Assembly (NCBI GenBank): GCA_039630545.1
Contig: JBCNUU010000002.1
Coordinates: forward strand, 1-64,000
Direction: 5' to 3'
Origin: Endomicrobiia bacterium
GTDB taxonomy: Bacteria; Elusimicrobiota; Endomicrobiia; DTEH01
DNA length: 64,000 nt
Of the stretch, positions 1 to 64,000 are shown piece after piece. Every line of letters starts with the position of its first letter. Positions within the stretch are counted from its first letter, which is position 1. The position numbers were made by a program, and so were the translations under genes. Below the pieces are notes generated by a model, which ran no database searches, had not been told where the DNA came from, and saw only the letters and a list, made by a program, of their open reading frames with translations.

Positions 1-2
1 AC

Positions 3-1067
3 AACTATGTTATTACTTTAGATGAGTTGCCTGATTTAGAAGAATATCCCTATACAGAATCTACAACTACCTTTAAATATTATACTCTTAATATAATAAT
101 CAACCCTTCACAAGCAGGAACCGTAACAAGAACTCCGAACAAGACAGTGTTTTTAGAGAACTCAACTGTTACTCTTCAAGCAGTTGCTTTAAGTGGGTAT
201 ATTTTTTCAAACTGGGTTGTTGGCAGTAGTGTTTATACAACAAATCCTATTGTAATAACCATTACTACCAACACAACAGTGACTGCTAACTTTGTTAATA
301 TAACCACTACTCAGACATATATTCTTAATTTAGATATTTATCCTCAAGCAGCAGGGGTGATTTACTATAATCCAACTGGTGGTGTATACATTGCAGGCAC
401 AACTGTAACACTTACAGCGCAGGCAAACAGTGGTTATGTATTTAGTCACTGGAGTGGAGATGTAGGAGGCAGTCAGAATCCTGTAAGTATATTAATGGAT
501 GCAAACAAGACAGTTGTTGCGCATTTTAGTGTGAGTGTATCAACAGATAGTAAGCCTTTTATTGGTAGTATTAATTTATCAACAGGACAGATAGTATCTG
601 GTTTATATAATTTAGTTATTAGTTGTAGTGATGATATAGGGGTATCTAGAGTTGAGGTGTATATAGATGGTAGTTTAGTAGCAACTTTGACATCATCACC
701 TTATAGTTACACAATAGACACGAATAACTTATCTGATGGTAGTCACAATTTATTAGTAGTTGTTTACGACACATCAAATCAGACGCAGACAACAAGTATA
801 AACTTTACAGTGGATAATTCTGGTTCTTTAGATACTTTATTAAAAGATAATTATTTACTGACAGTTAATTCAGATGACAAAAATGAAGTAATAGATTTTG
901 GAGATGATATTGAATGGATAAAAATATATGGAATAAATGGAAAAGTAATTTACGAGTCTTCAGGTGATGTAAATCCAGCATTTACTTCTAAACCCGGCCT
1001 TTATATCTACAAAGCTAAACTTAAAAATGGGAAAATTTTTACAGGAAAAATTCTCGTTTTAAGATAA
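3..1067 (+). CDS. 5'-truncated secreted protein: two InlB-B/Flg_new-like repeats, one Ig-like (Big_7-type) domain and a T9SS-like C-terminal sorting domain
   Basis: Frame is open from position 3 (NYVITLDEL...), so the TTG at 27 is not the real start. Repeats 'TVTLQAVALSGYIFSNW' and 'TVTLTAQANSGYVFSHWSGD'; Ig 'SDDIGVSRVEVYIDG...SPY'; C-terminal 'LTVNSDDKNEVIDF...KPGLYIYK...TGKILVLR'. Confidence 0.8.
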   Translation, partial: NYVITLDELPDLEEYPYTESTTTFKYYTLNIIINPSQAGTVTRTPNKTVFLENSTVTLQAVALSGYIFSNWVVGSSVYTTNPIVITITTNTTVTANFVNITTTQTYILNLDIYPQAAGVIYYNPTGGVYIAGTTVTLTAQANSGYVFSHWSGDVGGSQNPVSILMDANKTVVAHFSVSVSTDSKPFIGSINLSTGQIVSGLYNLVISCSDDIGVSRVEVYIDGSLVATLTSSPYSYTIDTNNLSDGSHNLLVVVYDTSNQTQTTSINFTVDNSGSLDTLLKDNYLLTVNSDDKNEVIDFGDDIEWIKIYGINGKVIYESSGDVNPAFTSKPGLYIYKAKLKNGKIFTGKILVLR

Positions 1068-1125
1068 AAATTATACCTGATAAAATGTTCTTTTAATAAC
1101 ATAAAAACCTTAATTTTACATATTA

Positions 1126-1154
1126 TTGACATAAATGTAATATTTTTGTAAATT
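1126..1154 (+). promoter_or_regulatory. Putative sigma70 promoter for the PilZ gene
   Basis: TTGACA(1126-1131)-N17-TAAATT(1149-1154); G-rich RBS-like GGGGG just upstream of ATG 1194. Confidence 0.55.
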
Positions 1155-1193
1155 TTAATATGTATATCTTAACTCCGGGGGAAAATAAAATAA

Positions 1194-1519
1194 ATGGAAA
1201 GAAGAAAAGCAATAAGGGCCCCAATAAATATGATGTTAGATGTATATAAAAATGGCAAATTAGAAAATTCCTGGCGAGGTTGTGGTTTAGATTTGAGCTT
1301 AAAAGGTATCGCTATTGAAACAGAAGGAGAATTTGAAAAGAATGATGATATTTTAATAAAAATCAGCATTCCTATAGATGTTCAAGGAAAAATAGTCTGG
1401 GTTAAAAAAGAAGGTCAGCTTATAAATACGGAATAAAGTTTTCAAAAATTGGTTTTTTTGAAAAAATGCAGGTTAAGAAATATATTAAAGCAAGACTTCT
1501 TGGAAAATCTTCACAATAA
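1194..1519 (+). pseudogene. PilZ-domain (c-di-GMP-binding) protein with a 1-nt frameshift near 1420
   Basis: RxxxR (RKAIR) and DxSxxG (DLSLKG) motifs in ORF 1194-1436. Another frame from 1421 reads YKYGIKFSKIGFFEKMQVKKYIKARLLGKSSQ* (stop 1517-1519), which fits the last strand and helix of PilZ. Confidence 0.8.
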
Positions 1520-1541
1520 GTTGATTTTTTAATTATTCTCT

Positions 1542-1570
1542 TTGACTAAATATATCTTACATTTTAAAAT
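1542..1570 (+). promoter_or_regulatory. Putative sigma70 promoter for the GH9-AKR unit
   Basis: TTGACT(1542-1547)-N17-TAAAAT(1565-1570). Confidence 0.6.
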
Positions 1571-1674
1571 TTGAAATCCAGAAATGTTTCTATGGGGATA
1601 AAAAATATTATTTTAGTTTAAATACAACAAGTTAATACTTGTATAAATTATAAAATAATCCAAAAAGTAAAAAT

Positions 1675-4647
1675 ATGAAACACACAAAAAATAAAAAGCT
1701 ATACTTAAAAAAATTTTTAATATATTTATTATTTCAATTCTTCATATTTGTAAAATTTCTTTTTTCTCCACCAATCCCTGGTGCACCTCTTATTCGTCTA
1801 AACCAGGCTGGTTATTCAACTGATGACAACTACAAAACAGCAGTGGTATCTGGACTTTCTGGGACTTTCAGTGTTCATAGGTACAATACAGACGAAATGG
1901 TTTTCTCTGGAAACTTAAGTGCTTTAGGCACAGACAGTGTAACTTCTGAGATCTTATATCTTGCTGACTTTTCTGCAGTTAATACTCCTGGAGTTTACTA
2001 TCTCAAAGTTGGTTCTGAAGTTTCACCAAAGTTTGAAATAAGAGATGACCTATATAACAAGGTATTGTACTACACACTGAGAGTTTATGGAGCAAACAGG
2101 TGCGGTCCTTACCATTCCTGGATTCATAAACCCTGTCACACGAAAGATGGTATGATTCGTGGAAGTGGTAAAGAAGGCTCTCTTGCAGGAGGCTGGCATG
2201 ACTGTGGTGACCATGTAAAATTTGGACACACAGTTTTTTATGCTGCTTGTATGCTTTTGTTTGCATATAACAACTGGCCCAATAGATTTGGTGATGTTTA
2301 TGGGATGGAGTACAACGGTACTTACTATAACCCCAACCCTGATGGTATACCTGATGTATTAAATGAAGTTAAAGTTGTAACTGATTATTTATTAAATTTG
2401 TATAACGCTTCAGTTGAAGACGGTTTAATTTCACAAAACAGATTATACTATCAAGTGGGTGACGGAGACGATGATCATACCTGGTGGCACAAACCAGAAA
2501 ACCAGGATAACTTTCCTCAATCTCGTGGAGGTCAACCCAGGGAAGCATGGAGTGATATAGGTGCTGACTTAGCAGGAAGATTTTCTGCTTGTTTAGCAAT
2601 GATGGCTACAGCATACTATAAATTTGATATTGAATATGCCAATAAGTGTCTTGATGCTGCTAAGGTTGTTTATCAAATAGCCAAAAATGTATATGGACAG
2701 ACAGGGAAAAATACAGGTGGAAAAGGTTACTATAGCCCAGATAACCGTGCAGATGACGATATGGCTTTAGCTGCTTTAGAACTCTATAAGGCTACAGGAG
2801 ATTCATTTTATCTTAGAGAAACACAATACTGGATGTATAAAGAGCAAAAATGGCAGTTTTGTTCTTATTATGTTTTGAGTTTTCCTAATGTATTTGCGTT
2901 GGTGTTATACGATTACTACCCGTATGCTTCACCAGTAGATAATGCTCCAGGGGAAATAGACACAAAAGTTGTCACAAAAGATGAGTGTATTGAATGGTTA
3001 GAGAGAGATGTTTTACAGTCGGCACCTGCTGCAGATATATATGGGAGAAAATGGGACTATGGTTGGGGAACTTGTAGATATATGATGGGTGTTGCAGCAA
3101 CAGCAGTTATGGCTTATGACTTATCTTTGAAAAAAGGAACTCCTAACTCTCAGATGTTAAAAATAGCAAAAGACCAGATGAACTGGGTTTTTGGCAGAAA
3201 CCAGTTTGGAATGAGCTTCATTGTAGGAAACAAACAGGACGGATGGCTTACAAGATATCCACAACATCCACACCACAGAGCAGCAAATCCTGACGGAGAA
3301 AATGTCCCGGAACTGCCAACCTACCAGGCTACTGAGCTTACAGGCGCAACTATTGGAGGACCAAAATCCCACACTGACTTTTCAGACAGGTGGAACGACT
3401 ATGTAGCTACCGAGACAGGTGTAGACTACTGGGCAGGAACTCTTGTTACTGTTGCGTACTTTGCAAAACCGGTTTCTACTATAACAGATACTAAACCCAC
3501 TTTAAGTTTTGTTAATCTTCAAAACGGAACCACAGTTCAAGGAAATGTTACTGTTCAAATACAAGCCTCAGATGACAGGGGAGTTTCAAAAATAGAACTT
3601 TATATTTCTAACAATAAAGTTTATGAAGCAATAAATAGTAACTCACTTGTTTATCTCTGGAATACAACTTTATACTCAAACGGAGTTTATCAAATAAAAG
3701 CAACAGCTTATGATACCATAAACCAGTCCTCAGAAAAAACAATTTCAGTTTATGTTCTAAACGGCTTCACCACTCCACCAGATGGAGGTGGAAGTGGAGG
3801 CGGAGGAGGACAACCTCAAGATACACCTCCTTTAGTTATTTTTCAAAACTTAACAAATGGCACTACAGTTTCTGGAAGTATAGAAATAAATGTTTATGTT
3901 TCTGACGATAAAGGAATTACAAATGTACTTTTTTATATAAACAATAATTTAATAGCTACTTATTCTGGAAGTTTTAACTATATTTTTTATTCCACAGGAT
4001 ATCCAAACGGTACACATTATTTAAAAGTTGTAGCTATTGACACACTTCAACAATCTACTACTCAGCAGCTATCAATTTATATAAATAATGTTCCAAATGA
4101 TTTACCACCAACAGTGACAATTTTAACACCACAAAACAACCAGATAATTTCTGGCACTTTTCAGATTACTGCTTCAGCCACAGATGACCATTTAATTAAA
4201 AAAATAGAACTTTACATTAATAACCAGCTGGTTTATACAACAAATTCGGGTTATATCAATTACGATTGGAACACTACTATTTACTTAAACGACACATATT
4301 TTATTAAAGTAGTTGCCTATGACAACAATAACCAAACAGGATACAAACAAATTCAAGTGAGGGTATACAATGATACTTCTCAAAATAATAACCAGCAAGA
4401 AAATTCAGATATAATCAATAAAAATCACTACTTATTAAATTACAACCAACCTGTAGATTTTTCAAAAATAACAAATGATATATTAAAAGTAGAAATATTT
4501 GATGGTAAAGGAAAAGTTATAAAAGCTATTGAAAGCCCTCCGTTTTTATTGAGTTTAGATGATAAATTAAAAATAGGTTTTTATTTATATAAAATAACAA
4601 CAAAAAACAATCAAAAATTCTTTGGCACAATAAAAGTAATTAAATGA
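1675..4647 (+). CDS. GH9 endoglucanase: N-terminal Ig (CelD_N-like), GH9, three Ig-like domains and a C-terminal sorting domain
   Basis: Signal peptide; 'IRLNQAGY'; GH9 motifs 'GGWHDCGDHVKF', 'HPHHRAA' and 'DRWNDYVATETGVDYWA'; three 'ASDD.G..K.E.Y' Ig repeats; C-terminal 'KIGFYLYK...FGTIKVIK'. Confidence 0.92.
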   Translation: MKHTKNKKLYLKKFLIYLLFQFFIFVKFLFSPPIPGAPLIRLNQAGYSTDDNYKTAVVSGLSGTFSVHRYNTDEMVFSGNLSALGTDSVTSEILYLADFSAVNTPGVYYLKVGSEVSPKFEIRDDLYNKVLYYTLRVYGANRCGPYHSWIHKPCHTKDGMIRGSGKEGSLAGGWHDCGDHVKFGHTVFYAACMLLFAYNNWPNRFGDVYGMEYNGTYYNPNPDGIPDVLNEVKVVTDYLLNLYNASVEDGLISQNRLYYQVGDGDDDHTWWHKPENQDNFPQSRGGQPREAWSDIGADLAGRFSACLAMMATAYYKFDIEYANKCLDAAKVVYQIAKNVYGQTGKNTGGKGYYSPDNRADDDMALAALELYKATGDSFYLRETQYWMYKEQKWQFCSYYVLSFPNVFALVLYDYYPYASPVDNAPGEIDTKVVTKDECIEWLERDVLQSAPAADIYGRKWDYGWGTCRYMMGVAATAVMAYDLSLKKGTPNSQMLKIAKDQMNWVFGRNQFGMSFIVGNKQDGWLTRYPQHPHHRAANPDGENVPELPTYQATELTGATIGGPKSHTDFSDRWNDYVATETGVDYWAGTLVTVAYFAKPVSTITDTKPTLSFVNLQNGTTVQGNVTVQIQASDDRGVSKIELYISNNKVYEAINSNSLVYLWNTTLYSNGVYQIKATAYDTINQSSEKTISVYVLNGFTTPPDGGGSGGGGGQPQDTPPLVIFQNLTNGTTVSGSIEINVYVSDDKGITNVLFYINNNLIATYSGSFNYIFYSTGYPNGTHYLKVVAIDTLQQSTTQQLSIYINNVPNDLPPTVTILTPQNNQIISGTFQITASATDDHLIKKIELYINNQLVYTTNSGYINYDWNTTIYLNDTYFIKVVAYDNNNQTGYKQIQVRVYNDTSQNNNQQENSDIINKNHYLLNYNQPVDFSKITNDILKVEIFDGKGKVIKAIESPPFLLSLDDKLKIGFYLYKITTKNNQKFFGTIKVIK

Positions 4648-5597
4648 AATACCGCATATTAGGCAAAACTAACCTGAAAGTTTCCGAGATATGTTATGGA
4701 ACTGCTTTCTGGGGAGGAAGAACAACATATACTCAAGCAAAAGAAATATTTTATTTTTGTATAGATAAAGGAATAAACTTTTTTGACACAGCAGAAGTTT
4801 ATGGAAGCAGGTGGGGCGAAGCAGAAGAGATTCTTGGAGATTTTTTAAAAGAGTCAAAAAAAAGAAAAGACCTGGTTATTTCTACAAAAGTTCATGGATA
4901 TCGTGATGGCAGATACCAAACTAAAAAAGAAATTTTAGAAAGTATAGAAAATTCCCTTAAACGCCTCAAGACCGACTATGTAGATATTTATTTTCTTCAC
5001 TGGCCTGATCCTTTTACTCCAATTGAAGAAGTTTTAGAAACAATGGATAAAGTTGTTAAATCGGGAAAGGCACGCTTTATAGGGATGTCCAATTATATGT
5101 CCTGGGAAGTTTTTCAAGCAATAGAACTATCAAAAAATAAAGGTCTTACTCAACCATATGTTTTACAGGAAATATTTAATATAGTTGACTTTGATGTAAA
5201 CTTTGAAAAATACGAACTTGCAAAAAAGCTAAACCTGGGATATATGGCGTACAGCCCCTTAGCATCTGGATTTCTTACAGGTAAATATAAAAAGGATTTC
5301 ATCCCACCTGATACAAGGGGCTTTATAAAACCTGACTGGGAAGAAAAAAGATGGAAGTGGAGATTTTCTGAATATGGATGGAAAGTACTTCAGGAAGTTG
5401 AAATTTTAGCAAAAAATTATTCCTGTAGTGTTTCGCAGTTATCTTTAGCATTAGTTTTATGTTTTGATACTGTAAGCTGTGTGATAGATGGTTCAAGAAC
5501 AGTAGAACAACTTAAAGAAAACATAAAATGCATTGATCTAAAAATAGATAAAAACGATTTTGAAAAAATTAAAGATTTAAGTTATTTTTTGTTTTAA
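4644..5597 (+). CDS. Aldo/keto reductase
   Basis: 'MKYRILGKTNLKVSEI', 'FFDTAEVYG', 'ISTKV', 'SLKRLKTDYVDIYFLHWPD', 'YSPLASGFLTGKY'; D/Y/K/H tetrad present; ATGA overlap with the GH9 stop. Confidence 0.93.
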   Translation: MKYRILGKTNLKVSEICYGTAFWGGRTTYTQAKEIFYFCIDKGINFFDTAEVYGSRWGEAEEILGDFLKESKKRKDLVISTKVHGYRDGRYQTKKEILESIENSLKRLKTDYVDIYFLHWPDPFTPIEEVLETMDKVVKSGKARFIGMSNYMSWEVFQAIELSKNKGLTQPYVLQEIFNIVDFDVNFEKYELAKKLNLGYMAYSPLASGFLTGKYKKDFIPPDTRGFIKPDWEEKRWKWRFSEYGWKVLQEVEILAKNYSCSVSQLSLALVLCFDTVSCVIDGSRTVEQLKENIKCIDLKIDKNDFEKIKDLSYFLF

Positions 5598-5734
5598 TTT
5601 TTTAAATTACATTATTCTCCAAATTAAACCATTCAATGTATAAAACATCAAATAAATTAGCATTAAAGTTTACCTGCCTTTTAATAACCCTTTAATATAA
5701 TAAATGATCTTTTTTCACCAGGGGGTAAAATTAT

Positions 5735-6357
5735 ATGAAGAAATTATTATACATAATATTTGGTGTAGTTATGTTATATGTGAGTTATCTTTCTTCTGCT
5801 ATAGAATTTAAGATGTATAAAAGCAGTGGTGTTGTGAAGTTTACAAACAAAGAAGGCAGATTAGTAAAGAGGATAGATTTAGGTAAAGTTATAAAGCCGA
5901 GCAAGATACTTATAGGGGATAGATATTTTGAAGCGGAGTTACACATATATACTGCATTTGTAGTTTCAAGCAGTAGCAAGTATGGAGTGTTTATAGAGAG
6001 ACATACCAATGTTGTTGTGCATAATCAGGAGTTTTTTGACTATGTAGGACCTGAAGGGTATTATGAAGGTGCAGGTGAGGTTAATACTGAGGTAAGTTTA
6101 TATGATGAATTTGGGAATTTTAGTTTAAGAAGTATTATAAAGGTGGTGTAAATTGGTTAAGGGGCAATATGATGGTTAGTGATGGTGGCAAAGTAGCATT
6201 GTTAGCAGTAGCTTCCTTTGATGAAGGTGAATATAAAGGTTTATATGGTAAAGTTATGTTGGTATATGACAGCAGCAGTAATGTTATATTAGGTTATCCA
6301 CCAAGGAAGAGATTAGAAGGAGAAAAAAGAGGAAGACCAAAATATAAAGAAGCTTAA
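5735..6357 (+). pseudogene. Frameshifted exported hypothetical protein (ORFs 5735-6151 and 6169-6357 are probably one gene)
   Basis: Signal peptide at 5735. From 6124 the second frame reads FKKYYKGGVNWLRGN straight into the MMVSDGGK of ORF 6169, implying a shift around 6117-6124. Both parts share G/T-rich codon usage. Confidence 0.6.
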
Positions 6358-6557
6358 TTTTTTCTAAAATACTTTGTAAATACTTCGTGAAAAGTTTGTA
6401 TATGTAGATGTTGAAGATTAAGTAAAATTATTTTTTGTTTTTTAACTAATAAATTTGGGGTTCAAATAATTACTTGTTTTAACTTGTATTTTGAAAAAAA
6501 TTTTTGTATTTATTTTAAAAATGGCATAAAACTATAAAAGTTAGGGATATAATTATT

Positions 6558-9500
6558 ATGAAGTTAATATTACTTACTTTTTTAGTGTATGTTTTGTCTT
6601 TACTTCCTCTTTCAGCACAAACTTTTTATTTTTATCTTCCCTGGGATGATTCTTCATCTAATGTTTGTGATATAAGTTGGTTAAACCACAAGCCAGCAGG
6701 AAAGTATGGTTTTGTTTCTGCAGGGACAGATGGACATTTTTATGCAGGCAGTCAACGAATAAAGTTTTTAGGTGTAAACTTTACATCAGATGCTTGTTTT
6801 CCTTTGAAGACACAGGCAGAGCAGGTTGCAAAACGGCTTGCCAAGTTTGGAATAAACATTGCAAGGTTGCATTTTTTAGACAACCCCTGGGGATATTCTA
6901 TCTTTGGTTATGCAGGAACCTACACAACCACAAGAAGTTTTAATCAAGAAGCTTTGGATCGTCTTGATTATTTTATTTCAAAACTTAAAGAAAACGGCAT
7001 ATATGTTAATATAAATTTAGTTGTAGGTCGCAATTTTATGCCTGGTGATGGGCTTCCTTCTTCTATCAACCAGCTTGATTGGAAACAGAAACAAGTGCCT
7101 GCTATGTTTTATGAGCCGATGATAGATCTTCAAAAAGAATATGCTTATAATCTACTTACAAGATTAAACCCTTATACAAGTACATATTATAACAATGAAC
7201 CTGCGGTTGCTATGGTTGAGATAATAAACGAACACGGTTTAATTCAAGGTTGGTTAGATAGGACTATAGATATTTTACCTCAAGAGTTTTCAGAGAATTT
7301 AAGGCAGAAGTGGAACAACTGGCTTGTAAATAAATATCAGACACATTCAAATTTGGTTTCTTCTGGTTGGGCTTTATCTGAACCATTAGGTCAAGAAATG
7401 CTAAAGAACGCTGATTTTTCGCAAGGTTTTACATACTGGAACAGAGAGCAACAAAGTGTTGCAAGGGCATCTTTTACTATAGTAAATGAAGGTCCTAATG
7501 GAGAAAGAGCTGTCAAGATAAAAATAGAAAACACCTCATCTACATCCTGGCATGTTCAGTTTAACCAGCCAGGTTTGGTTGTTTTTTCAACTCGTCCGTA
7601 TACCTTGAGTTTTTATGCTAAAGCAGATAGAAACACTTCAATCAATGTCCAAATAGGACAAGCACATGAGCCATGGCAGATTTTAGGGTTTGACAGGGTA
7701 ATAAATCTTACTACATACTATCAACTTTTTACATTTGAACTTACAGTGTCTAGTGGTGATACAAACGCGAGGGTAAATTTTTCAAATATGTGTAAAGAGT
7801 TAGCTACATATTGGTTAAGTAACATATCATTTAGGCCTGGTGGAAATGTAGGTCTACTTGCTGGTGAGAATCTGGATAATGGGACCGTGGGTATAATAAA
7901 GTATCAAGAAAGGAATCTAAGGACACAGAAAGCTCAAAGGGACTGGATTGAGTTTTTGCATCAACTTGAAGAAAACTTCTGGCTTACGATGTATGACTAT
8001 TTAAAGAATACTGTTGGTATAAAATGTGCAATTACTGGGACCACGGTTGGTCTTACATCTGTGCCAAATATAATGTCAAAGCTTGATTTCGTGGATACTC
8101 ATTCTTACTGGCATCACCCGGTGTTTCCTGGAACTGCCTGGAATATGAATAACTGGTATGTAACAAACGCAACTTTGGTGAAAGATCTTGACGGTGGAAC
8201 CATATCTGAGATGGCTATGAGGAGAGTTTATGGTAAACCTTTTACTGTGACTGAGTATAACCATCCTGCACCAAACACATTTTCTGCTGAATGTTTTATA
8301 TTTTTAGCTGCATATGCTGCTTTTCATGATTGGGATGGAATTTTTGGTTATACTTATTCACATAGCACAAGCTTTGATACTAAAAGAATTACAGGATTCT
8401 TTGATTTACACCAGCATCCGGTTCAGTTTGCTTCTTTTATACCGGCAGCTCTTATATATAGGAGGGGAGACATTTCTTCATCTAATGGAAATTATGTAGT
8501 TGTAAATGTCACAAAGCAGGATGAGATAAACCAAGCTTTAACCACCTGGGCTTGGAGATTAATCCATGCAAATGATTTAGGTCTTAATAGAAGAACTGCT
8601 ATGTTGTATAAAACAGCTATGATAGTTGAAGGAGGTCCTCAACCCCAAAATTATCTTACACCGTCTCAGGTTCAGCTGCCTACTAACAACTACTATGTCT
8701 CAGATACTAACGAGTTAAAGTGGGACACCTCTAATGGTGTATTTATAGGTGATGCTTCAAAGGTTAAGTTTTTAGTTGGGTATTTACAAAACCAGGAATA
8801 TACATTGTCTGATAACATAGTAATAAGGAATGTTAATTCTATTCAAAACAAATGGGCTGTTATCACTTTAAATTCCATAGATGGAAAAACATTTTCTGAA
8901 CTAAATTCAACTACAACAACAGGACAAATTTTAATAACAGCATTAGGTGCTTGTGGAAATCCTGGCATGAACTGGATGGTATATCCTAACACTCCTATAT
9001 CTTTTCCTCCACCTGTAAACCAGAATATCACAGTTGGCAACCAGTGGGGTGGTTCTACTTCGTTTGTTGAGGGTATAAGCTGTGACATAGTTTTACCATA
9101 TTTAGCTTCAAGAGTAAAAGTATATGCATTAGACAACACAGGTGCAAGAAAGACAGTCGTGCCCATAACTGTAGAAAACAACAAAGCAAAGTTTACAATT
9201 TCGCATATTTATCAAACTTTATGGTATGAAGTTGAAGTTTCTACAACAGAAACAACACAAATCGTAGACAATCCTCCAAACCTGACAATTGTTTCTCCTG
9301 GAGATAATTCTATAGTTTTTTCAACAGTGGCTATAAGAGCATCTGCTTCTGACGATTTTGGTGTGTCAAAAGTGGAGTTTTATATAGACAACTTACTTGT
9401 TTATACGGACAACCTTTCTCCTTATGAGTTTATTTGGCATACTACTTCTACAACCAACGGTTTACATTATATAAAAGCAATAGCTTATGATACGCTTAAT

Positions 9501-10622
9501 CAGTCAACTACTGCACAGATAACAGTTATAGTTAACAATCCTTACTATCCTTTATATATTCAGGTGAATCCTCAAAATTCAGGCAGTGTTACCAGATATC
9601 CTAACAAACAAGTTTATCTTAAAGGTGAACAGGTTCAACTCTATGCCACAGCTTCTTCAGGTTATAAATTCTTAAATTGGTCTGGAGATATCCAGACAAG
9701 TTCAAACCCTGTAGTGTTAATAATGGACTCTACTAAAACAGTTATTGCAAATTTTGAAGTTATTTCTTCCACTTCTCCTTTAGAAGACAACCTTCCAGAA
9801 ATCTGGATAAATCTAATAAATGGACAGACAGTAAGTGGAACAATAGAACTTAAAATTGTAGTTAGTGATGATTATGGCATAACTTCTTTAAGTGTTTACA
9901 AAAACAATTCTCTGGTTATTAGTTTAACAACTTCTACTCTGGTTTCTAATGTAAACTATATCTGGGATACAATCTTAGATACAAATGGAATTTATGAGAT
10001 AAAAATAGAAGCAAAAGACACAAACTCACAGGTCTCTGTTAAAACTGTTGCTTTAGTGGTAAACAATGTTGCAGGTAATCTAACCCCTAAAGTAACCCTG
10101 CCAGCTTTAACTCAGGGAAGCGTTATATCAACCGTAGTTGAAGTGGTTCCTGTTATAGAGAATGACGATGAGATTATCAAGGTAGAGTATTATCTTGATG
10201 ATAATTTAATTTATACATCCACCCAATCTCCTTTTAGTTTTACAATAGATCCAAAAAATTATACTTCAAAAAATTATACTTTTGTAGTTTTAGCATATGA
10301 TGCTTCAAACCAGGTAGGTTCATATTCTGTAAATATAACTCTTTCTTATTCTCAGCCTGAGCCAACAGGTTTGAAGTTAAAATATTTCTTAAGCTTAAAT
10401 GAAGATGATAAAAATGAGGTTATAGAATTTAAATCTGACAAAGAAATTGAAGAGATAAAGATTTATGATATAAGAGGCAGACTTCTTAAACAAATAAAAG
10501 AGAATTTTGTTTGGAATGGAAAAGATAATAACGCTAACAAATTAAAACCCGGTTTTTATATCTATAGATGTAAATTTAAAGATGGAACACTTCAAACCGG
10601 CAGTATCCTGGTGGTAAAATAA
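6558..10622 (+). CDS. Clan GH-A (GH5-like) glycoside hydrolase with inserted CBM4/9-like domain, Ig-like and InlB-like repeats and a C-terminal sorting domain
   Basis: 'KPAGKYGFV..DGHFY..RIKFLGVN', 'RLAKFGINIARLH'; acid/base 'EIINEHG'; nucleophile 'FTVTEYNHP'; CBM4-like 'MLKNADFSQG..W..WHVQFNQ..YTLSFYAKAD'; CTD 'LSLNEDDKNEVIEF..IYDIRGRL..WNGKD..PGFYIY..GSILVVK'. Confidence 0.8.
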   Translation: MKLILLTFLVYVLSLLPLSAQTFYFYLPWDDSSSNVCDISWLNHKPAGKYGFVSAGTDGHFYAGSQRIKFLGVNFTSDACFPLKTQAEQVAKRLAKFGINIARLHFLDNPWGYSIFGYAGTYTTTRSFNQEALDRLDYFISKLKENGIYVNINLVVGRNFMPGDGLPSSINQLDWKQKQVPAMFYEPMIDLQKEYAYNLLTRLNPYTSTYYNNEPAVAMVEIINEHGLIQGWLDRTIDILPQEFSENLRQKWNNWLVNKYQTHSNLVSSGWALSEPLGQEMLKNADFSQGFTYWNREQQSVARASFTIVNEGPNGERAVKIKIENTSSTSWHVQFNQPGLVVFSTRPYTLSFYAKADRNTSINVQIGQAHEPWQILGFDRVINLTTYYQLFTFELTVSSGDTNARVNFSNMCKELATYWLSNISFRPGGNVGLLAGENLDNGTVGIIKYQERNLRTQKAQRDWIEFLHQLEENFWLTMYDYLKNTVGIKCAITGTTVGLTSVPNIMSKLDFVDTHSYWHHPVFPGTAWNMNNWYVTNATLVKDLDGGTISEMAMRRVYGKPFTVTEYNHPAPNTFSAECFIFLAAYAAFHDWDGIFGYTYSHSTSFDTKRITGFFDLHQHPVQFASFIPAALIYRRGDISSSNGNYVVVNVTKQDEINQALTTWAWRLIHANDLGLNRRTAMLYKTAMIVEGGPQPQNYLTPSQVQLPTNNYYVSDTNELKWDTSNGVFIGDASKVKFLVGYLQNQEYTLSDNIVIRNVNSIQNKWAVITLNSIDGKTFSELNSTTTTGQILITALGACGNPGMNWMVYPNTPISFPPPVNQNITVGNQWGGSTSFVEGISCDIVLPYLASRVKVYALDNTGARKTVVPITVENNKAKFTISHIYQTLWYEVEVSTTETTQIVDNPPNLTIVSPGDNSIVFSTVAIRASASDDFGVSKVEFYIDNLLVYTDNLSPYEFIWHTTSTTNGLHYIKAIAYDTLNQSTTAQITVIVNNPYYPLYIQVNPQNSGSVTRYPNKQVYLKGEQVQLYATASSGYKFLNWSGDIQTSSNPVVLIMDSTKTVIANFEVISSTSPLEDNLPEIWINLINGQTVSGTIELKIVVSDDYGITSLSVYKNNSLVISLTTSTLVSNVNYIWDTILDTNGIYEIKIEAKDTNSQVSVKTVALVVNNVAGNLTPKVTLPALTQGSVISTVVEVVPVIENDDEIIKVEYYLDDNLIYTSTQSPFSFTIDPKNYTSKNYTFVVLAYDASNQVGSYSVNITLSYSQPEPTGLKLKYFLSLNEDDKNEVIEFKSDKEIEEIKIYDIRGRLLKQIKENFVWNGKDNNANKLKPGFYIYRCKFKDGTLQTGSILVVK

Positions 10623-10630
10623 ATTTTCCT

Positions 10631-10660
10631 GGAACTTTATTATCTGTAAAAGTTGTCTAA
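10631..10660 (+). promoter_or_regulatory. ECF (sigmaE-type) promoter
   Basis: GGAACTT(10631-10637)-N17-GTCTAA(10655-10660), matching the RpoE-type consensus GGAACTT-N16/17-GTC(T/A)AA, about 20 nt before ATG 10680. Confidence 0.7.
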
Positions 10661-10679
10661 TGTATTAAAAGAAAACCTT

Positions 10680-11078
10680 ATGAAAAAATTAGATATTAAA
10701 AAAGTAAGTGTTTTGTTTTTCTTTTTGATATTTGCAGTGCCACTACTTAGTTCAAAAATAAAAATTAAAATAAAAACTCCTCCTAAAGTAGTTATAACTC
10801 CTAAGTTGGTAATAATACCTGAAAGTAATGTTATGTATGTAGCCAATTTTGATGACTTTGAAGTTTTTTACTTTGATGGAGTGTGGTTTTGTTACTACGA
10901 TGGCTACTGGTGGAAAACAAAAGATCTTTCAAAACCCTGGGTGATGGTGGAAATAAAATATGTTCCTTCAGCAATTATTAAACTGCCCTATGGCTGGAGA
11001 GAAAAAATTAAACATAAACATTCCAATCACCATGAAAAAATAATAATTGTTCCAAAGAAAGGAAAGAAAAAAAGATGA
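10680..11078 (+). CDS. Small exported hypothetical protein with an aromatic-rich beta domain and a basic His/Lys tail
   Basis: ATG 10680 is in frame with ORF 10653, whose TTG lies in the promoter. Signal-like 'VSVLFFFLIFAVPLLS'; 'FYFDGVWFCYYDGYWW...PW'; ATGA overlap with GH8. Confidence 0.7.
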   Translation: MKKLDIKKVSVLFFFLIFAVPLLSSKIKIKIKTPPKVVITPKLVIIPESNVMYVANFDDFEVFYFDGVWFCYYDGYWWKTKDLSKPWVMVEIKYVPSAIIKLPYGWREKIKHKHSNHHEKIIIVPKKGKKKR

Positions 11079-14000
11079 AAGCAGAATCTAAAAAGTATTT
11101 ACTGCTATTATTTTTATTAATAAGTTATTCGTTTTCTGCTAACTTTCCTTTTCCTCAATCGGTAAACTATCCTTACGGGATAAAGCCAAATAATGTAAGT
11201 CAGGACACAATGAATAATGTAGTTTTAACAGCCTTTAATAACTGGAAAAATGCATATCTTACCCAGTCAGGATGCCCTCAACCTAACATGTGGCGTGTTA
11301 AAAGACCTGAAGGTGACCAAAATGGCAACTACAAAAATGGTACTGTATCAGAAGGTATAGGGTACGGTATGTTAATAACAGTTTTAATGACAGATAGCAA
11401 TGACAATACAAAACAATATTTTGACGGACTATTTAGGTACTATAAACACTATACCAACAGCAAAAACTTAATGCACTGGCATGTAGATGCTAATGGCAAT
11501 ATTGTAGGATATAATGCTGCTACAGATGCGGATGAGGATGTTGCTTTAGCACTTTTATTTGCACATAAGCAATGGGGAAGTAGCGGTGCTATAAATTATC
11601 TTCAAGAGGCACACACAATAATAAATGCTTTGATGACACATTGTGTTGAAAGTGGGACATATGTATTAAAACCTGGTGATGTTTGGGGAGGTTCAAATGT
11701 TACTAATCCTAGTTATTTTGCACCTGGTTTTTATAAAGTATTTGCCGCCGCTACTGGGAATGCTAATTGGAATAATGTTGTAAATAAGTGTTATGATATA
11801 ACAGGATATTTCTATAACAACTACACTACTGCTTTAGTTCCTGATTGGTGTCAAGCATCCGGTGCACAGGCATCAGGATATTCATATGATTATAAGTATG
11901 ATGCATGCAGGTTTCCCTGGAGATATGGCATAGATTATCTCTGGTATGGCAACAGTTATGTTTATAATCATCTAAAAAAACTTTCTAACTGGATAAGTTC
12001 TGCCACAGGAGGGACACCTTCCAACATAAAGGATGGGTATCAACTCAACGGTAATGTAATTGGTCAGTATAACAACGCTTCTTTTGTGGGGCCTTTTGCA
12101 ATTGCTGCTATGTGTGATAGTAGCTTTCAAACATGGCTTAACAACTTATACACCAGACTTGCAAGTTTTTCACAAGAAAATTACTACAATGACTCACTGC
12201 GGCTTTTAACTTTGTTAGTAGTAACAGGAAACTTTCCTAATTTGTGGAATTTATCAGACACTTTAAACTTATACATTGTAAATCCATCATCTGGAAGTAT
12301 AATTGAAGGTAGCACCACTGTAGTTGTAAATGTTTATACAGCTGGCACTGTAAGCAGTGTAGAGTTTTATGTAGACAATGTCTTAAAATATACAGATACA
12401 TCTTCCCCATATAGCTGGGTCTGGGACACAACACAATACACAGATGGTGTTCATGAACTTAAGGTAGTTGGTTATACAACTTCTGGAAGTAGTGACACAA
12501 AAAAAGTATGGATTATCATAAATAACATAAAACAACCACCTGCTATTCAATCTATCTCTTTACAGGACGGTTCAACAGTTCAAGGAACTGTTAACATTTC
12601 TGTGAATGCAACAGATGATGTAGGTATCACCAAAGTTGAATTTTATATAAATAATGTTAACATCTATACTAAAACATCTGCTCCTTTTTCCTACAGCTGG
12701 AATACACAGAGTTATTCTGATGGTGAATATTCTTTAAAAATAAAAGTATATGACACAGACAACCTCTCCACGGAACAACAACTGAAAGTATATGTAGATA
12801 ACATTGATTCAAAACCAACAGTAAGATTTATTTCTCTACAAAACGGAACAACACTTCAAGCTACAGTAAATATCCAGATAGAAGCCTCAGATGACAGAGG
12901 AATCTCCAGAATAGAACTTTATATAGACAACACACTTCTTTTTACTCAAAACAACTCAACAAGGCTTAATTACTCCTTAGATACCTCTTTGTATTCGGAT
13001 GGTCTTCATGTTTTAAAATCTGTTGCGTATGACACCCAAAATCAAACTTCACAGGTCGAAATTAGCGTTTATTTTGACAATATAGACAATCCTCCTGCTT
13101 GCAGAATACTTTTTTACGAAAATCAGCTAATTTCTGGAACAGTATTAATACCGCTAGTCTACTCAGACGATAAAGGGATTTCTAAAATAGAATATTACAT
13201 AAACAATGTTTGTGTATCTACTAAAACATCGCATCCGTTTGATTATTTTTTAAACACTACACTTCTACAAGACACTCTATATTCACTTAAAGTTATTGTT
13301 TATGATACTATTCAACAGTCAACTTTTAGCGTAGTAAATGTAATAGTTGACAACACAGCCCCACAGTTGAACCTGGAGTTGCCTTCTAATTTATCATATG
13401 TTTCAAAAATTACTACAATTTCTTTTTCAGCTTCTGATAATTACTTACTTTCAAAATTTGAAATTTATGTTAACTCAAATCTATTGTTAACAAAAACTCT
13501 ACAACAAACTTCTACTTATTTTGTATATCTGTGGGATACCCAACAATTCTCATCCACGACTGCTATAAAAGTAGCAGTGTATGACAAAATTAATAACTCT
13601 ATATCTAAACAAGTATCAGTATATGTAGATAACCAGCCACCAGCAATTACAAGTATAAACTTATATAATGAACAGGTTCTATCCGGCACTATAAAAATTG
13701 ACATTTTAGCAACTGATAACTTTAGCATAGAAAAAATAGATTTTTATATAAACCACTCTCTAATACAAACCTTAAATCAGACACCATATTCTTTACTCTG
13801 GCAAACAAACAGCTATCCAGATGGTAGACACTTATTAGAATTTGTTGTGTATGACAGAGTCAACAATTTCTCTAAAACCTCGCTGGAGGTAATTGTAAAC
13901 AACTCAGGAGATAAACCACCAGAAGGAGCAATCATAGTGAGTTCAACCCACAACATAATTTCAAAAACAACCGCAATAAAACTTCAAGCAAAGGATGACA

Positions 14001-15016
14001 ATCTACTAAAATCACTGTGGCTTTATCATAACAATATCTTTATTTCTTCTTTTAACATTACTTCCAGTAGTTTTTCTTATGAATATTTACTGGATACTAC
14101 AAAATTTAATGATGGCAATTTTCAAATCAGCATAAAGATTTATGATTCCTTAACACAATCTACATCAATCGTTAAAAATTTAATAATTGACAATACACCA
14201 CCTGTAATAAATTTTATAACCCCTACGAATAACTCTGTTGTTTCAAACATATGCAGTTTTCAAATAGAAGCTTATGATTCTATTTTGTTGGCTTTTTTAG
14301 AGTTTAGAATGCTAAATTCAAACAACGAAGAACTCTTAAAAATATCAACTCATACAGGCTATTTGACTTTTACTTTAAACACAAAGCAGTATTTAAACGG
14401 AACCTACTTTATAAATGTAAAAGCATGTGATATAGTAAATAATTTATCAGAAAAATCAATAACAATATATATTGCAAATGAAGATGAGAAACCACAAATA
14501 ATTCTGACTAATATTACCGATAAAATGAAAGTATCTGAAATTTTAAAGGCAGAAGTTTTATTCTCAGATGACTACGGAATAGCAAAAATAGAGTTCTACA
14601 TTGACAACCAGCTTGTTGATACTTACACAGTGTCTTCTTCTTCTGGAAGCTATGTTTTTAGTTTTAACACACAATTTTTAACTGACGGTTATCATGAACT
14701 AAAAATTATAAGTTATGATACCTCATATCAGACTGCTGTAAGTGTTGTTGAATTTTTTGTGGATAACATAAAAGATAAGATGATTTTAACATTAGATGAA
14801 AACAATATAAACAATGTAATAGATTTCGGAGAGTATATTGAAGAGTTAAAAATTTACAATACGAATGGGGAACTGATATATCACACACTTCATCAGAATA
14901 AATGGGATGGGAAAACCATAAATGGAGACTATGTAAAAAGTGGTTTATATTTATATTCGGTAAAAAAATTAAATTCTGATAAATTTAACTATGGAGTAGT
15001 TTATATTTTAAAATAA
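11075..15016 (+). CDS. GH8 endoglucanase (CelA-like) with nine tandem Ig-like domains and a C-terminal sorting domain
   Basis: 'TVSEGIGYGM', 'NAATDADEDVALALLFA', 'NPSYFAP', 'YKYDACRFPWR'; nine roughly 90-aa Ig units ending V/I-D-N or NN; CTD 'LTLDENNINNVIDF..WDGK..SGLYLY..GVVYILK'. Confidence 0.92.
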   Translation: MKAESKKYLLLLFLLISYSFSANFPFPQSVNYPYGIKPNNVSQDTMNNVVLTAFNNWKNAYLTQSGCPQPNMWRVKRPEGDQNGNYKNGTVSEGIGYGMLITVLMTDSNDNTKQYFDGLFRYYKHYTNSKNLMHWHVDANGNIVGYNAATDADEDVALALLFAHKQWGSSGAINYLQEAHTIINALMTHCVESGTYVLKPGDVWGGSNVTNPSYFAPGFYKVFAAATGNANWNNVVNKCYDITGYFYNNYTTALVPDWCQASGAQASGYSYDYKYDACRFPWRYGIDYLWYGNSYVYNHLKKLSNWISSATGGTPSNIKDGYQLNGNVIGQYNNASFVGPFAIAAMCDSSFQTWLNNLYTRLASFSQENYYNDSLRLLTLLVVTGNFPNLWNLSDTLNLYIVNPSSGSIIEGSTTVVVNVYTAGTVSSVEFYVDNVLKYTDTSSPYSWVWDTTQYTDGVHELKVVGYTTSGSSDTKKVWIIINNIKQPPAIQSISLQDGSTVQGTVNISVNATDDVGITKVEFYINNVNIYTKTSAPFSYSWNTQSYSDGEYSLKIKVYDTDNLSTEQQLKVYVDNIDSKPTVRFISLQNGTTLQATVNIQIEASDDRGISRIELYIDNTLLFTQNNSTRLNYSLDTSLYSDGLHVLKSVAYDTQNQTSQVEISVYFDNIDNPPACRILFYENQLISGTVLIPLVYSDDKGISKIEYYINNVCVSTKTSHPFDYFLNTTLLQDTLYSLKVIVYDTIQQSTFSVVNVIVDNTAPQLNLELPSNLSYVSKITTISFSASDNYLLSKFEIYVNSNLLLTKTLQQTSTYFVYLWDTQQFSSTTAIKVAVYDKINNSISKQVSVYVDNQPPAITSINLYNEQVLSGTIKIDILATDNFSIEKIDFYINHSLIQTLNQTPYSLLWQTNSYPDGRHLLEFVVYDRVNNFSKTSLEVIVNNSGDKPPEGAIIVSSTHNIISKTTAIKLQAKDDNLLKSLWLYHNNIFISSFNITSSSFSYEYLLDTTKFNDGNFQISIKIYDSLTQSTSIVKNLIIDNTPPVINFITPTNNSVVSNICSFQIEAYDSILLAFLEFRMLNSNNEELLKISTHTGYLTFTLNTKQYLNGTYFINVKACDIVNNLSEKSITIYIANEDEKPQIILTNITDKMKVSEILKAEVLFSDDYGIAKIEFYIDNQLVDTYTVSSSSGSYVFSFNTQFLTDGYHELKIISYDTSYQTAVSVVEFFVDNIKDKMILTLDENNINNVIDFGEYIEELKIYNTNGELIYHTLHQNKWDGKTINGDYVKSGLYLYSVKKLNSDKFNYGVVYILK

Positions 15017-15031
15017 AAAGGAGTTTTAAAG

Positions 15032-17149
15032 ATGAAATTATTTTTTGTTGCATTTGTATTTTTAGTTCATTCAGTCTTTAGCCAGGATTTTGAAGTTGAG
15101 GATTTTAATTTACCTCTTAAAAATTGGTACTTTATGGGAGACCAAGGAAGCGGTGGAGCTTCTATATGTGATACAAAAGTTGTAAAAGAAGACAATGAAA
15201 ATATCTTGGAGTGGAGTTATCTTCTTCAAAAAACAGACAAATGGGAATGGTGTTATACTACTGTTGGAAAAAGTTTTGAAACCCTAAAAAATCTTTCAGA
15301 ATATAAAGCTTTGCAGTTCAAAATAAAAAGTTCAAATCTAAAAGAATACATCCTTATAAATTTAGTTACGAAAGATAGAAACTTGAATATTAATAAATAT
15401 AGCCAGTATGTTATAAAAATCTCAACCTCATGGGAGCTGGTAGTAGTGCCTTTTAAAAAATTTAGAATAGTAGGATGGTGGAAGGGAAGAAATAAAGGTT
15501 TTAGTTCTGAGATAGAATTTGACAAAGTAGCAGGCTTTGAGTTTTCAAAATCTGGAGTAAGCGGAGAAAAGGGAACAATTTATATAGATAAAATTTCATT
15601 CGTTAAAGACTATACTAAAGAATATGAACCTAAAAAAGATTTCTTTTTCAATATATACAAGATAACCTCGCCAGCTCAATTATCCAACTATCAATTAGAA
15701 GCAAAAGTTTTTTGCGATGAGGTTTTTAATCCGCCTTATAAAAAAACTGATGGAAAAATTCCACAGTTTTTATATGGAACAAACTGGGGTATGTGGTTAT
15801 TTTCTTTCCCAGACAAAGAACTTGTAAAATCTTTAAAGCTAAAAGTTATAAGAGCAGGCGGAAACTTAATGAGCCGATATAACTGGAGAACTTCAAGATA
15901 TAGAGACACTTCTACTGGAGAAACTTATGTATATGAACTTCCTAAAATAGATGAATTTGTAAATTACTGCAAAGAAATAGGAGCTGAGCCACTTATTCAG
16001 GTTAATATGTTAGGCTATGCACCAAATGAACAGAACAATGATAATTTTGAATTTTGTATGGACGAAAAAGATGCTGCTGACTTGGTTTATTATTTAAATG
16101 GTATAAAAAAGTATGATGTGACTTTTTTTGAAATGGATAATGAACCATTTATATGGCATCTTACACATAAAGATGTACAAAAAAATCCCTTAAGTGTAAA
16201 AGAGTACTTTGATAGACTAAAAAAATTCGTAATAGCAATGAGAGAAGCCCAAAGTAAGGTTTCAAAAAAACCCCTTAAAATTTTTGCTCCAGCTATTACT
16301 ACCTCCTGGCTTGACTGGGGAACTTATGCCGATGTTACTTATAATGGCTGTGAGGGAGCAGTTGACTATCTTATTAAAAAATGTGCAGAGTTTGAAAAAA
16401 ACAAAAAAGAAAACCCAAAAGGTTATCGTCTTATAGATGTAGTATCTTTTCATATATATCCAAGATTTAGAATTAACTGGGAAGATCCTTATGATTTTAT
16501 ACCACAAGGAACAGAAAAAATGTTAGAGTCGACAAGAACTTTCTGGGATGAAGAGTATATAAACTACTATGATTACAACCAGGTAAGAGGAATTATCCCA
16601 AGATTAATTCCTAGATTTAATGAATGGATTTCAAAGTATAACCCCTCGTTAGAGCTGGCAATTACAGAAATAAACGTGGATTCAATGGGAAAAGTGAACT
16701 ATCCAAATGTTGTAAGACCATTGTTTATGGCAGATATTTATGGTATAGCTGCAAAGTATGGACTTGACTATATTATGCAGTTTTGTTTAAACGACTATGA
16801 AGGAGGCTTTGGTATGTTAAACGAGGCAGATGAAGCAAATGTAAATTACTATGTGTTTAAAATTTTTTCTGAAAATTTTAGCAACGGTTATGTTTTAAAT
16901 ACAACCAACTTGTCATCTAAAAACATAGGTTTGTACGCATCTAAAAATAATGATGAGATAAATATAATAGTGGTAAATAAAAACAGTTCAGATCTTCCTA
17001 TTAAGTTAGAAATAAATTCTTCCGGAAATACTTTATCTTCAGTTTTTACTTTCAAAAAATATTCTATTACCTTACTTAAGACTAACAAAAAATATCTTTC
17101 TGAAAAAAATTTAGAATTTGAGGCTCACGAATTAGTAATTCTTCAATAA
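15032..17149 (+). CDS. CBM11/CIA30-like domain plus GH44-like endoglucanase/xyloglucanase; no sorting domain
   Basis: N-terminal 'NLSEYKALQFKIK..WELVVVPFKKF..GTIYIDKISF'; GH44-like 'RAGGNLMSRYNW', 'MDNEPFIWHLTH', 'ELAITEIN'. Confidence 0.75.
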   Translation: MKLFFVAFVFLVHSVFSQDFEVEDFNLPLKNWYFMGDQGSGGASICDTKVVKEDNENILEWSYLLQKTDKWEWCYTTVGKSFETLKNLSEYKALQFKIKSSNLKEYILINLVTKDRNLNINKYSQYVIKISTSWELVVVPFKKFRIVGWWKGRNKGFSSEIEFDKVAGFEFSKSGVSGEKGTIYIDKISFVKDYTKEYEPKKDFFFNIYKITSPAQLSNYQLEAKVFCDEVFNPPYKKTDGKIPQFLYGTNWGMWLFSFPDKELVKSLKLKVIRAGGNLMSRYNWRTSRYRDTSTGETYVYELPKIDEFVNYCKEIGAEPLIQVNMLGYAPNEQNNDNFEFCMDEKDAADLVYYLNGIKKYDVTFFEMDNEPFIWHLTHKDVQKNPLSVKEYFDRLKKFVIAMREAQSKVSKKPLKIFAPAITTSWLDWGTYADVTYNGCEGAVDYLIKKCAEFEKNKKENPKGYRLIDVVSFHIYPRFRINWEDPYDFIPQGTEKMLESTRTFWDEEYINYYDYNQVRGIIPRLIPRFNEWISKYNPSLELAITEINVDSMGKVNYPNVVRPLFMADIYGIAAKYGLDYIMQFCLNDYEGGFGMLNEADEANVNYYVFKIFSENFSNGYVLNTTNLSSKNIGLYASKNNDEINIIVVNKNSSDLPIKLEINSSGNTLSSVFTFKKYSITLLKTNKKYLSEKNLEFEAHELVILQ

Positions 17150-17197
17150 GGTTAAAAAATCTTCTCTTGTAGAGTTTTAAAGATTTTATGGAAAATA

Positions 17198-17257
17198 TTG
17201 ACAATGCTATAAATTTTTTTGTAATTGATAATACATGATAACACAACTAGAAGGAGG
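17198..17257 (+). promoter_or_regulatory. Putative sigma70 -35 and strong RBS of GH48
   Basis: TTGACA at 17198-17203 with a weak -10 (TAATTG, about 17222); AAGGAGG at 17251-17257 before ATG 17262. Confidence 0.45.
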
Positions 17258-17261
17258 ATAA

Positions 17262-19163
17262 ATGAAAACAAAAAATATATTTTTCCTGGTTTTTATATTC
17301 CATTTTTTAATTTTTTGTAAGGAAAAAACAGTTATACTTTCTGCTGAAAAACAAAAAATTAAATCTTATAAAGAAAAATTTCTTGAGTTATATAATGAAA
17401 TTTATGATCCTTCAAATGGTTATATTTCTCAAGAAGGAATTCCTTATCATAGTATTGAGAAGTTAATCATAGAAGCACATGATTATGGAAGACATACCAC
17501 AAGTGAAGCAATATCTTTTTTAATATGGTTAGATGTGCTTTATGCATACTTTACAAAAAACTGGCAGCCATTTGAAAAATCCTGGTTAGTAATGGAAAAG
17601 TATTATATTCCTGATAAAAAGACAGAACAACCTAATATGGATGCATATAACTTTGACAAACCAGCTTCATATGTACCTGAATATCTTGACCCTTCTAAAT
17701 ATCCAGCACCTGTGATATTTGATGAACCTGTTGGAATTGATCCTCTTGATGATATAACAGCAAAATACGGTCATCAGATGTATTTAATGCACTGGCTTAT
17801 AGATGTAGATGACTGGTATGGTTTCAGTAAATACTCTGGTGGTAGAAAAAGAGCCGTGTTTGTTAATCTTTTTCAAAGAGGCGGAAATGAATCCACCTGG
17901 GAAACAATTCCACATCCTTCAATTGAAAATTTCACTAACAAACCCCAAGGTTTTGTGGATTTATTTGTTCAATCAAATGCAAATCAATGGAGATATACCT
18001 GTGCTCCTGATGCTGAAGCAAGGGTTGCTCAAGCTTTTTACTGGGCTGAAGAGTTTGCAAAACAACAAAAGTGGGGAAAAATTTCTGACTACAGATTAAA
18101 AATGTATGAAATGGGTGACTGGCTGAGATACTGTATGTTTGATAAATACTTCAAAAAAATAGGAGCAGGCAGAACCCCTGGTAGAGGATACGATAGTTGT
18201 CACTATTTAATATCATGGTATATTGCTTGGGGTGCAGCTTTAAACGAAAAATGGGCCTGGAGAATTGGCTGCAGTCAGGTTCACTGTGGTTATCAAAATC
18301 CACTAGGAGCTTACTACTTAGCCAAGATAGGTGTTGATGACTGGGATAAGTCACTTAAAAGACAAATAGAACTTATTGAGTTTTGTCAAGCTGTAAATGG
18401 AGCAATTGGAGGAGGAGTTGTAAATGACTGGGAAAGACCAAACGGTCCATTTTACGGCATGCAATATTGTCAGCATCCGGTTTATTTAGATCCACCAAGC
18501 AATTCCTGGTCTGGATGGCAATACTGGTTAATGGAAAGAGTATTTCAATATATTTATGCTTCTGGTGATAAAAAAGCATTTAAAATTTGTGAAAAATGGT
18601 TAAAAGAATGGGCTTTAAAAGAAATGAAACTTAAAGATAATGATATAGAAATTCCTGTAGGAATTGATTGGGAAGGATCTGCTGATAATTCTCCAAAAGA
18701 CTTAAAATGTAAAGTTACTGGTTATGGTAAAGATGTAGGATTAATTGGAGCTTTTGTAAAATGTCTAATTTTCTGGGATCAGGCTAACAGAAAATGGTTT
18801 AACAAACCTCAGCAAGAAGCCCAGCAAATAGCCAAAAAAATACTTGATATTATGTGGGAAAAATACAGGGATGATAAAGGTATAGCTACTGAAGAAGAAA
18901 GAGCTGATTACGCCAGGTTCTGGGACCAAATTGTTCCTGTGCCAAAAGGGGTAAAGAAAGTCTTTCCATGGGGTAAAGAACTTAAAGAAGGAGTTAAATT
19001 TTTTGAAACAAGACCTGATTACGGAGAACCTTTACCTCCAAAAGGTCCTTATAACCAAAAAAATCCTCCACCGAAGTATAAATATCATAGGACATGGCAA
19101 CAAATAGCAATTGCACTTGCATACGGCTACTATAGTATGTTTTATGAGGAGATAAATCAATGA
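17262..19163 (+). CDS. GH48 processive cellulase, catalytic domain only, possible lipoprotein
   Basis: 'KFLELYNEIYDPSNGY..EGIPYHSIEKLIIEA.DYG.HTTSEA', 'YLMHWLIDVDDWYGF', 'FQRGGNESTWETIPHP', 'WRYTCAPDAEAR', 'HYLISWYIAWG', 'HPVYLDPPSNSWSGWQ', 'YHRTWQQ'; N-terminal K-K, hydrophobic stretch, Cys19. Confidence 0.93.
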   Translation: MKTKNIFFLVFIFHFLIFCKEKTVILSAEKQKIKSYKEKFLELYNEIYDPSNGYISQEGIPYHSIEKLIIEAHDYGRHTTSEAISFLIWLDVLYAYFTKNWQPFEKSWLVMEKYYIPDKKTEQPNMDAYNFDKPASYVPEYLDPSKYPAPVIFDEPVGIDPLDDITAKYGHQMYLMHWLIDVDDWYGFSKYSGGRKRAVFVNLFQRGGNESTWETIPHPSIENFTNKPQGFVDLFVQSNANQWRYTCAPDAEARVAQAFYWAEEFAKQQKWGKISDYRLKMYEMGDWLRYCMFDKYFKKIGAGRTPGRGYDSCHYLISWYIAWGAALNEKWAWRIGCSQVHCGYQNPLGAYYLAKIGVDDWDKSLKRQIELIEFCQAVNGAIGGGVVNDWERPNGPFYGMQYCQHPVYLDPPSNSWSGWQYWLMERVFQYIYASGDKKAFKICEKWLKEWALKEMKLKDNDIEIPVGIDWEGSADNSPKDLKCKVTGYGKDVGLIGAFVKCLIFWDQANRKWFNKPQQEAQQIAKKILDIMWEKYRDDKGIATEEERADYARFWDQIVPVPKGVKKVFPWGKELKEGVKFFETRPDYGEPLPPKGPYNQKNPPPKYKYHRTWQQIAIALAYGYYSMFYEEINQ

Positions 19164-20134
19164 AAAGACTTTTTTTTACAATAGCCTTTCTGGGGTATTC
19201 TATCTATTCTTTTAATTTTTTCGAAGAAATTTTGATTATAAAACCAACAGCAAGCTCAGCAGGTATTTCTGCATGTATGAATTTAAATGATCCTGTATCA
19301 AATATTGTTGTTAATCCTGCAAATATTCATTCAGAAAAAAGTATTATTTCTGCATCTTACTACTCTATTTTAAATAATATGGTTTCTAACTTTTCTTTTA
19401 GCTTTTTGTCAAAAACTTCAAAAAATAGTTTTCTCTGGAAAAATTTAAAAATAAACAATTTAGGTGTTAGTGTTTTTTATAACTTAACTGAAGTAACAGA
19501 TACTTCCAACCTTGAATTTTATGACATGGACTCTGATGGTATAAAAGATCCTCAGGAGGAAGTAATATACGATAAAGATAAATTATTTAATGTGGTAAAC
19601 AGCAACTTTTTTTCCTGTATCTCTTTTTCAAGAAAGTTAAAAGATATATCATTTGGATTTTCTTTAAAATATCTTCTTTCTAAATTACATAACAATAGTT
19701 CCTATTCTATAAGTACTGACATTGCTTTATCTTACAAAATCAAAAAATTATCTTTTACAGGCAAGCTAAACAACATTTTAAATTCATCCATATTATGGAA
19801 TACAGGATTAAAAGAAAAAATTCAACCCTCATATGAGGTAGGTGTAGCAAACCTGTTTAGGTTATCTCGAGATTTAGCATGCCTTTTAGCTTTTGATTTT
19901 GGCAGCTTTTTTGGTGGTTGCTACTCGTTAGGCGCTGAGTTAAAATTCAAAGAAAAGTATTCTCTGAGAGGAGGCATAAGCAAAGTTTCTGTTTCCAATA
20001 CTTATTCATCAGATTTTGTTTCAGTTGGTTTGGGTATGGTTTTAAAAGAAAATCTTATACTTGATTATGCTACTAAATTTTCTTCATATTTTACAGGAAA
20101 CATTCACTTTTTTAATTTGATGTATAGTTTTTAA
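19160..20134 (+). CDS. PorV/PorQ-like outer-membrane beta-barrel
   Basis: Signal peptide, 'NPANI', alternating strands 'ISFGFSLKYL', 'LGAELKF..SLRGG', 'LDYA..GNIHFFNLMYSF' with terminal Phe; overlaps the GH48 stop. Confidence 0.7.
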   Translation: MKRLFFTIAFLGYSIYSFNFFEEILIIKPTASSAGISACMNLNDPVSNIVVNPANIHSEKSIISASYYSILNNMVSNFSFSFLSKTSKNSFLWKNLKINNLGVSVFYNLTEVTDTSNLEFYDMDSDGIKDPQEEVIYDKDKLFNVVNSNFFSCISFSRKLKDISFGFSLKYLLSKLHNNSSYSISTDIALSYKIKKLSFTGKLNNILNSSILWNTGLKEKIQPSYEVGVANLFRLSRDLACLLAFDFGSFFGGCYSLGAELKFKEKYSLRGGISKVSVSNTYSSDFVSVGLGMVLKENLILDYATKFSSYFTGNIHFFNLMYSF

Positions 20135-20162
20135 AATATTCAAAACTTTAAGAGATTAAAAA

Positions 20163-22511
20163 ATGAATATAATAATTTTTGTTTTAAGTCTATTTTTAAT
20201 CAGGAATATAGAAGCTTCTTTTCTTAAAGTGATAGGAAACAAACTTTATGATGAAAACGGCAATGAGGTCCGCCTTACTGGAGTAAACTGGTTCGGCTTT
20301 GAAACTGGCAATTATGTGCCACATGGTTTATGGAGCAGAGATTATAAATCTATGATAATGCAAATTAGAGATTTAGGATTTAATTGCATTAGAATTCCAT
20401 GGTGTAATGAAATGTTAAGAAAAACAACTCCCCGTGGTCTTGAAATCAATCCATACGGCAATGACGCTTACGCTGTTCAAAAGGGAATAAAACTATATCC
20501 ACAAGCTCCTGAAGGTTACACTGGAATTAATCTTGATTTAGATGGACTTACACCTTTGCAGATTTTAGACAAGATAATAGAAGAAGCAGGAAAATATGGT
20601 TTAAAAATCATTTTAGACAACCACTCAAGAAAAGCCGATGGATATATGAACGAAACACTCTGGTATACTCAAGATTTTTCCGAACAACAATGGATAGAGG
20701 ATTGGGTATTTTTAGCACAAAGATACAAAGGCAACCCCACAGTAATTGGAGCAGATTTAGATAATGAACCACACGGAAACACAGGTATGGGCATGAAACC
20801 ACCAGCAAGCTGGGGATATGAACTTCCTCAATATTATACTGCCTGGGCGCAAACTACAGACTGGGCAGCTGCAGCTGAAAGATGTGGAAATGCAATTTTG
20901 GAGGTTAACCCTGACTGGTTAATAATCGTAGAAGGAGTAGAACAGTACCAAAATGATTACTACTGGTGGGGTGGAAATTTAATGGGCGTTGCTAAAAGAC
21001 CTATTAATCTTATAAAGCCAGAAAAGCTTGTTTATTCACCTCACGAATATGGTCCGGAAGTTTACAATCAAAGCTGGTTTAGTGATCCTAACTTTCCAAA
21101 TAACATGCCAGAGATTTGGTATAAGCATTTTGGTTTCATATATGACCAGAATATAGGACATCTTTTAGTAGGAGAATTTGGCATTAAAAATCAATCCAAC
21201 ACAACCGCATATACCTGGTTTACAGAGTTTATGAAATACATGGGAAGTAAATATTCCTGGACATTCTGGTGTTTTAATCCAAACTCCGGAGATACTGGTG
21301 GAATCCTGCAGGACGATTGGGTTTCAGTTCACGAATGGAAGATGGAGGTGTTACGGCCTCATTTAGCGCCACTTATTACCTCATCTACCTCCTATCAACC
21401 AAAAGATAACCCTCCGGTTGTGAATATCCAAACACCTTCAAATAATTCTACGGTATCTGGAAAAATAGAAATACTAGTTGTTGCTTCCGATGATAAAGGA
21501 ATTTCTAAATTAGAACTTTACATAGATCAACAAAAATTAACAGAAACTTCTACCTCCACTATAAGATATACTTTAAATACCACACTTTACACAAATGGTG
21601 TATATACAATCAAAGCAATAGCATATGATACTACAAATAAGAGTTCACAAAAACAAATCACAATTAATATAAATAATAAAACCTCTCAGTTTCTAACTTA
21701 CATAAATATTGTTTTTCCTTTAAACAATCAGGTCCTTTCCGGACAAACCACAGTTTATATTCAGGCTTCCAGTGATGTCTATAAAGTTGAACTTTATTTA
21801 AATGATTCATTAGTAAGTTCAAAACAACACTCTCCTTACGAATTTTTATTAAACACATATGATTATTCTAACGCAACTTACACTCTTAAAGCTGTAGGAG
21901 TTTCTTTTTCTACCGTAGTTATTTCAGAAATATCAATAACCATAAATAATGTTCATGGAGACGAACTACCTACCTTATATATAGAACTTTCCACAAGTTC
22001 ATTTTCAAATATTATGAATTTTAAAATCTCAGCATCAGATGATAACAAGCTTACCAGAATAGAAATTTATATTTCAGAAATTCTGGTAAGTAGTATAGTA
22101 GTAAATTCTTATGCTTTCGAAGTTGATTATCAGATAGACATATCGAATTTTTCTTCAGGAGAGTATATCTTGCAAATAATAGCTTATGATGATAAAGGTC
22201 AAACTTCATCATTTGTGTCTAATGTAGAAATTTATAACCAAACCGATTCTTCTTCTAACCAAAATGAAGGATTTAAAAAAGTGTATTTACTTTCTTTAAA
22301 TTCGGATGGCATAAATGAAAAAATTGTATTTCCTCTCTCTGGTGTTAAAATTTTTTCTTCAAATGGGACATTAATAAAAAAATTAGACTCTTTAGAATGG
22401 AACGGAAAAGATGAAAATGGCAGGTTAGTCTCTTCAGGAGTTTATTTTTACATCCATGATTCTGTAAAAAATAAAGGAAAAAATAAAGGTGTTATCTTCG
22501 TAATAAAATAA
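20163..22511 (+). CDS. GH5 subfamily 1 endoglucanase with three Ig-like domains and a C-terminal sorting domain
   Basis: 'RLTGVNWFGFET..VPHGLWSRDY', 'DLDNEPH', 'YSPHEYGP', 'LVGEFG', 'WTFWCFNPNSGDTGGILQDDW'; CTD 'LSLNSDGINEKIVF..WNGKDENG..SGVYFY..GVIFVIK'. Confidence 0.93.
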   Translation: MNIIIFVLSLFLIRNIEASFLKVIGNKLYDENGNEVRLTGVNWFGFETGNYVPHGLWSRDYKSMIMQIRDLGFNCIRIPWCNEMLRKTTPRGLEINPYGNDAYAVQKGIKLYPQAPEGYTGINLDLDGLTPLQILDKIIEEAGKYGLKIILDNHSRKADGYMNETLWYTQDFSEQQWIEDWVFLAQRYKGNPTVIGADLDNEPHGNTGMGMKPPASWGYELPQYYTAWAQTTDWAAAAERCGNAILEVNPDWLIIVEGVEQYQNDYYWWGGNLMGVAKRPINLIKPEKLVYSPHEYGPEVYNQSWFSDPNFPNNMPEIWYKHFGFIYDQNIGHLLVGEFGIKNQSNTTAYTWFTEFMKYMGSKYSWTFWCFNPNSGDTGGILQDDWVSVHEWKMEVLRPHLAPLITSSTSYQPKDNPPVVNIQTPSNNSTVSGKIEILVVASDDKGISKLELYIDQQKLTETSTSTIRYTLNTTLYTNGVYTIKAIAYDTTNKSSQKQITININNKTSQFLTYINIVFPLNNQVLSGQTTVYIQASSDVYKVELYLNDSLVSSKQHSPYEFLLNTYDYSNATYTLKAVGVSFSTVVISEISITINNVHGDELPTLYIELSTSSFSNIMNFKISASDDNKLTRIEIYISEILVSSIVVNSYAFEVDYQIDISNFSSGEYILQIIAYDDKGQTSSFVSNVEIYNQTDSSSNQNEGFKKVYLLSLNSDGINEKIVFPLSGVKIFSSNGTLIKKLDSLEWNGKDENGRLVSSGVYFYIHDSVKNKGKNKGVIFVIK

Positions 22512-22563
22512 AGTGCTTATATTTCTTTGTAGTTCCACCGTATTTTAAAATTAAACAAACCAG

Positions 22564-22592
22564 TTGATATTTTTGTTAAAAATATGTATATA
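22564..22592 (+). promoter_or_regulatory. Putative sigma70 promoter giving a near-leaderless transcript
   Basis: TTGATA(22564-22569)-N17-TATATA(22587-22592), ending 8 nt before ATG 22601; no SD. Confidence 0.45.
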
Positions 22593-22600
22593 TATAGCGT

Positions 22601-25600
22601 ATGAAATATATAAGCAGAATAATTATAACATGTATTTTCCTGTGCGAATTTTATCTTTATTCTGCTCCTGCTGGGATAGTGCTTTATGGCGACAACCAGG
22701 GTTTAAAATACAGAATTTATGATACTGAAACCAAAATGGGAAGTGAACAACAGGTTCCAGGAATCACCACACAAATAAACTTCATAAGAGCAGCAGCCTG
22801 CCCTACAAGACCTGAGATAATAGTGTTAGCTTTAGACAACTCTGGCACTCTTTATTGTTCTACCTGGACATCTACTGGTGGCTGGGCTGAGTCCCCACGA
22901 ATTATTCGTTCAGGAGGAGACACCACCAACAGATGGTTTGATGTTGTCTATACAAAAAACGGTCATGCAATGATTGTATATTCAGATGGAACTACTGCTT
23001 TGAAATACACAATCTGGAATGGTTTGTGGTGGGAAAATGTAAGAGATGTTGGAAACTTACATGATGGAAAACTTCCTTGCTGGGTTACACTTGCAGCCTG
23101 CCCTACAAGAGAAGAAGTTATAATGGTATACCAAAACAAAGACAACAGAAGAGCATACGCAAGTGTCTGGATTTCAAGCGGTCCTACTCGTGGGTTTGTG
23201 TCTGACTTTAACATACAAGTCACAGCAGGTGGAGTTTCAAACAGTGATGCTAGGGAAGGTGTTACTGTGACATATGAAAGTATTTCTGGTGAAGGCATAA
23301 TTATATTTAACGCTTCTGGTATTAATGCAAGAGTATGGAATGGAAGCAGCTGGTCTGCTCCTATAACTGGAGGAGGTTCGGGTCCAAATAATATATCTGC
23401 AAAACCGAAACCTTCAGGAGATGAAATATTAGTTTGTTACAACATTCAATCTTCAGGAGACACACGATTTAGAATCTGGAATGGTAACAACAACAGCTGG
23501 GATACAGAACAAACAATGAATCCTAATCGTGGTTCTGCTGGGTATTATCAGATAGATGGCGACTGGGAACTTACTTCAGGACATGAAAGTCACTATCTTG
23601 TAGTAAGCTGGATTCAATCCGGCGGCAGCTATCTTCATGCCGGACTTTTAGCAAAAAGATGGACCGGAAGTAATTTTATAGAGCTTTATCCTGTTTCTGG
23701 AACTTCAGGGATTACATACAACAGTGTATATCTTAAAACTCTCACTCGCATTCAAGGCACCGCTTCTCCTACTATTCAAGTATTAGCCAATACTGCTGGC
23801 ACTTTAAATGCGTGGGATTTTGATTGTTATAATCATCAATTTGATTATAAACAAGAATTAGAAACATCTCTTTCCAGAACAACAAATCCTCATCAGAGTT
23901 TTGTTATGGTTGCATTCTACAATTACACACCACCTGACACAACACCACCTGCAGCAATTAATGACCTTCAAGCACAACCAGGTTTAAATCCTGGAGAGAT
24001 AGTTTTAAGCTGGTCAGCTACAGGAGATGATGGTAACAGTGGTACTATTACAGGAGGGCAGTATAGGTTAAGATATTCCACATATGTGACTTCTGACCCA
24101 AATTTCTGGACATCAGGTTCATGGACAGATCCGCAAAATAAATATGAATTGTTATGGTCAACAAATACCACACCATTTGAGCCACAAAAAATTACTTTGC
24201 AGAATTTAACAGAAGGAGTTATTTATTACTTTAGAATATGGCTAAAAGATGACTCAAACAACTGGTCCCAAATATCAAATCAAGCTTCATCTTACCCCAA
24301 AGCTACACCCGACACAACACCTCCAGCAAAAGTCCAGAATATAACACTAAATCCTGGACCTGGAGGTTGTGAGATCACAGTAGTATGGCAAGCCACAGGT
24401 GATGATGGTTCATCTAATAATATTACAGCTGGAAAATATAGAATAAGATATGCTACACACACTCAGGTTGATTGGTTTTCTTCTTCTGGATGGGATAGTC
24501 CTTCTACAAAATATCAAATAGAAACCACAACCAACATTATTGCTGGCACATATCAAACTAATATTCTTTCAAATCTTTTAGAAGGTGTAACTTATTACAT
24601 AAGAATATGGTTAAGAGATGAAAACGAAGAAAACTGGTCAGAACCTTCGGATATCTTTTCAGGTTATTCTAAATCAGAACCACCTGCGTCAATAACAGAC
24701 CTTAAAGCAGAAGGATATTTCTTTGGTATAAAAGAAGGCGAAATAAAACTTAGCTGGACAGCAGTTGGAGACAATGCATATAGTGGTGTTGCTAAGGAAT
24801 ATATAATAAGAGTTTCTACTATCTCAAACATAAACAACGATACAGAATTTGAAAATGCAAAACCGCTTTTTGAATTTTCTTCAGTTTCTATACCACAACC
24901 TGCATCACCAGGTACCATCCAAACATTGATAGTTTCTGGTTTGATTCCGGGTGTTACCTATTATTTTGCCATAAAAGTAAAAGATAATGTTGGCCTTTTA
25001 AGCGGCTGGAGCAGGGATTTTATAGTTAACACAAATAATTATGCCATGGCATTTGACGAAATACCTCCTAAAGTCTCAAATCTCACTATTACAGAATTAG
25101 ACAAACAACTAAATCTGCAATGGAGTTATAATTTTTCTAATGTTAAAGATTTTTCCCATTTTGTTATTCACTGTGATAGCACTTCATCCACTCTGTGGGA
25201 TGATAGTTTCATAATAACCCAAACTACAAATACATTTTGTATTCTCACAGGTTTAGAAAATAACATACTTTATACATTTAAAATACTCGCAGTAGACTTA
25301 GGTCCCAATGTCTTAGAAAGCGAACCTGAGTTTATTTCTGGTACTCCAAAAATTTCAAAACCATTAAAACCACAAAATTTTGTAGGAGTAGCTATTTCAA
25401 CAACCTCTATTTTATGGAGTTGGAAGTATACTTCTACAAATGTAAATATGTTTTCTATATATGACGCTAAAGGTAATTTACTTTATCAGATGCCTCTTGA
25501 ACCTCCAGTTGGTCCAGAAGGAGAATTTTTAGAAGAAAATCTAACCCCTAATACTTCTTCCCAGGTAAGTTATATTATTGTAAGCAACCAAATGGGAAAT

Positions 25601-27265
25601 AGTGATCCCTGTTATGCTCAAACTAAAGTATTTACTTTTTCTAATCCACCTTCAGAAATAACTCTGGTAAGTGTTTCTTCAGTAAATTATAGATTAAGTT
25701 TTTCATCTAATAATAATCCACTATATACAAGATACGCAGTATATATCTCTACCGATGATGTAAATTATAACAAAATAAAAGACATTGAAGACAATTTTAC
25801 AATTAATCGGCTTCCTTTAAGTTTAATTTTACAACAAGACAGTGCATATTTCTTTAAATTCTGGTCATATAACCAGGATGGTATTCCTTCTAAAGAAGTA
25901 AAATTTTCTACAAGGACATATGATGAAATTCCACCTGCTAAAATTATTGATTTAACAGTAATACTCTCTCAAGTTCCAGGAAAAGTAGATTTAAGATGGA
26001 CCTCTCCTGGAGACAATGGTAATAGTAAAACCTTTTATGGACAATTTGAAATTCGCTGGACAGATAATCCTTTGTATACCTGGGATTTAATACCACAAAG
26101 TAACCACATTGTAATTTCTACAACCGCTTCTCCAGGTGAAATTCAAAGTATTTCTATTTCTGGTTTACCTTATAACACAACAGTATATTTTATGATCAGG
26201 TCCATAGATGACTATGGAAATCCTTCTGAAATTTCTTCTAAAGTCTCTATATATATTCCTAAACCCACAAAGGTTCCATATTTTGTTGCCGGTCTAAAAT
26301 TAAAACAAAAAACACAAAATTCATTAACTCTTAGTTGGTCAAAAGTTACAAGAAATCAGGATGGAACTATTTCGGATGATGTTTGTTTTTATCATATTTA
26401 CAAAAGCACTTTATCTTTAGATAATTTAACATTTTTAGCTAAAACTAGTTCGGATGTTTTAGAATTTACTGACTTTTCTTACGATCCAGGTAGAGTCTCT
26501 TACTACGCAGTAAAAGCTGTTAATTCTTTAAACGTAGAAAGTATAATAAAAATGTATTTAAATTCTAATGGTGATGTAATATTTATTTCTGACGATAAAG
26601 AAGTTAAAGTGGATATTCCATATAAAGCTTCATCTTTTCTGTATAGACAAACAAACAATTTTTCAGAAGACTTGATAGTAAATATAAATAAATTAAATAT
26701 AGGTGGATATATTTCTTCTTATGATATCTCTTTTTATGGATACGAAACTTCTTTAAAATATTATCAAAAATTTGAAAAAGGTGAATTTTCAATAAGCTTT
26801 TCAGTTAAAAATTACTCTCTGGATGAGATTCAAGTATATTACTGGTTAAATGACAAAGACACCATTCGCATTTCAGATGTAGAACTGATTAGACCATATA
26901 ATATGATCAAAATTAACACCATATATTCAGGATTATTTTCTTTAAAGCGAGAAAAATTATTAAGCACAGAAATCAAAATAGAATCTATAAGACCTAAAAT
27001 AATCACTCCAACATCTCAGGATACAAACTACAGCAAATCAACAATTTATATTAATAATATGCAGAAACAACAGGTATTATATACTAAAATTTATGATTTA
27101 AAAGGTAACTTAATCACTGATAAATTAATAGAAGAAAAAAAAGATTTTATTTATAGCTGGGACGGTAAAACCAACAATGGCGAGATAGTTCCAGCTGGTC
27201 CGTATATTTATGAAATAAAAGTAGGAAACAAAATTTTAAGGGGAATAATTATAGTGGCAAGATAA
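22601..27265 (+). CDS. Large surface protein: beta-propeller-like N-terminus, multiple Fn3 repeats and a FlgD-Ig/gliding-type C-terminal sorting domain
   Basis: 'WNGSSW'/'WNGNNNSW' blade-like repeats; Fn3 units 'DTTPPAAINDL..LSWSATGDDG..YRLRYST..GVIYYFRIW'; C-terminal 'IRPKIITP..IYDLKG..WDGKTNNGEIVPAGPYIYEI..GIIIVAR'. Confidence 0.8.
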   Translation: MKYISRIIITCIFLCEFYLYSAPAGIVLYGDNQGLKYRIYDTETKMGSEQQVPGITTQINFIRAAACPTRPEIIVLALDNSGTLYCSTWTSTGGWAESPRIIRSGGDTTNRWFDVVYTKNGHAMIVYSDGTTALKYTIWNGLWWENVRDVGNLHDGKLPCWVTLAACPTREEVIMVYQNKDNRRAYASVWISSGPTRGFVSDFNIQVTAGGVSNSDAREGVTVTYESISGEGIIIFNASGINARVWNGSSWSAPITGGGSGPNNISAKPKPSGDEILVCYNIQSSGDTRFRIWNGNNNSWDTEQTMNPNRGSAGYYQIDGDWELTSGHESHYLVVSWIQSGGSYLHAGLLAKRWTGSNFIELYPVSGTSGITYNSVYLKTLTRIQGTASPTIQVLANTAGTLNAWDFDCYNHQFDYKQELETSLSRTTNPHQSFVMVAFYNYTPPDTTPPAAINDLQAQPGLNPGEIVLSWSATGDDGNSGTITGGQYRLRYSTYVTSDPNFWTSGSWTDPQNKYELLWSTNTTPFEPQKITLQNLTEGVIYYFRIWLKDDSNNWSQISNQASSYPKATPDTTPPAKVQNITLNPGPGGCEITVVWQATGDDGSSNNITAGKYRIRYATHTQVDWFSSSGWDSPSTKYQIETTTNIIAGTYQTNILSNLLEGVTYYIRIWLRDENEENWSEPSDIFSGYSKSEPPASITDLKAEGYFFGIKEGEIKLSWTAVGDNAYSGVAKEYIIRVSTISNINNDTEFENAKPLFEFSSVSIPQPASPGTIQTLIVSGLIPGVTYYFAIKVKDNVGLLSGWSRDFIVNTNNYAMAFDEIPPKVSNLTITELDKQLNLQWSYNFSNVKDFSHFVIHCDSTSSTLWDDSFIITQTTNTFCILTGLENNILYTFKILAVDLGPNVLESEPEFISGTPKISKPLKPQNFVGVAISTTSILWSWKYTSTNVNMFSIYDAKGNLLYQMPLEPPVGPEGEFLEENLTPNTSSQVSYIIVSNQMGNSDPCYAQTKVFTFSNPPSEITLVSVSSVNYRLSFSSNNNPLYTRYAVYISTDDVNYNKIKDIEDNFTINRLPLSLILQQDSAYFFKFWSYNQDGIPSKEVKFSTRTYDEIPPAKIIDLTVILSQVPGKVDLRWTSPGDNGNSKTFYGQFEIRWTDNPLYTWDLIPQSNHIVISTTASPGEIQSISISGLPYNTTVYFMIRSIDDYGNPSEISSKVSIYIPKPTKVPYFVAGLKLKQKTQNSLTLSWSKVTRNQDGTISDDVCFYHIYKSTLSLDNLTFLAKTSSDVLEFTDFSYDPGRVSYYAVKAVNSLNVESIIKMYLNSNGDVIFISDDKEVKVDIPYKASSFLYRQTNNFSEDLIVNINKLNIGGYISSYDISFYGYETSLKYYQKFEKGEFSISFSVKNYSLDEIQVYYWLNDKDTIRISDVELIRPYNMIKINTIYSGLFSLKREKLLSTEIKIESIRPKIITPTSQDTNYSKSTIYINNMQKQQVLYTKIYDLKGNLITDKLIEEKKDFIYSWDGKTNNGEIVPAGPYIYEIKVGNKILRGIIIVAR

Positions 27266-27266
27266 T

Positions 27267-28691
27267 ATGAAATTAATGAATAAACCAGATTATTTTAAAT
27301 TTATTTTTGTCATTTTCTTTGCAAGTAATCTTTATTCTTTAAATGAATTCACAGGACACTCTGCTAGAACAAAAGCAATGGGAGAAGCCGTATGTGGTGT
27401 AGCTGACAGTGTGGAAAGTATATATTATAACCCTGCTGGACTTCATACTGTTTTAGCACCACAGGTTTCTTTAGGTTATCAGATTTTATGGATGCTTTTA
27501 ACCGAAGAAGATAGTTTAGGTAATGGATATGTAAACGTATCTTTTCCTTTTAAAAAAGTGGGGAGTTTTTGTTTAGGTTATTCAAATTTTAATATCTCAA
27601 ATTTATATCAAGAACATGTAGGAATTTTTACATATTCCAATAAACTATTTGATTCTTTTTATGGAGGTTTTAATGCAAAATATTTAAGTGTAGTTTACAC
27701 TATTAAAGACGAGATAGTAAATAACTCTTACTTTAGCACTTATGGAAATCAAACCTCTAATTTCAGTTTTGATATAGGATTTTTATACAAAAAAGAAAAA
27801 TTTTCTATAGGTACATCTTTTCAAAATCTCAACCAACCAAAACTGACCCTTAATCCTGAAGAAAAAGATTTTTTAAAAATAAAAGTAAATACTGGAATAG
27901 GGGTACGTCCTAGCAAAACGTTTATAATAGGTTTAGACATAAGTTTTGATACTACATTAAAACTAGCTTTTGGATTAGAAAAACTTCTAATTAACGAAGG
28001 CGTCAGCATAAGGGCTGGAGGAAATTATAATCTAAAAGGAACAGGTGAAACTTCTTTGGGTTTTGGATATAGAATTCCTATTTCCTTTGGTGGGATAGTT
28101 TTAAATTATAGTTTTAGTTATCCTTTAACTTCAATAACCAACACTGCAGGACACCATTTTGTTTCTTTTCTAATAGATTTTGATAAAACTTCCATTAAAG
28201 AAATTTCTGATATAGAGAAGAAAAAAATTGCAAAATATGATGAAAAACAATTGAAAGAAGAAATTATTAAATCACTTAAGCCCCAACCCATAACTCTTGA
28301 TATTTCAAAAGAAATCTTAAAAAAAGAAGACAGAGAAATTATATTTAAAATAAAAATTTCTACTGAAATAGAATTGACAGGTTGGCAACTAGTAATTACC
28401 GACGACAGAAAAAAAGTAGTAAAAAAATTCTATTCTAATAAACTCCAAGAAGAAATCCCATGGGATCTCAAGACAGACGAGGGGAAGTATATCTTACCAG
28501 GAAAATATAGTTGTTTTGTAATTGGAATTGATAATAAAGAAAATAAAGTTGAATCCCAAATAAAGACATTTATTCTGTCTGAAAAACTTCAGATAGAATC
28601 ACCCCAACAAGAAACAATAATGTGTCCCAATTGTGGAGCTGAAAATATAAAAGGAGAAAGGTTCTGTGTAAGATGTAGAGAACCTTTATAA
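27267..28691 (+). CDS. PorP/SprF- or PorV-like beta-barrel with a FlgD-Ig-like domain and a C-terminal zinc ribbon
   Basis: 'SARTKAMGEA..SIYYNPAGL', 'NLNQPK', 'SIRAG', 'YSFSYPL..AGHHFVSF'; then 'PWDLKTDEGK..PGKY' and 'CPNCG..FCVRC'. Confidence 0.75.
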   Translation: MKLMNKPDYFKFIFVIFFASNLYSLNEFTGHSARTKAMGEAVCGVADSVESIYYNPAGLHTVLAPQVSLGYQILWMLLTEEDSLGNGYVNVSFPFKKVGSFCLGYSNFNISNLYQEHVGIFTYSNKLFDSFYGGFNAKYLSVVYTIKDEIVNNSYFSTYGNQTSNFSFDIGFLYKKEKFSIGTSFQNLNQPKLTLNPEEKDFLKIKVNTGIGVRPSKTFIIGLDISFDTTLKLAFGLEKLLINEGVSIRAGGNYNLKGTGETSLGFGYRIPISFGGIVLNYSFSYPLTSITNTAGHHFVSFLIDFDKTSIKEISDIEKKKIAKYDEKQLKEEIIKSLKPQPITLDISKEILKKEDREIIFKIKISTEIELTGWQLVITDDRKKVVKKFYSNKLQEEIPWDLKTDEGKYILPGKYSCFVIGIDNKENKVESQIKTFILSEKLQIESPQQETIMCPNCGAENIKGERFCVRCREPL

Positions 28692-28804
28692 TTACTCTTC
28701 TTTTGTATTATTTTGCTTTTTCAATGTAAAAAGAAAGTAAACTTTCAAATAAAATATTTTTTATCCTATTGTATTTTAATTTTATTTTTTATATTTTAAA
28801 AAAT

Positions 28805-29362
28805 ATGGAAGAAAAACAACTTATTCTTCTTGCCCAGCAAGGTGACATTCAAGCATTTGAAGAATTAATTAAAAGATATAAAGACAATATTTTCAACTTA
28901 GCATTTTTAAAAGTTTTAGATAAAAATGTAGCTGAAGATTTAGCACAAGAATCAATCATAAGAATCTTTGAAAAAATAAAACTATTTGATTTCAAAGGTT
29001 CTTTTTCTTCTTGGGTATATAAAGTCACCTATAATACAATTTTAAAATCTGTTCAGAAGAAGTTTAAAGTAGAAAATATATCCATAGAAGACACAGAAAT
29101 ACTAAATACCACTGAAGTTCAAAGTATAGAGGAAAAAATTATTCATCAGCAGATTTTTAAAAAACTCCTGAAATTAATTTCTCAGTTACCAGAGGAGCTC
29201 CAGATAGTATTGATTCTTCATGACATTCAGGGTGTAAAATACGAAGAAATATCTGAGATTTTAGACATAAATATAGGCACGGTAAAATCCAGATTATTTA
29301 ATGCAAGAAAAACCCTCAAACAGCTATGCGAAAAAGAAAATTTATTGGATTGGCTAAAATGA
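28805..29362 (+). CDS. ECF RNA polymerase sigma factor
   Basis: 'AQQGDIQAFEELIKRY', 'AEDLAQE', 'FSSWVYKV', 'YEEISEILDINIGTVKSRLFNAR'; ATG 28805 preferred over TTG 28769. Confidence 0.93.
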   Translation: MEEKQLILLAQQGDIQAFEELIKRYKDNIFNLAFLKVLDKNVAEDLAQESIIRIFEKIKLFDFKGSFSSWVYKVTYNTILKSVQKKFKVENISIEDTEILNTTEVQSIEEKIIHQQIFKKLLKLISQLPEELQIVLILHDIQGVKYEEISEILDINIGTVKSRLFNARKTLKQLCEKENLLDWLK

Positions 29363-29388
29363 ACATTTTTGCTATTCGTGGTATCTAT
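29360..29388 (+). promoter_or_regulatory. ECF-type promoter overlapping the sigma stop codon, upstream of the anti-sigma gene
   Basis: TGAACAT(29360-29366)-N17-TCTAT(29384-29388), then RBS GAGGGAGG. Confidence 0.55.
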
Positions 29389-29411
29389 AATTATGAGGGA
29401 GGTGAAAAATA

Positions 29412-31055
29412 ATGATGGATTGTAATGAAATTAAAATTTTTATACATAAAGTTCTTGATGGTATTTTATTAAATGAAACAGAATATTTAGAGAAGTATAA
29501 AGAAGAATATAATGAGTTGTTTTCTCACATGGAAAAATGCTTATCATGTAGTTACGAATATAATTCCTATCTTAAAATTTTAAAATTTTTAAAAAATTTA
29601 AAAGTATCCTTACCTTCTAATTTTGACAGTAAAATTCATCAAGCTCTCTTAAAAATGCACCAGAAAGATTCTAAACCTTATATTCCAGTAAATACTGTCA
29701 CAACACAAAAAGGAGGTATGTTTAGTATGATAAATTCAGATAAACTTAAAAAATTTATTCATGATAATAGATCTTATATAATTTCTACAGGTATACATTT
29801 ATTATTACTATTATTATTTTTAAACATAGTAGTGATGCAACAGACACTTACTACTCCTACATTTATAACTAAAATTATCACAAACAAACCAATAGAAATT
29901 AAAAAACAAGAGATAGAAATAAAAAGAGAAGAACAACGTCCAGATGCTGGTTCAGAAGGTTTAGAAGGACTAAAAGGTGGCGGTATGTCTTCTCCAAAAC
30001 TCCAGCAGCAGCTTATGATCAAACAGGCACAGGTAAAGCAAATAAATAAAGTTTTTACACCTATTCAGAATTTAAGAACACAAGTAAGAGATATATTTGT
30101 TCCAAAAACACAGATAGCAGTAAAAGAAACCAAAATAAGAAGTGACTTTAGAGTTCCAATGCAACCTAAAACCCAAATTACTTCTCCTATAAGTGGTAGT
30201 ATAACAAGACCCACTTCACAACAAACAGGTACAAGAAACACTGAAGGAATGAATGTCCCCGGTAACTACTCAGATTCCGGAAGGCCTGACGGATCACCCT
30301 CTGGAACAGGAATTGGTGAACAGAAGGGAGGAACTACAGGACGTGGTGGTGGAACCGGAATAGGTTTTAATCCATTTGGAACTGGAACAGGCTCTGGAAA
30401 TCAAGGAAGTGGTCCTGGTGCTGGAAGAAGGGGATTAGGTGGAGGCTTATCTGGTACAGGAACAGGTCCCGGTAGCGGTCCTGGCATTTCTATTGCACCA
30501 GGTGGAGGACAGGGCACAGCAGTAGTTGGTTCAGCTGTTTCTTCTCAATCAGGTCCTGTAGTTACTAATGCTCCTTCAGCTATTGACACTACTTCAGTTG
30601 CTAACAGACAAGTCACATATAAACCAAACGCTCCAATTGGTTCACGAGAAAATCCTATAACTGAGATAAATATTCTTGTAGAATTTAATGGAGAGACTCT
30701 TTTTACACATGATTTTTATTTAGCTTATCCTGAAAATAGACTCTTAATAAGAAACGCAAGATTTGCCAGAAGTGAAGTAATCAGGTTAGGACCTTATGCT
30801 GTTCCACCGGAACAGTTTTTGTTTTATTGGCATATTACTGCTAACCAGTGGGGTTTAGATAGAGGAGTACCTTTGTACCAAACAATTTATACCACTGATG
30901 CCCAACAAGTTCGTATAAGGAAAGTTTCAGAAAATGTAATCCAATATAAACTAGAAGATATGCCTTTGGATGTGATTAGGCAAATGAATAATCCTAAAGA
31001 GCCAGATTATGATGATGTAATAATAACAATCGTATATAAAGGTGCAGCGCAATAA
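29412..31055 (+). CDS. Zinc-finger (ZAS) anti-sigma factor fused to a TonB-like TM helix, a Gly-rich linker and a C-terminal globular domain
   Basis: 'MDCNE..HMEKCLSC' (HxxxCxxC); TM 'ISTGIHLLLLLLFL'; G/S/T-rich linker; C-terminal 'LEDM..DYDDVII' (DUF4114-like). Confidence 0.75.
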   Translation: MMDCNEIKIFIHKVLDGILLNETEYLEKYKEEYNELFSHMEKCLSCSYEYNSYLKILKFLKNLKVSLPSNFDSKIHQALLKMHQKDSKPYIPVNTVTTQKGGMFSMINSDKLKKFIHDNRSYIISTGIHLLLLLLFLNIVVMQQTLTTPTFITKIITNKPIEIKKQEIEIKREEQRPDAGSEGLEGLKGGGMSSPKLQQQLMIKQAQVKQINKVFTPIQNLRTQVRDIFVPKTQIAVKETKIRSDFRVPMQPKTQITSPISGSITRPTSQQTGTRNTEGMNVPGNYSDSGRPDGSPSGTGIGEQKGGTTGRGGGTGIGFNPFGTGTGSGNQGSGPGAGRRGLGGGLSGTGTGPGSGPGISIAPGGGQGTAVVGSAVSSQSGPVVTNAPSAIDTTSVANRQVTYKPNAPIGSRENPITEINILVEFNGETLFTHDFYLAYPENRLLIRNARFARSEVIRLGPYAVPPEQFLFYWHITANQWGLDRGVPLYQTIYTTDAQQVRIRKVSENVIQYKLEDMPLDVIRQMNNPKEPDYDDVIITIVYKGAAQ

Positions 31056-31062
31056 AAAACAA

Positions 31063-32490
31063 CTAAAAGTTTTCTTTTTCTACAGTGTAAAGTTCTATTG
31101 GTTGTGTTTTTCCTCTAATGTTTACTGTAGATACAAATTTAAATTTAAATGTATTATCTGAAATTTTCTGCATAAGTTCTTTTGTTACCAAAAGTGGCAC
31201 ATTAAATTGTCTATTATAAAGCTGCATTCGTGAAGCTGTATTTACTGCATCTCCAACTATTGTAAATTCCATTCTTTCTTTATGTCCTATATTTCCAACT
31301 ATCACTTCACCTATATGAATCGTTATTCCTGCTTTTATTTCACTTAAATTTTGTTTTTTTCTTTCATTATTTAATATCTCAAGAGCATCAATAAATTCCA
31401 GTGCTGCCATTACCGCATTTTTTGGATCTTCTTTTTTTGTTTCAATTGTTCCAAAATGAGCAAGTATTGCATCCCCAATAAGCTTATCAATAATCCCTCC
31501 ATATTTTGTAATAGCATCAATTGCTATCGTAAAAAACTTATTTAAAGTAGATACAACATCTTCTGGTTTATTCTGTTCAGTAAATTTTGTAAATTCACGC
31601 ATATCAATGTAGAAGACAACCACTTCTTTTTTTATTCCTTTTAACTGATTCTGTTCTTTTAGGAGTTTATCTACCAATTTTTTGTCAATATATTTTCCGA
31701 ATATATCTTTTATTGTTTCTCTTTCTCTTAGCCCCCAGACCATCTGTTGCATTTTCATAGAAAGATTATATACTTCGTAAGAATTATGAAATATAGGAAC
31801 ACTTGTTTGAAGATTACCTCTGGATATTTCTTCTGCTACATTTGAAAGTAAATTTATAGGCTTAGTTAAAGTTTTAAGTGTAGTATAAACAAAAATTAAA
31901 GTAACAATAAGAAGTCCGAAGGAAATACTTACTATAGTTATTAATTCATTTTTTAAAGTAGCATATAAATATTTAGCTTGCTGTCCAAACTGGACCATGC
32001 CAAATTTTTTTTCATGTATAAATATTGGAATTCTTATTTCAGCTATATTAAGCTTTTCTTTTTTTTTATAAAAAGATAAAAGTTCAAACTTTGTTTTTTC
32101 CAAAAAATTTTTATGTTTTTTCAAAGAAAAAAAATACAAAGATATTTTGTTCTTTTTTAAGTCTTTTTCTTCTAAAACTGAGGGTTTGTAAGAAGAGTTT
32201 GGGTTAAGATAAAAATATATAATATTACCATTATTATCATATAAAGCAAAGTAATATATATCTTTATTTTTTTTAACCTCAGTAATTAAGTTTCTTATAG
32301 CTAAAAGATCTATTGTAGGATACACCGAAGATTTAATTTCTTCTATTAAATATTCGGTTTTAGTTTTTAGATTTAACAAAAGGTTATTTTTTATTATGTG
32401 ATAAATTATAAAAGTGAGTATGGAAGAGAATAATATCAAAGAGGCACTTACAATACTTATTAACTTAGTAGAAAAAGTATTTAATCTCAT
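31063..32490 (-). CDS. Membrane class III adenylate/guanylate cyclase with HAMP domain
   Basis: Two TMs around a periplasmic domain; HAMP 'KPINLLSNVAEEISRGNL'; 'YIDMREFT', 'DKLIGDAI', 'FTIVGDAVNTASR'. The Lys/Thr pair suggests ATP specificity. Confidence 0.92.
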   Translation of the reverse strand: MRLNTFSTKLISIVSASLILFSSILTFIIYHIIKNNLLLNLKTKTEYLIEEIKSSVYPTIDLLAIRNLITEVKKNKDIYYFALYDNNGNIIYFYLNPNSSYKPSVLEEKDLKKNKISLYFFSLKKHKNFLEKTKFELLSFYKKKEKLNIAEIRIPIFIHEKKFGMVQFGQQAKYLYATLKNELITIVSISFGLLIVTLIFVYTTLKTLTKPINLLSNVAEEISRGNLQTSVPIFHNSYEVYNLSMKMQQMVWGLRERETIKDIFGKYIDKKLVDKLLKEQNQLKGIKKEVVVFYIDMREFTKFTEQNKPEDVVSTLNKFFTIAIDAITKYGGIIDKLIGDAILAHFGTIETKKEDPKNAVMAALEFIDALEILNNERKKQNLSEIKAGITIHIGEVIVGNIGHKERMEFTIVGDAVNTASRMQLYNRQFNVPLLVTKELMQKISDNTFKFKFVSTVNIRGKTQPIELYTVEKENF

Positions 32491-32496
32491 TTTTAT

Positions 32497-32591
32497 TTTA
32501 TAATAAATTTTACTAACAAAATCAACAATTAATTTTCAGGGGGATAATTATGTAATAATCTATTGATTAGGTTTTCAAAAAATAGTAAAAT
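32497..32591. promoter_or_regulatory. Divergent sigma70 promoters
   Basis: Plus strand: TTGATT(32563-32568)-N17-TAAAAT(32586-32591). Minus strand: TTGATT(32525-32520)-N17-TATAAA(32502-32497). Each ends 6 nt from its ATG. Confidence 0.55.
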
Positions 32592-32597
32592 AAAATT

Positions 32598-33959
32598 ATG
32601 ATAGTATTAATCATAGATGATGATATAAATTTATGTAATATACTATCCGAGATATTAGAAAAAACTGGCTATACAAGCATAATCTCTAATAATTTTGAAG
32701 ATGCAGTAAATAAAATAAAAAAAGAAAATCCAGATGTAATTTTTCTTGATTTAAATCTACCTGATAAAAATGGATTAAATGCTTTGAAAGAAATAAAAAA
32801 TATTTGCGAAGAACTACCAGTAATAATAATAACTGGATACGCCACAGTAGAAAATGCAGTGGAAGCAATGAAAATGGGAGCTTTTGATTATCTGGTAAAA
32901 CCTCTGGATAAAGAAAAAATTACTCTCACTTTACAAAAAGCAATAAATATGAGAATGATTAAAAAAGAATTACATTTATTAAAGAATAAAATTGAAACAC
33001 CATCAGAAGAGTTTTTGATAGGTAAAGATAAAAAAATTATGGAAGTATTATCTTTAGTAAAAAAAGTGGCACCCACTAATCTTACTGTTTTACTTCAAGG
33101 AGAAAGTGGAGTAGGAAAAGGAGAAATAGCAAAACTAATACATAGAACAAGCAACAGAAAAGAAGGACCCTTTATAGTAGTAGATTGTGGTTCTATCCCT
33201 GATACTTTAATAGAAAGCGAATTATTTGGTTATGAAAAAGGTGCTTTTACAGGAGCTGAAAAAAGAAAAGAAGGTATGTTTGAACTAGCTAATAACGGTA
33301 CCATATTTTTAGATGAAGTATCTAATTTACCCTATTCCGCACAAGCTAAATTATTGAGGTTTCTTCAAGACAAAGAAATACAACCTTTAGGCAGTCAAAA
33401 ACCAATAAAAGTAGATGTTAGAGTGATTGCTGCAAGTAATATCCCATTGGAAGAAAAGGTAAAAACTGGAAGTTTTAGAGAAGATCTTTTTCATAGGTTA
33501 AACGAATTTATGATATACATTCCACCTTTAAGAGAAAGAGGTGAAGACGTATTTATATTAACAGATTATTTTATAAAACAGGCTAATAAAGAATTTAACA
33601 AAAATGTTAAATCAATTTCTTTTTCTGTTAAAGAATTATTTAAGATGTATAGCTGGCCAGGAAATATCCGAGAGTTGCGCAATGTAATAAGAAGAGCAGT
33701 TTTACTGGCAGACGATGTTATATATCCAGAACATCTAGCACAGTCTATTCAACTTATATCTTTTAGTAAAGATAACAATAAACATACTTTTTGCAAAAAA
33801 GATGAAAATTCAATAAGAAATAAAAAGGATGATGAAATACAAAAAATAAAAGAAGCTTTAATTATAGCAAAATATAATAAAAAAAAAGCAGCAAAGTTAT
33901 TAGGAATAACCAGACAGGCTCTTTATTATAAACTAAAAAAGTATAAAATTGACATATAA
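32598..33959 (+). CDS. Sigma54-dependent response regulator (REC-AAA+-Fis HTH, NtrC family)
   Basis: REC 'IIDDD..FLDLNLP..KP'; 'GESGVGKG', 'ESELFGYEKGAFTGA', 'FLDEV', 'WPGNIRELRN'; HTH 'AAKLLGITRQALYYKLK'. Confidence 0.95.
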   Translation: MIVLIIDDDINLCNILSEILEKTGYTSIISNNFEDAVNKIKKENPDVIFLDLNLPDKNGLNALKEIKNICEELPVIIITGYATVENAVEAMKMGAFDYLVKPLDKEKITLTLQKAINMRMIKKELHLLKNKIETPSEEFLIGKDKKIMEVLSLVKKVAPTNLTVLLQGESGVGKGEIAKLIHRTSNRKEGPFIVVDCGSIPDTLIESELFGYEKGAFTGAEKRKEGMFELANNGTIFLDEVSNLPYSAQAKLLRFLQDKEIQPLGSQKPIKVDVRVIAASNIPLEEKVKTGSFREDLFHRLNEFMIYIPPLRERGEDVFILTDYFIKQANKEFNKNVKSISFSVKELFKMYSWPGNIRELRNVIRRAVLLADDVIYPEHLAQSIQLISFSKDNNKHTFCKKDENSIRNKKDDEIQKIKEALIIAKYNKKKAAKLLGITRQALYYKLKKYKIDI

Positions 33960-34433
33960 ATGCAAAAAAATACGAAATTAGTTTATGTGAACAAAAAAAT
34001 TTTTCATAACTACGATGTAATAGATACTTATCAGGCAGGTATTGTACTTAAAGGAAGCGAAGTAAAATCTATAAGAGAAGGCAATATAGACATAAGAGAT
34101 GCTTACTGCGTTATAAAAAGAAATGAAGTATGGTTGATAAACTCAAAGATTGCACCTTACAGTAAATCCTCACATGTTAAGTTGCCGATAGATAGAGAAA
34201 GAAAATTATTGTTACATAAAGATGAAATAAAAAAAATAATTGGAAAAATTTCTCAAAAAGGATTGTCTTTACTCCCTACTAAAATTTATTTTAATGAAAG
34301 AAATTATGTAAAGGTAGAAATAGCTCTCTGCAAATATAAAAAAATTTACGACAGAAGAGAAGAAATTAAAAGAAAAGAACTAAAACGTGAATTAGAAGCT
34401 TATAAAAAGCATAATTATCAACAATGGAAATAA
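33960..34433 (+). CDS. smpB: SsrA-binding protein
   Basis: 'NKK..HNY...AGIVLKGSEVKSIR', 'RERKLLLHK', 'KKIYDRRE'. Confidence 0.95.
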   Translation: MQKNTKLVYVNKKIFHNYDVIDTYQAGIVLKGSEVKSIREGNIDIRDAYCVIKRNEVWLINSKIAPYSKSSHVKLPIDRERKLLLHKDEIKKIIGKISQKGLSLLPTKIYFNERNYVKVEIALCKYKKIYDRREEIKRKELKRELEAYKKHNYQQWK

Positions 34434-35041
34434 GAAAAGATTCTATTCTTGAAATTTTTAAGAGATTAGGTGCATTACTTGAAGGTCATTTTTTACTTTC
34501 TTCAGGGCTTCACAGTGACAGATATATTCAATGTGCTTTAGTATTTCAATATCCAGACATAGCAGAAAAAATTGCAATATTATTATTTGAAGAAATAAGA
34601 AATAATTTTAATAGGTGGGAAGAAATAAATCTTATTGTTTCTCCAGCATTAGGAGGAATAATTATAGGTCAAGAAATTGCTAGAGTACTTAAAACATTTA
34701 CTGTTAAAAAAATCAGAGCTATTTTTACAGAAAGGGATAGCAATGGTAAAATGAGTTTAAGAAGAAATTTTGATATTAAGTCTGACGATAAGGTTTTAAT
34801 AGTAGAAGATGTGTTAACTACTGGGAAATCCACTAACGAAGTAATTGAAGTAGTAAGGGAAAAAAATGCAGAGATACTAGCTTTAGCCAGTGTAGTCAAT
34901 AGAGCTTCTGAGGATTTGAAATTAGGTTATCCATATTTTTATCTTGTAGGTATTAAAATAAATAATTATCAGCCACAAGAATGCCCTCTGTGTAAGAAAG
35001 GTATAGAGTTAGTAAAACCCGGCAGCAGAAAAATTTTTTAA
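34424..35041 (+). CDS. pyrE: Orotate phosphoribosyltransferase
   Basis: 'LLEGHFLLSSGLHSDRYIQCA', PRPP loop 'VLIVEDVLTTGKS', 'CPLCK..KPGSR'. Confidence 0.95.
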   Translation: MEIRKDSILEIFKRLGALLEGHFLLSSGLHSDRYIQCALVFQYPDIAEKIAILLFEEIRNNFNRWEEINLIVSPALGGIIIGQEIARVLKTFTVKKIRAIFTERDSNGKMSLRRNFDIKSDDKVLIVEDVLTTGKSTNEVIEVVREKNAEILALASVVNRASEDLKLGYPYFYLVGIKINNYQPQECPLCKKGIELVKPGSRKIF

Positions 35042-35074
35042 CTTTTCTTTTAATTTTGGACTTTTCTAAAATAT

Positions 35075-35956
35075 ATGAGGAAATATAAATATATACAAGA
35101 AGATGTGCTCAAACAGATTAGTGCTCTAACCTTAGAGATAAAAGAAAAAACAAATGGTATTTTTTCTGGTAAACATACAAGCTGGCTTATAGGAAGGTCT
35201 TTAGATTTTTTACAGCATAGAGAATATTATGCAGGTGATGATATAAAACTTATAGATTGGAAAATATATGGTCGTAGAGATAAGTTTTTTATTAAACAAT
35301 TCCACCAGGAAACTAATTTAGAAGTGAATTTTTTTATTGATTGTTCTTTATCAATGTGGTATCCTGAATACAGTTTAACAAAGTATGAATATGCAAGTTT
35401 TCTTTGTTCTTATCTTAGTTATATACTATTAAATCAAAACGATAAAGTAGGCATTATCAGATTTGATCATGAAATTAAAGATATATTGTCTAGTTCATCT
35501 ACAGAAGGATTTTATTATAAAATATTAGAATTTTTAGAAAATGAAATAAAAGGTTCACACTCTGATTTCAAAAATCTTGTTAAAAAAATTTTAAACCAAT
35601 TTAAGAAAAAAAGTTTGATTATTTTAATTTCTGATTTAATCTCTGAAGATGAAACCATAACAGTCAAATTGCTAAAAAATGTGGCTTCTTATGGAATAAA
35701 CTTAATGATATTACATACTGTTTGTTTAGAAGAAAAAGAATTAGATTTAAGTTATGAAAATGTTAAATTTAAAGATATAGAAAATGAAGATATAGAAATA
35801 AAGACAAATATTGTAGAAATAAAAGATCTTTATAAAATGAAATTTTCCAATTTAATAAACTATTATAATAGGGAGCTAAATGGAGAAAACATAAAATATA
35901 AAACAATATATACTTTTTTGCCAGTTTTAGAAAATTTGAAATTTATTTTAGAATAA
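35075..35956 (+). CDS. DUF58 domain protein (VWA, MoxR-associated)
   Basis: 'GKH.S..G.SLDF.QHREY..GDDIKLIDWK..R.DK..IKQF', MIDAS 'DCSLSM', 'LISDL'. Confidence 0.9.
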   Translation: MRKYKYIQEDVLKQISALTLEIKEKTNGIFSGKHTSWLIGRSLDFLQHREYYAGDDIKLIDWKIYGRRDKFFIKQFHQETNLEVNFFIDCSLSMWYPEYSLTKYEYASFLCSYLSYILLNQNDKVGIIRFDHEIKDILSSSSTEGFYYKILEFLENEIKGSHSDFKNLVKKILNQFKKKSLIILISDLISEDETITVKLLKNVASYGINLMILHTVCLEEKELDLSYENVKFKDIENEDIEIKTNIVEIKDLYKMKFSNLINYYNRELNGENIKYKTIYTFLPVLENLKFILE

Positions 35957-35959
35957 ATT

Positions 35960-37972
35960 ATGATCTATTTTTATAATAAATTTATCTTGTTTTTTTTACC
36001 GTTAAGCTTTTTGCCTTTAATACTTCATCTTATTTTTGAAAAAAGAACCAAAACGATTAGATTTACTTATATTAATTTAATCCGCAAAGTAATATCAGAA
36101 TACTCACCTAAAAAGAAACTAATAGATATTTTAGTTATGATTTTAAGGTGCTTAATAATAATGTTTGTTATTTTATTTTTTGCTACACCTGTAATATATC
36201 ATAATCCTCTTAAAGAAACATCATTGAATTTAATGTTAGCATTAGATACTTCTTTCTCAATGCAGCAAAAAGTAATAAACACTACTAAGTTAAATTTATG
36301 TAAATTATATCTAATAGATTTAATAAAACATTTGCAGAGGTATCCTGTTAAATTAAAAATTGTAACCTTTAATGATTCGGTGAAAATTTTATACGATGGC
36401 AACTATGAACAAATAAGTTATCCAGAACTTATTAAAAAAATTTCAAATATTCCTGAAACTTATCATTTGACAAATCTGGGAGCTTTATTAGAATATGTGG
36501 AATCTTATAAAAATCCAATTGATAAAATAATTGTATTAACAGATTTAGCTGAACATATTTCAAATTTTGATGAATTTGTTGTTGATAAAAAACAAAAGAT
36601 TGAAAATTATAAACCCGATATTTTATTCTGTTATCCTGAATACGATGAGGGAAATTTTTATATAAAAAATTTAGAATTATATTTAAATAAAGATGAAGAT
36701 TTTTTAGAACTTAACTTTAATGTGTTTTCATCCATCCAATCAAAAAATAAAATAAATGTTAAACTTTTCAAAGATGAGCTTCTGGTTGATAATAAAAATG
36801 TTACTCTCTCGGAAAACAGTAAGTTTAATTATTTTTTACAAAAAGAAAACAATTTAAGAGGACACTTGAGTCTACCTGTTGACTCTATAAACAACGATAA
36901 CAATTTTTATTTTACATTTAATGCGAACAAAACCAAAACTAAAATTCTATGTTTTATAAACGAACCAATATACCTGAAAGGAATACATAGTAAAAAATTT
37001 TACATAGAAAATTTATCTCATTCTGATTTTAATATAAAAATAATTGTTCCTGAAGAAAATATGGTTTTCATTGAAAATTTTTATGATGGAATAATCTGCG
37101 TAGATATTAATAAAATAGAAGATATCTACAAATATTTAGAAGAAGACAAAATAAAAATATTTTTTATAAATGAAACAATAGATGTGTTATCATATGAATC
37201 TTTTCTAAAAGGCATAGAATTTATAGAGCCACAAAAAAATAATTCCGGGTTTAGCTTAAATTTTTCTTCAGACATAAATGAAGAATTTAAAAGTTTCTTT
37301 GAACAATTTGATTATAAAAATATAAAAGTGTATAAAAAATACTTTATAAATGTGGTTGACAAAGAAAAATGGAAAGTTTTGTTTCAATTTTCTGATGGTT
37401 CTCCAGCCGTTATAACCGATCAAAAAACTTATCTATTTAGTTTTTCTATTTCTAAGGAAGATTCTAATTATGTTTATAAACCACTTTTTTCAGGTTTTAT
37501 AAATTATATTTTTAAAAAAATAAATTCTAAAATAAATTTAAAACCATATTATTACATTTCAGAACCTATCTTTTTAAATGATGAAATAAAAGATATAACT
37601 CCTTTAATTTCTTATTATAAATTTTCTTCAACCGAGTTTTATGAAAAAATATCTGACAATATAGTAAAATTTAATATTCCGGGAATTTATAAGCTTAATA
37701 TTCAACAAAAAGAACCTGTTTATGTGGCTGTAAATATACCTCATAATGAGAGTTCTGTGACAATTATTGATAAAAATTACTTCAAAAAACAAATAAGTTC
37801 AAAAAGAATCTTTAATAATATAAGTTTTTTAGATATACTTAAAAGAAACTCAAAAGAGCAATTTTTAAAATGGTGTTTTGGCAGAGAATTTTCTAATGAA
37901 ATTTTAATAATGATTGCAATAATATTAATCATAGAAACAATTTTGTCAAGATTAGGTAAAAGAGTTGTATAA
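35960..37972 (+). CDS. BatA N-terminal plus VWA domain membrane protein
   Basis: 'LPLILHL..IRF..L..ILRCL..FFATP', MIDAS 'DTSFSM', 'LTD', C-terminal TM ending 'IETILSR'. Confidence 0.8.
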   Translation: MIYFYNKFILFFLPLSFLPLILHLIFEKRTKTIRFTYINLIRKVISEYSPKKKLIDILVMILRCLIIMFVILFFATPVIYHNPLKETSLNLMLALDTSFSMQQKVINTTKLNLCKLYLIDLIKHLQRYPVKLKIVTFNDSVKILYDGNYEQISYPELIKKISNIPETYHLTNLGALLEYVESYKNPIDKIIVLTDLAEHISNFDEFVVDKKQKIENYKPDILFCYPEYDEGNFYIKNLELYLNKDEDFLELNFNVFSSIQSKNKINVKLFKDELLVDNKNVTLSENSKFNYFLQKENNLRGHLSLPVDSINNDNNFYFTFNANKTKTKILCFINEPIYLKGIHSKKFYIENLSHSDFNIKIIVPEENMVFIENFYDGIICVDINKIEDIYKYLEEDKIKIFFINETIDVLSYESFLKGIEFIEPQKNNSGFSLNFSSDINEEFKSFFEQFDYKNIKVYKKYFINVVDKEKWKVLFQFSDGSPAVITDQKTYLFSFSISKEDSNYVYKPLFSGFINYIFKKINSKINLKPYYYISEPIFLNDEIKDITPLISYYKFSSTEFYEKISDNIVKFNIPGIYKLNIQQKEPVYVAVNIPHNESSVTIIDKNYFKKQISSKRIFNNISFLDILKRNSKEQFLKWCFGREFSNEILIMIAIILIIETILSRLGKRVV

Positions 37973-38709
37973 TGAGAAGTATTTATCTTATTGTAACAAT
38001 TATATTTTTTTTGTTTTTTTACATTTTTCCGGCTGATAAATTTATATTTGCCTATCTTAAATATCCTGGTAACTGGGATCCATATCCTAATATACATAAT
38101 GATATTTTAGAAATTCTTGAGCTTACTACGAGCGTAAATGTGGAAAAACAAAGAATTGTGTTGGATCTTATGTCAGACAGGTTGAAATATGAGATTTCAA
38201 AAGTCCCTTTTGTTATATTAGTTGGCAATGATGAAGTAGTTATTCCTTTAAAGAACATAAAAGTTTTAAGAGACTATGCAGTAAGTGGGGGAACTATTTT
38301 TATAGAAGATGTTTCTGAGTTATATAACAGCAGATTTGATGAATCTATAAGAAAAATTTTAAAATTGATGTTTCCCGAATATAAGCTTAAAAAAACAGAT
38401 AAAGATTATGTATTAATGAAATCTTTTTATTTAATCCGTAAAGTTACAGGAAGAATAGCAATGTATAATTATTTAGAATACATTGAACATGAAAACCGCC
38501 CAATTATTATTTATTCAAGAAACAATATGATTTCATGTTGGGCACGAGATAGGTTAGGAAACTACATATATAACTGTATACCTGATGGAGAACAACAAAG
38601 GTTTAACTCTCAAAAGCTTTTTCTTAACATAATAATGTATTCTTTATGTGGCACATATAAAATGGATAAAGTTCATCAACCATATATTGAAGAAAGGCTA
38701 AAAAGGTGA
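37972..38709 (+). CDS. DUF4159 domain protein
   Basis: 'GNWDP', 'LRDYAVSGGTIFIED', 'SFYL', 'NIIMYSLCGTYKMD.VH'. Confidence 0.8.
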   Translation: MRSIYLIVTIIFFLFFYIFPADKFIFAYLKYPGNWDPYPNIHNDILEILELTTSVNVEKQRIVLDLMSDRLKYEISKVPFVILVGNDEVVIPLKNIKVLRDYAVSGGTIFIEDVSELYNSRFDESIRKILKLMFPEYKLKKTDKDYVLMKSFYLIRKVTGRIAMYNYLEYIEHENRPIIIYSRNNMISCWARDRLGNYIYNCIPDGEQQRFNSQKLFLNIIMYSLCGTYKMDKVHQPYIEERLKR

Positions 38710-40799
38710 TTGTTCTAAAAACTACTTTAGTAGCAATCATACTTTTTTTAATTTATGTTATTGTAGGTGTTTATACTGTAATTAAAGCGAATAAAAATTT
38801 AGTTAAATTTTTAAGATTAGTTTTGTTTCTGCTTATAACAATTATGTTATTTAATTTAGGATATAAAATTCCTCATAGAACTGAAAACATAAATGTGGTA
38901 TTTATGGTAGATAATTCTTATAGTATGAGTATAAATAACCGTCTTCAAAAAATTAAAAATTTTCTTAAAAAATATGAAAAAATAAAAAAACACGTTTTTA
39001 AAATATATACTTTTAATGATGAGTTATATGAGACTAAAAGCTTAGAAGAAATATCTATCTCTAACAGGACAACTTTAATCAATTCTTGTATTGATAAACT
39101 TTTATCTGAAATTAACCAGCCTTCTTTGGTATTTTTATTTTCTGATGGAATAAACTCTACAAATGAACTTCCTTCTATAAAAAAAGAAAAAGCAAAAGTT
39201 ATTCCTATTTTCATATATGACGAAAATTTCAAAGATAAATCAATCTTAGATATTAGATACAGCAAATTGGCTTTTAAAAATGTTGAATACGAATTAAAAG
39301 CGTATATATATAACTGGGGTTATAAAGATACCACTGAAATAAACCTAGTTGATTTAGAAACAAATGAGATTATTTTTAAAAACAATTTTTATCTAAAAGA
39401 AGGGAAAAATGAAATCATTATAAAATTTTTACCTAAAAAAATAGGGTATAATAAATTAAAGTTAGAATTAAAACCCTCCATTGATGAAGCCAATTATGAA
39501 AATAATTATGCCTTTTTAAATATAGAAGTTAAAAAGAACAAAATAAGAGTTTTATACCTATGTGGACAACCTTCAGCAGAGTATTTTAATTTAAGAAGTT
39601 TACTTAAAAACGATCCTTACATTGATTTAGTTTCTTTTGTAATTTTAAGAAATCCAGACGACATCTCTATTGTTTCTGATATTGATTCTGCTTTAATTCC
39701 ATTTCCTACATATGATATATTTATAAAAGAATTGAATAGTTTTGATTTAGTGATCTTTGAAAATTTTACTTATCATAGATTTGGAATTCCTTTAGAGTAT
39801 TTGGAAAACTTAAAAAAATTTGTTATTTCAGGTGGTGGGTTTATTATGATTGGCGGTTTAAATTCTTTCTTTTTAGGAGGTTATAAATTTACGCCCTTAG
39901 AAGAAATACTTCCTGTATATTTGTCTGAAAAAGAGCAATTTATATATGAAGAAATAAAACCTGATTATGTAAATCTTAATGATAAATTAACCAAAATATT
40001 AGAAGATACCACTGAAAATGAACTTTTATGGAAAAATTTACCTTCTTTAGGAAATTATCAAACAATTTCAGCTAAAGAAGACGCTATTGTATTGTTAAAG
40101 TATAAAAATATACCCATCATGTGTTATGCTAAAAAAAATAAAGGCAGGGTTTTTGTTTCGGCTACAAATTCTACATGGAGATGGCGCATTGGAAATGTTT
40201 TGTCTGAAAGATTTAACTTTAAAGATCTATATGATAAATTCTGGAAAAAAGTCATATATTTTTGTGCTGGTACAGAAGATCTAAAAAACATAAGCATAAT
40301 ATCTGATGAAGTTTATAAAAAGAATGAAGAAGTAGAAATTAATATTTTGTTATCCAATATTTCCAATATAATTTCAATAGACTCATATTTAATTTTACCC
40401 GATTCTTCAAAAAAAATTTTAAAAATAAAAAAATTACAAAAAGATAGATATTCTATAAATTTTATACCAAATATAGTTGGGAAATATAATATTACTGTAG
40501 TTGTGAAAACACCCACAAGTTTTTTAAAAGAAGAAAAAAGTATAGATATTGTTGAATCGAATTATAAAGAAATTTCCTATTTAAAGCCTGATATTGATTA
40601 TATGCAAAAATTAGCAGATTTTTATAATTCTGAAGTAAAAAATTTAAATACTCTGGATATTTTTGAAATTATTTCAAATTTTAAAAAAGAATTTTCTAAA
40701 TCATATGCTGAAACTATTTGGTTATATAAGCACGAATTTTTATTTTTTATCTTTATTGTGGTATTTATTCTTGAAATTTATATTGCGAGATTTAAGTAA
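38706..40799 (+). CDS. Membrane protein with VWA and glutamine-amidotransferase-like domains
   Basis: 'DNSYSM', 'FSDG', 'DLVSFVILR..LIPFP', 'FVISGGGFIMIGG..SF..GGY..TPLEEILPV', 'GRV..STWRW'. Confidence 0.8.
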   Translation: MIVLKTTLVAIILFLIYVIVGVYTVIKANKNLVKFLRLVLFLLITIMLFNLGYKIPHRTENINVVFMVDNSYSMSINNRLQKIKNFLKKYEKIKKHVFKIYTFNDELYETKSLEEISISNRTTLINSCIDKLLSEINQPSLVFLFSDGINSTNELPSIKKEKAKVIPIFIYDENFKDKSILDIRYSKLAFKNVEYELKAYIYNWGYKDTTEINLVDLETNEIIFKNNFYLKEGKNEIIIKFLPKKIGYNKLKLELKPSIDEANYENNYAFLNIEVKKNKIRVLYLCGQPSAEYFNLRSLLKNDPYIDLVSFVILRNPDDISIVSDIDSALIPFPTYDIFIKELNSFDLVIFENFTYHRFGIPLEYLENLKKFVISGGGFIMIGGLNSFFLGGYKFTPLEEILPVYLSEKEQFIYEEIKPDYVNLNDKLTKILEDTTENELLWKNLPSLGNYQTISAKEDAIVLLKYKNIPIMCYAKKNKGRVFVSATNSTWRWRIGNVLSERFNFKDLYDKFWKKVIYFCAGTEDLKNISIISDEVYKKNEEVEINILLSNISNIISIDSYLILPDSSKKILKIKKLQKDRYSINFIPNIVGKYNITVVVKTPTSFLKEEKSIDIVESNYKEISYLKPDIDYMQKLADFYNSEVKNLNTLDIFEIISNFKKEFSKSYAETIWLYKHEFLFFIFIVVFILEIYIARFK

Positions 40800-42847
40800 T
40801 GAAATTTAAAGTATTGATATGGTTTATATTGATATCAGTATATTTAATACTTTTGTATAATGTCTCTCCTTATGTTAACAGTGGAGATAGTGGAGAACTT
40901 ATTACCGTTGCTTGTACGTTGGGTGTAGCCCACAGTCCTGGCTATCCTTTATACTCCTTACTTGGTAAAATTTTTTGTTACCTTATTCCATATGGCAATT
41001 ATGCTTATAGAATGAATGTAATGAATGTATTACTTTCTATTTTTACTTTGATTTCGTTTATTTCTTTTCTTTTCCGATTATACAATGATAACTTCAGAAT
41101 AATTTTTGGAATAGGTGTGTTTTTATCTTTTTTATTTTCAGAGTCATACTTTAGAAATACAGTTCAAGCAGAAGTTTTTATCTTAAATATTTTTTTAGCT
41201 AACTTGCTAATGATTTGGTCGTATAAGGAAATAAAAAAACCATCTCTTAAAAATTGGTACTTTTTATCCTTCTTAACGGGTTTATCACTGGGAAATCATC
41301 ATACTATAGTATTTTTTGTTCCTTCTTTGATTTTTATTTTTTTTATAAATAAAATCAACATAAAAAAGATACCTCTTTTATTTTTATTTTTTATTTTAGG
41401 CTTCAGTATTTATTCAGTTTTACCTTTAAGAGCTGCTAAGGAGCCTTACTTTAACTGGGGAAATCCTAGAAAATTAAAAAACTTATACAGAGTTATCACA
41501 AGAAAAGACTACGGAACTTTCCAGCTTACTGTGGAAAAACCTTTAAAGTATGATTTTAATAACCTTTCCTTTCAATGTTACAGATTTTTTAAAAAAGTGA
41601 ATAACGATTTAGGTATATTCTTAATTATTTTGATATTTTTAAGTTTTATTAAATTATATTTTTCATGTAAGATTTTATTTTTTTATTTGATTTCAGGATA
41701 TTTACTTTCAGGCATTGGATTTCTAATTTTATCTAATCTGCCTTCATCTGAACTATACGATGGAATTCTTGAAAGGTTTTATATACTTCCAAACTTTATA
41801 GGTATTTCAACCGTAATTTTTGCCGCTACCTATATAGATAAAAAATTTTTAAAAATTATGTTTCTTATGGTTTTATTTAGCATAATTAAAAATTTAACAA
41901 TAAATTTCCACAGATGTAATTATAGAAATTACTATCTTAACTACGATTACGGATTAAATATCATGAAAACTTTATTAAAAAATAGTTTTTTATTAATGGA
42001 TGGGGGTGACGATACTTTTTATACTTTAGGATACATGCAAGGAGTTGAAAAAAGAAGAACTGATGTAAAATTGCATGACAGAGGAGGTTTAGTCTTTAAA
42101 AGCATATATGGAGAGGATTTCAGAAGTTTAACAAAAGAAGAAAAAGAAAAAAGAAGAATAGAAATAGAAAAAATTTTGGTTAAAAAGTTTCCTGTATTTT
42201 ATTCAACATTTAATAAAAACATCTTACCAGAAACAAAATTAAGATATGCTGGAGTAGTTTATGTGGTAGAGACAAATTTCTTACCTTCTTATTATAAAAA
42301 GAGTTTTTTTAGAGAGATTTATTCCTATAGAACCATATATGACAAATATTATGACTATAGAAGTAAAGCTCTTGTTCCCATATATCTTTTTATGGAAGCA
42401 ACAAATGAAGAAGATGTTTACAAAAAAGTTAAACTTTTAAAATTATGTTATTTTTTATGGAAAGAGGTTGATTGGTTAAAAAACAACATAAAAATAGAAC
42501 TTCATAATGAAGCTTATAAAATATTGAATGATGGAGATATAGCTTTAGCAAAAGATATATATGAATTTATTTTAAGAATTGACCCAAATGATACAAACGC
42601 TTTGTTAAATTTAGGAGTAATATTTGAAAAACTTAACCAATTTGATCTGGCAAAAACTTATTATTATAAGGTTATAGAGATGAATCCTTATAATCCAACC
42701 GCATATTATAATTTAGGAGTTATTTTCTGGAAAGAATCAAACTGGGATAAAGTAATTGAGTATTTTAATAAAGTTTTAAAAATTCAACCAGATAATCAAC
42801 AAATAAGAAATTATATTGAATATGCAATTAAAAAAAGAAAATCTTAA
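40799..42847 (+). CDS. DUF2723 (TMEM260-like GT-C glycosyltransferase) with TPR, copy 1
   Basis: 'SGDSGEL..LGVAHSPGYPLY', 'AEVF', 'GNHHT', 'LPLRA..NWGNP', many TMs, C-terminal TPRs. Confidence 0.85.
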   Translation: MKFKVLIWFILISVYLILLYNVSPYVNSGDSGELITVACTLGVAHSPGYPLYSLLGKIFCYLIPYGNYAYRMNVMNVLLSIFTLISFISFLFRLYNDNFRIIFGIGVFLSFLFSESYFRNTVQAEVFILNIFLANLLMIWSYKEIKKPSLKNWYFLSFLTGLSLGNHHTIVFFVPSLIFIFFINKINIKKIPLLFLFFILGFSIYSVLPLRAAKEPYFNWGNPRKLKNLYRVITRKDYGTFQLTVEKPLKYDFNNLSFQCYRFFKKVNNDLGIFLIILIFLSFIKLYFSCKILFFYLISGYLLSGIGFLILSNLPSSELYDGILERFYILPNFIGISTVIFAATYIDKKFLKIMFLMVLFSIIKNLTINFHRCNYRNYYLNYDYGLNIMKTLLKNSFLLMDGGDDTFYTLGYMQGVEKRRTDVKLHDRGGLVFKSIYGEDFRSLTKEEKEKRRIEIEKILVKKFPVFYSTFNKNILPETKLRYAGVVYVVETNFLPSYYKKSFFREIYSYRTIYDKYYDYRSKALVPIYLFMEATNEEDVYKKVKLLKLCYFLWKEVDWLKNNIKIELHNEAYKILNDGDIALAKDIYEFILRIDPNDTNALLNLGVIFEKLNQFDLAKTYYYKVIEMNPYNPTAYYNLGVIFWKESNWDKVIEYFNKVLKIQPDNQQIRNYIEYAIKKRKS

Positions 42848-44867
42848 TATAATATCATTAATCTTTTTAACTGGATTTTCTTTTATCTCTTCAATATATT
42901 TTCTACCTTCAACTATCACAGATGGTGATGTAGCTGAATTAGTAGGAGCGGCTTCGTCTTTAGGTATTGCACATGCTCCAGGATATCCTTTATTTTGCAT
43001 TCTCTATAAATGTTTGATTACACTTTTACCTTTTGGAGATTATGCTTATAAAGCTGCTGTTGTTTCTTTATTTATTTATATGTTTTCTGGTCTATTGATA
43101 TTTAAGTTGACTTTCATAAAGAAAAATTTTTTGTTTGGTTTTTTTATTTTTACTTTTTATTTGTCTCAACCAATTTTGTTAAAACAATCTACAATAGCAG
43201 AAGTATTTTCTCTTCATAATTTATTAGTAGTTTTAATTTTTTATTTCATATTCAGTGATGACATTTCATTACATAGAAAATTTTTAATTACAGGATTTAT
43301 TTTAGGTTTAGGTTCTGGCTGTCAACATATAATCATTTTTATAATACCAGCTATAATTTTTTACTTTTTAAGTAAATCTCCATCTAATATACTTACATTT
43401 AAAAACATATCTTTATTTTTGGTATTTTTTCTTTTAGGTTTTTCTATAAATCTTTATATTCCAATAAGATCTTCAGTAGAACCTCTATATGATTGGGAAG
43501 ATCCACAAACCTTAGATAGATTTTTGTATTTATTTCTAAGAAAAAGATATGGAAGTTTTAGTTTAGCACAAGGTGGAAAGTTACATTTTAGTCTTGAAAG
43601 TTTTTATCATGGTTTTATGTTATTTTTTTACATTTTTGGTGTGAAAAATTTAATTTTTTTAGTTTCTTCTATTTTAATTTTTTTATTAAAAATGAAAAAA
43701 ATTGAACTAATAAATTCAATTACTGCTCTGATAGCATTTTTATTCTCTGGCCCTATATTTACATCTATTACCGGATTAAAAAGTATATCCGAATCAAATA
43801 TTTATATATTAGAAAGGCTAATAGTTTCGTCTGTAATCTCCTTTGTGTTTCTTATAATTTTTACATTTTCTGTTTTTAAAGACTCAAAAATACTTTTATA
43901 CGGGCTAATGATTCTAAACTTACTTTTTTATTTCAGAAATTTAAATTCTATATCTTTAAGAAATAATTATTTTCTGTATGATTATACAATGAACATCTTT
44001 AGAAACACACCTCCTGATAGTATACTTCTTTCAGATCGTGCAGACGAAACTGAGTTTGCTTTAGCATATTTTCATAGAATACATAAAAAACGACAAGATA
44101 TTGATTTTATAGATTGCAATGCTTCTGTAAGTAGAAGTATATATGGGAAAGAATATTATAAAATATGGGGGCCACCACGTTTAAAAATACGTTCGGAATT
44201 CGAAACAAAGCTGATAAAAAATTCAAGAAAAAAAGTTCTTTATAATACCCTGCTTCCTGCCCAGACTTCTACAAAAAAATATAAGTTCGCTTTGTTGCAT
44301 ACAACTTTTGAAACTAACTATGAAATACCTTTTGATATCTTTGTAATAAGAGAAAAAAGTGTATTAAATATTCGTGAGTTTTGGCTATACAACGCTTATT
44401 TGAGTTTACTTTTTAATTACTATTTTGAAAAAGCAATTAAAGATAAAAGACACTTTAAAAAATTTGAGATTTTATGTTACCAATTATATTTTTTAAATAA
44501 AGAACCTAAATACTTAACTTATATTCCATATTTCTATATGTCAACTAATGAATTAAAAAAAGCAAAAAATAAGTATGTAGAAATTCTTGATAATTATAAA
44601 CTTTCTGCTGACATTCTCTCAGAAATACTTAGCAATTTAGGAGTAATATATGAACGTGAAAATAACTTTCAAAAAGCAGAGGAATATTTTTTAAAAGCTT
44701 TAAGTGTAAATCCTAATTTTTACCAACCCTATTATAATTTAGGCAGTTTATACTGGAAAATGAAAAATTTTAAAAAAGCTTTAGAATTTTTTGAAAAATA
44801 TTTACTACTTCAGCCGCAAAACAAAGAAGTAAAAAAATATGTTGAATATTTAAAATCAAAATTATGA
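42816..44867 (+). CDS. DUF2723 (TMEM260-like) with TPR, copy 2
   Basis: 'DGDVAEL..LGIAHAPGYPLF', 'AEVF', 'YIPIRS..DWEDP', TPRs; start may be 42822. Confidence 0.85.
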   Translation: MNMQLKKENLNIISLIFLTGFSFISSIYFLPSTITDGDVAELVGAASSLGIAHAPGYPLFCILYKCLITLLPFGDYAYKAAVVSLFIYMFSGLLIFKLTFIKKNFLFGFFIFTFYLSQPILLKQSTIAEVFSLHNLLVVLIFYFIFSDDISLHRKFLITGFILGLGSGCQHIIIFIIPAIIFYFLSKSPSNILTFKNISLFLVFFLLGFSINLYIPIRSSVEPLYDWEDPQTLDRFLYLFLRKRYGSFSLAQGGKLHFSLESFYHGFMLFFYIFGVKNLIFLVSSILIFLLKMKKIELINSITALIAFLFSGPIFTSITGLKSISESNIYILERLIVSSVISFVFLIIFTFSVFKDSKILLYGLMILNLLFYFRNLNSISLRNNYFLYDYTMNIFRNTPPDSILLSDRADETEFALAYFHRIHKKRQDIDFIDCNASVSRSIYGKEYYKIWGPPRLKIRSEFETKLIKNSRKKVLYNTLLPAQTSTKKYKFALLHTTFETNYEIPFDIFVIREKSVLNIREFWLYNAYLSLLFNYYFEKAIKDKRHFKKFEILCYQLYFLNKEPKYLTYIPYFYMSTNELKKAKNKYVEILDNYKLSADILSEILSNLGVIYERENNFQKAEEYFLKALSVNPNFYQPYYNLGSLYWKMKNFKKALEFFEKYLLLQPQNKEVKKYVEYLKSKL

Positions 44868-47017
44868 TATATTTAGTTTTATTTTTAAACATATTTTTAA
44901 TATATCTTTACTGCAGTTTTCCAACAATTGCAGCTTATCGTGACTCAGGAGAAATGGCAACAGTAAGTTACATCTTAGGAATACCACATCCACCTGGTTA
45001 TCCACTTTATACTATTTTAAGTTACTTGCTAAGTAGAATGTTAAAATTTGGGAATTTTGCTTATAGAGTTAATGTTCTATCTGGAATTTTTTCAGCTTTA
45101 ACAGGAATAATTTTGTTTCATTTGTTTAATAAGTTTACGTTTTACATACTTCCTAAGAAAGAGAATGAAAAGTTTTTCTGGTTATTTTTTAATTATATGA
45201 CTATTTTATGTTTCAGCTTATCTTATCTCCAATGGTACTTATCAGTAGTTTCTGAAATGTATACTCTTAATACCTTATTTGCTACTTTTATGATATTTTT
45301 GACTTTTTTATATTATACTATAAAAAACAATAAAGTTATTTACTTATTATTTTTTATATTTGGTTTGGGTATTACAAATAGATTAGATTTAATACTATAC
45401 TCTCCTTTGATATTATTTATATTGATTGATCATTCAAAGTTTAGAATTGATAAAAAAGTTTTAATGTTATTGACTTTATTTTTATTAGGATTAAGTTGTT
45501 ATATGTATCTACCTATAAGATCATCTAATGAACCACTAATAGATTGGAACAATCCTCAGAAACTTGATAGATTCTGGGCTTCCTTAACAAGGAAAACGCA
45601 TGGTTCTACATTAGATCTTATATCATCTGGATATAAACCATTTGAAAATTTTAAAGATGGTATGATATTTTATTTTAGAAGAACTTTAGAGAATTTAGGA
45701 TTGATAGGAATTATTCCAGTAGTGTTAGGAATTAACTTAAAATCACATTTTGGAATATCTTTGTTTTTAAGTTGGTTTTTAAGCTCTGTCTATTTTATCT
45801 ACAAGGCTAATATGCCTCCAAATCCTCATGCCTTAGCTATCCTTGAAGCTCATTTTTTGTTACCTAATTTGATAGTGTGGGTGTGGTTTATTTTAGGAAT
45901 TACTTATGTTTATAAAAAAATCAAACTGAAATATTTTATCTTTGTTGCAGTATCTTTTATTTTAGTATTTAATATTTTTAAAAATCATAAAAAATTAAAC
46001 AAAAGAAATAACTTCTATGCTTATGATTACACTGTTAATATATTAAGAACTTTACCAAATAAAAGCATAGTAGTAGTTAAAGAAGATGTCCAGTTATTTT
46101 CTTTATGGTATAGTAAATTTGTAGAATCAAAAAGAAAAGATGTATATGTTATAGCTGCAGGACTTGCGGGTTCAAGTTGGTATCAAGAAATGACTAAAAG
46201 GTTCTTTGAAGATGAGATTTTTTTACTTCCACTAACTACTTCTGATAACTGGAGCAATTTTATTGATAAAAATCTCAAACTTGGTTATAAAATTTTTGTG
46301 ACCTATGATGTAGAACTTCCTGAAATTAAAAATTTTATTCTTAAACCATATGGTTTGGTATTGAGAGTCTTACCGTTTCAAGAAAATTTATTGGAAAATT
46401 TTTTCACTGATTTTTTCTTTGAATTCTTATACATATTTAGAGGAGATTACACATATAATTTAGAATTTGATTTTTTTTCTTCAGATTTAGTTGAAGATTA
46501 CAGTAAATCTCTGCTTAATAGTGGACATTGGCTTACAAAATATAAACTATATAATTCTAAAAAAGTTGAAAATTTTTATAAACATTCTATTTTTATGAAT
46601 TCTGTTTATCCTTACGGTTATTTTGAACTTGGATATCTTTATTATTTAAAAAATTTGCTTAAGGATTCTTACATATGGTATAAAATAGCGGCTAAAAAGT
46701 TTGAAGAATATATAGAATTAGCCTATAAATATAAAGCCTTTAAAGAAGTTATAGATGAAATAAAATCTAACACTGCTAATTGTTACTTACATTTAGGCGT
46801 TGTAGCAGAAAAACTCAATAATTTAGAAACCTCAATAGAATTTTACAATAGAGCCTTATATTTCAACCCCTATCTGGCAGATGCTTATTATAATTTAGCT
46901 GTGGTTTACTGGAAAAAACTAGATTGGCAAAAGGTTCGTTATTACTTACAGAAAACCTTAATTATTAATCCATATCATAGTCAGGCTAAATATTTCATTG
47001 ATAAACTACCAAAATGA
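44864..47017 (+). CDS. DUF2723 (TMEM260-like) with TPR, copy 3
   Basis: 'YRDSGEM..LGIPHPPGYPLY', 'SEMY', 'YLPIRS..DWNNP', TPRs. Confidence 0.85.
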   Translation: MIYLVLFLNIFLIYLYCSFPTIAAYRDSGEMATVSYILGIPHPPGYPLYTILSYLLSRMLKFGNFAYRVNVLSGIFSALTGIILFHLFNKFTFYILPKKENEKFFWLFFNYMTILCFSLSYLQWYLSVVSEMYTLNTLFATFMIFLTFLYYTIKNNKVIYLLFFIFGLGITNRLDLILYSPLILFILIDHSKFRIDKKVLMLLTLFLLGLSCYMYLPIRSSNEPLIDWNNPQKLDRFWASLTRKTHGSTLDLISSGYKPFENFKDGMIFYFRRTLENLGLIGIIPVVLGINLKSHFGISLFLSWFLSSVYFIYKANMPPNPHALAILEAHFLLPNLIVWVWFILGITYVYKKIKLKYFIFVAVSFILVFNIFKNHKKLNKRNNFYAYDYTVNILRTLPNKSIVVVKEDVQLFSLWYSKFVESKRKDVYVIAAGLAGSSWYQEMTKRFFEDEIFLLPLTTSDNWSNFIDKNLKLGYKIFVTYDVELPEIKNFILKPYGLVLRVLPFQENLLENFFTDFFFEFLYIFRGDYTYNLEFDFFSSDLVEDYSKSLLNSGHWLTKYKLYNSKKVENFYKHSIFMNSVYPYGYFELGYLYYLKNLLKDSYIWYKIAAKKFEEYIELAYKYKAFKEVIDEIKSNTANCYLHLGVVAEKLNNLETSIEFYNRALYFNPYLADAYYNLAVVYWKKLDWQKVRYYLQKTLIINPYHSQAKYFIDKLPK

Positions 47018-47059
47018 AATAAAGATTTTGTATATAAAAATTGAAAAAGGAGGGATTTT

Positions 47060-48193
47060 ATGAAAAAAAAGTTGCTTATACTTACAGCAAGCTATGGTAC
47101 AGGACATATTACTGCTGCAAAATCTATTCAGCAGATGATTTCTTTAAAATATCCTGAAATTGAAACAAAAATAGTAGATGTTCTTTTATTGCATAAAAAA
47201 GATAAAAATCTAGATAAACAAACTTTTATACAAAAGCTTTATAATTTTTCCATGGAAAAACCTATTATTTTTGATGTATTCTTTTTTTTGACAAACAACA
47301 AACTCTGCACTTCAATACTTAACTTAATTATGTTGTTAAAAAATTATAATGCCACAAAAAATTTATTAGATGAGTTTAAACCAGATATAATAGTTTCAAC
47401 ACATCCTTACTGGAATTTTTTAATAAAAAAATACAAAAAAGAAGTTAAAAACATACCCTATATCTGTGTTATTACTGATTCATACATGATTCACAAAGCA
47501 TGGATTGATAGATTTGTTGATTATTACTTTGTTATAGATGAAGACACAAAACATGTCCTTATAAATAACAATATAAAAAATATTTATGTAACAGGTTTTC
47601 CTGTGAATTACAAATTATTTGAAAAGGTAGAAAAAGAAAAAATAATTAAAGAGTTAGAATTGGATTTAGATGTAAATAAAAAAATTATTCTCATCACTAT
47701 AGGATTAGGTGCTACCTCACGATTTATAGAAATTATTGAATACTTAAAAGATATAGAAAACAATTTTCAACTTATAATAATAACTGGGAAATATAAAGAT
47801 ATTTATGATTATCTCACAACGAAAGTAAAATTTAAACCAAAAACTAAAATTATTGGGTGGACAGATAAAATGTATAATTTTTTAAAAATAAGTGATATTG
47901 TTATATGCAAAGCAGGAGGAGCAATTGTTTCAGAAGCTCTTTCATGCGGTGTTCCAGTTTTTATACCTTTATTTGTTCCTGCTCAAGAAAAAGGAAATGT
48001 TTATATTGTGAAAAAATATCAAATGGGTTTTTATGAAGAAGATATAGAAAAAGTCTATAAAATTCTTGATGACATAATTTTTGACAGAATAAATCTTAAA
48101 ATTTATAAAGAAAATATAAAGAAATTCATTAAAGATAATCCTGCTTTAATTATATCTAACTTAATTAACAGAATTTTGAACAATTTAATATGA
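47060..48193 (+). CDS. GT28 glycosyltransferase (MGDG synthase/UgtP-like)
   Basis: 'ASYGTGHITAA', 'PDIIVSTHP', 'VITD..H.AW', 'TGFPV', 'KAGGAIVSEAL..P.QE.GN'. Confidence 0.88.
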   Translation: MKKKLLILTASYGTGHITAAKSIQQMISLKYPEIETKIVDVLLLHKKDKNLDKQTFIQKLYNFSMEKPIIFDVFFFLTNNKLCTSILNLIMLLKNYNATKNLLDEFKPDIIVSTHPYWNFLIKKYKKEVKNIPYICVITDSYMIHKAWIDRFVDYYFVIDEDTKHVLINNNIKNIYVTGFPVNYKLFEKVEKEKIIKELELDLDVNKKIILITIGLGATSRFIEIIEYLKDIENNFQLIIITGKYKDIYDYLTTKVKFKPKTKIIGWTDKMYNFLKISDIVICKAGGAIVSEALSCGVPVFIPLFVPAQEKGNVYIVKKYQMGFYEEDIEKVYKILDDIIFDRINLKIYKENIKKFIKDNPALIISNLINRILNNLI

Positions 48194-51100
48194 CCATAAG
48201 TAATTTTATTTTAAAATTCAAAATTTTTAGGATTTTATTCTTATTTTTGAGATATATAATAACTTCGATAAATGTAATAGTTGGATGTTTTATGTTAAAT
48301 GTGTTAGTGGACAAAATATTTCCATTTCCTATTTTTATATTTCATATTTACTGGATAATAATCTGTCTAATTGTTGTTGTATTTTTTTTAAATTTTATAA
48401 AAAGAATTTATGAAACTTTAAAATATCCTTATAAATATCTTCAAGAAGAACTTATCAAAAATTCTCTTATTAAACATAAAGATGAATTAATAAATGCTTA
48501 CTTAATAGAAAATTTATTGTTTTCATCTAAAAATTTAAATTTTTCAAAAGAACTTTCTGAAAAATTTACAGAAAAAATTTTGGAGATTTTAAAAAAGATA
48601 AATTTTAGCAAAATTACAGGATTTGACAGAATAAAAAAAATTTTGCCTTTAAATATAGTTTTGTTATTAATAATTTTTATTTTATATTTTTTACCGCCAC
48701 AAGTAATAAAACCAACCATCCATAAATTTCTTTTTACTAGAAGACCTGACATTTTGGGAATATTTATTACTCCTAAAAATATAAAAGTCCCTTATGGAGA
48801 AAACTGTGTAATTAAAATTATTGTAGAAAAAGGTTATGAATTATACAAACCAGAATTATTTATTAAAGCAGGTTTATCTGAAAAATTTATAAAGGTGGAT
48901 CTTTTGGATATTAATGAATATAAAACAGGTAAAATCTATAAATATGAAATTGACTCTGTAATTGATAAAATTTTTTATAAGGTAAAATTTCGTGGTATAA
49001 CTTCTAAAGTTTATACAATAGAACCTATAGTATTACCTGAAATATCAGATATAAAAATTTTGATAATACCTCCTTCTTATACCAAATTAAAACCTTATCA
49101 ACTTCAAAGTTTCAATGAAGATAAAATTTTATATAATAGTGAAGTAGAGTTTAAAGCCACACTAAACAAAGATATAGATATAGCTTATTTGAATATCTAT
49201 AATAGAAAAATAAAACTTTTTCTTAAAGATAAAAGATATATTTCAGGTAATTTTAAAGCTATTAAAGATTGTGATTTATCTTTTGAAATTTTCGATATGG
49301 AAGGCCTAAATAACACTTTAAAATATCAGATCAAAGTATTTTATGATAAACATCCTGAAATTGAAATCATTTCACCTGAAAAAGAAATAGTTTGTGACAA
49401 AAATATACAAATACCTATAGTATATACAGCTAAAGATGATTTTGGTATCTTAAAAGTTAAACTTATATACAGAAATATCAAAAAAAATGACGAAAAAGTT
49501 TATGTAGTAAAAGAATATAAAGAAACTATCCAAGAAACAATAGATGAGTATATTTTTGACCTGAGCAAATTAAATTTAGATTTTGGTGATATAATAAATT
49601 ATTATTTTGTAGTTTATGACAATGACGAAACGGCAGGATATAAAACTGCTTCTACTGAAGAATATAAAATAGAAATTTTTAGTTATGAACGTCAACATGA
49701 AACAATACAAAAGGAAATACAAAGTTTTATAGAAGAATCTATTATTATTCTTTCAAAAGAGATAGAACTAAAGGAAAAATTATCTGAAATTACTACTTTT
49801 CAGTTTAATATGATAAATGAATTAACAAGGCAGCATGAAGCTTTATCTAAAAATTTTGACAATTTAAATAAAATTTTAGATTCAATTCTAGATAAAATGC
49901 TTTCGGATCCTTACACTTCTATAGATACTTATATGGAATTTAAAAATTTGCAACCGCAAATAACTGGACTGAAAGATATTAACTCCAAACTCACAAATAG
50001 TTTAAAACAAAATGACCTTATCAACTCTTCTTATTTCCAGGATCAGATAATAAACACTTTAGAAAGGGCAACTATGTTATCAGAAAAAATTATGAAAAGG
50101 CAAAATATGCAAAATATTTCTAGTATGATTAAAGAAACTACTGATATTTCAAAAGATCTTCTGGATTATCTTAACAAAATCTCTAACATCTCAAAAGATG
50201 ATATTATAAAACTTAATAATTTACTTAAAGAAATTGAAGACAAACTGAACAAAATTGCAAATATGTTTAAAAATATGTCTAAAAATTTACCTGAAGAGTT
50301 TATAAATCGTAGAGATGTCCAGAACATTGATTTCTATTCTCCTATGGATTTGTTAAGTCAACTTTATAATGCTGTTTCTAAAGGAGATATAAATTCAGCT
50401 ATTAGAATAGCTGAAGCATTAATGAAACATCTAAATTCTCTATCAAAAACTTTAATGGAAGCAAGTTCTGATGTCTTATCATCACAAGCTTATAGTGTGA
50501 AAGAAAAATTAAGCAATATAATAGAAGAATTAGATAAACTCATCTCTTCTCAACAGGAGATTTATGATGAAACTAAAATTATAGATGATTTCAGAATAAA
50601 AGAGATTTTAAAATTGCAGGAAAAATTATTAGAAGAAATAATGAATGAAATAAACAGAATAATAACAAAAATTAGAGATATTGAAAGTTTACCTCAGTTT
50701 ATGAAGTTTATAAATAAACAGTTTTATAAAATAAATTCTGAACGGGTTATAGAAAACTTAAATAAAATTTTAATGGAAATAAAAAACAAAAAACTGCTAC
50801 AAACTCCGGTATGGATAAATGAAGCAATAATATATTGGCAAAGAAATGTTGAAATTACAGAAAATATTGACAAATACGAATATAACGAATTGATCCTTGT
50901 TACAAAAGAAATAAAAGATAAATTGGATAAATTAAACAATATCTTCAACTATCAACCTGAAATTGAATACCCAACTAAACTTATAGAAAAAAACAATCAA
51001 CTTTATGATAAACAAAATAAACTTATAGAAAAAACAGAACAATTTATAGAATCTATCAAATCCATTGGAAAAGAAAGCTTCATTGTTTCAAACAATGATA

Positions 51101-51483
51101 TCCTGCTAGCCTCACAAGCAAAAGCTGAGATGCAGAATTCTAAAAATAATTTATCAAAATTTTCATTTCCAGAAGCTTTACAAAGCCAAAATAATGCTAC
51201 AAATTTATTGTTACAACTAAAGAATAATTTTTCTGAAAAATACACAATGTTTGAACAACTTTTTCAATCAATAGGTCAAGCAATGTCATCAAAACTACAA
51301 ATGAAATCTTCTTATAGTAGTGGACAGTTCGGAATTTTGACAGGAAGAGTAACGCTACCTTCTGCTAAAGAATACATTCCACCAAAAGAGCTAAGAGAGG
51401 ATATTATAAAATCATTATCTGAAAAGTACCCAGAAGAACTTAAAAAAGTTATAGAAGAATACTATAGAAAAATATTAAAGTGA
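48190..51483 (+). CDS. DUF4175-like membrane protein with Ig domains and a helical C-terminus
   Basis: N-terminal TMs, 'PPSYT', 'DKHPEI', 'AKDDFGI', 'DND..G.K', C-terminal 'Y.PPKELREDI..YPE..IEEYYRKILK'. Confidence 0.75.
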   Translation: MTISNFILKFKIFRILFLFLRYIITSINVIVGCFMLNVLVDKIFPFPIFIFHIYWIIICLIVVVFFLNFIKRIYETLKYPYKYLQEELIKNSLIKHKDELINAYLIENLLFSSKNLNFSKELSEKFTEKILEILKKINFSKITGFDRIKKILPLNIVLLLIIFILYFLPPQVIKPTIHKFLFTRRPDILGIFITPKNIKVPYGENCVIKIIVEKGYELYKPELFIKAGLSEKFIKVDLLDINEYKTGKIYKYEIDSVIDKIFYKVKFRGITSKVYTIEPIVLPEISDIKILIIPPSYTKLKPYQLQSFNEDKILYNSEVEFKATLNKDIDIAYLNIYNRKIKLFLKDKRYISGNFKAIKDCDLSFEIFDMEGLNNTLKYQIKVFYDKHPEIEIISPEKEIVCDKNIQIPIVYTAKDDFGILKVKLIYRNIKKNDEKVYVVKEYKETIQETIDEYIFDLSKLNLDFGDIINYYFVVYDNDETAGYKTASTEEYKIEIFSYERQHETIQKEIQSFIEESIIILSKEIELKEKLSEITTFQFNMINELTRQHEALSKNFDNLNKILDSILDKMLSDPYTSIDTYMEFKNLQPQITGLKDINSKLTNSLKQNDLINSSYFQDQIINTLERATMLSEKIMKRQNMQNISSMIKETTDISKDLLDYLNKISNISKDDIIKLNNLLKEIEDKLNKIANMFKNMSKNLPEEFINRRDVQNIDFYSPMDLLSQLYNAVSKGDINSAIRIAEALMKHLNSLSKTLMEASSDVLSSQAYSVKEKLSNIIEELDKLISSQQEIYDETKIIDDFRIKEILKLQEKLLEEIMNEINRIITKIRDIESLPQFMKFINKQFYKINSERVIENLNKILMEIKNKKLLQTPVWINEAIIYWQRNVEITENIDKYEYNELILVTKEIKDKLDKLNNIFNYQPEIEYPTKLIEKNNQLYDKQNKLIEKTEQFIESIKSIGKESFIVSNNDILLASQAKAEMQNSKNNLSKFSFPEALQSQNNATNLLLQLKNNFSEKYTMFEQLFQSIGQAMSSKLQMKSSYSSGQFGILTGRVTLPSAKEYIPPKELREDIIKSLSEKYPEELKKVIEEYYRKILK

Positions 51484-53063
51484 TGAGAGCTTTTAAGCTA
51501 TTTATATTTTTAATTCTAAATCTTCAATTAGTATATTCTAAATCTACTGAAGAATTACTCTCTTTGCTTGAAGCAGGGGATTTTAAAAATGTTGAAAAGA
51601 TTTTAGATGAAATTAAAGATGAAAATAAAAAAACATTTATGAATTCAATTTATTATCTTTATTCAGGTGATTATGAAAAAGCCTATGAATACATATCAAA
51701 AACATCTTCAGAAAGTATTTCTCAGAAGGATTTGTTTTTCTTTTATTATATTCCATATATTTACCAATTATTCAAAGAAGGATATAAAAAATATGAGACA
51801 GAAAATTTTATAATATATTTAAAAGGAAAAGATGAAATTCTTAAAGATTTAGTTCTGGAAAATTTTACAAAAATATTCAGTACATATAATGAAAAATTTA
51901 AATATTACCCTGAAGATAAAATAAGAATTGAAATATATTCTACAAAGGAGGAATTTTGTAATGCCTCAACATTACCTGAAGAAATAGTTAAAAAAACAGG
52001 AGTTGTAGGAATTTGTAAGTTTAACAGAATAATGATTTTATCCCCAGAAAATTTGCCTTATGGATATAGATGGTTAGACACATTAGCACATGAATATATT
52101 CATTTTTTGCTTAATAGAATCACCAAATTTAGATGCCCATTATATTTACATGAAGGAACTGCAAGATATTTTGATACTCTTTATAGGTCTACTTATCCTT
52201 TATGTTTTAGTGTCGGCAATTTAAAAGAACTTTTAAAAGCAAAAAGAAATAATGAATTAATTCCATTCGAAAAATTCAAAGGGTCATTAGTTTATCTTGA
52301 TACACAAAAACAGATAGAATTAGCCTTCGTAGAATTAGCTAGTTTCGTGGATTATTTAATAAACAATTATGGAGAAGAAAAGTTTATTGATGTAATAAAT
52401 AAATATTCCAATTTTAATGATGAGAAAATGTTATATAGAAAGATTTTTAACAGAGAATACCAAGAAATAATATCAGACTGGCTTGAAAGTATTGAAAGAA
52501 AAAATGAGCTGATAGAGAAATATCCAGGTGCCATGATGGATGTAAAAATTTTAAGTTTAGAAAATGAAAAAGAATTATTAACTTTAGATATTTACCAGTA
52601 TGTAGAACTTGGAGATAAATTTTTAGAAAAAAAACAGTATAAAGCAGCTTTATATCAATATAGAAAAGCTCAAAATCAACAACCCTACAACCCATTTGTT
52701 ATGACAAAGCTAGCCAAGGTGTTGTTGCTGTTAAAAGATTTTAAAAATGCAGAAGAAATTTTGAAAGAATGTATTAATGTTAATCCTAACTTTGCCGGTG
52801 GATATGAATTAATTATACAACTGTATTATGAAACTTCAGATTATTTTAAAGCTTTAGAATACTACAGAGAGCTTTTGCAGATTAATCCATTTAATTATAA
52901 AATTAGAAAAATTATAGCAGAAATTTATTCTGATTTAGGAAAACTCAAAGAAGCTTTATATGAGTATAAGAATATTAGTCTGCTTACACCTCAAGATAAA
53001 AGTATTATTTCTATAATTGATAGAATAAATAGATATTTAGAAATCAAATACCAACCAAAATGA
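51480..53063 (+). CDS. Peptidase MA-like zinc metalloprotease with TPRs
   Basis: 'WLDTLAHEYIH' (HExxH) and downstream 'LHEGTA'; signal peptide; C-terminal TPRs. Confidence 0.82.
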   Translation: MMRAFKLFIFLILNLQLVYSKSTEELLSLLEAGDFKNVEKILDEIKDENKKTFMNSIYYLYSGDYEKAYEYISKTSSESISQKDLFFFYYIPYIYQLFKEGYKKYETENFIIYLKGKDEILKDLVLENFTKIFSTYNEKFKYYPEDKIRIEIYSTKEEFCNASTLPEEIVKKTGVVGICKFNRIMILSPENLPYGYRWLDTLAHEYIHFLLNRITKFRCPLYLHEGTARYFDTLYRSTYPLCFSVGNLKELLKAKRNNELIPFEKFKGSLVYLDTQKQIELAFVELASFVDYLINNYGEEKFIDVINKYSNFNDEKMLYRKIFNREYQEIISDWLESIERKNELIEKYPGAMMDVKILSLENEKELLTLDIYQYVELGDKFLEKKQYKAALYQYRKAQNQQPYNPFVMTKLAKVLLLLKDFKNAEEILKECINVNPNFAGGYELIIQLYYETSDYFKALEYYRELLQINPFNYKIRKIIAEIYSDLGKLKEALYEYKNISLLTPQDKSIISIIDRINRYLEIKYQPK

Positions 53064-54157
53064 ATATATCTTCAGAAAGATTATTTGAAAAATTAAAAGA
53101 AATAGATTGGTATGAAGATATAGAAAGAATAACAAAAGAATTAATCAAACATAACATGAATTTTTATTTTGTTGGTGGTACCCTTAGAGATGCTATTATT
53201 TCAATAATTTATAACACCAAATTTAATCCTGAAGACATAGATATAGTAGTAGAAACAGAAAATTATGAAGAATTAATCAAACTGATTTCCGGTATATCTT
53301 TTAATAAAAAAACTTTAATCGTGAAGTATCCTCAATTTTTAACTTTAAGTATCACTTTAATTTCTAAAGAAGATAATACAAAAAGGATAGATTTATCTTT
53401 ACCAAGAAAAGAAGAATATGAAAAATGGGGTGCACTCCCTCAAGTAAAACATGGTAGTATAAAGGAAGATTTATTCCGCAGAGATTTCTCTATTAATGCT
53501 GTTTCTTTAAGGTACGATGTTAATAATCAAAAATTTGAAATTTTGGATTTGTTTAATGGGATACAGGATATATTTAACCGAAAAATAAGGATTTTACATG
53601 AAAAAAGTTTTTTTGATGATCCTACACGAATAATTAGAGCCATAAGATTATCAGCAAAATTAAAGTTTAAATTTGAAAAACATACTTTAAGATTATTAAA
53701 TGAAGCATTAAATAAAGATGTATTTAAACATATTTCACAGAATAGACTTATAAATGAATTTGTTCACATATTAAAAAAAGGGGGAAATCTAAAGGTAGTA
53801 GCATGTTTATTTAAAAGTTTAAAACTAATTAAAGTTTATGAACCAATAAAAGAGATAATAGAATGTTTTATGAAAAATTATGATAAAATAGAACTAGCCA
53901 ATGTACCCCTTACTTTTGAAGAAAGATATCTTATAAGATTGTTTTATCTACTTGAAAGCCTCTGTAAGGAAAAAGAGAATTTGGATAATAAAACTAGCAA
54001 GTTTAAAAAATATCTCATTCAGCTTAATATTCCTCGTAAAACAAGAGAAAAAATATATAAAGCATTACAAATATTTTCAGGAAAAACAAAAAAGATAGAA
54101 CAAATAGAAAACTGGATGAAGTTATATATTATGTTATATAAGAAAAACAAATTTTAA
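53060..54157 (+). CDS. Class II tRNA nucleotidyltransferase (CCA- or A-adding)
   Basis: 'VGGTLRD..DIDIV', flexible loop 'RKEEY..GALP', 'EDLFRRDFSINA', 'SFFDDPTRIIRAIR'; no HD domain. Confidence 0.88.
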   Translation: MNISSERLFEKLKEIDWYEDIERITKELIKHNMNFYFVGGTLRDAIISIIYNTKFNPEDIDIVVETENYEELIKLISGISFNKKTLIVKYPQFLTLSITLISKEDNTKRIDLSLPRKEEYEKWGALPQVKHGSIKEDLFRRDFSINAVSLRYDVNNQKFEILDLFNGIQDIFNRKIRILHEKSFFDDPTRIIRAIRLSAKLKFKFEKHTLRLLNEALNKDVFKHISQNRLINEFVHILKKGGNLKVVACLFKSLKLIKVYEPIKEIIECFMKNYDKIELANVPLTFEERYLIRLFYLLESLCKEKENLDNKTSKFKKYLIQLNIPRKTREKIYKALQIFSGKTKKIEQIENWMKLYIMLYKKNKF

Positions 54158-54295
54158 AAAAACTGCTTTCTTCCTTTCCATTGTTAGGATCAAACCAGTG
54201 GTGATACAAAGTCAACAAAATGTAAAATTTATAATTATCTTATTTTAGACGGAAAAATAAAAAAATAATTAAAATGTAAATTTTTTGTTAAAAAG

Positions 54296-54324
54296 TTGAC
54301 ATTTTTTAAATTTATATATATAAT
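54296..54324 (+). promoter_or_regulatory. Perfect sigma70 promoter at the head of the CTD-PorV-FliF/G-coiled-coil operon
   Basis: TTGACA(54296-54301)-N17-TATAAT(54319-54324). Confidence 0.85.
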
Positions 54325-54364
54325 AACTATAGAAAAGCAAAGCTACGGATATTTAAAAACAAAA

Positions 54365-54808
54365 ATGAAAAAACATTATATTTATCGTTTTTTTTATTCT
54401 AAAAATATAATTTACATTTTTTTTACTTTAAATTTTTGTATATTAATGTTACTACACTTTTCTTATTCTGAAAGTTCTATTTTTGATAAAACAATTGTAA
54501 ATTATACAACTTTTTTACACGAAGGACTTTTAGAAGAACCAAATATTGTTTTTACCAATTTCCCTAATCCCTTTAATAGGTATACTTATATCTACATAAA
54601 ATTTCCTTATGTTAGCAGCTGTGTATTAAGTATCTATGATTTGTTAGGCAACAAAGTGAAAGAATTTATTTTAACAGAAAATTCTGAATATCTTATAAAA
54701 TGGAATGCAACAAATAATAATTCACAAAAAATTTCAACAGGTGGATATATCTGTGTGCTGATGTATAAAAACAGAAAGCTAATAAGAAAAATAGGATATA
54801 CAAGATGA
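54365..54808 (+). CDS. Small exported protein made essentially of a T9SS-like/FlgD-Ig sorting domain
   Basis: The ORF-track TTG at 54296 is the -35 box; in-frame ATG 54365 is used. Hydrophobic leader, then 'NFPNPFN..IYDLLGNKVK..WNATNNN..STGGYIC..RKIG'. Confidence 0.75.
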   Translation: MKKHYIYRFFYSKNIIYIFFTLNFCILMLLHFSYSESSIFDKTIVNYTTFLHEGLLEEPNIVFTNFPNPFNRYTYIYIKFPYVSSCVLSIYDLLGNKVKEFILTENSEYLIKWNATNNNSQKISTGGYICVLMYKNRKLIRKIGYTR

Positions 54809-56379
54809 CGAAAATTATTAAAAGAATCATTTTAATATTATTAGGAGCGAATTTTCAATATATATATTCTACTTATACTGGAGGACAGCCTGGAGAATTT
54901 TTGAATTTTGGTGCTTCTGCAAAAGCAATGGCAATTAAAAGTTTCTTTTCTATTTCTAATGATGCTTCGGCTGGATATTACAATCCCGCTGGTCTTGTTC
55001 AATGCGATAAAAAAGAAATCACTGCCTTGCATACAGAACTTTTTCCAAATACTCAAACTATTTACGATTACATAGGTTTCGTATATCCAACAATAAAATA
55101 TGGTGTGTTCTCTTTAAGTCTGGTGCAGTTGCTTTCTTTGAAATTCGAAAAAATTATAGTAGAATTTGATCCTTCTGGTTCAGGTGATATAATAAATATT
55201 CAACACCAAGGATATTTTGATGATAGACAAATAGGAGTGATATTAAGTTACGGAAAAGAAGTTGTAGAACATATAAATGTGGGAACATCTTTAAAATATA
55301 TCACAAGAAAACTGGATATTCATTCAGACACAATGGTAAGTCTTGATGTTTCTGTCTTAGTAATTGGAATAAATTCAAAATTACCTTTTTTAAACTTTGC
55401 AGCTGGTATTAAAAATCTAATCTCAGCATCAATGAATACAGAAGATAAACTCCCATTAATTTTCAAAATAGGTGGTTCTTATAGATTTTTAAGAGAAAAA
55501 TTAATTGTGGGAGTGGATTTAGAAAAAAATGTTAACTCAGAATTCAAATGGATGGTTGGGATAGATTACTGGATATTAACTTTTTTAGCTTTAAGATTAG
55601 GTTTTGAAGGGTTAAGTTATTTAAAAGAAACCACAGCTGGTTTGGGGTTCAAATATCGTGACTACTCTGTAGATTACTCATTTGGTTACCATGAGTTAGG
55701 TTTTTCTCATAGAATCTCTGCTAATATGAAATGGGGAAAATCTGTAAAATTTGACAAGGAAGAAACGATAAAACGCTTTGTAAATGAAGCTATAGCAAGA
55801 TATACCACCGGTCAGTTCTTAGAGGCAACTAAAAGTTTACAATTAGCTTATCAGATAGATCCTAATAAAAAAGAAATTAAAAAAATGCTTGATAATTTAC
55901 TTATGATTACAGCATACATTCAAAGAGCCACAGAAGATACAGAAGAACATCAGGGAATAAGAAAAGCTGTTCAAGCTTTAATGGAAGGTGATTTAACTAC
56001 TACGGTGAATTCTTTAAGATATGCTTATTACAAAAATCCTGCAAATAAAACTCTTTTACAATTACTAAATCGTATGGAACAACTAGCAGGTATGCCTTTA
56101 ACAGAACCTTATAAAGAAGAAATTGCAGGCTGGACCATAATAGATAAAAAAATATATGAAGCAAGGGAAGATGTCTTAAATGGAAGATATACTGATGCAA
56201 TAAGAAAGTGTCAAGAAATACTTAATTTAGAACCTAAAAATACAACTGCTATGGAGATTATGGGTTCAGCTTTCTTTATGATGAATGAAATTGAAAAAGC
56301 AAAAGCTATATGGAAAAAGGTATTAGAACTTGATCCTACAAATAAAGTAGTACAGCAATTTTTAGAAGAGTTAGAATAA
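54805..56379 (+). CDS. PorV/PorQ-family outer-membrane barrel with C-terminal TPR domain
   Basis: 'GEFLNFGASAKAMA..NDASAGYYNPAGL', 'LPLIFKIG', 'LALRLG', 'VDYSF..LGFSHRIS', followed by TPR helices. Confidence 0.82.
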   Translation: MTKIIKRIILILLGANFQYIYSTYTGGQPGEFLNFGASAKAMAIKSFFSISNDASAGYYNPAGLVQCDKKEITALHTELFPNTQTIYDYIGFVYPTIKYGVFSLSLVQLLSLKFEKIIVEFDPSGSGDIINIQHQGYFDDRQIGVILSYGKEVVEHINVGTSLKYITRKLDIHSDTMVSLDVSVLVIGINSKLPFLNFAAGIKNLISASMNTEDKLPLIFKIGGSYRFLREKLIVGVDLEKNVNSEFKWMVGIDYWILTFLALRLGFEGLSYLKETTAGLGFKYRDYSVDYSFGYHELGFSHRISANMKWGKSVKFDKEETIKRFVNEAIARYTTGQFLEATKSLQLAYQIDPNKKEIKKMLDNLLMITAYIQRATEDTEEHQGIRKAVQALMEGDLTTTVNSLRYAYYKNPANKTLLQLLNRMEQLAGMPLTEPYKEEIAGWTIIDKKIYEAREDVLNGRYTDAIRKCQEILNLEPKNTTAMEIMGSAFFMMNEIEKAKAIWKKVLELDPTNKVVQQFLEELE

Positions 56380-56391
56380 AGGGTATAAAAT

Positions 56392-58287
56392 ATGAAATTA
56401 TTGAAAAAACTCTTTAAATTTTATATAAAATTTCATACAAAAATGGGCAAATTTAAATTTTCAATTCCTTTTCTACTCATCATACTTTCTTTTGATTTAT
56501 TCAACCAAACAATAGCTACTTTGCCTTCTGAACAGCAGATTTCACCTATTATGCTAATTGAATATGAAACAAAACTGGAACAACAAAAAACAGAATACGT
56601 ACAAAAAAACATACTTGATAAAATTTTCGGTCCTAATAAATCCACAGTGATGATAGATATAACATTAGGTTTAAGAACCACTACAACTAAACAACAAGCT
56701 TCTGAGAAAAAAATTGATGCAAAACGAAAACTTGGTGAAACAGAATATTTGTTACCTGGAATTCCTAAACCAGGATCTATTACTGAGTCTGCTGTTCCAG
56801 CTGAAGCTAAGGGTGAAGCTTCTGGAACAGAAGTAGTAGGAGTTAAAACTGAAATAGTAATTGAAAGACAAAATGTAACTGTAATATATGATGAAAAAAT
56901 AAAAGATGAAAAGGTAGAAATAGCAAAAGAGTCAATTATTTCTACTCTTGGCATAAAAAGACCTCAAGATATAGTATTTAAAAAAGCAAAATTCAAAACA
57001 GATCTTTTAAATAAATTCTTAGAAAACATTGTTTTACCTAAGTATTTTATTCCTTTATTGATTACTCTGCTTCTGCTTGCATTTTTGTTTGGTCCGATAG
57101 CTAATTTTTTAAAAAATTATTTAAGAATGTTAAAAGAACGAGCACCTACTGAAATTTCAATAGACTCAAAACTTGCCCGTGAAGGAGAAACTCCTGAAGG
57201 AGAACTTACAGCAGAAAAAGCAACAAGTGGAATCGGTTTATCTGGAGGGCAGTTTGAATCACAGTTTACAGGAAAAGAAAAAGAAAAGGAAAAAGAGGAA
57301 GAAAAGTATATCCCATTTAGCTACATTAATGATGATAATATAAAAAGACTAACATATCTTATAGCAAAAGAAAAACCAGAAGATATAGCAATTGTTCTGA
57401 GTTATTTAAAACCCGAATATGTTAAACAAATTATAGAAAGTTTTAAACCACACCTTCAGGCCAAAGTGGCTTTAGCTTTAGCTCAAGCTAGAGAAATTCC
57501 ACAAGAAGAAGTTATAAGAATGGACAATTATGTAAAAGAAAGAATAGATTTTCTAGTTGGAGGCTTACATCATCTTATTGAACTTCTACAGAAGGTAGAC
57601 AAAACTACAAGAAACAATATCCTTGAATATTTAAAAAACGAAAAACCAGATATCTACAATAAAGTGAGACCTCAAATATTTTTGTTTGAAGATATTTACG
57701 AAATCCCAGATGTTACCTTGCAGGTTATCATAAGAGAACTAAAACCTGAAAATATAGCACGTGCTTTAAGAAATGCGCCACAAAACTTAATAGAGAAGTT
57801 TTTTAAAAATATGTCAGAAGGAGCACAGGCTTTGGTAAAAGAAGAAATGGAATATGGCAGACCTATGACTAAAGAACAGATTGAAGAAGAACAAAATAAA
57901 ATATTAGAAGTTATAAGAAAATTAGAACAAGAAGGAAAAGTATATTTAAAAGAAAAAGAAAAAACTTTTTTAATTGATGCTTCAGAAGTAATGGTATTAA
58001 CACCCAGAAAAATAGAAGACTCACCTGGATATGAGTATTATATTACAGCAACAGAATTATATCAACAAGGTAATTATGAAGAAGCCTTTAATTATTTCTC
58101 ATATGCTACAGAATTAGATCCTCAATTATATGAAGCATATCAATATATGGGAAACATCCTATACGAGTCAGGCAGATACAATGAAGCACTTTCCTATTAT
58201 AAAAAAGCCTTGGAATTAAATCCTCAAGATCAAGAACTTGCTAAATGGATAGAAGAGATAGAAAAAAATATATCTTTAACAATTTAA
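56392..58287 (+). CDS. FliF(RBM3)-like periplasmic domain, TM, FliG middle/C-terminal domains and TPR in one fusion protein
   Basis: FliG motifs 'EKPEDIAIVLSYL' (cf. EHPQ), 'GG', 'IFLFEDI' (cf. MFxF), 'KFFKNMSEGAQALVKEEME', 'EEEQNKILEVIRKLEQEG'. FliF-like 'ILDKIFGPNKSTVMIDITL..LPGIP..IERQNVTVIYD..IISTLGI..DIVF..F' precedes the TM. Confidence 0.75.
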   Translation: MKLLKKLFKFYIKFHTKMGKFKFSIPFLLIILSFDLFNQTIATLPSEQQISPIMLIEYETKLEQQKTEYVQKNILDKIFGPNKSTVMIDITLGLRTTTTKQQASEKKIDAKRKLGETEYLLPGIPKPGSITESAVPAEAKGEASGTEVVGVKTEIVIERQNVTVIYDEKIKDEKVEIAKESIISTLGIKRPQDIVFKKAKFKTDLLNKFLENIVLPKYFIPLLITLLLLAFLFGPIANFLKNYLRMLKERAPTEISIDSKLAREGETPEGELTAEKATSGIGLSGGQFESQFTGKEKEKEKEEEKYIPFSYINDDNIKRLTYLIAKEKPEDIAIVLSYLKPEYVKQIIESFKPHLQAKVALALAQAREIPQEEVIRMDNYVKERIDFLVGGLHHLIELLQKVDKTTRNNILEYLKNEKPDIYNKVRPQIFLFEDIYEIPDVTLQVIIRELKPENIARALRNAPQNLIEKFFKNMSEGAQALVKEEMEYGRPMTKEQIEEEQNKILEVIRKLEQEGKVYLKEKEKTFLIDASEVMVLTPRKIEDSPGYEYYITATELYQQGNYEEAFNYFSYATELDPQLYEAYQYMGNILYESGRYNEALSYYKKALELNPQDQELAKWIEEIEKNISLTI

Positions 58288-58305
58288 TTCTAGGAGGAGA
58301 TTTAG

Positions 58306-61300
58306 ATGAGTATATTTGACAAAATTAAAATTAAATTTTCTCAACAAGATGTCCGAAAGAATGAAATCAGTAATAACACTGATTTAGCTAAATCTTCCTG
58401 CGTTTCTGCTACTTCACAAAAAGAATCACAAGAAGATTTATCTATGCTTAAAGAAAATCTATTAGCGGAATTCCATTATTTAGAACAAAAAATACAACAA
58501 GAAAGGGAAGAATTGCTTTCAAGGTTAAATTCAAAGGAAGAAGAACTTGTTTCTTTAGAAATGAAATTATCTTCATTAGAATATAAAATAAATTTTAATA
58601 AAATAGATTTTGGGAAAGAGATTGAAAAAATTAAAAATCAAATTAGTGCTGAATTAGAAAAACTTAATGAAGAATATAATATTGAAATAACTAAATGGCA
58701 AAAAAAATTAGAAAACAAATCCAATGAGATTGAGCAGCTAAGAAACAAAATCATATTAGAAGAAACACAAAATAAAATGCTTACAGAACAAAAAAAGCAA
58801 GAATGCAAACAAGAAATTGAATTTCTTAATAACAGGGTAGAAAATTTGAAAAAACAATTAGAAGAAGAAAAAGAAAAATTTTTAAAAAGGATAAACGAAA
58901 AAGATGAAGAAATATTGAAATTGAAATCGCTGATAGAGTTAAAAGAAAAACAACTAAAAATAGAAGAAGAAAAATATTTATTGTTAGCTAAAGATCTTAA
59001 TGAAAAAAGAATTACTCAAATCTCTGAAATGCAGAGAAAATTTGATGAAAAAATTGAAAATTATAAAAAACTTTATAAAGCAAAAGAAGAAGAATATTTC
59101 ACGATAAAAAACATTCTAGAGCAGAAATATCAAGAATGGCAGCAACAACAGGAAGAAATTGTAAGTAATCTACAAAATAAAAAACGATTATATGAAGAAA
59201 AAATAAATGAATTATCTCAAGAAGTAGAAAAAATAAAAAAAGAATATGAAACAATAATTTTACAAAAAGAAGAGGAAATTAAAAAATTAAAAGTAGAGAT
59301 AATGTTAAAAGAAACACAACAAAATGCACTAATAGAGCAAAAAAAGAAAAGTCTAATAGATGAAGAACAAAAGATTCATCAACAGATTTGTGAACTAGAA
59401 CAAAAGTTTATAAAAGAATATGAAAATTACAACAAACTAATTAAAGATAAAGATCAGGAAATAATACAACTGCAAATTTTATATCAACAAAGAACTTCGC
59501 AGCTAAAAGAAGAATGGGACAAAAAAATAAAGAAACTTCAACAGGAAAAAGAAAACTTAGAAAAAGAAATAATAGATTTAACAAATTTACTAGATACTAC
59601 AAAAAATAAGTTTTTTAAAATAATTGAGGATAAAAAAGATTACATCAGAACACTTAAAAAACAATATTATGAAAAAACAGAAATTTTCAAAAAACAATTT
59701 GAAGAATTAATAGAAAAAGCACTCAAAGAAAAACAACATCTTGAAGAGGAATATAAAATAAAAGAAAAAGAATTTACAACCAGAAAAAATGAATTAGAAG
59801 CAATTTTAAAGAAAAAAGAAGAAGAGATACTTTATCTTAATTCTAAAATTGAAGCTGAAATTGAAAATCATCAAAAGAAATTGCTCTTACTTCAAAAGCA
59901 ATTTGAATATGAAAACAGACCACTTTATATTCGAATTTCTAAACTAAAAGAAGAAATAAAAAACAAAGAGGCTAAGTTAAAAGCATTCATTGAGAAAAAG
60001 GATAAAGAAATAGAACAAATTGTAAAAGATTATGAGAATTTTAAAAATGAAGCTGAAAAAAGACATTTAGAAAAAATAAATGAGATAGAAAATCGCAAAA
60101 AACAATATGAAACAAAGATATTCAATTTACAAAATACATTATTAGAATACGAAACTCAATTTAAAGAAAAAATAGCTCAGTTAGAAGAAAAACTTCAACA
60201 AGCCACTAAAGAATTATCTAATATAGAAGAAAATTTTGAAAAAGAAAAACAAAAAATCATTGAAGCTAATAAAGAAGAAATTAAAAAAATAGAAACAGAA
60301 ATAGCAAGTTTGCAAAGCAAAATAAATGATTTATCAGAGTATCAAACTAAAATTGAGCAAGAAAAAAATACAGAGTTAAATGAATGGAAAAACAAATTAG
60401 AAAGTTTAAAACAACTAAAAGGAAAAGAATTAGAAGATCTTCAAAAAAATGCAGAAAAAGAGTATTTAAAATATGAACAGGAGTTAAAAAATATAGAAGA
60501 AAAGATTTCTTATAAGAAAAAAGAATACGATAAAATTTTATATGAAAAACAAAAGAATTTAGAAACTTTAATAAGCAATTTAGAACAAAAAAAATTAACT
60601 TATGAACAACAGTTATTGGATTTAAAGAAGCATTGGGAAAACAATCTGACACCTTTAATAAATAAGAAAAAAGAATTACAAAATGAGGTTATTTTATTAG
60701 AGACAAATAGTAAAAATTTAATAGAGAATTATATAAAAGAAATAAATGACTTAAAATTAGCATATGAAGAACAACAGAAAACTTACCAAATTCAAGAGAA
60801 TCAAAAAAAAGAAGAAATTAAAAAAATAAAACAAGAGCTTTTTGAAAAAATTAAAAATAAGCAGCAAGAAATAGAAGAAATCACACAATTCTATACTCAA
60901 AAATTATCAGAACTCGAAAACAACAAAAACAATATAATATTCCAGAATAAAAAAATTTTGGAAAATTTAGAATTAGAAAAGGAAAAAGTAAATAATGAAT
61001 TTGAAAATAAAAAAAGAGAACTACAAAAAGAAATAGAAAATTTAGAAAATAAAATAGTAGAAATAAATCATACTATCAAAATTCAAACGGATGAAAAAGA
61101 AAAAGAAAAAGAATCTTTAATTATACAACTGAAAGAATTACAAAAAGAAAAAGAAGCAAAACTTTTTAAACTGCAGAAAACTTCAGAACTCATATCAGAT
61201 CGCTTAGAAAGGAGAATCAAATTTTATACTGAAACATTAAATTCTTTAAGAAATGAATATGAGAAGTTAATTTCTCAAAAACAACAAGAATTAGAATTTG

Positions 61301-63117
61301 TTTTATCAGAATGGAAAGATAAAGAATCAACAATTATAAACGAAATAAATGAACTGGTAGAAAAGAAAACCAAAGAAATAGAAAATTTACAAATTCAAAA
61401 AGAACAATTATTAGAAAAAATTTCTAAAATAGAAAAAGAAGGAAAAGAAACTATAGAAAACATTCAAAATGAAATTTCAAAACTTAAATCTGAGATATCT
61501 TCTAAAAAAGAGTTATTTGAACAAGAATGGAGCTTAAAACAACAAGAATTTGAAGAATTAAAATCATCTTTTTATTCTGAAATTTCAAATCTTAAATCAA
61601 AAATTAACTTAGAAGCAGATGAATATAAACTTAAACTGACAGAAAAAAATCAAGCTATATCTACCTTAAAACAAGAATACGAAGGAAAATATAACCAACT
61701 TTTAAATGAATATAACAATAAAAAGAAAGAATTTGCTGTAAAAATTGAAAAATTAACTTCTCAAATAAATTCGTTAGAAGAAGAACTCTCATTAAAACAA
61801 CAAGAATATAATAGATTAAAAAGAGATAAAGAAGAAGAACTCAAGGAGTTAATATCTAAATTTTCAGATTTAGAACTAACAATTAAATTAGAAGAAGAAA
61901 AAAGGACAAAACAATTAGCCGAACAGAAAGAAAAATTTGAAAAAGAAATAGAATATTATAAATCTCAGCTCGAAAAACAAAGGAAAGAATATTTGGAAAA
62001 ACTTAACCTCCTCTTTGTTGAAGAACAAAGAATAACACAACAATATAATGAATTGGAAAAACAACTTTCTCAACAACTCTTAGAAGAAGAAAAAAATTAT
62101 GAAATAAAGAAAGAAAATTTACAAAAAGAAATTAAATTACTTCAAGATAAAATAAAAAATATAGAGTCTGAAAATGAAAGTTTAATAAAAGAATTGCAAA
62201 AAGAAATAGACAATATTAAAACAAAAATTGCTTTAAAAGAAATAGAAATAGCATCTGCAAAAAATAAATTAAATTTTGAACTTAAAAAATTTGTTTCAGA
62301 TTATGAACAAAAAAAAGATAAAATAATAAAAGAATTCAACAAGGAAAATATGGAAATTTTACAAAGAATTAAAAACAAAGAAGATGAAATAAATACATTA
62401 CAAACAAGATGTTCTTTAAGAAATCAAGCAATATTAGAAGAAAAAAGAAGAAGAGAAGAATTTATGGAAAGAGAAATCAAAAAAATAATGGATGAATTAA
62501 AAGAAATCGAAACAAATTATAAATCAAAAGAAAACTATTACAAAAATCGTATTCAACATTATAAAGAAAATATTGAACTTTTGAAACAACAACTTCAAAT
62601 TTTGCTACAAAACTGGGAAGACGAAAAAAATAAAATGTTGTCAAAGAAAGAATCACATAAAAAACTATTAAATGAAGAGATAAATATGTTAAAACAAAAA
62701 TTAAATGAGTATAAATATATCATTAATGCTTTAGTTGAAAAAATAGAGTCAAAACTAAAATTAGAAAATGAACTTTTAGAAATAAAAGATTCAGAACTTA
62801 TAAAAGAAAAAGAAATTACACAATATGTGATGGAAAAGATCTTCTCAACCGTACCAGGAAAAAAATTTAAAGATAAAATTGATAAAACTCAGCTATATAA
62901 AGCAATAGATCTATACAATGCACAACAATATGATATAGCATTGAAAGAATTTTTGAAGTTGCTAGCAGATGATGAAAATAACGAAATTGTCAATCAATAC
63001 ATTAGTTTATGTTATTATAATCTAAATGATATCCAAAATGCAAAAAAATATGCTTTAAAAGTGTTAGAAATTAACCCAGAAAATAATGCAGTTAAAAATT
63101 GGCTTAAAGAAATATAA
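58306..63117 (+). CDS. Giant coiled-coil protein of about 24 tandem 61-aa periods with a C-terminal TPR
   Basis: E/K/Q/L/I-rich, almost no Pro/Gly, no signal peptide or Walker A; motif recurs every 183 nt; TPR 'AIDLYNAQQY..ALKVLEINPEN'; RBS AGGAGG. Confidence 0.85.
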   Translation: MSIFDKIKIKFSQQDVRKNEISNNTDLAKSSCVSATSQKESQEDLSMLKENLLAEFHYLEQKIQQEREELLSRLNSKEEELVSLEMKLSSLEYKINFNKIDFGKEIEKIKNQISAELEKLNEEYNIEITKWQKKLENKSNEIEQLRNKIILEETQNKMLTEQKKQECKQEIEFLNNRVENLKKQLEEEKEKFLKRINEKDEEILKLKSLIELKEKQLKIEEEKYLLLAKDLNEKRITQISEMQRKFDEKIENYKKLYKAKEEEYFTIKNILEQKYQEWQQQQEEIVSNLQNKKRLYEEKINELSQEVEKIKKEYETIILQKEEEIKKLKVEIMLKETQQNALIEQKKKSLIDEEQKIHQQICELEQKFIKEYENYNKLIKDKDQEIIQLQILYQQRTSQLKEEWDKKIKKLQQEKENLEKEIIDLTNLLDTTKNKFFKIIEDKKDYIRTLKKQYYEKTEIFKKQFEELIEKALKEKQHLEEEYKIKEKEFTTRKNELEAILKKKEEEILYLNSKIEAEIENHQKKLLLLQKQFEYENRPLYIRISKLKEEIKNKEAKLKAFIEKKDKEIEQIVKDYENFKNEAEKRHLEKINEIENRKKQYETKIFNLQNTLLEYETQFKEKIAQLEEKLQQATKELSNIEENFEKEKQKIIEANKEEIKKIETEIASLQSKINDLSEYQTKIEQEKNTELNEWKNKLESLKQLKGKELEDLQKNAEKEYLKYEQELKNIEEKISYKKKEYDKILYEKQKNLETLISNLEQKKLTYEQQLLDLKKHWENNLTPLINKKKELQNEVILLETNSKNLIENYIKEINDLKLAYEEQQKTYQIQENQKKEEIKKIKQELFEKIKNKQQEIEEITQFYTQKLSELENNKNNIIFQNKKILENLELEKEKVNNEFENKKRELQKEIENLENKIVEINHTIKIQTDEKEKEKESLIIQLKELQKEKEAKLFKLQKTSELISDRLERRIKFYTETLNSLRNEYEKLISQKQQELEFVLSEWKDKESTIINEINELVEKKTKEIENLQIQKEQLLEKISKIEKEGKETIENIQNEISKLKSEISSKKELFEQEWSLKQQEFEELKSSFYSEISNLKSKINLEADEYKLKLTEKNQAISTLKQEYEGKYNQLLNEYNNKKKEFAVKIEKLTSQINSLEEELSLKQQEYNRLKRDKEEELKELISKFSDLELTIKLEEEKRTKQLAEQKEKFEKEIEYYKSQLEKQRKEYLEKLNLLFVEEQRITQQYNELEKQLSQQLLEEEKNYEIKKENLQKEIKLLQDKIKNIESENESLIKELQKEIDNIKTKIALKEIEIASAKNKLNFELKKFVSDYEQKKDKIIKEFNKENMEILQRIKNKEDEINTLQTRCSLRNQAILEEKRRREEFMEREIKKIMDELKEIETNYKSKENYYKNRIQHYKENIELLKQQLQILLQNWEDEKNKMLSKKESHKKLLNEEINMLKQKLNEYKYIINALVEKIESKLKLENELLEIKDSELIKEKEITQYVMEKIFSTVPGKKFKDKIDKTQLYKAIDLYNAQQYDIALKEFLKLLADDENNEIVNQYISLCYYNLNDIQNAKKYALKVLEINPENNAVKNWLKEI
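58534..62745 (+). repeat. 183-nt (61-aa) degenerate tandem repeat within the CDS
   Basis: Anchor Lys of [IL]xxK[DE]xE[IL] at 58534, 58717, 58900, 59083, 59266, 59449, 59632, 59815 and 59998, and still in phase at 60364, 60547, 61096, 61279, 61645, 61828 and 62377. Confidence 0.85.
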
Positions 63118-63136
63118 AAGGGGGTAATAAAAAGAA

Positions 63137-64000
63137 ATGGATGAAATAAATAAACCACAAATACCCAAACCACCTCTTCCTTCTAATAAACCATCGGGGC
63201 CTAAACTGCCTGTTGGGAACGATAAACAAGTTAATTTACCATTTAAAAAAACAACTCAACCGCAAATTAGTACTCCTTCTAGGAGTATATCGAGTAGTTC
63301 TTCAACTACTCCACCACAATTTTCTTCATCTATAGAACAAAGATTATGGGAAGCAGAACAAGCAAAAAGACAAATGGAAATTCAACTGCAAGAATTGCAA
63401 AGAATGTTACTTGAAGAACGGGAAAAACTTATAATGCAAACAATGAAAACAAAAGAAGAAGAAGCACTCGCTGCAAAAGTTGAAGAGAGTATAAAAGACA
63501 TACAGGAAAGATTAAGAAGAGAAAAAAGAGAACAAGAACTGAAAGAAGAAAAAGAAAAACTCTTAAAACAGATAAAAGAACTTGAAGAACGACTGGCAAA
63601 AGAAAGAGAAACGTGGATAGAAACTTTAAAGACCCAGATGTCTCAAAGAGATCTCCAAGACCAGCAAATTGAACAGCAGTTTATTGCTAAAATAAGAGAT
63701 ATAGAAGCACGTTGGCAGGAAGAAAAAACTAAATTTCAGTTAATTCTTAAAAATAAAGATGAAGAAATAAATAGAATTAAAAATGAATATAAAGTTTTGG
63801 AAGAAAAACTTAAAGCAGATTTTGAAAAACAAATTGCAGAATATAAATTCCAGTATAAGAATTTTGAGAATGAAATAAAACATTTAAAAGAGGAAATCAC
63901 TGAAAAAGAAAAAGAGATTCTTGCATTGAAATCTACAATTGCCACAATGCAATCTGAGTCAAACATATCTAAGGATAAGTTTAATTATGAAATTAAAAAG
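63137..64000 (+). CDS. 3'-truncated coiled-coil protein with a Pro/Ser-rich N-terminal head (absent from the ORF track)
   Basis: GGGGG RBS-like sequence, ATG 63137: MDEINKPQIPKPPLPSNKPSGPK...IEQRLWEAEQAKRQMEIQLQELQ...; the frame stays open to the window end. Confidence 0.85.
   Translation, partial: MDEINKPQIPKPPLPSNKPSGPKLPVGNDKQVNLPFKKTTQPQISTPSRSISSSSSTTPPQFSSSIEQRLWEAEQAKRQMEIQLQELQRMLLEEREKLIMQTMKTKEEEALAAKVEESIKDIQERLRREKREQELKEEKEKLLKQIKELEERLAKERETWIETLKTQMSQRDLQDQQIEQQFIAKIRDIEARWQEEKTKFQLILKNKDEEINRIKNEYKVLEEKLKADFEKQIAEYKFQYKNFENEIKHLKEEITEKEKEILALKSTIATMQSESNISKDKFNYEIKK

Follow-up and report, generated by a model that had tools for sequence, protein, structure and literature searches.

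A cellulase locus with type-IX-style sorting domains and outer-membrane barrels in a probably thermophilic member of the Elusimicrobiota

How could a diderm bacterium use a broad set of cellulases, including an exo-acting GH48, with neither cellulosome nor PUL parts? This question is raised by a locus in a stretch of 64,000 nucleotides (GCA_039630545.1 JBCNUU010000002.1:1-64000, here called the window). A first, sequence-only reading had claimed six glycoside hydrolases, GH48 among them, within about 21 kb. Our Pfam scan of 15 proteins encoded between 1 and 34 kb confirms them: GH9, a GH5-like enzyme with a nested CBM4, GH8, GH44, GH48 and GH5 lie at window 1675-22511, all on the plus strand. 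The features of the locus are given below in window coordinates; CTD stands for the type-IX-style C-terminal domain.

3..1067, plus strand: 3' part of a truncated CTD cargo gene, with two Flg_new_2, Big_7 and CTD (Pfam, CTD alignment)
1675..4647, plus strand: predicted GH9 endoglucanase, with signal peptide, CelD_N Ig-like domain, GH9, three Big_7 and CTD
4644..5597, plus strand: aldo/keto reductase (Pfam, 222.5 bits)
6558..10622, plus strand: GH5-like enzyme of clan GH-A, with nested CBM_4_9, three Big_7, Flg_new_2 and CTD (CHU_C)
11075..15016, plus strand: predicted GH8 glucanase, with GH8, seven Big_7 and CTD (CHU_C)
15032..17149, plus strand: CIA30/CBM11-like module and divergent GH44, with signal peptide (Pfam)
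17262..19163, plus strand: predicted GH48 exoglucanase, signal peptide and catalytic domain alone
19160..20134, plus strand: 324-aa outer-membrane barrel of the PorV/PorQ/PorP kind (hhalign; weak PorQ match)
20163..22511, plus strand: predicted GH5 endoglucanase, with GH5, two Big_7 and CTD (CHU_C)
22601..27265, plus strand: 1554-aa non-enzyme cargo, with N-terminal 7/8-bladed beta-propeller, long fn3-type stalk and CTD
27267..28691, plus strand: 474-aa PorV/PorP-like carrier barrel, with K/E-rich linker, FlgD-Ig-like domain and C-terminal zinc ribbon
28769-29362, plus strand: ECF sigma factor (Pfam)
29412-31055, plus strand: putative anti-sigma factor, with CxxC, one transmembrane helix, G/S/T/P-rich linker and an uncharacterised C-terminal domain

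The catalytic residues are intact in five families when compared with references, and the GH5-like enzyme has two invariant Glu motifs. The GH9 domain matches PF00759 with 279.5 bits, and its alignment with Cel9M (1ia6) shows that HDxGDH, HPHHRA and the glutamate of TE are retained. In this alignment 'HDCGDH' pairs with 'HDAGDH' and 'TETGVDY' with 'TEVALDY'; we take the two Asp of DxGD and the Glu to be the catalytic residues. The GH8 domain (PF01270, 211.7 bits) and the GH5 domain at 20163-22511 (PF00150, 156.7 bits) score above the curated cut-offs. Their SEG and TDAD motifs (GH8) and NEP and GEFG motifs (GH5), presumably the catalytic ones, are present. The GH44 domain reaches 70.9 bits on PF12891, covering just model positions 93-221 of 223. 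Its residues 354-681 align with CelJ (2e0p) with 63 bits, including DNEP and LAITE(I/Y). The six enzymes are predicted to be secreted beta-glucanases. The start of the aldo/keto reductase gene overlaps the GH9 stop by 4 nt, and its orthologue adjoins the CBM4-enzyme gene in the related genome G185.

The GH5-like enzyme matches PF00150 in its N-terminal half only (25.1 bits, cut-off 23.5). Its CBM4_9 is inserted between the strands of the acid/base (NE, residues 224-225) and of the nucleophile (E566). N224-E225 and E566 are invariant in all 51 sequences of the family, and the family profile matches GH5 mannanases in the PDB (3pz9, E 6.3e-5, positions 138-232). Among its ESM Atlas neighbours PF00150 is found in 14-32% of members and PF02449 in 12-16%. 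The family also occurs in Goldbacteria MAGs, where it is fused to CIA30. A link to the archaeal cellulase EBI-244 is a lead.

The GH48 of the window matches PF02011 over the complete model (positions 1-619 of 619, 662.3 bits) and CelS (PDB 8zu1) with 592 bits. The nearest solved structures are of the CelS type (8zu1, 1l1y) and from Caldicellulosiruptor (6d5d, 4l0g). All 97 columns that are at least 97% conserved among 121 GH48s are kept in both paralogues of the host. In a tree of 121 rows, which carries warnings for long branches and odd composition on the host-clade rows, both paralogues fall inside a separate clade of 16 uncultured rows with an SH-like support of 100. They share at most 50% identity with anything outside the genus and at most 44% with Acetivibrio CelS. 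Cluster look-ups yielded no taxon name usable for a donor. A recent GH48 transfer from Clostridia to the host is rejected on this tree, and the earlier label 'Clostridium-type catalytic domains' does not fit the GH48. The notion that T9SS users lack GH48 is not general either: GH48 with a Por_Secre_tail occurs in Bacteroidota, for example in Persicobacter diffluens, and one GH48 record is labelled Chitinispirillia. In a related GH48 cluster, one member is labelled as an archaeal MAG, which indicates that such genes do get mis-binned.

The sequence-only reading had further proposed Ig stalks and T9SS-like sorting for the enzyme set. Both Big_7 Ig repeats and a CTD are carried by four of the six enzymes; GH44 and GH48 have neither. 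Because the GH48 has no sorting domain, its surface display is putative only, and the same domain content makes attachment of GH44 to the cell putative. Two anchors were considered for the GH48. A lipoprotein anchor is rejected because the signal-peptide Cys of 'LIFC' is not kept in three orthologues. Against tethering by the 324-aa barrel, whose gene overlaps the end of the GH48 gene by 4 nt, speaks one related species that has no barrel at this position between GH48 and GH5.

Dockerin, cohesin, SLH, CBM3 and SusC/D were not matched among the 15 proteins of 1-34 kb (Pfam, E<=0.001), and the window has no CBM2. Across the eight genomes of the genus, Dockerin_1 (PF00404), Cohesin (PF00963) and SusD_RagB (PF07980) each gave 0/8, with positive controls matched (B. 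thetaiotaomicron in the case of SusD). We find neither dockerin enzymes with a cohesin scaffoldin nor the SusD and SusC pair of a Sus-like PUL, the genus-wide search covering SusD. The absences claimed before hold within the window; for CBM3 the claim does not extend to the genome, where a GH9-CBM3 gene lies at C12:219287-222862 on the same contig as the locus. The proposed multi-enzyme cellulase set on a diderm, with CTD sorting replacing dockerin/cohesin or SusC/D, is supported.

The CTD is carried by 6 of the 10 secreted proteins of 3-28691. At E<0.001 it is found in 26 of 1,821 ORFs of the genome, at least 11 of which are CAZymes, and it is present in 79 of 121 genomes of the class. The four GH48 species have 13-24 copies per genome, the remaining four species of the genus 7-11. 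CHU_C scores above its cut-off at eight places in the genome (five by a single match, three only after summing neighbouring in-frame matches), three of which belong to the window locus. The CBM4 enzyme reaches 23.4 bits on TIGR04183 (cut-off 23), and the CTDs of the window score on the type A model (TIGR04183) as well as on the type B model (TIGR04131).

Of the parts of a canonical T9SS, the host has cargo with the sorting domain and barrels of the PorV/PorQ/PorP family. A 295-aa barrel on contig C6 matches NF033709 with 110 bits (cut-off 90), and PorV/PorQ-family barrel genes adjoin cargo genes in the genome. A SprA-like ORF of 1733 aa (C12:74846-80047) scores 79 bits on TIGR04189 (E 1.3e-22), below the cut-off of 200, and 15 bits on PF14349. 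Of the 401 phylum genomes, 353 contain such ORFs of about 1,750-1,900 aa, and all of these score under the family cut-off. GldK/L/M/N (TIGR03525, TIGR03513, TIGR03517, TIGR03523) gave no match at E<=0.01 in this 95.5%-complete genome; the negatives for GldL/M/N are weak because 14 control genomes also gave no matches. The best PorU score is 61.8 bits on NF033707 versus a cut-off of 420. All 19 matches to this model lie within positions 876-1095, the tail region of PorU itself, and none reaches the peptidase part. The lineage probably has the CTD and the compact SprA-like candidate pore as native components, and the sorting route is not the canonical T9SS. The earlier term T9SS-like is apt for CTD cargo and barrels and inapt where it implies the canonical machinery.

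Both barrels of the window score below the curated NCBIfam cut-offs. The 324-aa barrel aligns with the PorV-like barrels of the genome over 275 columns (hhalign probability 98.5, E 3.5e-15). The 474-aa carrier gene begins 1 nt after the giant cargo gene, and its product scores 33 bits on PF11751 (cut-off 22.3) and 55 bits on NF033709 (below cut-off). Full-length orthologues of the carrier are found only in G185 and G067. When modelled as a complex, the carrier barrel and the CTD of the neighbouring giant score 0.84 versus 0.00 for the best control. Among solved complexes 116 of 157 attain this mark, among mismatched pairs 2 of 215; this calibration is only rough owing to thin alignments (4 and 3 rows). 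At least 96% of contacts are common to the runs, with a partner pLDDT of at least 82. Solved PorV-cargo complexes, and not this particular pair, may underlie the score. The 1554-aa giant itself is modelled with a pLDDT of 86.3 and a pTM of 0.88. The top seven Foldseek chains for its propeller are Photorhabdus PLL/PHL propeller lectins, which in VIA-align tie with WD40 and NirF propellers. The propeller family has 324 relatives, and 0 of 20 scanned carry a Pfam family for the domain. We consider the propeller-fn3 giant a candidate substrate-binding adhesin.

The host genome has 1.6 Mb and 29% GC. By the NCBI titles of related MAGs the host belongs to Elusimicrobiota, class Endomicrobiia, its nearest relatives being MAGs titled Endomicrobia or Elusimicrobia. 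Elusimicrobiota are known as sugar-fermenting ultramicrobacteria and also as endosymbionts in termite-gut protists. The IVYWREL fraction of 0.424 presumably corresponds to a growth optimum of about 62 C, and the host is probably thermophilic. Its stretch is contained in only three DNA runs, all of one hot-spring study and possibly the source; among the runs listed as holders none is an RNA run. GH48 is found in 4 of 401 Elusimicrobiota genomes, all four from one genus. GH9 is found in 10 of the 401, five of which belong to the GH48-bearing genus, and GH94 in 6 of 10 genomes of the host's taxonomic family.

The claim that the lineage is not described as cellulolytic agrees with the rarity of GH48 and with the available text of Doud 2020 (PMC7031533), where cellulase machinery is 'largely lacked' by Elusimicrobia. 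According to the same portion of that paper, labelled cellulose particles from a hot spring held one Elusimicrobia population at about 500-fold enrichment, Elusimicrobia were the top-enriched taxon on such particles under anoxic conditions, and an 80%-complete Elusimicrobia assembly showed no cellulases. Its Supplementary Fig. 5 and tables may give the CAZymes of that assembly. In the searched literature, judged mostly from listings, we found no published account of an Elusimicrobiota cellulase-display system.

The rest of the genome holds seven more GH9 loci, a second GH48, three more GH5 and a second GH8, giving totals of eight GH9 loci, two GH48, four GH5 plus GH5-like, and two GH8. A sugar ABC importer (SBP and two permeases) and a GH94, a predicted cellobiose/cellodextrin phosphorylase, are encoded at C12:203.7-210.5 kb. 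Taken as part of the whole explanation below, the window locus is probably the chief one among at least four that encode cellulases.

We propose, with a probability of roughly 0.6, that the host is a streamlined, probably thermophilic member of the Elusimicrobiota living on cellulose by means of exported, CTD-sorted and barrel-held cellulases. The enzymes would cross the inner membrane via Sec. Those with the CTD of about 80 residues would pass the outer membrane through the compact SprA-like pore of the lineage and would then probably be held, via the CTD, by the PorV/PorP-like barrels encoded alongside. As no PorU-type sortase is detectable, they probably remain barrel-bound. The Big_7 Ig repeats would act as spacers keeping the catalytic domains off the cell, and the propeller-fn3 giant on its own carrier barrel would probably anchor the cell to the substrate. 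Cellodextrins released by the endo-acting GH9, GH5, GH8 and GH44 and the exo-acting GH48 (predicted activities) would be taken up by the ABC system and cleaved by GH94. In evolutionary terms, the sorting domain, pore and barrels would be native to the class, while the catalytic domains would have been gained in one genus and given native Ig-plus-CTD tails. The raised GC3 of the window's six GH genes, against typical values for the carrier and the SprA-like gene, fits this reading.

The CTD-exported enzymes could instead be released, free or on outer-membrane vesicles, with the barrels as transient shuttles. In canonical T9SS many cargoes are set free upon CTD removal, which is a precedent for release; in the locus, GH48 and GH44 have no tether of any kind and the 324-aa barrel is dispensable in one species. 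We nevertheless regard release as unlikely, since no PorU-type sortase domain that would cleave the CTD is detected and since long Ig stalks of up to seven Big_7 are most sensible for tethered enzymes. Stable carriage also fits the confident model of barrel and CTD and the presence of one barrel gene in each cargo neighbourhood. Another question is the substrate. Two GH48s with all conserved residues, the GH9-CBM3 and eight GH9 loci are a hallmark of crystalline-cellulose use, and GH94 is present with a dedicated importer. This makes it quite improbable that the main targets are soluble or amorphous beta-glucans and hemicellulose (xyloglucan, mixed-linkage glucan, glucomannan) and that the host is a scavenger beside true degraders. 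Some points do lean that way. Some characterised members of GH44, GH8, GH5 and GH74 act on xyloglucan or mixed-linkage glucans, and the locus has the first three families and a possible GH74-like neighbour. The closest solved relatives of the GH5-like enzyme are mannanases, and CBM2 and CBM3 are missing from the window. According to the available text of Doud 2020 (PMC7031533), Elusimicrobia were co-sorted with a Goldbacteria cellulose degrader in 15 of 19 particles.

It is hardly credible that the locus is foreign to the genome, joined to an Elusimicrobiota bin by a binning or assembly artefact; this reading is largely refuted. The locus shares a 254-kb contig with the housekeeping genes SmpB, PyrE and HisS and with the phylum-typical SprA-like gene. 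Three further species-level genomes of the genus have the locus too. Its gene order is kept in one MAG labelled Endomicrobia and two labelled Elusimicrobia; its CTDs and barrels are of the class-native type, and the contamination estimate is 0.17%. An artefact would be compatible with the fragmented assembly (82 contigs), with the archaeal label in the related GH48 cluster and with the raised GC3 of the six GH genes of the window. These genes have a GC3 of 0.227-0.254, which among 683 long ORFs (mean 0.189, sd 0.029) corresponds to the 91st-98th percentile. The carrier (0.175), the SprA-like gene (0.184) and GH94 (0.184) have typical values. The shift is modest and could also be caused by expression level.

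The CTD-sorted, barrel-held system proposed here can be compared with known ones. Like the host, the Bacteroidota that use T9SS cellulases (Cytophaga hutchinsonii and 'Candidatus Paraporphyromonas polyenzymogenes') are diderms with multi-modular GH5 and GH9 enzymes ending in a type-IX-style CTD. They also have no cellulosome and no classical PUL, and use GH94 for the products. Their genomes encode a full T9SS, whereas GldKLMN and PorU are not detectable in the host. The host also differs in belonging to another phylum, in having two GH48s and a compact SprA-like candidate pore, and in encoding a carrier barrel next to its cargo genes. The T9SS cellulase literature, as far as its available text goes, describes the exo-enzyme as missing from Bacteroidetes, with 'no known exocellulases' and GH48 and GH6 absent in Naas 2018 (PMC5831590). 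With clostridial systems (Acetivibrio thermocellus CelS/Cel48S with GH9, GH5, GH8 and GH44; Caldicellulosiruptor CelA) the host shares the palette of families, including GH48, GH9-CBM3 and GH9 with a CelD_N Ig domain. Unlike them it is a diderm, has dockerin and cohesin in 0/8 genomes and uses Big_7 and CTD as attachment modules, and its GH48s form a separate clade with at most 44% identity to Acetivibrio CelS. The hybrid of Clostridium-type domains on a diderm surface suggested earlier is retained as a diderm CTD-sorted cellulase system, given up for the origin of the GH48 and kept as putative for the surface display of the GH48.

Flavobacterium johnsoniae SprB is a giant surface CTD protein with its own PorP/SprF-family barrel gene, SprF, directly after. 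The genes at window 22601-27265 and 27267-28691 presumably resemble this arrangement. Probable points of difference are that the host barrels score best on the PorV/PorQ family model, that the carrier bears an Ig-like domain and a zinc ribbon in addition, and that the host CTDs match the type A model as well as the type B one. Among Goldbacteria, 'Candidatus Cellulosimonas argentiregionis' is, in the available text of Doud 2020 (PMC7031533), like the host an uncultured hot-spring diderm, of a neighbouring phylum, with about 30% GC, GH5, GH8, GH9 and GH44, and many CBM11 modules. Its genome of 2.74 Mb is nearly double that of the host, and GH48 is mentioned 0 times in that text.

Tentatively, at odds somewhat short of even, we suggest that one genus (thermophilic, 1.2-1.9 Mb) is a primary crystalline-cellulose degrader. 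It would use an outside-acquired GH48/GH9/GH5/GH8/GH44 set on the motor-less SprA-type route of the phylum, with Ig stalks, one dedicated barrel per cargo neighbourhood and an adjacent propeller-fn3 adhesin. If true, this would be a third architectural solution besides cellulosome and PUL, combining an exo-acting GH48 with type-IX-style display in one system. It would account for the so far unexplained enrichment of Elusimicrobia on hot-spring cellulose particles given in the available text of Doud 2020 (PMC7031533). Few phyla contain anaerobic cellulose degraders, and a free-living cellulolytic member of the Elusimicrobiota would bring in one more. For the motor-less SprA/PorV/CTD system of this phylum, it would mean a concrete, testable role with readily assayed cargo. 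As the genome has just 1.6 Mb, the gene set would be among the most compact cellulolytic ones and useful for defining minimal requirements of cellulolysis. The enzymes are probably thermostable and hence of practical interest, judging from the hot-spring relatives and from an optimum predicted to lie near 60 C.

The gene at 3..1067 is broken by the contig end, and its N-terminal, possibly catalytic, part is missing from the assembly. Its product is 43% identical over 341 residues to the tail of an 811-aa Sortilin-Vps10/BNR propeller protein of genome G165, which occupies the same relative position. Regarding regulation, Rfam gave zero matches in the window, and promoter and terminator scans of the window were not above shuffled controls. 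The sigma/anti-sigma pair downstream of the carrier also adjoins the locus in G185, and the ECF sigma factor and putative anti-sigma factor are candidate regulators of the locus.

The cellulolytic gene content of this genome and its confinement to one genus are the best supported of our conclusions. The genome has a size of 1,604,573 bp in 82 contigs, a G+C content of 29.4%, and an estimated completeness and contamination of 95.5% and 0.17%. The window forms the first 64 kb of its contig C12 (254 kb). Every gene between 3 and 31055 is encoded on the plus strand, and the order of features, taken from Pfam and NCBIfam matches, is as follows.

Features of the cellulase locus (cargo, protein ending in the sorting domain)
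3-1067, +, cargo gene truncated by the contig end: Flg_new_2, Big_7, sorting domain
1675-4647, +, GH9 with CelD_N and three Big_7
4644-5597, +, aldo-keto reductase, overlapping the GH9 gene by 4 nt
6558-10622, +, 1354-aa protein: CBM_4_9, three Big_7, Flg_new_2, CHU_C
11075-15016, +, GH8 with seven Big_7 and CHU_C
15032-17149, +, CIA30/CBM11-like module and GH44
17262-19163, +, GH48
19160-20134, +, 324-aa protein without Pfam match
20163-22511, +, GH5 with two Big_7 and CHU_C
22601-27265, +, 1554-aa fn3 protein with a FlgD_ig-type tail
27267-28691, +, PorP/SprF-type barrel (474 aa)
28769-31055, +, ECF sigma factor and putative anti-sigma factor

This gene order bears out the count of six hydrolases within about 21 kb made in the sequence-only reading. 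The observation made there, a broad cellulase set with sorting domains in place of cellulosome parts, is confirmed, and its interpretation as a hybrid strategy is correct in outline, with four corrections needed. The putative anti-sigma factor (29412-31055) has a C-terminal domain (~130 residues) without family and a long linker rich in G, S, T and P; it may be a polysaccharide sensor for the locus. Aldo-keto reductases directly adjoin cellulase genes at two loci, 4644-5597 in the window and C12:245243-247246, where the reductase forms one protein with a GFO/IDH/MocA oxidoreductase and a GH5 gene follows immediately downstream. Neither shows an obvious part in cellulose use.

All six hydrolases begin with a signal peptide-like N-terminus. 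Among 121 GH48 sequences, 97 alignment columns are conserved to 97% or more, and both GH48 paralogues of the genome show the consensus residue in every one of them. Compared with Cel9M, the GH9 retains the DxGD aspartates, HPHHRA and the TE glutamate, and compared with CelJ the GH44 retains DNEP and LAITE, at a match of just 63 bits, so that it is divergent. The GH5 carries NEP/GEFG and the GH8 carries SEG/TDAD. The catalytic residues of these five families are kept. The 1354-aa protein has no whole-domain Pfam match, and four results point to a GH5-like enzyme of clan GH-A, as predicted from sequence. Its N-terminal half scores 25.1 bits with the GH5 model (cut-off 23.5); a profile of 51 family members matches GH5 mannanases in the PDB (3pz9, E 6.3e-5) over a stretch ending at the NE motif; N224-E225 and E566 (TEYNH) are invariant in 51/51 sequences; and the CBM4 module is located between these two motifs. 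The family comprises 666 proteins at E<=1e-10 among 8000 scored, with ~40-47% identity across Armatimonadota, Verrucomicrobiota, Goldbacteria and thermophilic archaea such as Ignisphaera aggregans. It is annotated in the databases solely as 'carbohydrate binding domain-containing protein' and is thus apparently an under-annotated glycosidase family. Relatives of 6558-9257 (P0301-P0419) are several hundred proteins of ~900 aa from many bacterial phyla and thermophilic archaea. Excerpts from the literature offer a lead to a possible link between the family and the archaeal cellulase EBI-244.

GH48 is found in 4 of 401 genomes of the phylum, namely in four of the eight species of the window's genus and in 0/393 genomes elsewhere. 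GH9 occurs in 10/401 genomes of the phylum (5/8 within the genus), and GH94 in six of the ten genomes of the family (five above cut-off), every one of them within the genus. The four GH48 species have 13-24 matches to the tail domain, versus 7-11 in the other four species. The GC3 of the six GH genes in the window is 0.227-0.254, corresponding to the 91st-98th percentile of 683 long ORFs, while the 474-aa barrel, an SprA-like gene and GH94 are average. These data fit an acquisition of the catalytic genes, to which native tails would then have been added. The shift in composition is a modest one.

The best GH48 matches outside the genus are unnamed metagenome proteins of 47-50% identity, and some of the outside matches bear CBM3, a dockerin, or a dockerin together with Por_Secre_tail. 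CelS of Acetivibrio straminisolvens is 44% identical, and the two paralogues of the genome share 43% identity with each other. A FastTree phylogeny of 121 sequences places both paralogues in a single uncultured clade of 16 rows (support 100; rows flagged for odd composition and long branches), apart from 105 clostridial, actinobacterial, Chloroflexota and other rows. From this tree and the identities, the label 'Clostridium-type' given to the catalytic domains is too strong for the GH48s. One GH48 record is labelled Chitinispirillia. P0147, a database protein in the cluster of P0043, combines GH48 with Big_7, is close to the second GH48 of the genome and is labelled as an archaeal MAG (Candidatus Anstonellales), which is probably a binning error in the record.

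A shared C-terminal domain of ~80 residues is observed on six of the ten secreted proteins between 3 and 28691, with the motif '..I.IY...G.LI....W(N/D)GK..NG..V..G.Y.Y......G.I.V.K/R'. It is present in the partial gene, GH9, the GH5-like enzyme, GH8, GH5 and the 1554-aa protein, and matches both the CHU_C/type B and the Por_Secre_tail/type A models. At its other end the 1554-aa protein has a predicted propeller (residues ~20-445). The proposed architecture of Ig stalks with T9SS-like sorting domains is seen in four of the six hydrolases, and not in the GH44 and GH48 of the window, in which neither sorting domain nor Ig repeats are found.

The 474-aa protein matches PorP_SprF above the Pfam cut-off and the PorV/PorQ family model at 55 bits, under the cut-off. 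A profile comparison places the 324-aa protein in this family of barrels as well (probability 98.5, E 3.5e-15, 275 columns). A complex model of the 474-aa barrel and the tail of the adjacent 1554-aa cargo scores 0.84 (best control 0.00), a mark attained by 116/157 solved complexes and 2/215 mismatched pairs, with contact agreement of at least 96% and partner pLDDT of at least 82. The model, built on alignments of only 4 and 3 rows, supports binding of this tail by the barrel; as PorV-cargo complexes are already solved, it may show likeness only. Full-length orthologues of the 474-aa carrier are found in only two GH48 species (71% and 45% identity), and the remaining genomes have only ~30%-identity paralogues. 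In the third GH48 species the carrier may be unassembled, since the locus contig stops at the GH48 gene. Past the barrel (28340-28691), the carrier continues with a K/E-rich linker and a FlgD-Ig-like domain, itself similar to a cargo tail, and ends in a zinc ribbon (CxxC...CxxC). Such a C-terminus is odd for an outer-membrane protein and is kept in the orthologue of a related genome (G185).

An HMM of the window tails finds 26 of the 1,821 ORFs of the genome at E<0.001, at least 11 of which are CAZymes. Several PorV/PorQ-family barrels adjoin cargo genes, one of them above the NCBIfam cut-off (110 bits). A 1733-aa ORF 11 kb past the window (C12:74846-80047) matches the SprA/Sov model with 79 bits (E 1.3e-22, cut-off 200). 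Model searches of the genome gave no match for GldK, GldL, GldM or GldN, the negatives for the last three being weak because no control genome gave a hit, and the PorU model matched solely via PorU's own tail. The T9SS-like character proposed earlier is seen in the tails and the barrels, with the SprA-like ORF as a candidate pore below the family cut-off, and the sorting route is not a canonical type IX secretion system. The SprA-like ORF is present in 353/401 genomes of the phylum (281 of the 293 good ones; none above cut-off) and the tail domain in 79/121 genomes of the class (56/67 good ones), so the export route is native and was not brought in with the cellulases. Tail-dependent export via this native SprA-like route is reasonably supported, and we infer that the tail-bearing enzymes would be stably tethered on the carrier barrels.

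A second sugar region (C12:203.7-254 kb) encodes a solute-binding protein, GT2, GH94, two ABC permeases and two GGDEF proteins. Four consecutive GH9 genes lie in the same region; three of them carry an additional module, namely CBM3 (C12:219287-222862), CBM11 and CHU_C, respectively. Further genes are a LacI regulator, a split GH9 with CBM11, a GH116/GH52-like protein, a second binding protein and a sugar kinase. At its end are a transketolase, an oxidoreductase-aldo-keto-reductase fusion, a GH5, a GntR/LacI regulator, a GH48 with three Big_7 and a tail encoded in a different frame, and, where the contig stops, one more GH5. Contig C6 carries GH9+CBM9, a CBM11 protein, a GH8 with tail, four PorV-like barrels and a TolQ/ExbB-TolR/ExbD set; C1 a GH5 with four Flg_new_2 repeats and tail; C23 a GH114+GH16 protein with tail; and C77 another GH9. 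No dockerin, cohesin or SusD is found in any of the eight genomes of the genus, extending what had been claimed for the window, and the claimed lack of CBM3 does not hold for the genome, given the CBM3-bearing GH9.

The second GH48 (C12:249654-252940; L018:8432-11718) has 976 aa, and its sorting domain is encoded 35 nt further downstream, in a different frame, by an ORF of 106 aa; in the related genome G165 the corresponding gene is one 1088-aa ORF. The split is a frameshift or an assembly error. The split GH9 (C12:232936-236082; L039:3620-6766) has CelD_N and the beginning of the GH9 domain on a piece of 305 aa, with the remainder of that domain and CBM11 on a piece of 709 aa. In place of the 990-aa GH9 of the window, two related genomes (L034, G165:C9, 12714-17108; L037, G057:C43, 60-3857) have a GH9 which, at 1464 aa, contains two CBM3, three fn3, PKD, Big_7 and a sorting tail. 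The cellulase locus is undergoing remodelling within the genus.

The system functionally resembles the T9SS-linked multi-modular cellulases of Bacteroidota. It has an enzyme palette similar to that of clostridial systems, but without dockerins. A passage of Naas 2018 (PMC5831590) describes those Bacteroidota genomes as having neither GH6 nor GH48, 'consistent with other Bacteroidetes'. The earlier statement that T9SS-using cellulolytic diderms lack GH48 is not general: GH48 is combined with a T9SS tail in Persicobacter diffluens and in three unnamed proteins. Passages of Doud 2020 (PMC7031533) report an Elusimicrobia population (1.53 Mb, 32% GC, 80% completeness) that was ~500-fold enriched on hot-spring cellulose particles and, as concluded there, may bind and not degrade cellulose; Elusimicrobia are said there to have 'largely lacked' cellulases. 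If that population is related to the present genome, its enrichment would be read differently. Our literature search, conducted mostly at summary level, found no description of cellulolytic Elusimicrobiota or of this locus, in agreement with the view that the lineage is not known as cellulolytic.

The three closest GH48 loci in a collection of species-representative genomes, titled 'Endomicrobia bacterium' (92%) and 'uncultured Elusimicrobia sp.' (86% and 79%), have the gene order of the window, and the top database match is labelled Elusimicrobiota; the host label rests on these record titles. Three DNA runs contain the stretch; all belong to a single hot-spring study, possibly its source. 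A crude amino-acid index gives ~62 C.

The G+C content drops from 0.31-0.35 at 1-32 kb to 0.23-0.27 at 32-64 kb. The region 35075-53063 begins with a Bat-like operon (DUF58, BatA+VWA, DUF4159, GATase1-like), downstream of which are three paralogous TMEM260-like/TPR proteins (40799-47017), then an MGDG-synthase-like glycosyltransferase, a 1097-aa DUF4175 protein and a Peptidase_MA/TPR protein. The stretch 54296-63117 encodes a 170-aa protein that is barely more than a signal peptide and a T9SS-type tail (54296-54808), followed by TPR proteins. Next is a 631-aa protein (56392-58287) in which TPR repeats are joined to the middle and C-terminal domains of FliG (TIGR00207, 129 bits), and after it a 1603-aa protein without family.

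Follow-up and report, generated by a model that had tools for sequence, protein, structure and literature searches.

The rotor core of the bacterial flagellum, made up of the FliF MS ring (about 33-34 subunits), FliG and MotA5B2 stator units, is one of the closest described counterparts of the locus reported here, and to our knowledge this rotor-stator pair is known solely within the flagellum. FliF and FliG have also been joined covalently in a single chain, and such engineered fusions from Salmonella and Vibrio assemble rings, according to PMC6079021, PMC10941966 and PMC11481574; those of 8z4d and 8z4g are laboratory constructs of full-length FliF plus FliG from flagellated species, with 945 residues in 8z4d. 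An alpha-beta-beta-alpha-beta ring-building motif is likewise present in SpoIIIAG, which has an insert between two of its strands, and in SctJ/PrgK/EscJ, all of them without a FliG fusion or a link to MotAB. In the T9SS/gliding machinery of Bacteroidota (GldLM/PorLM), an ion-driven motor of the 5:2 type is coupled to PorV-family barrels and CTD proteins. The literature searched, with subscription journals outside its coverage, describes neither a FliF-FliG fusion of natural origin nor, for Elusimicrobiota, a system combining MotAB with FliG, and no paper was found that places a T9SS in this phylum.

The window, the whole 64,000-nucleotide stretch of Endomicrobiia DNA analysed here, contains a genuine ORF of 631 aa (ATG start) that joins a FliF RBM3/collar-type domain, a TM helix, FliG_M, FliG_C and a TPR module. 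In contrast to the engineered fusions, this protein is natural, carries only RBM3 and FliG_MC within its 631 residues, and belongs to a flagellum-less phylum. Its parts and its neighbours are located as follows:

54296..54808, + strand: small secreted protein (170-aa ORF) with a T9SS-type C-terminal sorting domain and little else
54805..56379, + strand: PorV/PorQ-family outer-membrane barrel (residues ~31-308) with C-terminal TPR (~320-524), from NF033709 and TPR_2/TPR_19
56392..58287, + strand: fusion gene, encoding leader, FliF RBM3/collar-like domain, TM, linker, FliG_M, FliG_C and TPR
56392..56520, + strand: basic N-terminus and hydrophobic leader, residues 1-43, from the translation
56545..56988, + strand: predicted periplasmic ring-building-motif domain of the FliF RBM3 type, residues 52-199, from AF2 models, Foldseek and hhalign
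57037..57111, + strand: TM helix, residues ~216-240, from hydropathy scan and model
57148..57294, + strand: cytoplasmic linker rich in E, K and G, residues 253-301, pLDDT <50
57340..57552, + strand: FliG middle domain and helix MC, residues 317-387 (PF14841)
57565..57945, + strand: FliG C-terminal (torque) domain, residues 392-518 (PF01706)
58030..58281, + strand: C-terminal TPR module of five helices, residues 547-630 (TPR_2, TPR_1)
58306..63117, + strand: coiled-coil protein of 1603 aa lacking a signal peptide, from the ORF translation
63137..64000, + strand: start of a second coiled-coil protein (810 aa), which continues past the window to contig position 65569

The domain order agrees with that of the original prediction in each respect. 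All the motifs quoted for the periplasmic segment are present in the translation (IFG 78-80, LPGIP 121-125, IERQNVTVIYD 157-167, LGI 186-188 and F196). A Kyte-Doolittle hydropathy scan revealed a single strong TM at about 213-240, matching the one proposed at 218-240, and a model helix (216-250) spans it. FliG-M, placed at nt 57370, and FliG-C, placed at 57676-57940, coincide with the Pfam matches FliG_M (residues 319-385) and FliG_C (413-518). The presumed absence of RBM1/RBM2 is borne out by the lack of any PF01514 (YscJ_FliF) match in the genome or, at E<=1, in the fusion protein, and that of FliG_N (PF14842) by the finding that its one weak match (E 3.4e-4, residues 329-376) falls inside FliG_M and reveals no extra domain.

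The TM is followed by basic residues on its C-terminal, cytoplasmic side, and its residues F231, F233, G234 and P235 are near-invariant in the family alignment. The N-terminal leader may be either a signal peptide or a weak first TM: it stays below the TM threshold of the hydropathy scan, its helix (24-37) has low pLDDT in the full-length model, and its hydrophobic stretch is short, a cleaved signal peptide being possible. The linker is predicted to be disordered and has no Pfam domain; it occupies the place of the FliF C-terminal tail and FliG_N, so that, in contrast to flagellar FliF, the FliG_N-binding tail is replaced by a disordered segment leading into FliG_M. The TPR module (TPR_2 53.8 bits, TPR_1 49 bits; Pfam span about 550-617) is modelled with pLDDT >90 across its helices and is cytoplasmic by topology.

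In the full-length model, the periplasmic domain follows the order alpha-beta-[insert]-beta-alpha-beta (H52-78, E84-101, E148-167, H172-186, E194-199), with pLDDT of 90-98 in its structured parts. The insert (102-147), modelled at low confidence, carries the invariant P122 and P125 of an 'LPG(V/I)PxP' motif. The best 15 structural matches of the N-terminal model are all FliF RBM3/S-ring chains (Z 10.3-12.0, including Salmonella and Vibrio FliF), with rmsd values of 2.0-2.9 A across 94-137 residues, apart from two rows at 8.9 and 5.6, and they cover about residues 228-438 of Salmonella FliF. Foldseek returned 19 matches at E<=1e-3, namely 18 FliF chains and SpoIIIAG, and hhalign aligned the N-terminal profile with E. 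coli FliF 223-432 (probability 78.8%, E 1.7e-5). The whole-protein profile was dominated by TPR designs when compared with PDB sequences, and the N-terminal and FliG parts were therefore run separately; the only near-significant matches of the N-terminal profile were SpoIIIAG, the best of them (E 0.082), and four FliF sequences, each individually non-significant (E 0.08-0.54). SpoIIIAG shares with the fusion the insert between the two strands, but its structural Z is 8.5, and SpoIIIAG and SctJ/PrgK/EscJ together reach 7.6-8.7, below the range of FliF RBM3.

The original prediction depended on a ring-building-motif fold in the N-terminal region, and a FliF RBM3 fold was found there. Its proposed comparison with the YscJ_FliF_C profile had a mixed outcome: fold, hhalign and Foldseek support the assignment, whereas Pfam PF08345 itself has no match in the fusion protein at E<=1, and 8 of 120 homologues among those listed carry a precomputed PF08345 annotation. 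Both FliG profiles exceeded their Pfam cut-offs. A tetramer prediction for the periplasmic domain (A2 residues 1-160) scored 0.01 (mark 0.42), which is uninformative either way. By fold and profile, the domain has the FliF RBM3 and beta-collar feature, and the fusion gene keeps the ring-building end of FliF.

The assignment of the FliG part is based on FliG_M (PF14841, 41.8 bits, cut-off 25), FliG_C (PF01706, 102.2 bits, cut-off 23.3) and profile matches to the FliG-MC structures of T. maritima (best E 7.5e-39); the 8z4d chain is matched by both halves of the protein, the N-terminal model by structure and the FliG part by profile. The flagellar FliG equivalog TIGR00207 scored 129.4 bits, missing its cut-off of 226.7, and its alignment covers only model positions 112-329 of 338. 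The fusion retains G390-G391 and I-F-L-F-E-D, corresponding to the GG linker and the MFxF-type motif that it has in common with flagellar FliG. When positions were mapped on the E. coli FliG sequence, the EHPQR motif, whose role we take to be FliM binding, was found to be degenerate: EHPQ reads EKPE, and the equivalent of R160 is Ala. Across 81 long-form sequences, its E is kept in 78 and its P in 77, while H, Q and R are lost, the R160 position being E in 69.

On the torque helix, the acidic pair E484/E485 lies at E. coli D288/D289, with G at R281 and T at R297. The D288 position is E in all 81 long-form sequences and the D289 position is E in 36, whereas neither R281 (G in 73) nor R297 is ever R. 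On the stator side, MotA position 90 is K or R in 41/41 sequences, while 32 of them carry Q and 9 carry E at position 98; P173 is present in 41/41, P222 in 40/41 and MotB D32 in 37/38. In flagella, MotA R90 pairs with FliG D288/D289 and E98 with R281 (PMC12505986, in the part available). Consequently, one of the two FliG-MotA charge pairs is retained on both sides. The loss of R281 and R297, together with a half-kept EHPQR motif, means that the rotor-stator interface may differ from the flagellar one.

MotA and MotB are encoded downstream on the same strand in 43 of the 80 long-form loci, after 0-2 coiled-coil ORFs. In all 43, MotA is of the type encoded by an orphan MotAB pair on contig C34 of the present genome, with 49-61% identity over the aligned part (50-57% between full-length ORFs) versus 29-38% identity to the other MotA of this genome. 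In five loci, MotAB comes immediately after the fusion gene; four of these lack a PorV gene over 3.8 kb or more of upstream sequence, and the fifth is truncated at its upstream edge. The orphan pair, which is the orthologue of the syntenic MotAB, lies outside the fusion operon, and since it is on another contig its link to the fusion gene rests on orthology with other lineages. It matches MotA_ExbB (PF01618, 109.4 bits), MotB_plug (46.2 bits) and OmpA (77.7 bits), and it retains R90, E98, P173, P222 and MotB D32. Judged by these features, which are also those of the flagellar stator, the pair is a Mot-type stator with a complete set of channel and rotor-contact residues, a plug and a peptidoglycan-binding OmpA domain and, by orthology, the putative cognate stator of the fusion protein. 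The 254-aa protein encoded after MotB on that contig has no BLAST homologue in the 80 loci at 1e-6.

Upstream, the PorV-like protein (NF033709 PorV_fam, 95.7 bits, cut-off 90, residues 31-308) is encoded immediately 5' of the fusion gene in 70 of the 80 loci, and its TPR region is presumably periplasmic. The small secreted protein that precedes it matches Por_Secre_tail (PF18962, 24.4 bits, cut-off 27) and TIGR04183 (23.0 bits, cut-off 23), a later Met at residue 24 begins a signal-peptide-like stretch, and a BLAST-detectable homologue occupies the same position in 24/80 loci. Downstream, the 1603-aa protein ends in a TPR (weak TPR_2 match at 1565-1593) with a tail resembling those of the PorV-like and fusion proteins. 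Large ORFs rich in E, K, Q, L, I and N occupy the position of its gene in related loci, and a sample of them contained no Pfam domain. M16 peptidase genes come after the second coiled-coil gene and mark the end of the module. PilZ, GGDEF and EAL had no match in the flanking ORFs scanned (a few loci and the present genome).

The fusion family is widespread across Elusimicrobiota, being present in 172 of 401 sampled genomes, many of which have 2-4 paralogues. Mot-type MotA is found in 174 of the 401. Comparison of the lists gave 164 genomes with both, 8 with the fusion only, 10 with MotA only and 219 with neither, counts that are phylogenetically non-independent, two large families accounting for most absences. 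FlhA was detected in 9 of the 401 genomes, and 167 of the 172 fusion-bearing ones lack it; a figure legend in PMC7031533 gives an absence of flagellar genes in Elusimicrobia.

Since the protein lacks one half of FliF and one third of FliG, and the phylum is nearly devoid of flagellar genes, it could be regarded as a decaying, now functionless remnant of a lost flagellum. This explanation is very unlikely, because the family appears to be under purifying selection and its synteny is conserved. In 80 loci the reading frame is uninterrupted; alignment columns average 37% identity, and each domain contains invariant residues. Measured against six close relatives, dN/dS was 0.07-0.16 across the gene as a whole and 0.03-0.06 within its FliG part, values that are rough given the saturated dS. 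The recurrent paralogues and the conserved PorV-TPR and MotAB neighbours also speak against decay. Even more improbable, to the point of being nearly negligible, is that the protein is part of a genuine flagellum or injectisome so divergent that its remaining genes went undetected. The draft assembly of the present genome, in 82 contigs, is 95.5% complete, and divergent genes can escape profile searches; nevertheless, FHIPEP (FlhA), FliMN_C and YscJ_FliF (PF01514) were not found in it, while the same searches gave matches in all four flagellated control genomes. The missing export and switch genes, together with the general lack of FlhA among fusion-bearing genomes, lead us to reject this reading.

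It is also conceivable, although unlikely, that the fusion forms a static membrane platform, a non-rotating ring or cluster whose FliG part only recruits MotAB-like units. These units would then act on the envelope as peptidoglycan-anchored force generators, in the manner of Tol-Pal or TonB, without turning a rotor. The partial conservation of the torque-helix charges (G at R281, T at R297) would fit such an arrangement, as would the lack of a rod, export gate or C-ring for a turning ring to serve and the presence of TPR and coiled-coil partners, which are typical scaffold parts. On the other hand, the FliG_C fold is retained with its GG and MFxF-type hinge elements, the invariant acidic position is matched by a basic MotA residue in every sequence, the RBM3/collar domain is known from rings only, and the stator, which has a plug and an OmpA domain, belongs to the Mot type rather than to the Exb/Tol type. 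Taken together, these observations argue that the fusion is probably the rotor subunit of a non-flagellar, MotAB-driven rotary machine of the envelope. The original prediction had inferred a natural minimal rotor, and this idea gains from the MotAB synteny, the co-occurrence across the phylum and the missing flagellar export and switch genes.

For such a rotor, the ring, its rotation and its contacts with MotA, the PorV-like protein and the coiled-coil proteins are proposed from homology and gene order. By way of RBM3, many copies of the fusion would build up a membrane ring bearing a beta-collar, the RBM3/collar-type domain being placed in the periplasm by topology. The TM and the flexible linker of ~50 residues join this domain covalently to the cytoplasmic FliG_M-FliG_C, in place of the usual docking of the FliF tail on FliG_N. 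MotA5B2 units, powered by the ions flowing through them, would push FliG_C, whose torque helix appears to retain the acidic position pairing with MotA R90, and thereby turn the ring. The C-terminal TPR may replace the absent FliM/FliN and dock the giant cytoplasmic coiled-coil proteins encoded downstream, and the collar may face the periplasmic TPR of the PorV-like barrel encoded upstream, in which case work would be passed to the outer membrane. The machine would share with the flagellar rotor core its topology, a periplasmic ring domain followed by a TM and a cytoplasmic FliG. It differs in being a single polypeptide with an added TPR, in lacking RBM1/RBM2, FliG_N, FliM/FliN, export apparatus, rod, hook and filament, in the loss of R281 and R297, and in having a PorV-like outer-membrane barrel and giant coiled-coil proteins as gene partners. 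If the proposal is correct, the torque unit operates independently of flagella, in a phylum nearly devoid of them, the minimal parts of a rotor are defined, and a small, tractable object becomes available for structural and single-molecule work. The protein would then provide either an extant model of a pre-flagellar motor or a clear example of a motor put to new use once the flagellum had been lost.

That the fusion is so constantly paired with a PorV-like barrel suggests an output at the outer membrane, for which the handling of surface proteins is a candidate. A more specific version, which we consider possible but doubtful, is a new trans-envelope rotary machine in which a MotAB-turned RBM3/FliG ring engages the PorV-like TPR through its collar and takes on, in Elusimicrobiota, the role of the unrelated GldLM motor by supplying the power with which CTD-tagged surface proteins are exported, attached or moved. 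Its motor parts would be homologues of FliF, FliG and MotAB, in contrast to the GldL/GldM of the T9SS. GldL and GldM (TIGR03513, TIGR03517) had no match in the present genome, the control genomes being equally silent, and a SprA-like protein scored weakly (45 bits, cut-off 200). The same genome has 24 CTD matches and 15 PorV-family matches.

The genome also encodes a TPR-less paralogue of 469 aa, with 32% identity to the fusion protein over residues 64-507 (E 1e-52), whose gene lies immediately 5' of a second MotAB. The paralogue is directly upstream of MotA in 22 of the 30 loci examined. Its PF08345 match is borderline, at 22.2 bits (cut-off 23.8), and reaches 24.9 bits when neighbouring stretches are included.

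The 631-aa protein encoded at 56392–58287 (plus strand, ATG start, separated by 13 nt from the stop codon upstream) had been proposed to combine a part of FliF, a single transmembrane (TM) segment, FliG-M, FliG-C and TPRs in one chain, and all the motifs quoted for it are present in the translation. Pfam bore out the FliG part, placing FliG_M at residues 319–385 (41.8 bits), FliG_C at residues 413–518 (102.2 bits) and two TPRs at about residues 550–617, and returned no match across residues 1–310. The expected single strong TM was located by hydropathy at about residues 213–240, together with a weaker N-terminal hydrophobic leader, and residues 253–301 were predicted to be disordered. RBM1/RBM2 (PF01514) was found neither in the protein nor in the genome carrying the window (the own genome), and FliG_N was absent from the fusion, in agreement with the original prediction. 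The protein covers only positions 112–329 of the 338-position NCBIfam flagellar FliG equivalog, scoring 129 bits, below the cut-off of 227.

The original prediction depended on a ring-building-motif fold in the N-terminal region, and both structure and profile comparisons found the FliF RBM3 fold there. An alignment of residues 44–246 (periplasmic segment and TM) with 76 relatives from genome loci gave just seven matches to PDB sequences at E≤10, the top five being SpoIIIAG and four FliF proteins (E 0.08–0.54, individually non-significant), all falling on the RBM3 start. AlphaFold2 predicted from this alignment the order alpha, long beta, disordered insert, long beta, alpha, beta and TM helix (pLDDT 72), and the full-length model from a deeper alignment placed the alpha/beta elements of the domain at pLDDT 90–98. 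The 19 Foldseek matches of the domain in the PDB at E≤1e-3 comprised 18 FliF RBM3/S-ring chains and SpoIIIAG. With a second structural aligner, ranks 1–15 were all FliF (Z 10.3–12.0; rmsd 2.0–2.9 Å over 94–105 residues in 13 of the 15), followed by PrgK, SpoIIIAG and EscJ (Z 7.6–8.7). The matched region of Salmonella FliF spans about residues 228–438; similarly, hhalign paired columns 8–169 of the N-terminal alignment with residues 223–432 of E. coli FliF (probability 78.8%, E 1.7e-5).

Judged from sequence, these parts and their order fit a putative rotor subunit, in which a periplasmic ring domain would be joined across the membrane to torque-receiving FliG domains; this covalent tie would remove the need for FliG_N and the FliF tail. 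Among known systems, the flagellar FliF/FliG/MotAB core comes closest. RBM3 of FliF and the MC domains of FliG are common to the fusion and the flagellar proteins, and T. maritima FliG-MC structures matched its FliG part at 7.5e-39; however, the fusion falls outside FliF, lacking RBM1/2 and the FliG-binding tail, and outside flagellar FliG, lacking FliG_N, scoring under the equivalog cut-off and having a degenerate EHPQR motif. According to PMC6079021, PMC10941966 and PMC11481574, engineered full-length FliF-FliG fusions form rings. One of them, PDB 8z4d, was among the structure matches of the protein, but these are full-length laboratory constructs, and our literature search found no account of a comparable natural fusion.

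The fusion gene is the third of a five-gene module, followed by M16 peptidase genes:

Genes of the module
54296–54808: small protein, essentially a T9SS-type sorting domain
54805–56379: PorV/PorQ-family barrel with a C-terminal TPR region, PorV-TPR (NF033709, 95.7 bits, cut-off 90)
56392–58287, plus strand: fusion
58306–63117: 1603-aa coiled-coil protein with TPR at its end
63137 to contig position 65569: 810-aa coiled-coil protein

PorV-TPR lies immediately upstream of the fusion in 70 of 80 related loci, and five of the other ten are cut at the contig edge. Topology and gene order suggest that the TPR of the fusion would replace FliM/FliN and dock the coiled-coil proteins, and that the collar would contact the periplasmic TPR of the PorV-like barrel. 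A similar tail follows the terminal TPR of PorV-TPR (56200–56376), the fusion (58180–58284) and the 1603-aa protein (63040–63114). This common tail, perhaps a docking module shared by the three proteins, consists of L-E/K-L/I-N/D-P and, a few residues on, W/F-L/I-x-E-I/L.

A MotA/MotB pair, whose peptidoglycan-anchored proteins would form the stator, lies downstream of the fusion on the same strand in 43 of the 80 loci, with 0–2 coiled-coil-rich ORFs between. Among the remaining 37, 17 have less than 3 kb of downstream sequence, and the 20 with longer sequence carry very large ORFs there, as in the window. In a reduced form, represented by four loci whose upstream sequence, 3.8 kb or longer, lacks a PorV gene and a fifth cut at its upstream edge, MotAB always directly follows the fusion gene. 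In all 43 cases the nearest own-genome relative of the locus MotA is an orphan MotA (50–57% identity over full-length ORFs, vs 29–38% to the other own MotA) encoded on contig C34:

L119:10032–11543, minus strand: orphan MotA/MotB, flanked by a leuA-like gene and that of a 254-aa protein without known family

This pair contains MotA_ExbB, MotB_plug and OmpA domains and retains R90, E98, P173 and P222 (MotA) and D32 (MotB). By orthology, it is the predicted stator of the window's module, having apparently moved away from the rotor gene in this lineage. Following this group on C34 are genes for an ECF sigma factor and for a CBM48 anti-sigma-like protein.

FliG residues of 81 long-form (TPR-bearing) fusions were numbered by E. 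coli FliG. Conserved elements, given here in the numbering of the window's fusion, are the Gly-Gly linker (invariant G390; G391 in at least 90%) and F-x-F-E-D (F432, D434). PMC12505986 describes the charge pairs MotA R90/FliG D288-D289 and MotA E98/FliG R281.

Residues at E. coli positions in long-form fusions (FliG) and C34-type orthologues (MotA, MotB)
FliG D288: E in 81/81
FliG D289: E in 36/81
FliG R281: R in 0/81, G in 73
FliG R297: R in 0/81, T in 62
FliG K264: R, Q or K in 70/81
FliG EHPQR: E in 78/81, P in 77/81; H, Q, R lost
MotA R90: K or R in 41/41
MotA E98: Q in 32, E in 9 of 41
MotA P173: present in 41/41
MotA P222: present in 40/41
MotB D32: present in 37/38

Thus, of the two classical charge pairs between rotor and stator, one is conserved in both partners and the other is relaxed in both. 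The main rival to a rotor subunit is a non-rotating platform that would merely recruit MotAB.

A relic, or part of a hidden flagellum, is unlikely in view of selection, synteny, paralogy and missing export genes. The fusion showed dN/dS of 0.07–0.16 against six close relatives and 0.03–0.06 in the FliG part, rough figures since dS is saturated. FHIPEP, FliMN_C and YscJ_FliF gave no match in the own genome (1.60 Mb, 95.5% complete), flagellated controls being positive, and FlhA occurs in only 9 of 401 sampled genomes of the phylum. Furthermore, the own genome encodes a 469-aa TPR-less paralogue (32% identity over residues 64–507, E 1e-52; borderline YscJ_FliF_C match) in a second operon on contig C2:

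L087:7524–11231, minus strand: FliF-RBM3/FliG_MC paralogue, MotA, 176-aa OmpA-family protein, MotB

In other genomes, too, this short form is immediately followed by MotA, at 22 of 30 loci. The MotA of this operon has K at the R90 position and Q at the E98 position, and its MotB has Asn at the channel Asp32 position of E. coli MotB.

A word-indexed protein search found 376 fusion relatives, mostly 580–670 aa long, those with names belonging to MAGs of Elusimicrobiota or Endomicrobia. When one genome was scanned per species, 216 genomes encoded a relative; the 80 loci kept are nearly all labelled Elusimicrobia, with one 'Ignavibacteria' MAG. Among 1.84 billion cluster representatives, an exhaustive search with the N-terminal profile picked out 554 at E≤1e-3. 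In the 401-genome sample, the fusion, searched with the short paralogue as query, occurred in 172 genomes, often in 2–4 copies. Mot-type MotA (E≤1e-30) occurred in 174. Comparison of the genome lists gave both in 164, fusion alone in 8, MotA alone in 10 (three with FlhA) and neither in 219, a pattern rather than a statistic because related genomes are not independent. Two large families are nearly devoid of the fusion (1/89 and 2/118 genomes); they also have almost no Mot-type MotA and include many small genomes (1.1–2.1 Mb). This shared near-absence suggests joint loss.

The own genome holds 24 T9SS (type A) sorting-domain matches and 15 PorV-family matches, including at least eight adjacent pairs of a CTD protein followed by a PorV-like barrel. 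It also holds an SprA-like ORF whose matches to the SprA translocon model, three in colinear order, are weak (45, 41.5 and 19.9 bits; cut-off 200):

T9SS-like features on the window's contig (C12)
window 54560/54895: CTD/PorV pair
C12 71467/71784: CTD/PorV pair
C12 177843/178187: CTD/PorV pair
C12:74846–about 80070: SprA-like 1742-aa ORF, ~9 kb downstream of the module and ~11 kb past the window end

GldL/GldM searches of the own genome gave no match, control genomes being equally silent, and our literature search found no paper placing T9SS in Elusimicrobiota. These T9SS-like parts leave room for a bolder candidate reading, in which the motor would serve a T9SS-like surface-protein system.

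Another motor-plus-barrel neighbourhood lies on contig C6 (L120:206–14102), where ExbB and two ExbD genes adjoin those of a 945-aa TPR protein, PKD/CTD-bearing proteins and PorV-family barrels. Additionally, at 35075–47017 the window carries a Bat-type operon (DUF58, BatA/VWA, DUF4159, GATase1-like) followed by three tandem TMEM260-like protein O-mannosyltransferase paralogues, each with C-terminal TPRs.

Follow-up and report, generated by a model that had tools for sequence, protein, structure and literature searches.

The question raised by this locus is why a very long bacterial coiled coil would keep an exact period of 61 residues almost from end to end, and to which machinery such a rod would belong. 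The window analyzed here is a stretch of 64,000 nucleotides at the start of an Endomicrobiia contig. The rod is encoded by gene D, the fourth gene in a conserved order A-B-C-D-E. The features of gene D are as follows.

58306..63117, + strand: gene D, a rod protein of 1603 aa (open reading frame list and translation, with exactly these bounds)
58306..58341, + strand: residues 1-12, aromatic and basic N-terminal tail of the type MxxFDKxKxKF (homologue consensus)
58438..62850, + strand: residues ~45-1515, continuous coiled-coil helix (stripe phase, AF2, alignment)
58534..62742, + strand: residues 77-1479, 23 exact 61-residue units in the pattern 7-11-7-11-7-11-7 (autocorrelation, stacking, orthologues)
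62851..62883, + strand: residues ~1516-1526, short flexible linker (AF2 and alignment indels)
62884..63111, + strand: residues ~1527-1602, two TPR repeats and a capping helix (Pfam, profile, AF2)

The 61-residue repeat in D is confirmed. BLOSUM autocorrelation of residues 51-1500 gave 61, 122, 183, 244, 305, and 366 as the six highest lags (z 11.3-14.4), and the highest z among 200 shuffles of the protein was 4.1. An earlier note, made from the window alone, had counted about 24 repeats. The exact period stands, and the count is corrected to 23 mutually similar units with a partial unit upstream; unit 24 (1480-1540) is not a repeat. The same note had placed the motif [IL]xxK[DE]xE[IL] every 183 nt, and this was reproduced. 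The anchors at 77+61k carry K at 16/24 and L/Y/I at 8/24, and 7 of the 9 full motifs are in phase (shuffle control: mean 0.56, maximum 5 in 1000). Of the 24 anchors, 10 match the motif in at least 4 of its 5 positions, compared with 1.4% of all offsets. A surface motif, K-[ED]-x-E, occurs once per unit. The strong divergence of the units is also evident, with 19% identity between paralogous units and no 183-nt DNA tandem repeat detected.

The core columns of the unit step 3,4|3,4,4|3,4|3,4,4|3,4|3,4,4|3,4 and are occupied by abundant L/I and aromatics. Heptads and hendecads alternate, and each unit makes 17 stripe turns per 61 residues. The hydrophobic Fourier peak was found at 3.588 = 61/17 in 15/15 orthologues, with a power of 108-188x random. 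These results agree with the proposed decomposition 61 = 4x7 + 3x11. The exact 61/17 stripe period indicates that the D coil is supercoiled weakly, and the description of an almost unwound giant coiled coil of about 220 nm holds at 3.588 residues per stripe turn. One unit corresponds to 9.06 nm and a 244-residue block to 36.2 nm.

The rod is continuous. Its start near residue 45 was taken from the alignment, and the phase of the hydrophobic stripe drifts by no more than ~20 degrees across more than 1300 residues. The phase is unbroken at the centre, where a globular insert is absent, and the AF2 model of residues 1359-1603 is a single unbroken helix up to ~1515. Conserved prolines are found at 539, 783, and 925. 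With ~1470 residues of continuous coil, D has the rod of coiled-coil segments expected of an IF-like protein. Behind the rod, model residues 159-164 have a pLDDT under 50, secondary structure is absent at 158-168, and the alignment indels cluster at the C-terminal linker ~1516-1526. The C-terminus then shows tandem 34-residue helix-turn-helix repeats of the TPR type. Its Pfam TPR_2 score was 23.7 bits, under the cut-off of 27; the D-family profile matched consensus TPR proteins in the PDB (CTPR3, E = 3e-18), and the AF2 model has five helices that superpose on CTPR2 (1NA3) with an rmsd of 1.0 A over 76 columns. The ESM Atlas gave only sub-0.9 matches, to TPR proteins of PVC phyla, which were not used. 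No other family domain was found in D by Pfam and NCBIfam.

The N-terminus was compared in 36 sequences. The conserved tail is followed by a low-complexity linker of variable sequence, and the flexible segment before the rod measures 42-87 residues among homologues, a spread of 45 residues. The tail might be an amphipathic membrane helix: its hydrophobic moment exceeds the 95th percentile of the rod in 12/36 sequences, and many others are weak. In a distant subfamily a TM helix replaces the tail, and these TM-anchored proteins have neither the tail nor the TPR. A sequence scan of D itself found neither a signal peptide nor a hydrophobic segment, and D is best explained as a cytoplasmic rod. 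The tail, the TPR, and the operon context described below had escaped the earlier note. The interpretation given in that note is supported in part.

The length of the rod was compared in 35 distinct full-length D homologues in Elusimicrobiota, which share 16-47% identity with the window protein and were gathered by whole-genome and index-free profile searches. A word-indexed homology search had been swamped by generic coiled coils, with 1 match in 7999 scored candidates. The 61-register is maintained along the whole rod in every homologue found in the phylum. The lags 61, 122, 183, and 244 are among the top five in 11/11 first orthologues and in all further ones. Similarly, sequences of the own genus were used to train a profile of 61 columns; free of any alignment, this profile found one constant register in 628/659 sliding windows of 30 other homologues, so the claim of an indel-free repeat extends beyond the window. 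Compensated shifts of 7 and 3 residues had appeared in smaller alignments; they vanished in the larger one and were dismissed as alignment slips.

The distance from R67 to R1383 is 1316 residues in 24/35 homologues, 1560 in 6/35, and 1804 in 1/35. The longer rods thus differ by +244 (4 x 61) or +488. The remaining distances are 1312 (3/35) and 1308 (1/35, in a homologue that is also N-terminally cut). These four proteins share a 4-residue deletion near the C-terminal end and form a single clade in the tree; in this clade, the register lock is not absolute. The orthologue lengths had been expected to differ by multiples of 61, and in fact they differ only by 244 = 4x61, apart from the four with the common deletion. 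No change of 7 or 11 residues was found in the 35 homologues. The 28-unit state requires at least 3 changes on well-supported branches of the tree, each of them 4 x 61 and independent. The rod is estimated at ~217 nm, rising to ~254 nm with 28 units and to ~290 nm with 32. The rod alignment holds 8 gap runs, all of them pieces of the 244/488 blocks or of the -4 deletion; in the controls, 52 gap runs were counted in the first 66 residues of D, 63 in protein C (5 in its FliG core), and 193 in protein E. At the level of sequence, this comparison indicates strong selection on the register and the length of D, because the rods differ only by 244 = 4x61 and arbitrary indels are absent.

These data bear directly on the idea that the period is a relic of ancient internal duplication without present function, with indels as rare as in any coiled coil. 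The units are indeed old and diverged at 19% identity, and their lag-4 similarity falls with distance, the pattern expected from a history of duplication. However, the coiled coil E of the same operon has its many gap runs and a length spread of 474 residues, heptad or hendecad indels would be tolerable in a parallel coil but are missing from all 35 sequences, and the independent length changes are all exactly 244. The relic reading is strongly disfavoured, and we consider it the least probable of those discussed here. History may still have left a trace: the similarity between units is raised at lag 4 (0.415 vs ~0.35) and not at lags 8 or 12. This four-type pattern is weak, and the 244-residue quantum could partly reflect duplication history. 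Adjacent 244-blocks in the long forms share 18-32% identity.

The insertions have a preferred place. All 244-residue insertions are central, at ~residues 600-850, and the rod centre lies near 780. D is well conserved toward either end and least conserved in units 9-13. In distant homologues, the unit of the same index is the best match in only 4-10/23 cases, the misses are concentrated in units 6-16, and orthology of individual units can be recognised chiefly close to the ends. Central units may have been turned over at constant total number. An antiparallel architecture could account for such a layout. Two chains, or two halves of one as in SMC arms, would pair head-to-tail along the whole rod, an off-centre indel would set heptads against hendecads, and the N-terminal tail would lie beside the TPR of the other chain. 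The palindromic order 7-11-7-11-7-11-7, the central insertions, the conserved ends, and the loss of both tail and TPR in the TM-anchored subfamily are all consistent with this. On the other side, four heptads and three hendecads mixed as evenly as possible form a palindrome in any case, and the quantum would be expected at 61 or 122 rather than 244. The mirror correlation of unit conservation is also weak, with an off-centre axis (best r 0.74, reached by 103/2000 permutations), and parallel dimers are simpler for the TM-anchored relatives. An antiparallel rod is judged to be unlikely, at a probability that is low and still worth keeping in mind.

The quantum of 244 residues is most simply explained if a 61/17 coil completes one superhelical turn over this length; the rod ends would then regain their axial register and their azimuth alike whenever a block is added. 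At 3.64 residues per helical turn, the superhelical period comes to 91 residues for a heptad coil and to 252 for a 61/17 coil. The latter is sensitive to the helix parameter (312 at 3.63, 252 at 3.64, and 212 at 3.65), and it is exactly 244 at 3.642. A value of 3.63 residues per helical turn is quoted in a passage of PMC9858780. A quantum of one superhelical turn would follow the logic shown experimentally for SMC arms. In Burmann et al. 2017 (PMC5344682), Smc arms work only at lengths following a 91-residue period, near the superhelical period (~99 expected), and natural SMC arm lengths are multimodal.

A molecular ruler had been proposed for D. A simple end-to-end ruler is an incomplete explanation, because the flexible N-terminal segment varies from 42 to 87 residues while the rod never shifts by 7 or 11. 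Since the linkers at the ends vary far beyond a heptad and the rod never does, the periodic surface would have to be read lengthwise.

The neighbours of gene D are as follows.

54296..54324, + strand: promoter-like site, sigma-70-type, TTGACA-17-TATAAT (12/12 matches)
54365..54808, + strand: gene A, a small exported protein made up of little more than a T9SS type-A C-terminal sorting domain (NCBIfam)
54805..56379, + strand: gene B, a signal peptide, a PorV/PorQ-family outer-membrane barrel, a helical region, and a two-repeat TPR (NCBIfam, Pfam)
56392..58287, + strand: gene C, two TM segments enclosing a FliF-like periplasmic ring part, then the middle and C-terminal domains of FliG and a two-repeat TPR
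63137..64000, + strand, continuing to contig position 65569 outside the window: gene E, an ordinary coiled coil of 810 aa

Within 53800-64000 the promoter-like site is the only perfect one, and the search for terminator-like sites came out empty. Because the TTG 'start' of the mechanical ORF 54296-54808 lies within the site, gene A more likely begins with the ATG at 54365. Scanning 52000-64000 against Rfam by E-value yielded no match, which indicates that a riboswitch is absent at this copy of the operon. Protein A has a hydrophobic segment at its N-terminus and scores 25.6 bits (cut-off 23) against NCBIfam TIGR04183 Por_Secre_tail; its orthologue in genome G039 matches FlgD_ig. The barrel of B covers about residues 30-310 and matches NF033709 PorV_fam with 95.7 bits (cut-off 90). 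The SprA_N profile had no match in the own genome, and its positive control was without a match anywhere, so this absence carries no information. The C-terminal TPR of B (Pfam TPR_2/TPR_19 at 459-520) shares 30% identity with that of D (E = 5e-9), and the TPR modules that end B, C, and D are evidently homologous. Protein C was matched by FliG_C (2.4e-29) and FliG_M (1.3e-10) in Pfam, and by T. maritima FliG (1LKV) with E = 3e-38. Its TM segments are predicted at ~24-40 and 209-230, YscJ_FliF_C was matched in the orthologues of G039 and G014, and its AF2 model (pLDDT 68) resembles FliG, TPR, and FliF MS-ring structures. Protein E has a Pro-rich N-terminus and an aromatic and basic C-terminal tail. 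Gene E follows D in 12/12 loci compared and ranges from 810 to 1284 aa, with no conserved long period.

Gene D adjoins the full-length TPR-tailed C in 19/19 genomes of the class holding such a C, and a TPR-less FliG paralogue is present also in genomes where D was not found. In lineage f26, B and D are present without an intervening C gene, so physical docking of D on C is not universal. In the own genome, MotA and MotB are encoded elsewhere, beside the TPR-less paralogue of C. Flagellin_N and FHIPEP gave no match in this genome (95.5% complete), and a FliF-FliG fusion thus stands beside a PorV-like TPR-tailed barrel where flagellar export and filament genes are absent. Among the operon proteins only C is FliF/FliG-like; Pfam and NCBIfam gave no match of D to a flagellar component. 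The conservation of these loci indicates that gene D is co-inherited, and predicted to be co-transcribed, with the PorV-like barrel, the FliF/FliG fusion, and the second coiled coil. The sequencing runs listed as containing this DNA are three DNA runs of a single study, with no RNA run among them.

The earlier note had favoured staggered filament assembly of the myosin/paramyosin type, perhaps as a new cytoskeletal protein. In such a self-assembling filament or paracrystal, parallel dimers would be packed laterally, each offset by 61 residues or a multiple, as in myosin, paramyosin, or IF rods, and the packing of the staggered dimers would set the period. The strictly conserved register and rod length, the single K-[ED]-x-E motif per unit, and a weak sub-threshold match of the E orthologue of G009 to Pfam Filament (4.6e-6, 26.9 bits, cut-off 40) point in this direction. 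The charges do not: the power of the net charge at the 61 harmonics is at most 11.5x random in 15 orthologues, the strong alternating charge zones of myosin are missing in D, and the best long-range stagger reached z of at most 1.6 parallel and at most 2.9 antiparallel in the 4 of 15 orthologues that were scanned. A long-range stagger is accordingly not favoured. An indel would disturb a parallel stagger only over a stretch as long as the stagger, which would leave the total absence of heptad and hendecad indels unexplained. Moreover, docking-type elements sit on flexible linkers at both ends of D, no domain of a filament-forming family was found in D, and the gene is tied to genes of a membrane machine. 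Given the operon context, D is more likely to be a dedicated component of an envelope machine than a free-standing cytoskeletal filament, and we regard self-assembly as improbable.

The reading preferred here, to which we give an even chance, is that D is a register-locked structural rod, a spacer or scaffold, of a flagellum-free FliF-FliG envelope machine. The ends of this rod would be held by the N-terminal tail at one end and by the TPR at the other, the TPR acting as a small peptide-binding-type module behind a 10-residue linker. The periodic surface would be read along the rod length. If this reading is correct, the readers would most plausibly be antiparallel or out-of-register copies of the rod, although these fall short of an even chance; a periodic partner or surface comes close behind, and some other arrangement is the least plausible of the three.

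A periodic partner also underlies the idea that D is a side-binding ruler for another polymer or lattice, in the manner of tropomyosin or nebulin, whose subunit repeat would be the 9.06-nm unit or the 36.2-nm block. Such a partner would impose the register along the entire length, MreB is encoded in the own genome, and the seven quasi-repeats of tropomyosin matched to actin are the precedent given in passages of PMC5344682. The analysis identified no partner, however, and no cytoskeletal gene was found in the operon. The equation of 244 residues with ~ seven 5.2-nm subunits is at present numerology. This idea is considered very unlikely. Somewhat less doubtful, and still quite unlikely, is a further extension of the envelope-machine reading, in which the FliF/FliG-TPR ring would be a flagellar-type rotor with an intracellular output or reaction arm, namely an array of phase-locked 217-nm rods joined through the TPR and E to a second membrane site. 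The superhelix would make a quarter turn per 61-residue unit and a full turn per 244. The rods would span the cytoplasm of these very small cells, which we take to be roughly 0.2-0.3 um, or run along the membrane. If true, D would be a molecular ruler or strut through which an ion-driven motor in the envelope is coupled to the geometry of the cell; the 217, 254, and 290 nm classes would then track cell width or machine spacing.

Several known systems resemble D in part. According to sections of PMC5344682, SMC arms are likewise long coils with low sequence conservation and constrained multimodal lengths, in which local repeat breaks are not tolerated. D differs in having no ATPase head and apparently no hinge, in being one continuous helix per chain that is three to four times longer, and in a stripe period of 61/17 rather than 7/2 with a quantum of 244 residues. 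The length classes of D are exact to the residue, whereas those of SMC are modes of a distribution. The statement of the earlier note that D is not SMC is upheld: Pfam returned only the C-terminal TPR, SMC_N and ATPase domains were not found in D by Pfam and NCBIfam, and the NCBIfam SMC matches were at coiled-coil level, in proteins E and F, far under the cut-off.

The Scy repeat is 51 residues, and we know of no report of length quantisation in Scy. As described in parts of PMC9858780, Scy and FilP of Streptomyces are, like D, bacterial rods of more than 1000 residues that are largely non-heptad (hendecad-containing), weakly supercoiled, and built on a long-range repeat; their DivIVA-like N-terminal domain was not found in D by Pfam. 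In contrast, D has a period of 61 = 4x7 + 3x11, cores rich in L/I/aromatics rather than Ala, a C-terminal TPR, and belongs to another phylum and another gene context. Myosin and paramyosin rods carry a 28-residue charge repeat. They share with D, as does tropomyosin according to the relevant passages of PMC5344682, a long-range period over the coiled-coil repeat and a length linked to higher-order structure. D differs from them by the lack of strong charge zoning and by a period of 61 instead of ~40 or 28.

CpoB/YbgF, a periplasmic Tol-Pal protein of about 260 residues, combines a coiled coil with a C-terminal TPR, and its gene closes an operon in which a MotAB-type stator is also encoded. D is similar in its coiled coil followed by a small TPR and in being encoded alongside a system that spans the envelope and is related to flagellar stators; D, however, lacks a signal peptide, has 1603 residues, and keeps an exact long period. 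ZorA of Zorya also carries a very long cytoplasmic coiled coil, on a MotA-type motor, whereas D is without the MotA/ExbB membrane domain. PADLOC gave a weak ZorA3 match to D (2.2e-5), confined to the coiled coil at 545-925. No other Zorya genes were found in the operon, and the defence-system reading was dropped, the match being at coiled-coil level only.

In the literature, no paper was found on the D family, which is unannotated, on a coiled coil with a 61-residue repeat, or on a non-flagellar FliF-FliG cluster. The main text of the MotAB phylogeny paper PMC12505986 does not mention Elusimicrobia. The gene cluster suggests that D is a dedicated component of a conserved flagellum-free system that reuses FliF and FliG beside a PorV-like outer-membrane barrel. 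Only a few coiled coils (those of tropomyosin, myosin, Scy, and the SMC arms) are known to have long-range order. To our knowledge, none of these keeps its rod length constant to the single residue throughout a phylum, with changes confined to blocks of one exact size. The D family would thus serve as a natural experiment on what sets the length and phase of a coiled coil, with 35 sequences at 16-47% identity in one register and the coiled coil E as an unconstrained control in the same operon. If 244 residues are one superhelical turn, the family would measure the helical parameter of a 61/17 coil, 3.642, from sequence alone. A rod of a defined 200-300 nm length should be findable by cryo-tomography, which would make the machine directly searchable in cells.

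The rod protein D is encoded by a single ORF, which coincides with the repeat region described in the earlier note, and gene E follows it directly.

58306..63117, + strand: gene D, rod protein, single ORF, 1603 aa
63137-64000, continuing on contig C12 to 65569: gene E

A sequence scan of D found neither a hydrophobic segment nor a signal peptide, and the sole family match was to TPR at the C-terminus (Pfam TPR_2, 23.7 bits, slightly short of the cut-off of 27). An exact 61-residue period with strongly diverged repeats had been claimed. The six top autocorrelation lags (BLOSUM, residues 51-1500) were 61, 122, 183, 244, 305 and 366, with z values of 11.3-14.4, and the largest z in 200 shuffled controls was 4.1. 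Stacking at 61 gave 23 mutually similar units at residues 77-1479, preceded by one partial unit; the 61 residues after unit 23 showed no repeat. The anchor residue named in the earlier note is K in 16/24 units; the remaining 8/24 have L, Y or I. The full motif from that note occurs nine times, seven of them in phase, versus 0.56 expected. The array is old, because the units are mutually 19% identical and no 183-nt DNA repeat was seen in gene D by Tandem Repeats Finder. The observation is thus confirmed in full and strengthened.

When 24 sequences were pooled, the strongly hydrophobic unit columns were 4, 7, 11, 18, 22, 29, 36, 40, 43, 47, 54 and 58; the other sites of the hydrophobic stripe are semi-polar K/R/L positions. 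The core steps of the unit are 3,4 / 3,4,4 / 3,4 / 3,4,4 / 3,4 / 3,4,4 / 3,4, that is, 7-11-7-11-7-11-7. Column 54 is aromatic (W/Y/F), and a conserved K-[ED]-x-E surface motif occupies columns 0, 1 and 3. The hydrophobic Fourier peak lies at 3.588 = 61/17 in 15/15 orthologues, with a power 108-188x random. This indicates that the stripe is coherent along the entire rod. An undistorted helix has 3.63 residues per turn (PMC9858780), and on that figure the coil of D is left-handed, weakly so. Three proline sites are conserved inside the rod:

59920-59922: D residue 539, P in 26/28
60652-60654: D residue 783, P in 20/28
61078-61080: D residue 925, P in 26/28

P539 and P783 both fall on unit column 35 and are spaced exactly 244, and the window protein itself has K, not P, at residue 925. 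These prolines may be kinks or joints.

In whole-genome searches, full-length D orthologues turned up not only in the own genus but also in further families of Endomicrobiia and further classes of Elusimicrobiota. A profile of the last 800 residues (E <= 1e-25) matched in 31/401 sampled Elusimicrobiota genomes and in none of the 89 genomes from the class's largest family. Another 13 full-length members, all annotated as hypothetical or TPR protein, came from an index-free profile search over 1.84 billion representatives. Every true homologue carries the 61-lag series, and its stripe period is 3.584-3.590; the unrelated coiled-coil/TPR matches in the same search have periods of 34, 60, 63 or 198 and lack the 61 series.

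Rod length was taken as the distance from the R67 column to the R1383 column (window numbering) in 35 distinct full-length D proteins, 16-47% identical to the window protein.

Rod lengths (R67-R1383) of D proteins
1316: 24 proteins
1560 (+244): 6 proteins
1804 (+488): 1 protein
1312: 3 proteins
1308: 1 protein

The earlier note had proposed checking whether orthologue lengths differ by multiples of 61, and the rods of 1316, 1560 and 1804 agree with this. The other four share a 4-residue deletion near residue 1250, and one of them is also cut N-terminally. The deletion is genuine; its signature is a stripe-phase jump of +36 to +54 degrees with a lasting -4 register shift, at the C-terminal end only. 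Its carriers form a single clade (support 100) in a quick maximum-likelihood tree built from the conserved parts only. On the same tree, the 28-unit state (one extra 244-residue block) requires at least 3 changes on well-supported branches, which points to at least three independent length changes, each of exactly four units. The extra blocks are located centrally, at about residues 600-850, and neighbouring 244-blocks are 18-32% identical, so that the blocks are old.

The register was verified without alignment. A 61-column register profile was trained on five own-genus D sequences only and tested on the other 30 proteins. One constant cyclic register was found in 628/659 sliding 183-residue windows of these homologues, and the transient deviations (7, 11, 18, 25) all go back to zero, except in the -4 clade. 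Distinct gap runs were also counted by region.

Distinct gap runs in D and its neighbours
D rod: 8, all parts of 244/488 blocks or of the -4 deletion
D first 66 residues: 52
D residues 1383-1500: 10, of 1-7 residues each
D linker and TPR: 20
Neighbour C: 63, 5 of them in the conserved FliG core
Neighbour E: 193

Neighbour E, also a coiled coil and in the same operon, ranges from 810 to 1284 aa and shows no conserved long period. When distant D homologues are compared unit by unit, 4-10/23 units have their best match in the unit of the same index (118/368 overall versus a chance of about 1/23), with the misses concentrated in units 6-16. Positional orthology of the central units thus finds no support in distant homologues, and units possibly turn over at constant number. 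Such turnover, if real, would mean selection on total D length.

In an AF2 model of D residues 1359-1603 (mean pLDDT 87.6; 13-sequence alignment), one helix runs without a break up to about residue 1515; next come a linker of some 10 residues, modelled with low confidence, and five short helices. These short helices superpose on 1NA3, a two-repeat consensus TPR, with an rmsd of 1.0 A over 76 columns, and structure comparison shows a resemblance to co-chaperone TPRs that bind peptides. The D family profile matches consensus TPRs at E = 3e-18 or better. The N-terminus is a short, conserved aromatic/basic tail (MSIFDKIKIKF with variants), followed by a low-complexity variable linker. Since the segment preceding the rod has anything from 42 to 87 residues among homologues, it is the internal register of D that is conserved to the residue, and not the end-to-end distance.

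D is gene 4 of a tight co-directional set with gaps of -4, 12, 18 and 19 nt. The set is preceded by a perfect TTGACA-17-TATAAT site, and no terminator-like site was found inside it. A is hardly more than a T9SS type-A sorting domain (TIGR04183, above cut-off), and B combines a PorV/PorQ-family barrel (NF033709, above cut-off) with a TPR tail. In C, two TM segments enclose about 165 periplasmic residues, and FliG_M, FliG_C and TPR follow. C aligns with T. maritima FliG at E = 3e-38; its model matches FliG and TPR structures, and its periplasmic part matches FliF MS-ring structures at E ~6e-4 to 1e-3. B, C and D share a C-terminal module of two TPRs plus cap; in D it is 28% identical to that of C (E = 1e-6) and 30% identical to that of B (E = 5e-9). 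The order A-B-C-D-E was found in all class loci examined, with E directly after D. Other classes keep it with variations: a giant protein with a CTD is added, as is a small sixth gene, F, and one lineage outside the class has no C between B and D. Full-length TPR-tailed C is present in 19 class genomes, and D adjoins it in 19/19; a paralogue of C without the TPR is found in genomes where D was not detected as well. Neither Flagellin_N nor FHIPEP was found in the own genome (95.5% complete), which shows no flagellin or FlhA. D is co-inherited with E and the TPR-tailed FliF/FliG fusion, and is probably part of a conserved, undescribed envelope machine.

D forms an uninterrupted 61/17 coiled coil whose ends are of docking type; its register is locked throughout the phylum, and its length changes by a quantum of 244 residues. 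A parallel in-register bundle of identical D chains would be indifferent to an indel of one heptad or hendecad common to all chains, and far more than 1 nm would be taken up by the flexible linkers at the ends. From these two points and the register lock, we infer that the periodic surface of D is read along its length, perhaps by D copies lying antiparallel or out of register or by a periodic partner. The quantum would fit one superhelical turn, with each 61-residue unit making a quarter turn, and an extra 244-block would restore register and azimuth together. A 91-residue period was measured for Smc arms (PMC5344682). At 3.64 residues/turn, which reproduces that period, the 61/17 coil turns once per 252 residues; the estimate is parameter-sensitive, with exactly 244 residues per turn at 3.642 and 312 at 3.63. 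The four-unit super-repeat in the D sequence is weak. The ruler or filament reading in the earlier note is partly supported; charge analysis lends no support to a charge-driven myosin-like stagger.

D belongs among long-period coiled-coil rods, with a length conservation that is unusually exact and quantised. The SMC arm, whose length is tuned to the superhelical period, is the closest functional analogy. Among bacterial rods, Scy/FilP is the closest architectural analogy, being hendecad-rich and >1000 residues (PMC9858780). D itself was ruled out as an SMC-type protein (no ATPase head or hinge), as a Scy/FilP member (no DivIVA-like domain), as a myosin-type charge-zoned rod (charge analysis) and as a ZorA tail. 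In the literature, supplementary files aside, neither a published 61-residue coiled-coil repeat nor a published account of this FliF/FliG-PorV-like cluster was found.

Several variant forms were also observed. In genome G043 (loci L062/L029), C, D and E are each interrupted by stops or frame changes (D 1553 + 264 aa; C 476 + 165 aa), reflecting either sequencing errors or a decaying cluster. A distant D subfamily of about 886-905 aa (P0034-P0036, P0040) carries a TM helix at the N-terminus instead of the tail and lacks the TPR; its rod is homologous to the C-terminal ~700 residues of D, with the 61 period still visible. Its loci L105 (G124:C26) and L106 (G128:C127) lie outside any motor-like cluster, and G124 has both forms. 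P0051, a 2758-aa giant coiled coil, has a D-like N-terminal tail (MGLFDIKK...). Its stripe period is 3.608, its main lags are 11/18/36, and it is possibly a relative built on an 18-residue (7+11) repeat.

In the cluster, the mechanical ORF 54296-54808 begins at the TTG of the -35 hexamer of the perfect consensus promoter, and the actual start of gene A is probably ATG 54365. In the FliG_C "torque helix" region of C (window 57820-57870, C residues ~470-490), the acidic pair E484/E485 is invariant in 13 orthologues, and the basic pair KR of T. maritima FliG is replaced (MSEGAQALVKEEMEY vs MSKRAAALLKDELEY). These residues presumably correspond to E. coli R281/D288/D289. E carries a conserved N-terminal KPxxPPLP motif (loci L013-L020, L058-L063); its C-terminus is a conserved [FI]WxxL[NTY][KE]P[VI][IL][KE]I in the class and a W/F-plus-basic tail in other classes. 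Gene F, a small coiled coil of 141-547 aa, follows E outside the own family. In other classes (loci L097, L099-L101), giant proteins of 1099-2265 aa lie immediately upstream of B; their common tail type, ...KGS(S/T)TVIRKIGVIH, is the same as the end of the small A proteins, ...RKIGV(I/V)H.

Elsewhere in the own genome (G000 contig C2, ~13489-20230, L068), a second FliF_C/FliG_M/FliG_C fusion, 469 aa long and TPR-less, stands immediately before MotA (with MotA_N), an OmpA-domain protein and MotB (plug + OmpA), with a HAMP histidine kinase and an Amidase_3 protein after these. Upstream of the cluster in loci L029 and L060 (G043, G114), some genes resemble, by eye, CheY-type receivers, a response regulator and CheC/CheD-like proteins and, farther out, a PilT-like ATPase. 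Upstream in the window, 35960-53063 holds a Bat-type set (BatA/VWA, DUF4159, GATase1_like) and, in tandem, three TMEM260-like proteins of the O-mannosyltransferase type that carry TPR tails. The same stretch also encodes an MGDG-synthase-like glycosyltransferase, one DUF4175 protein and one Peptidase_MA_2-TPR protein.
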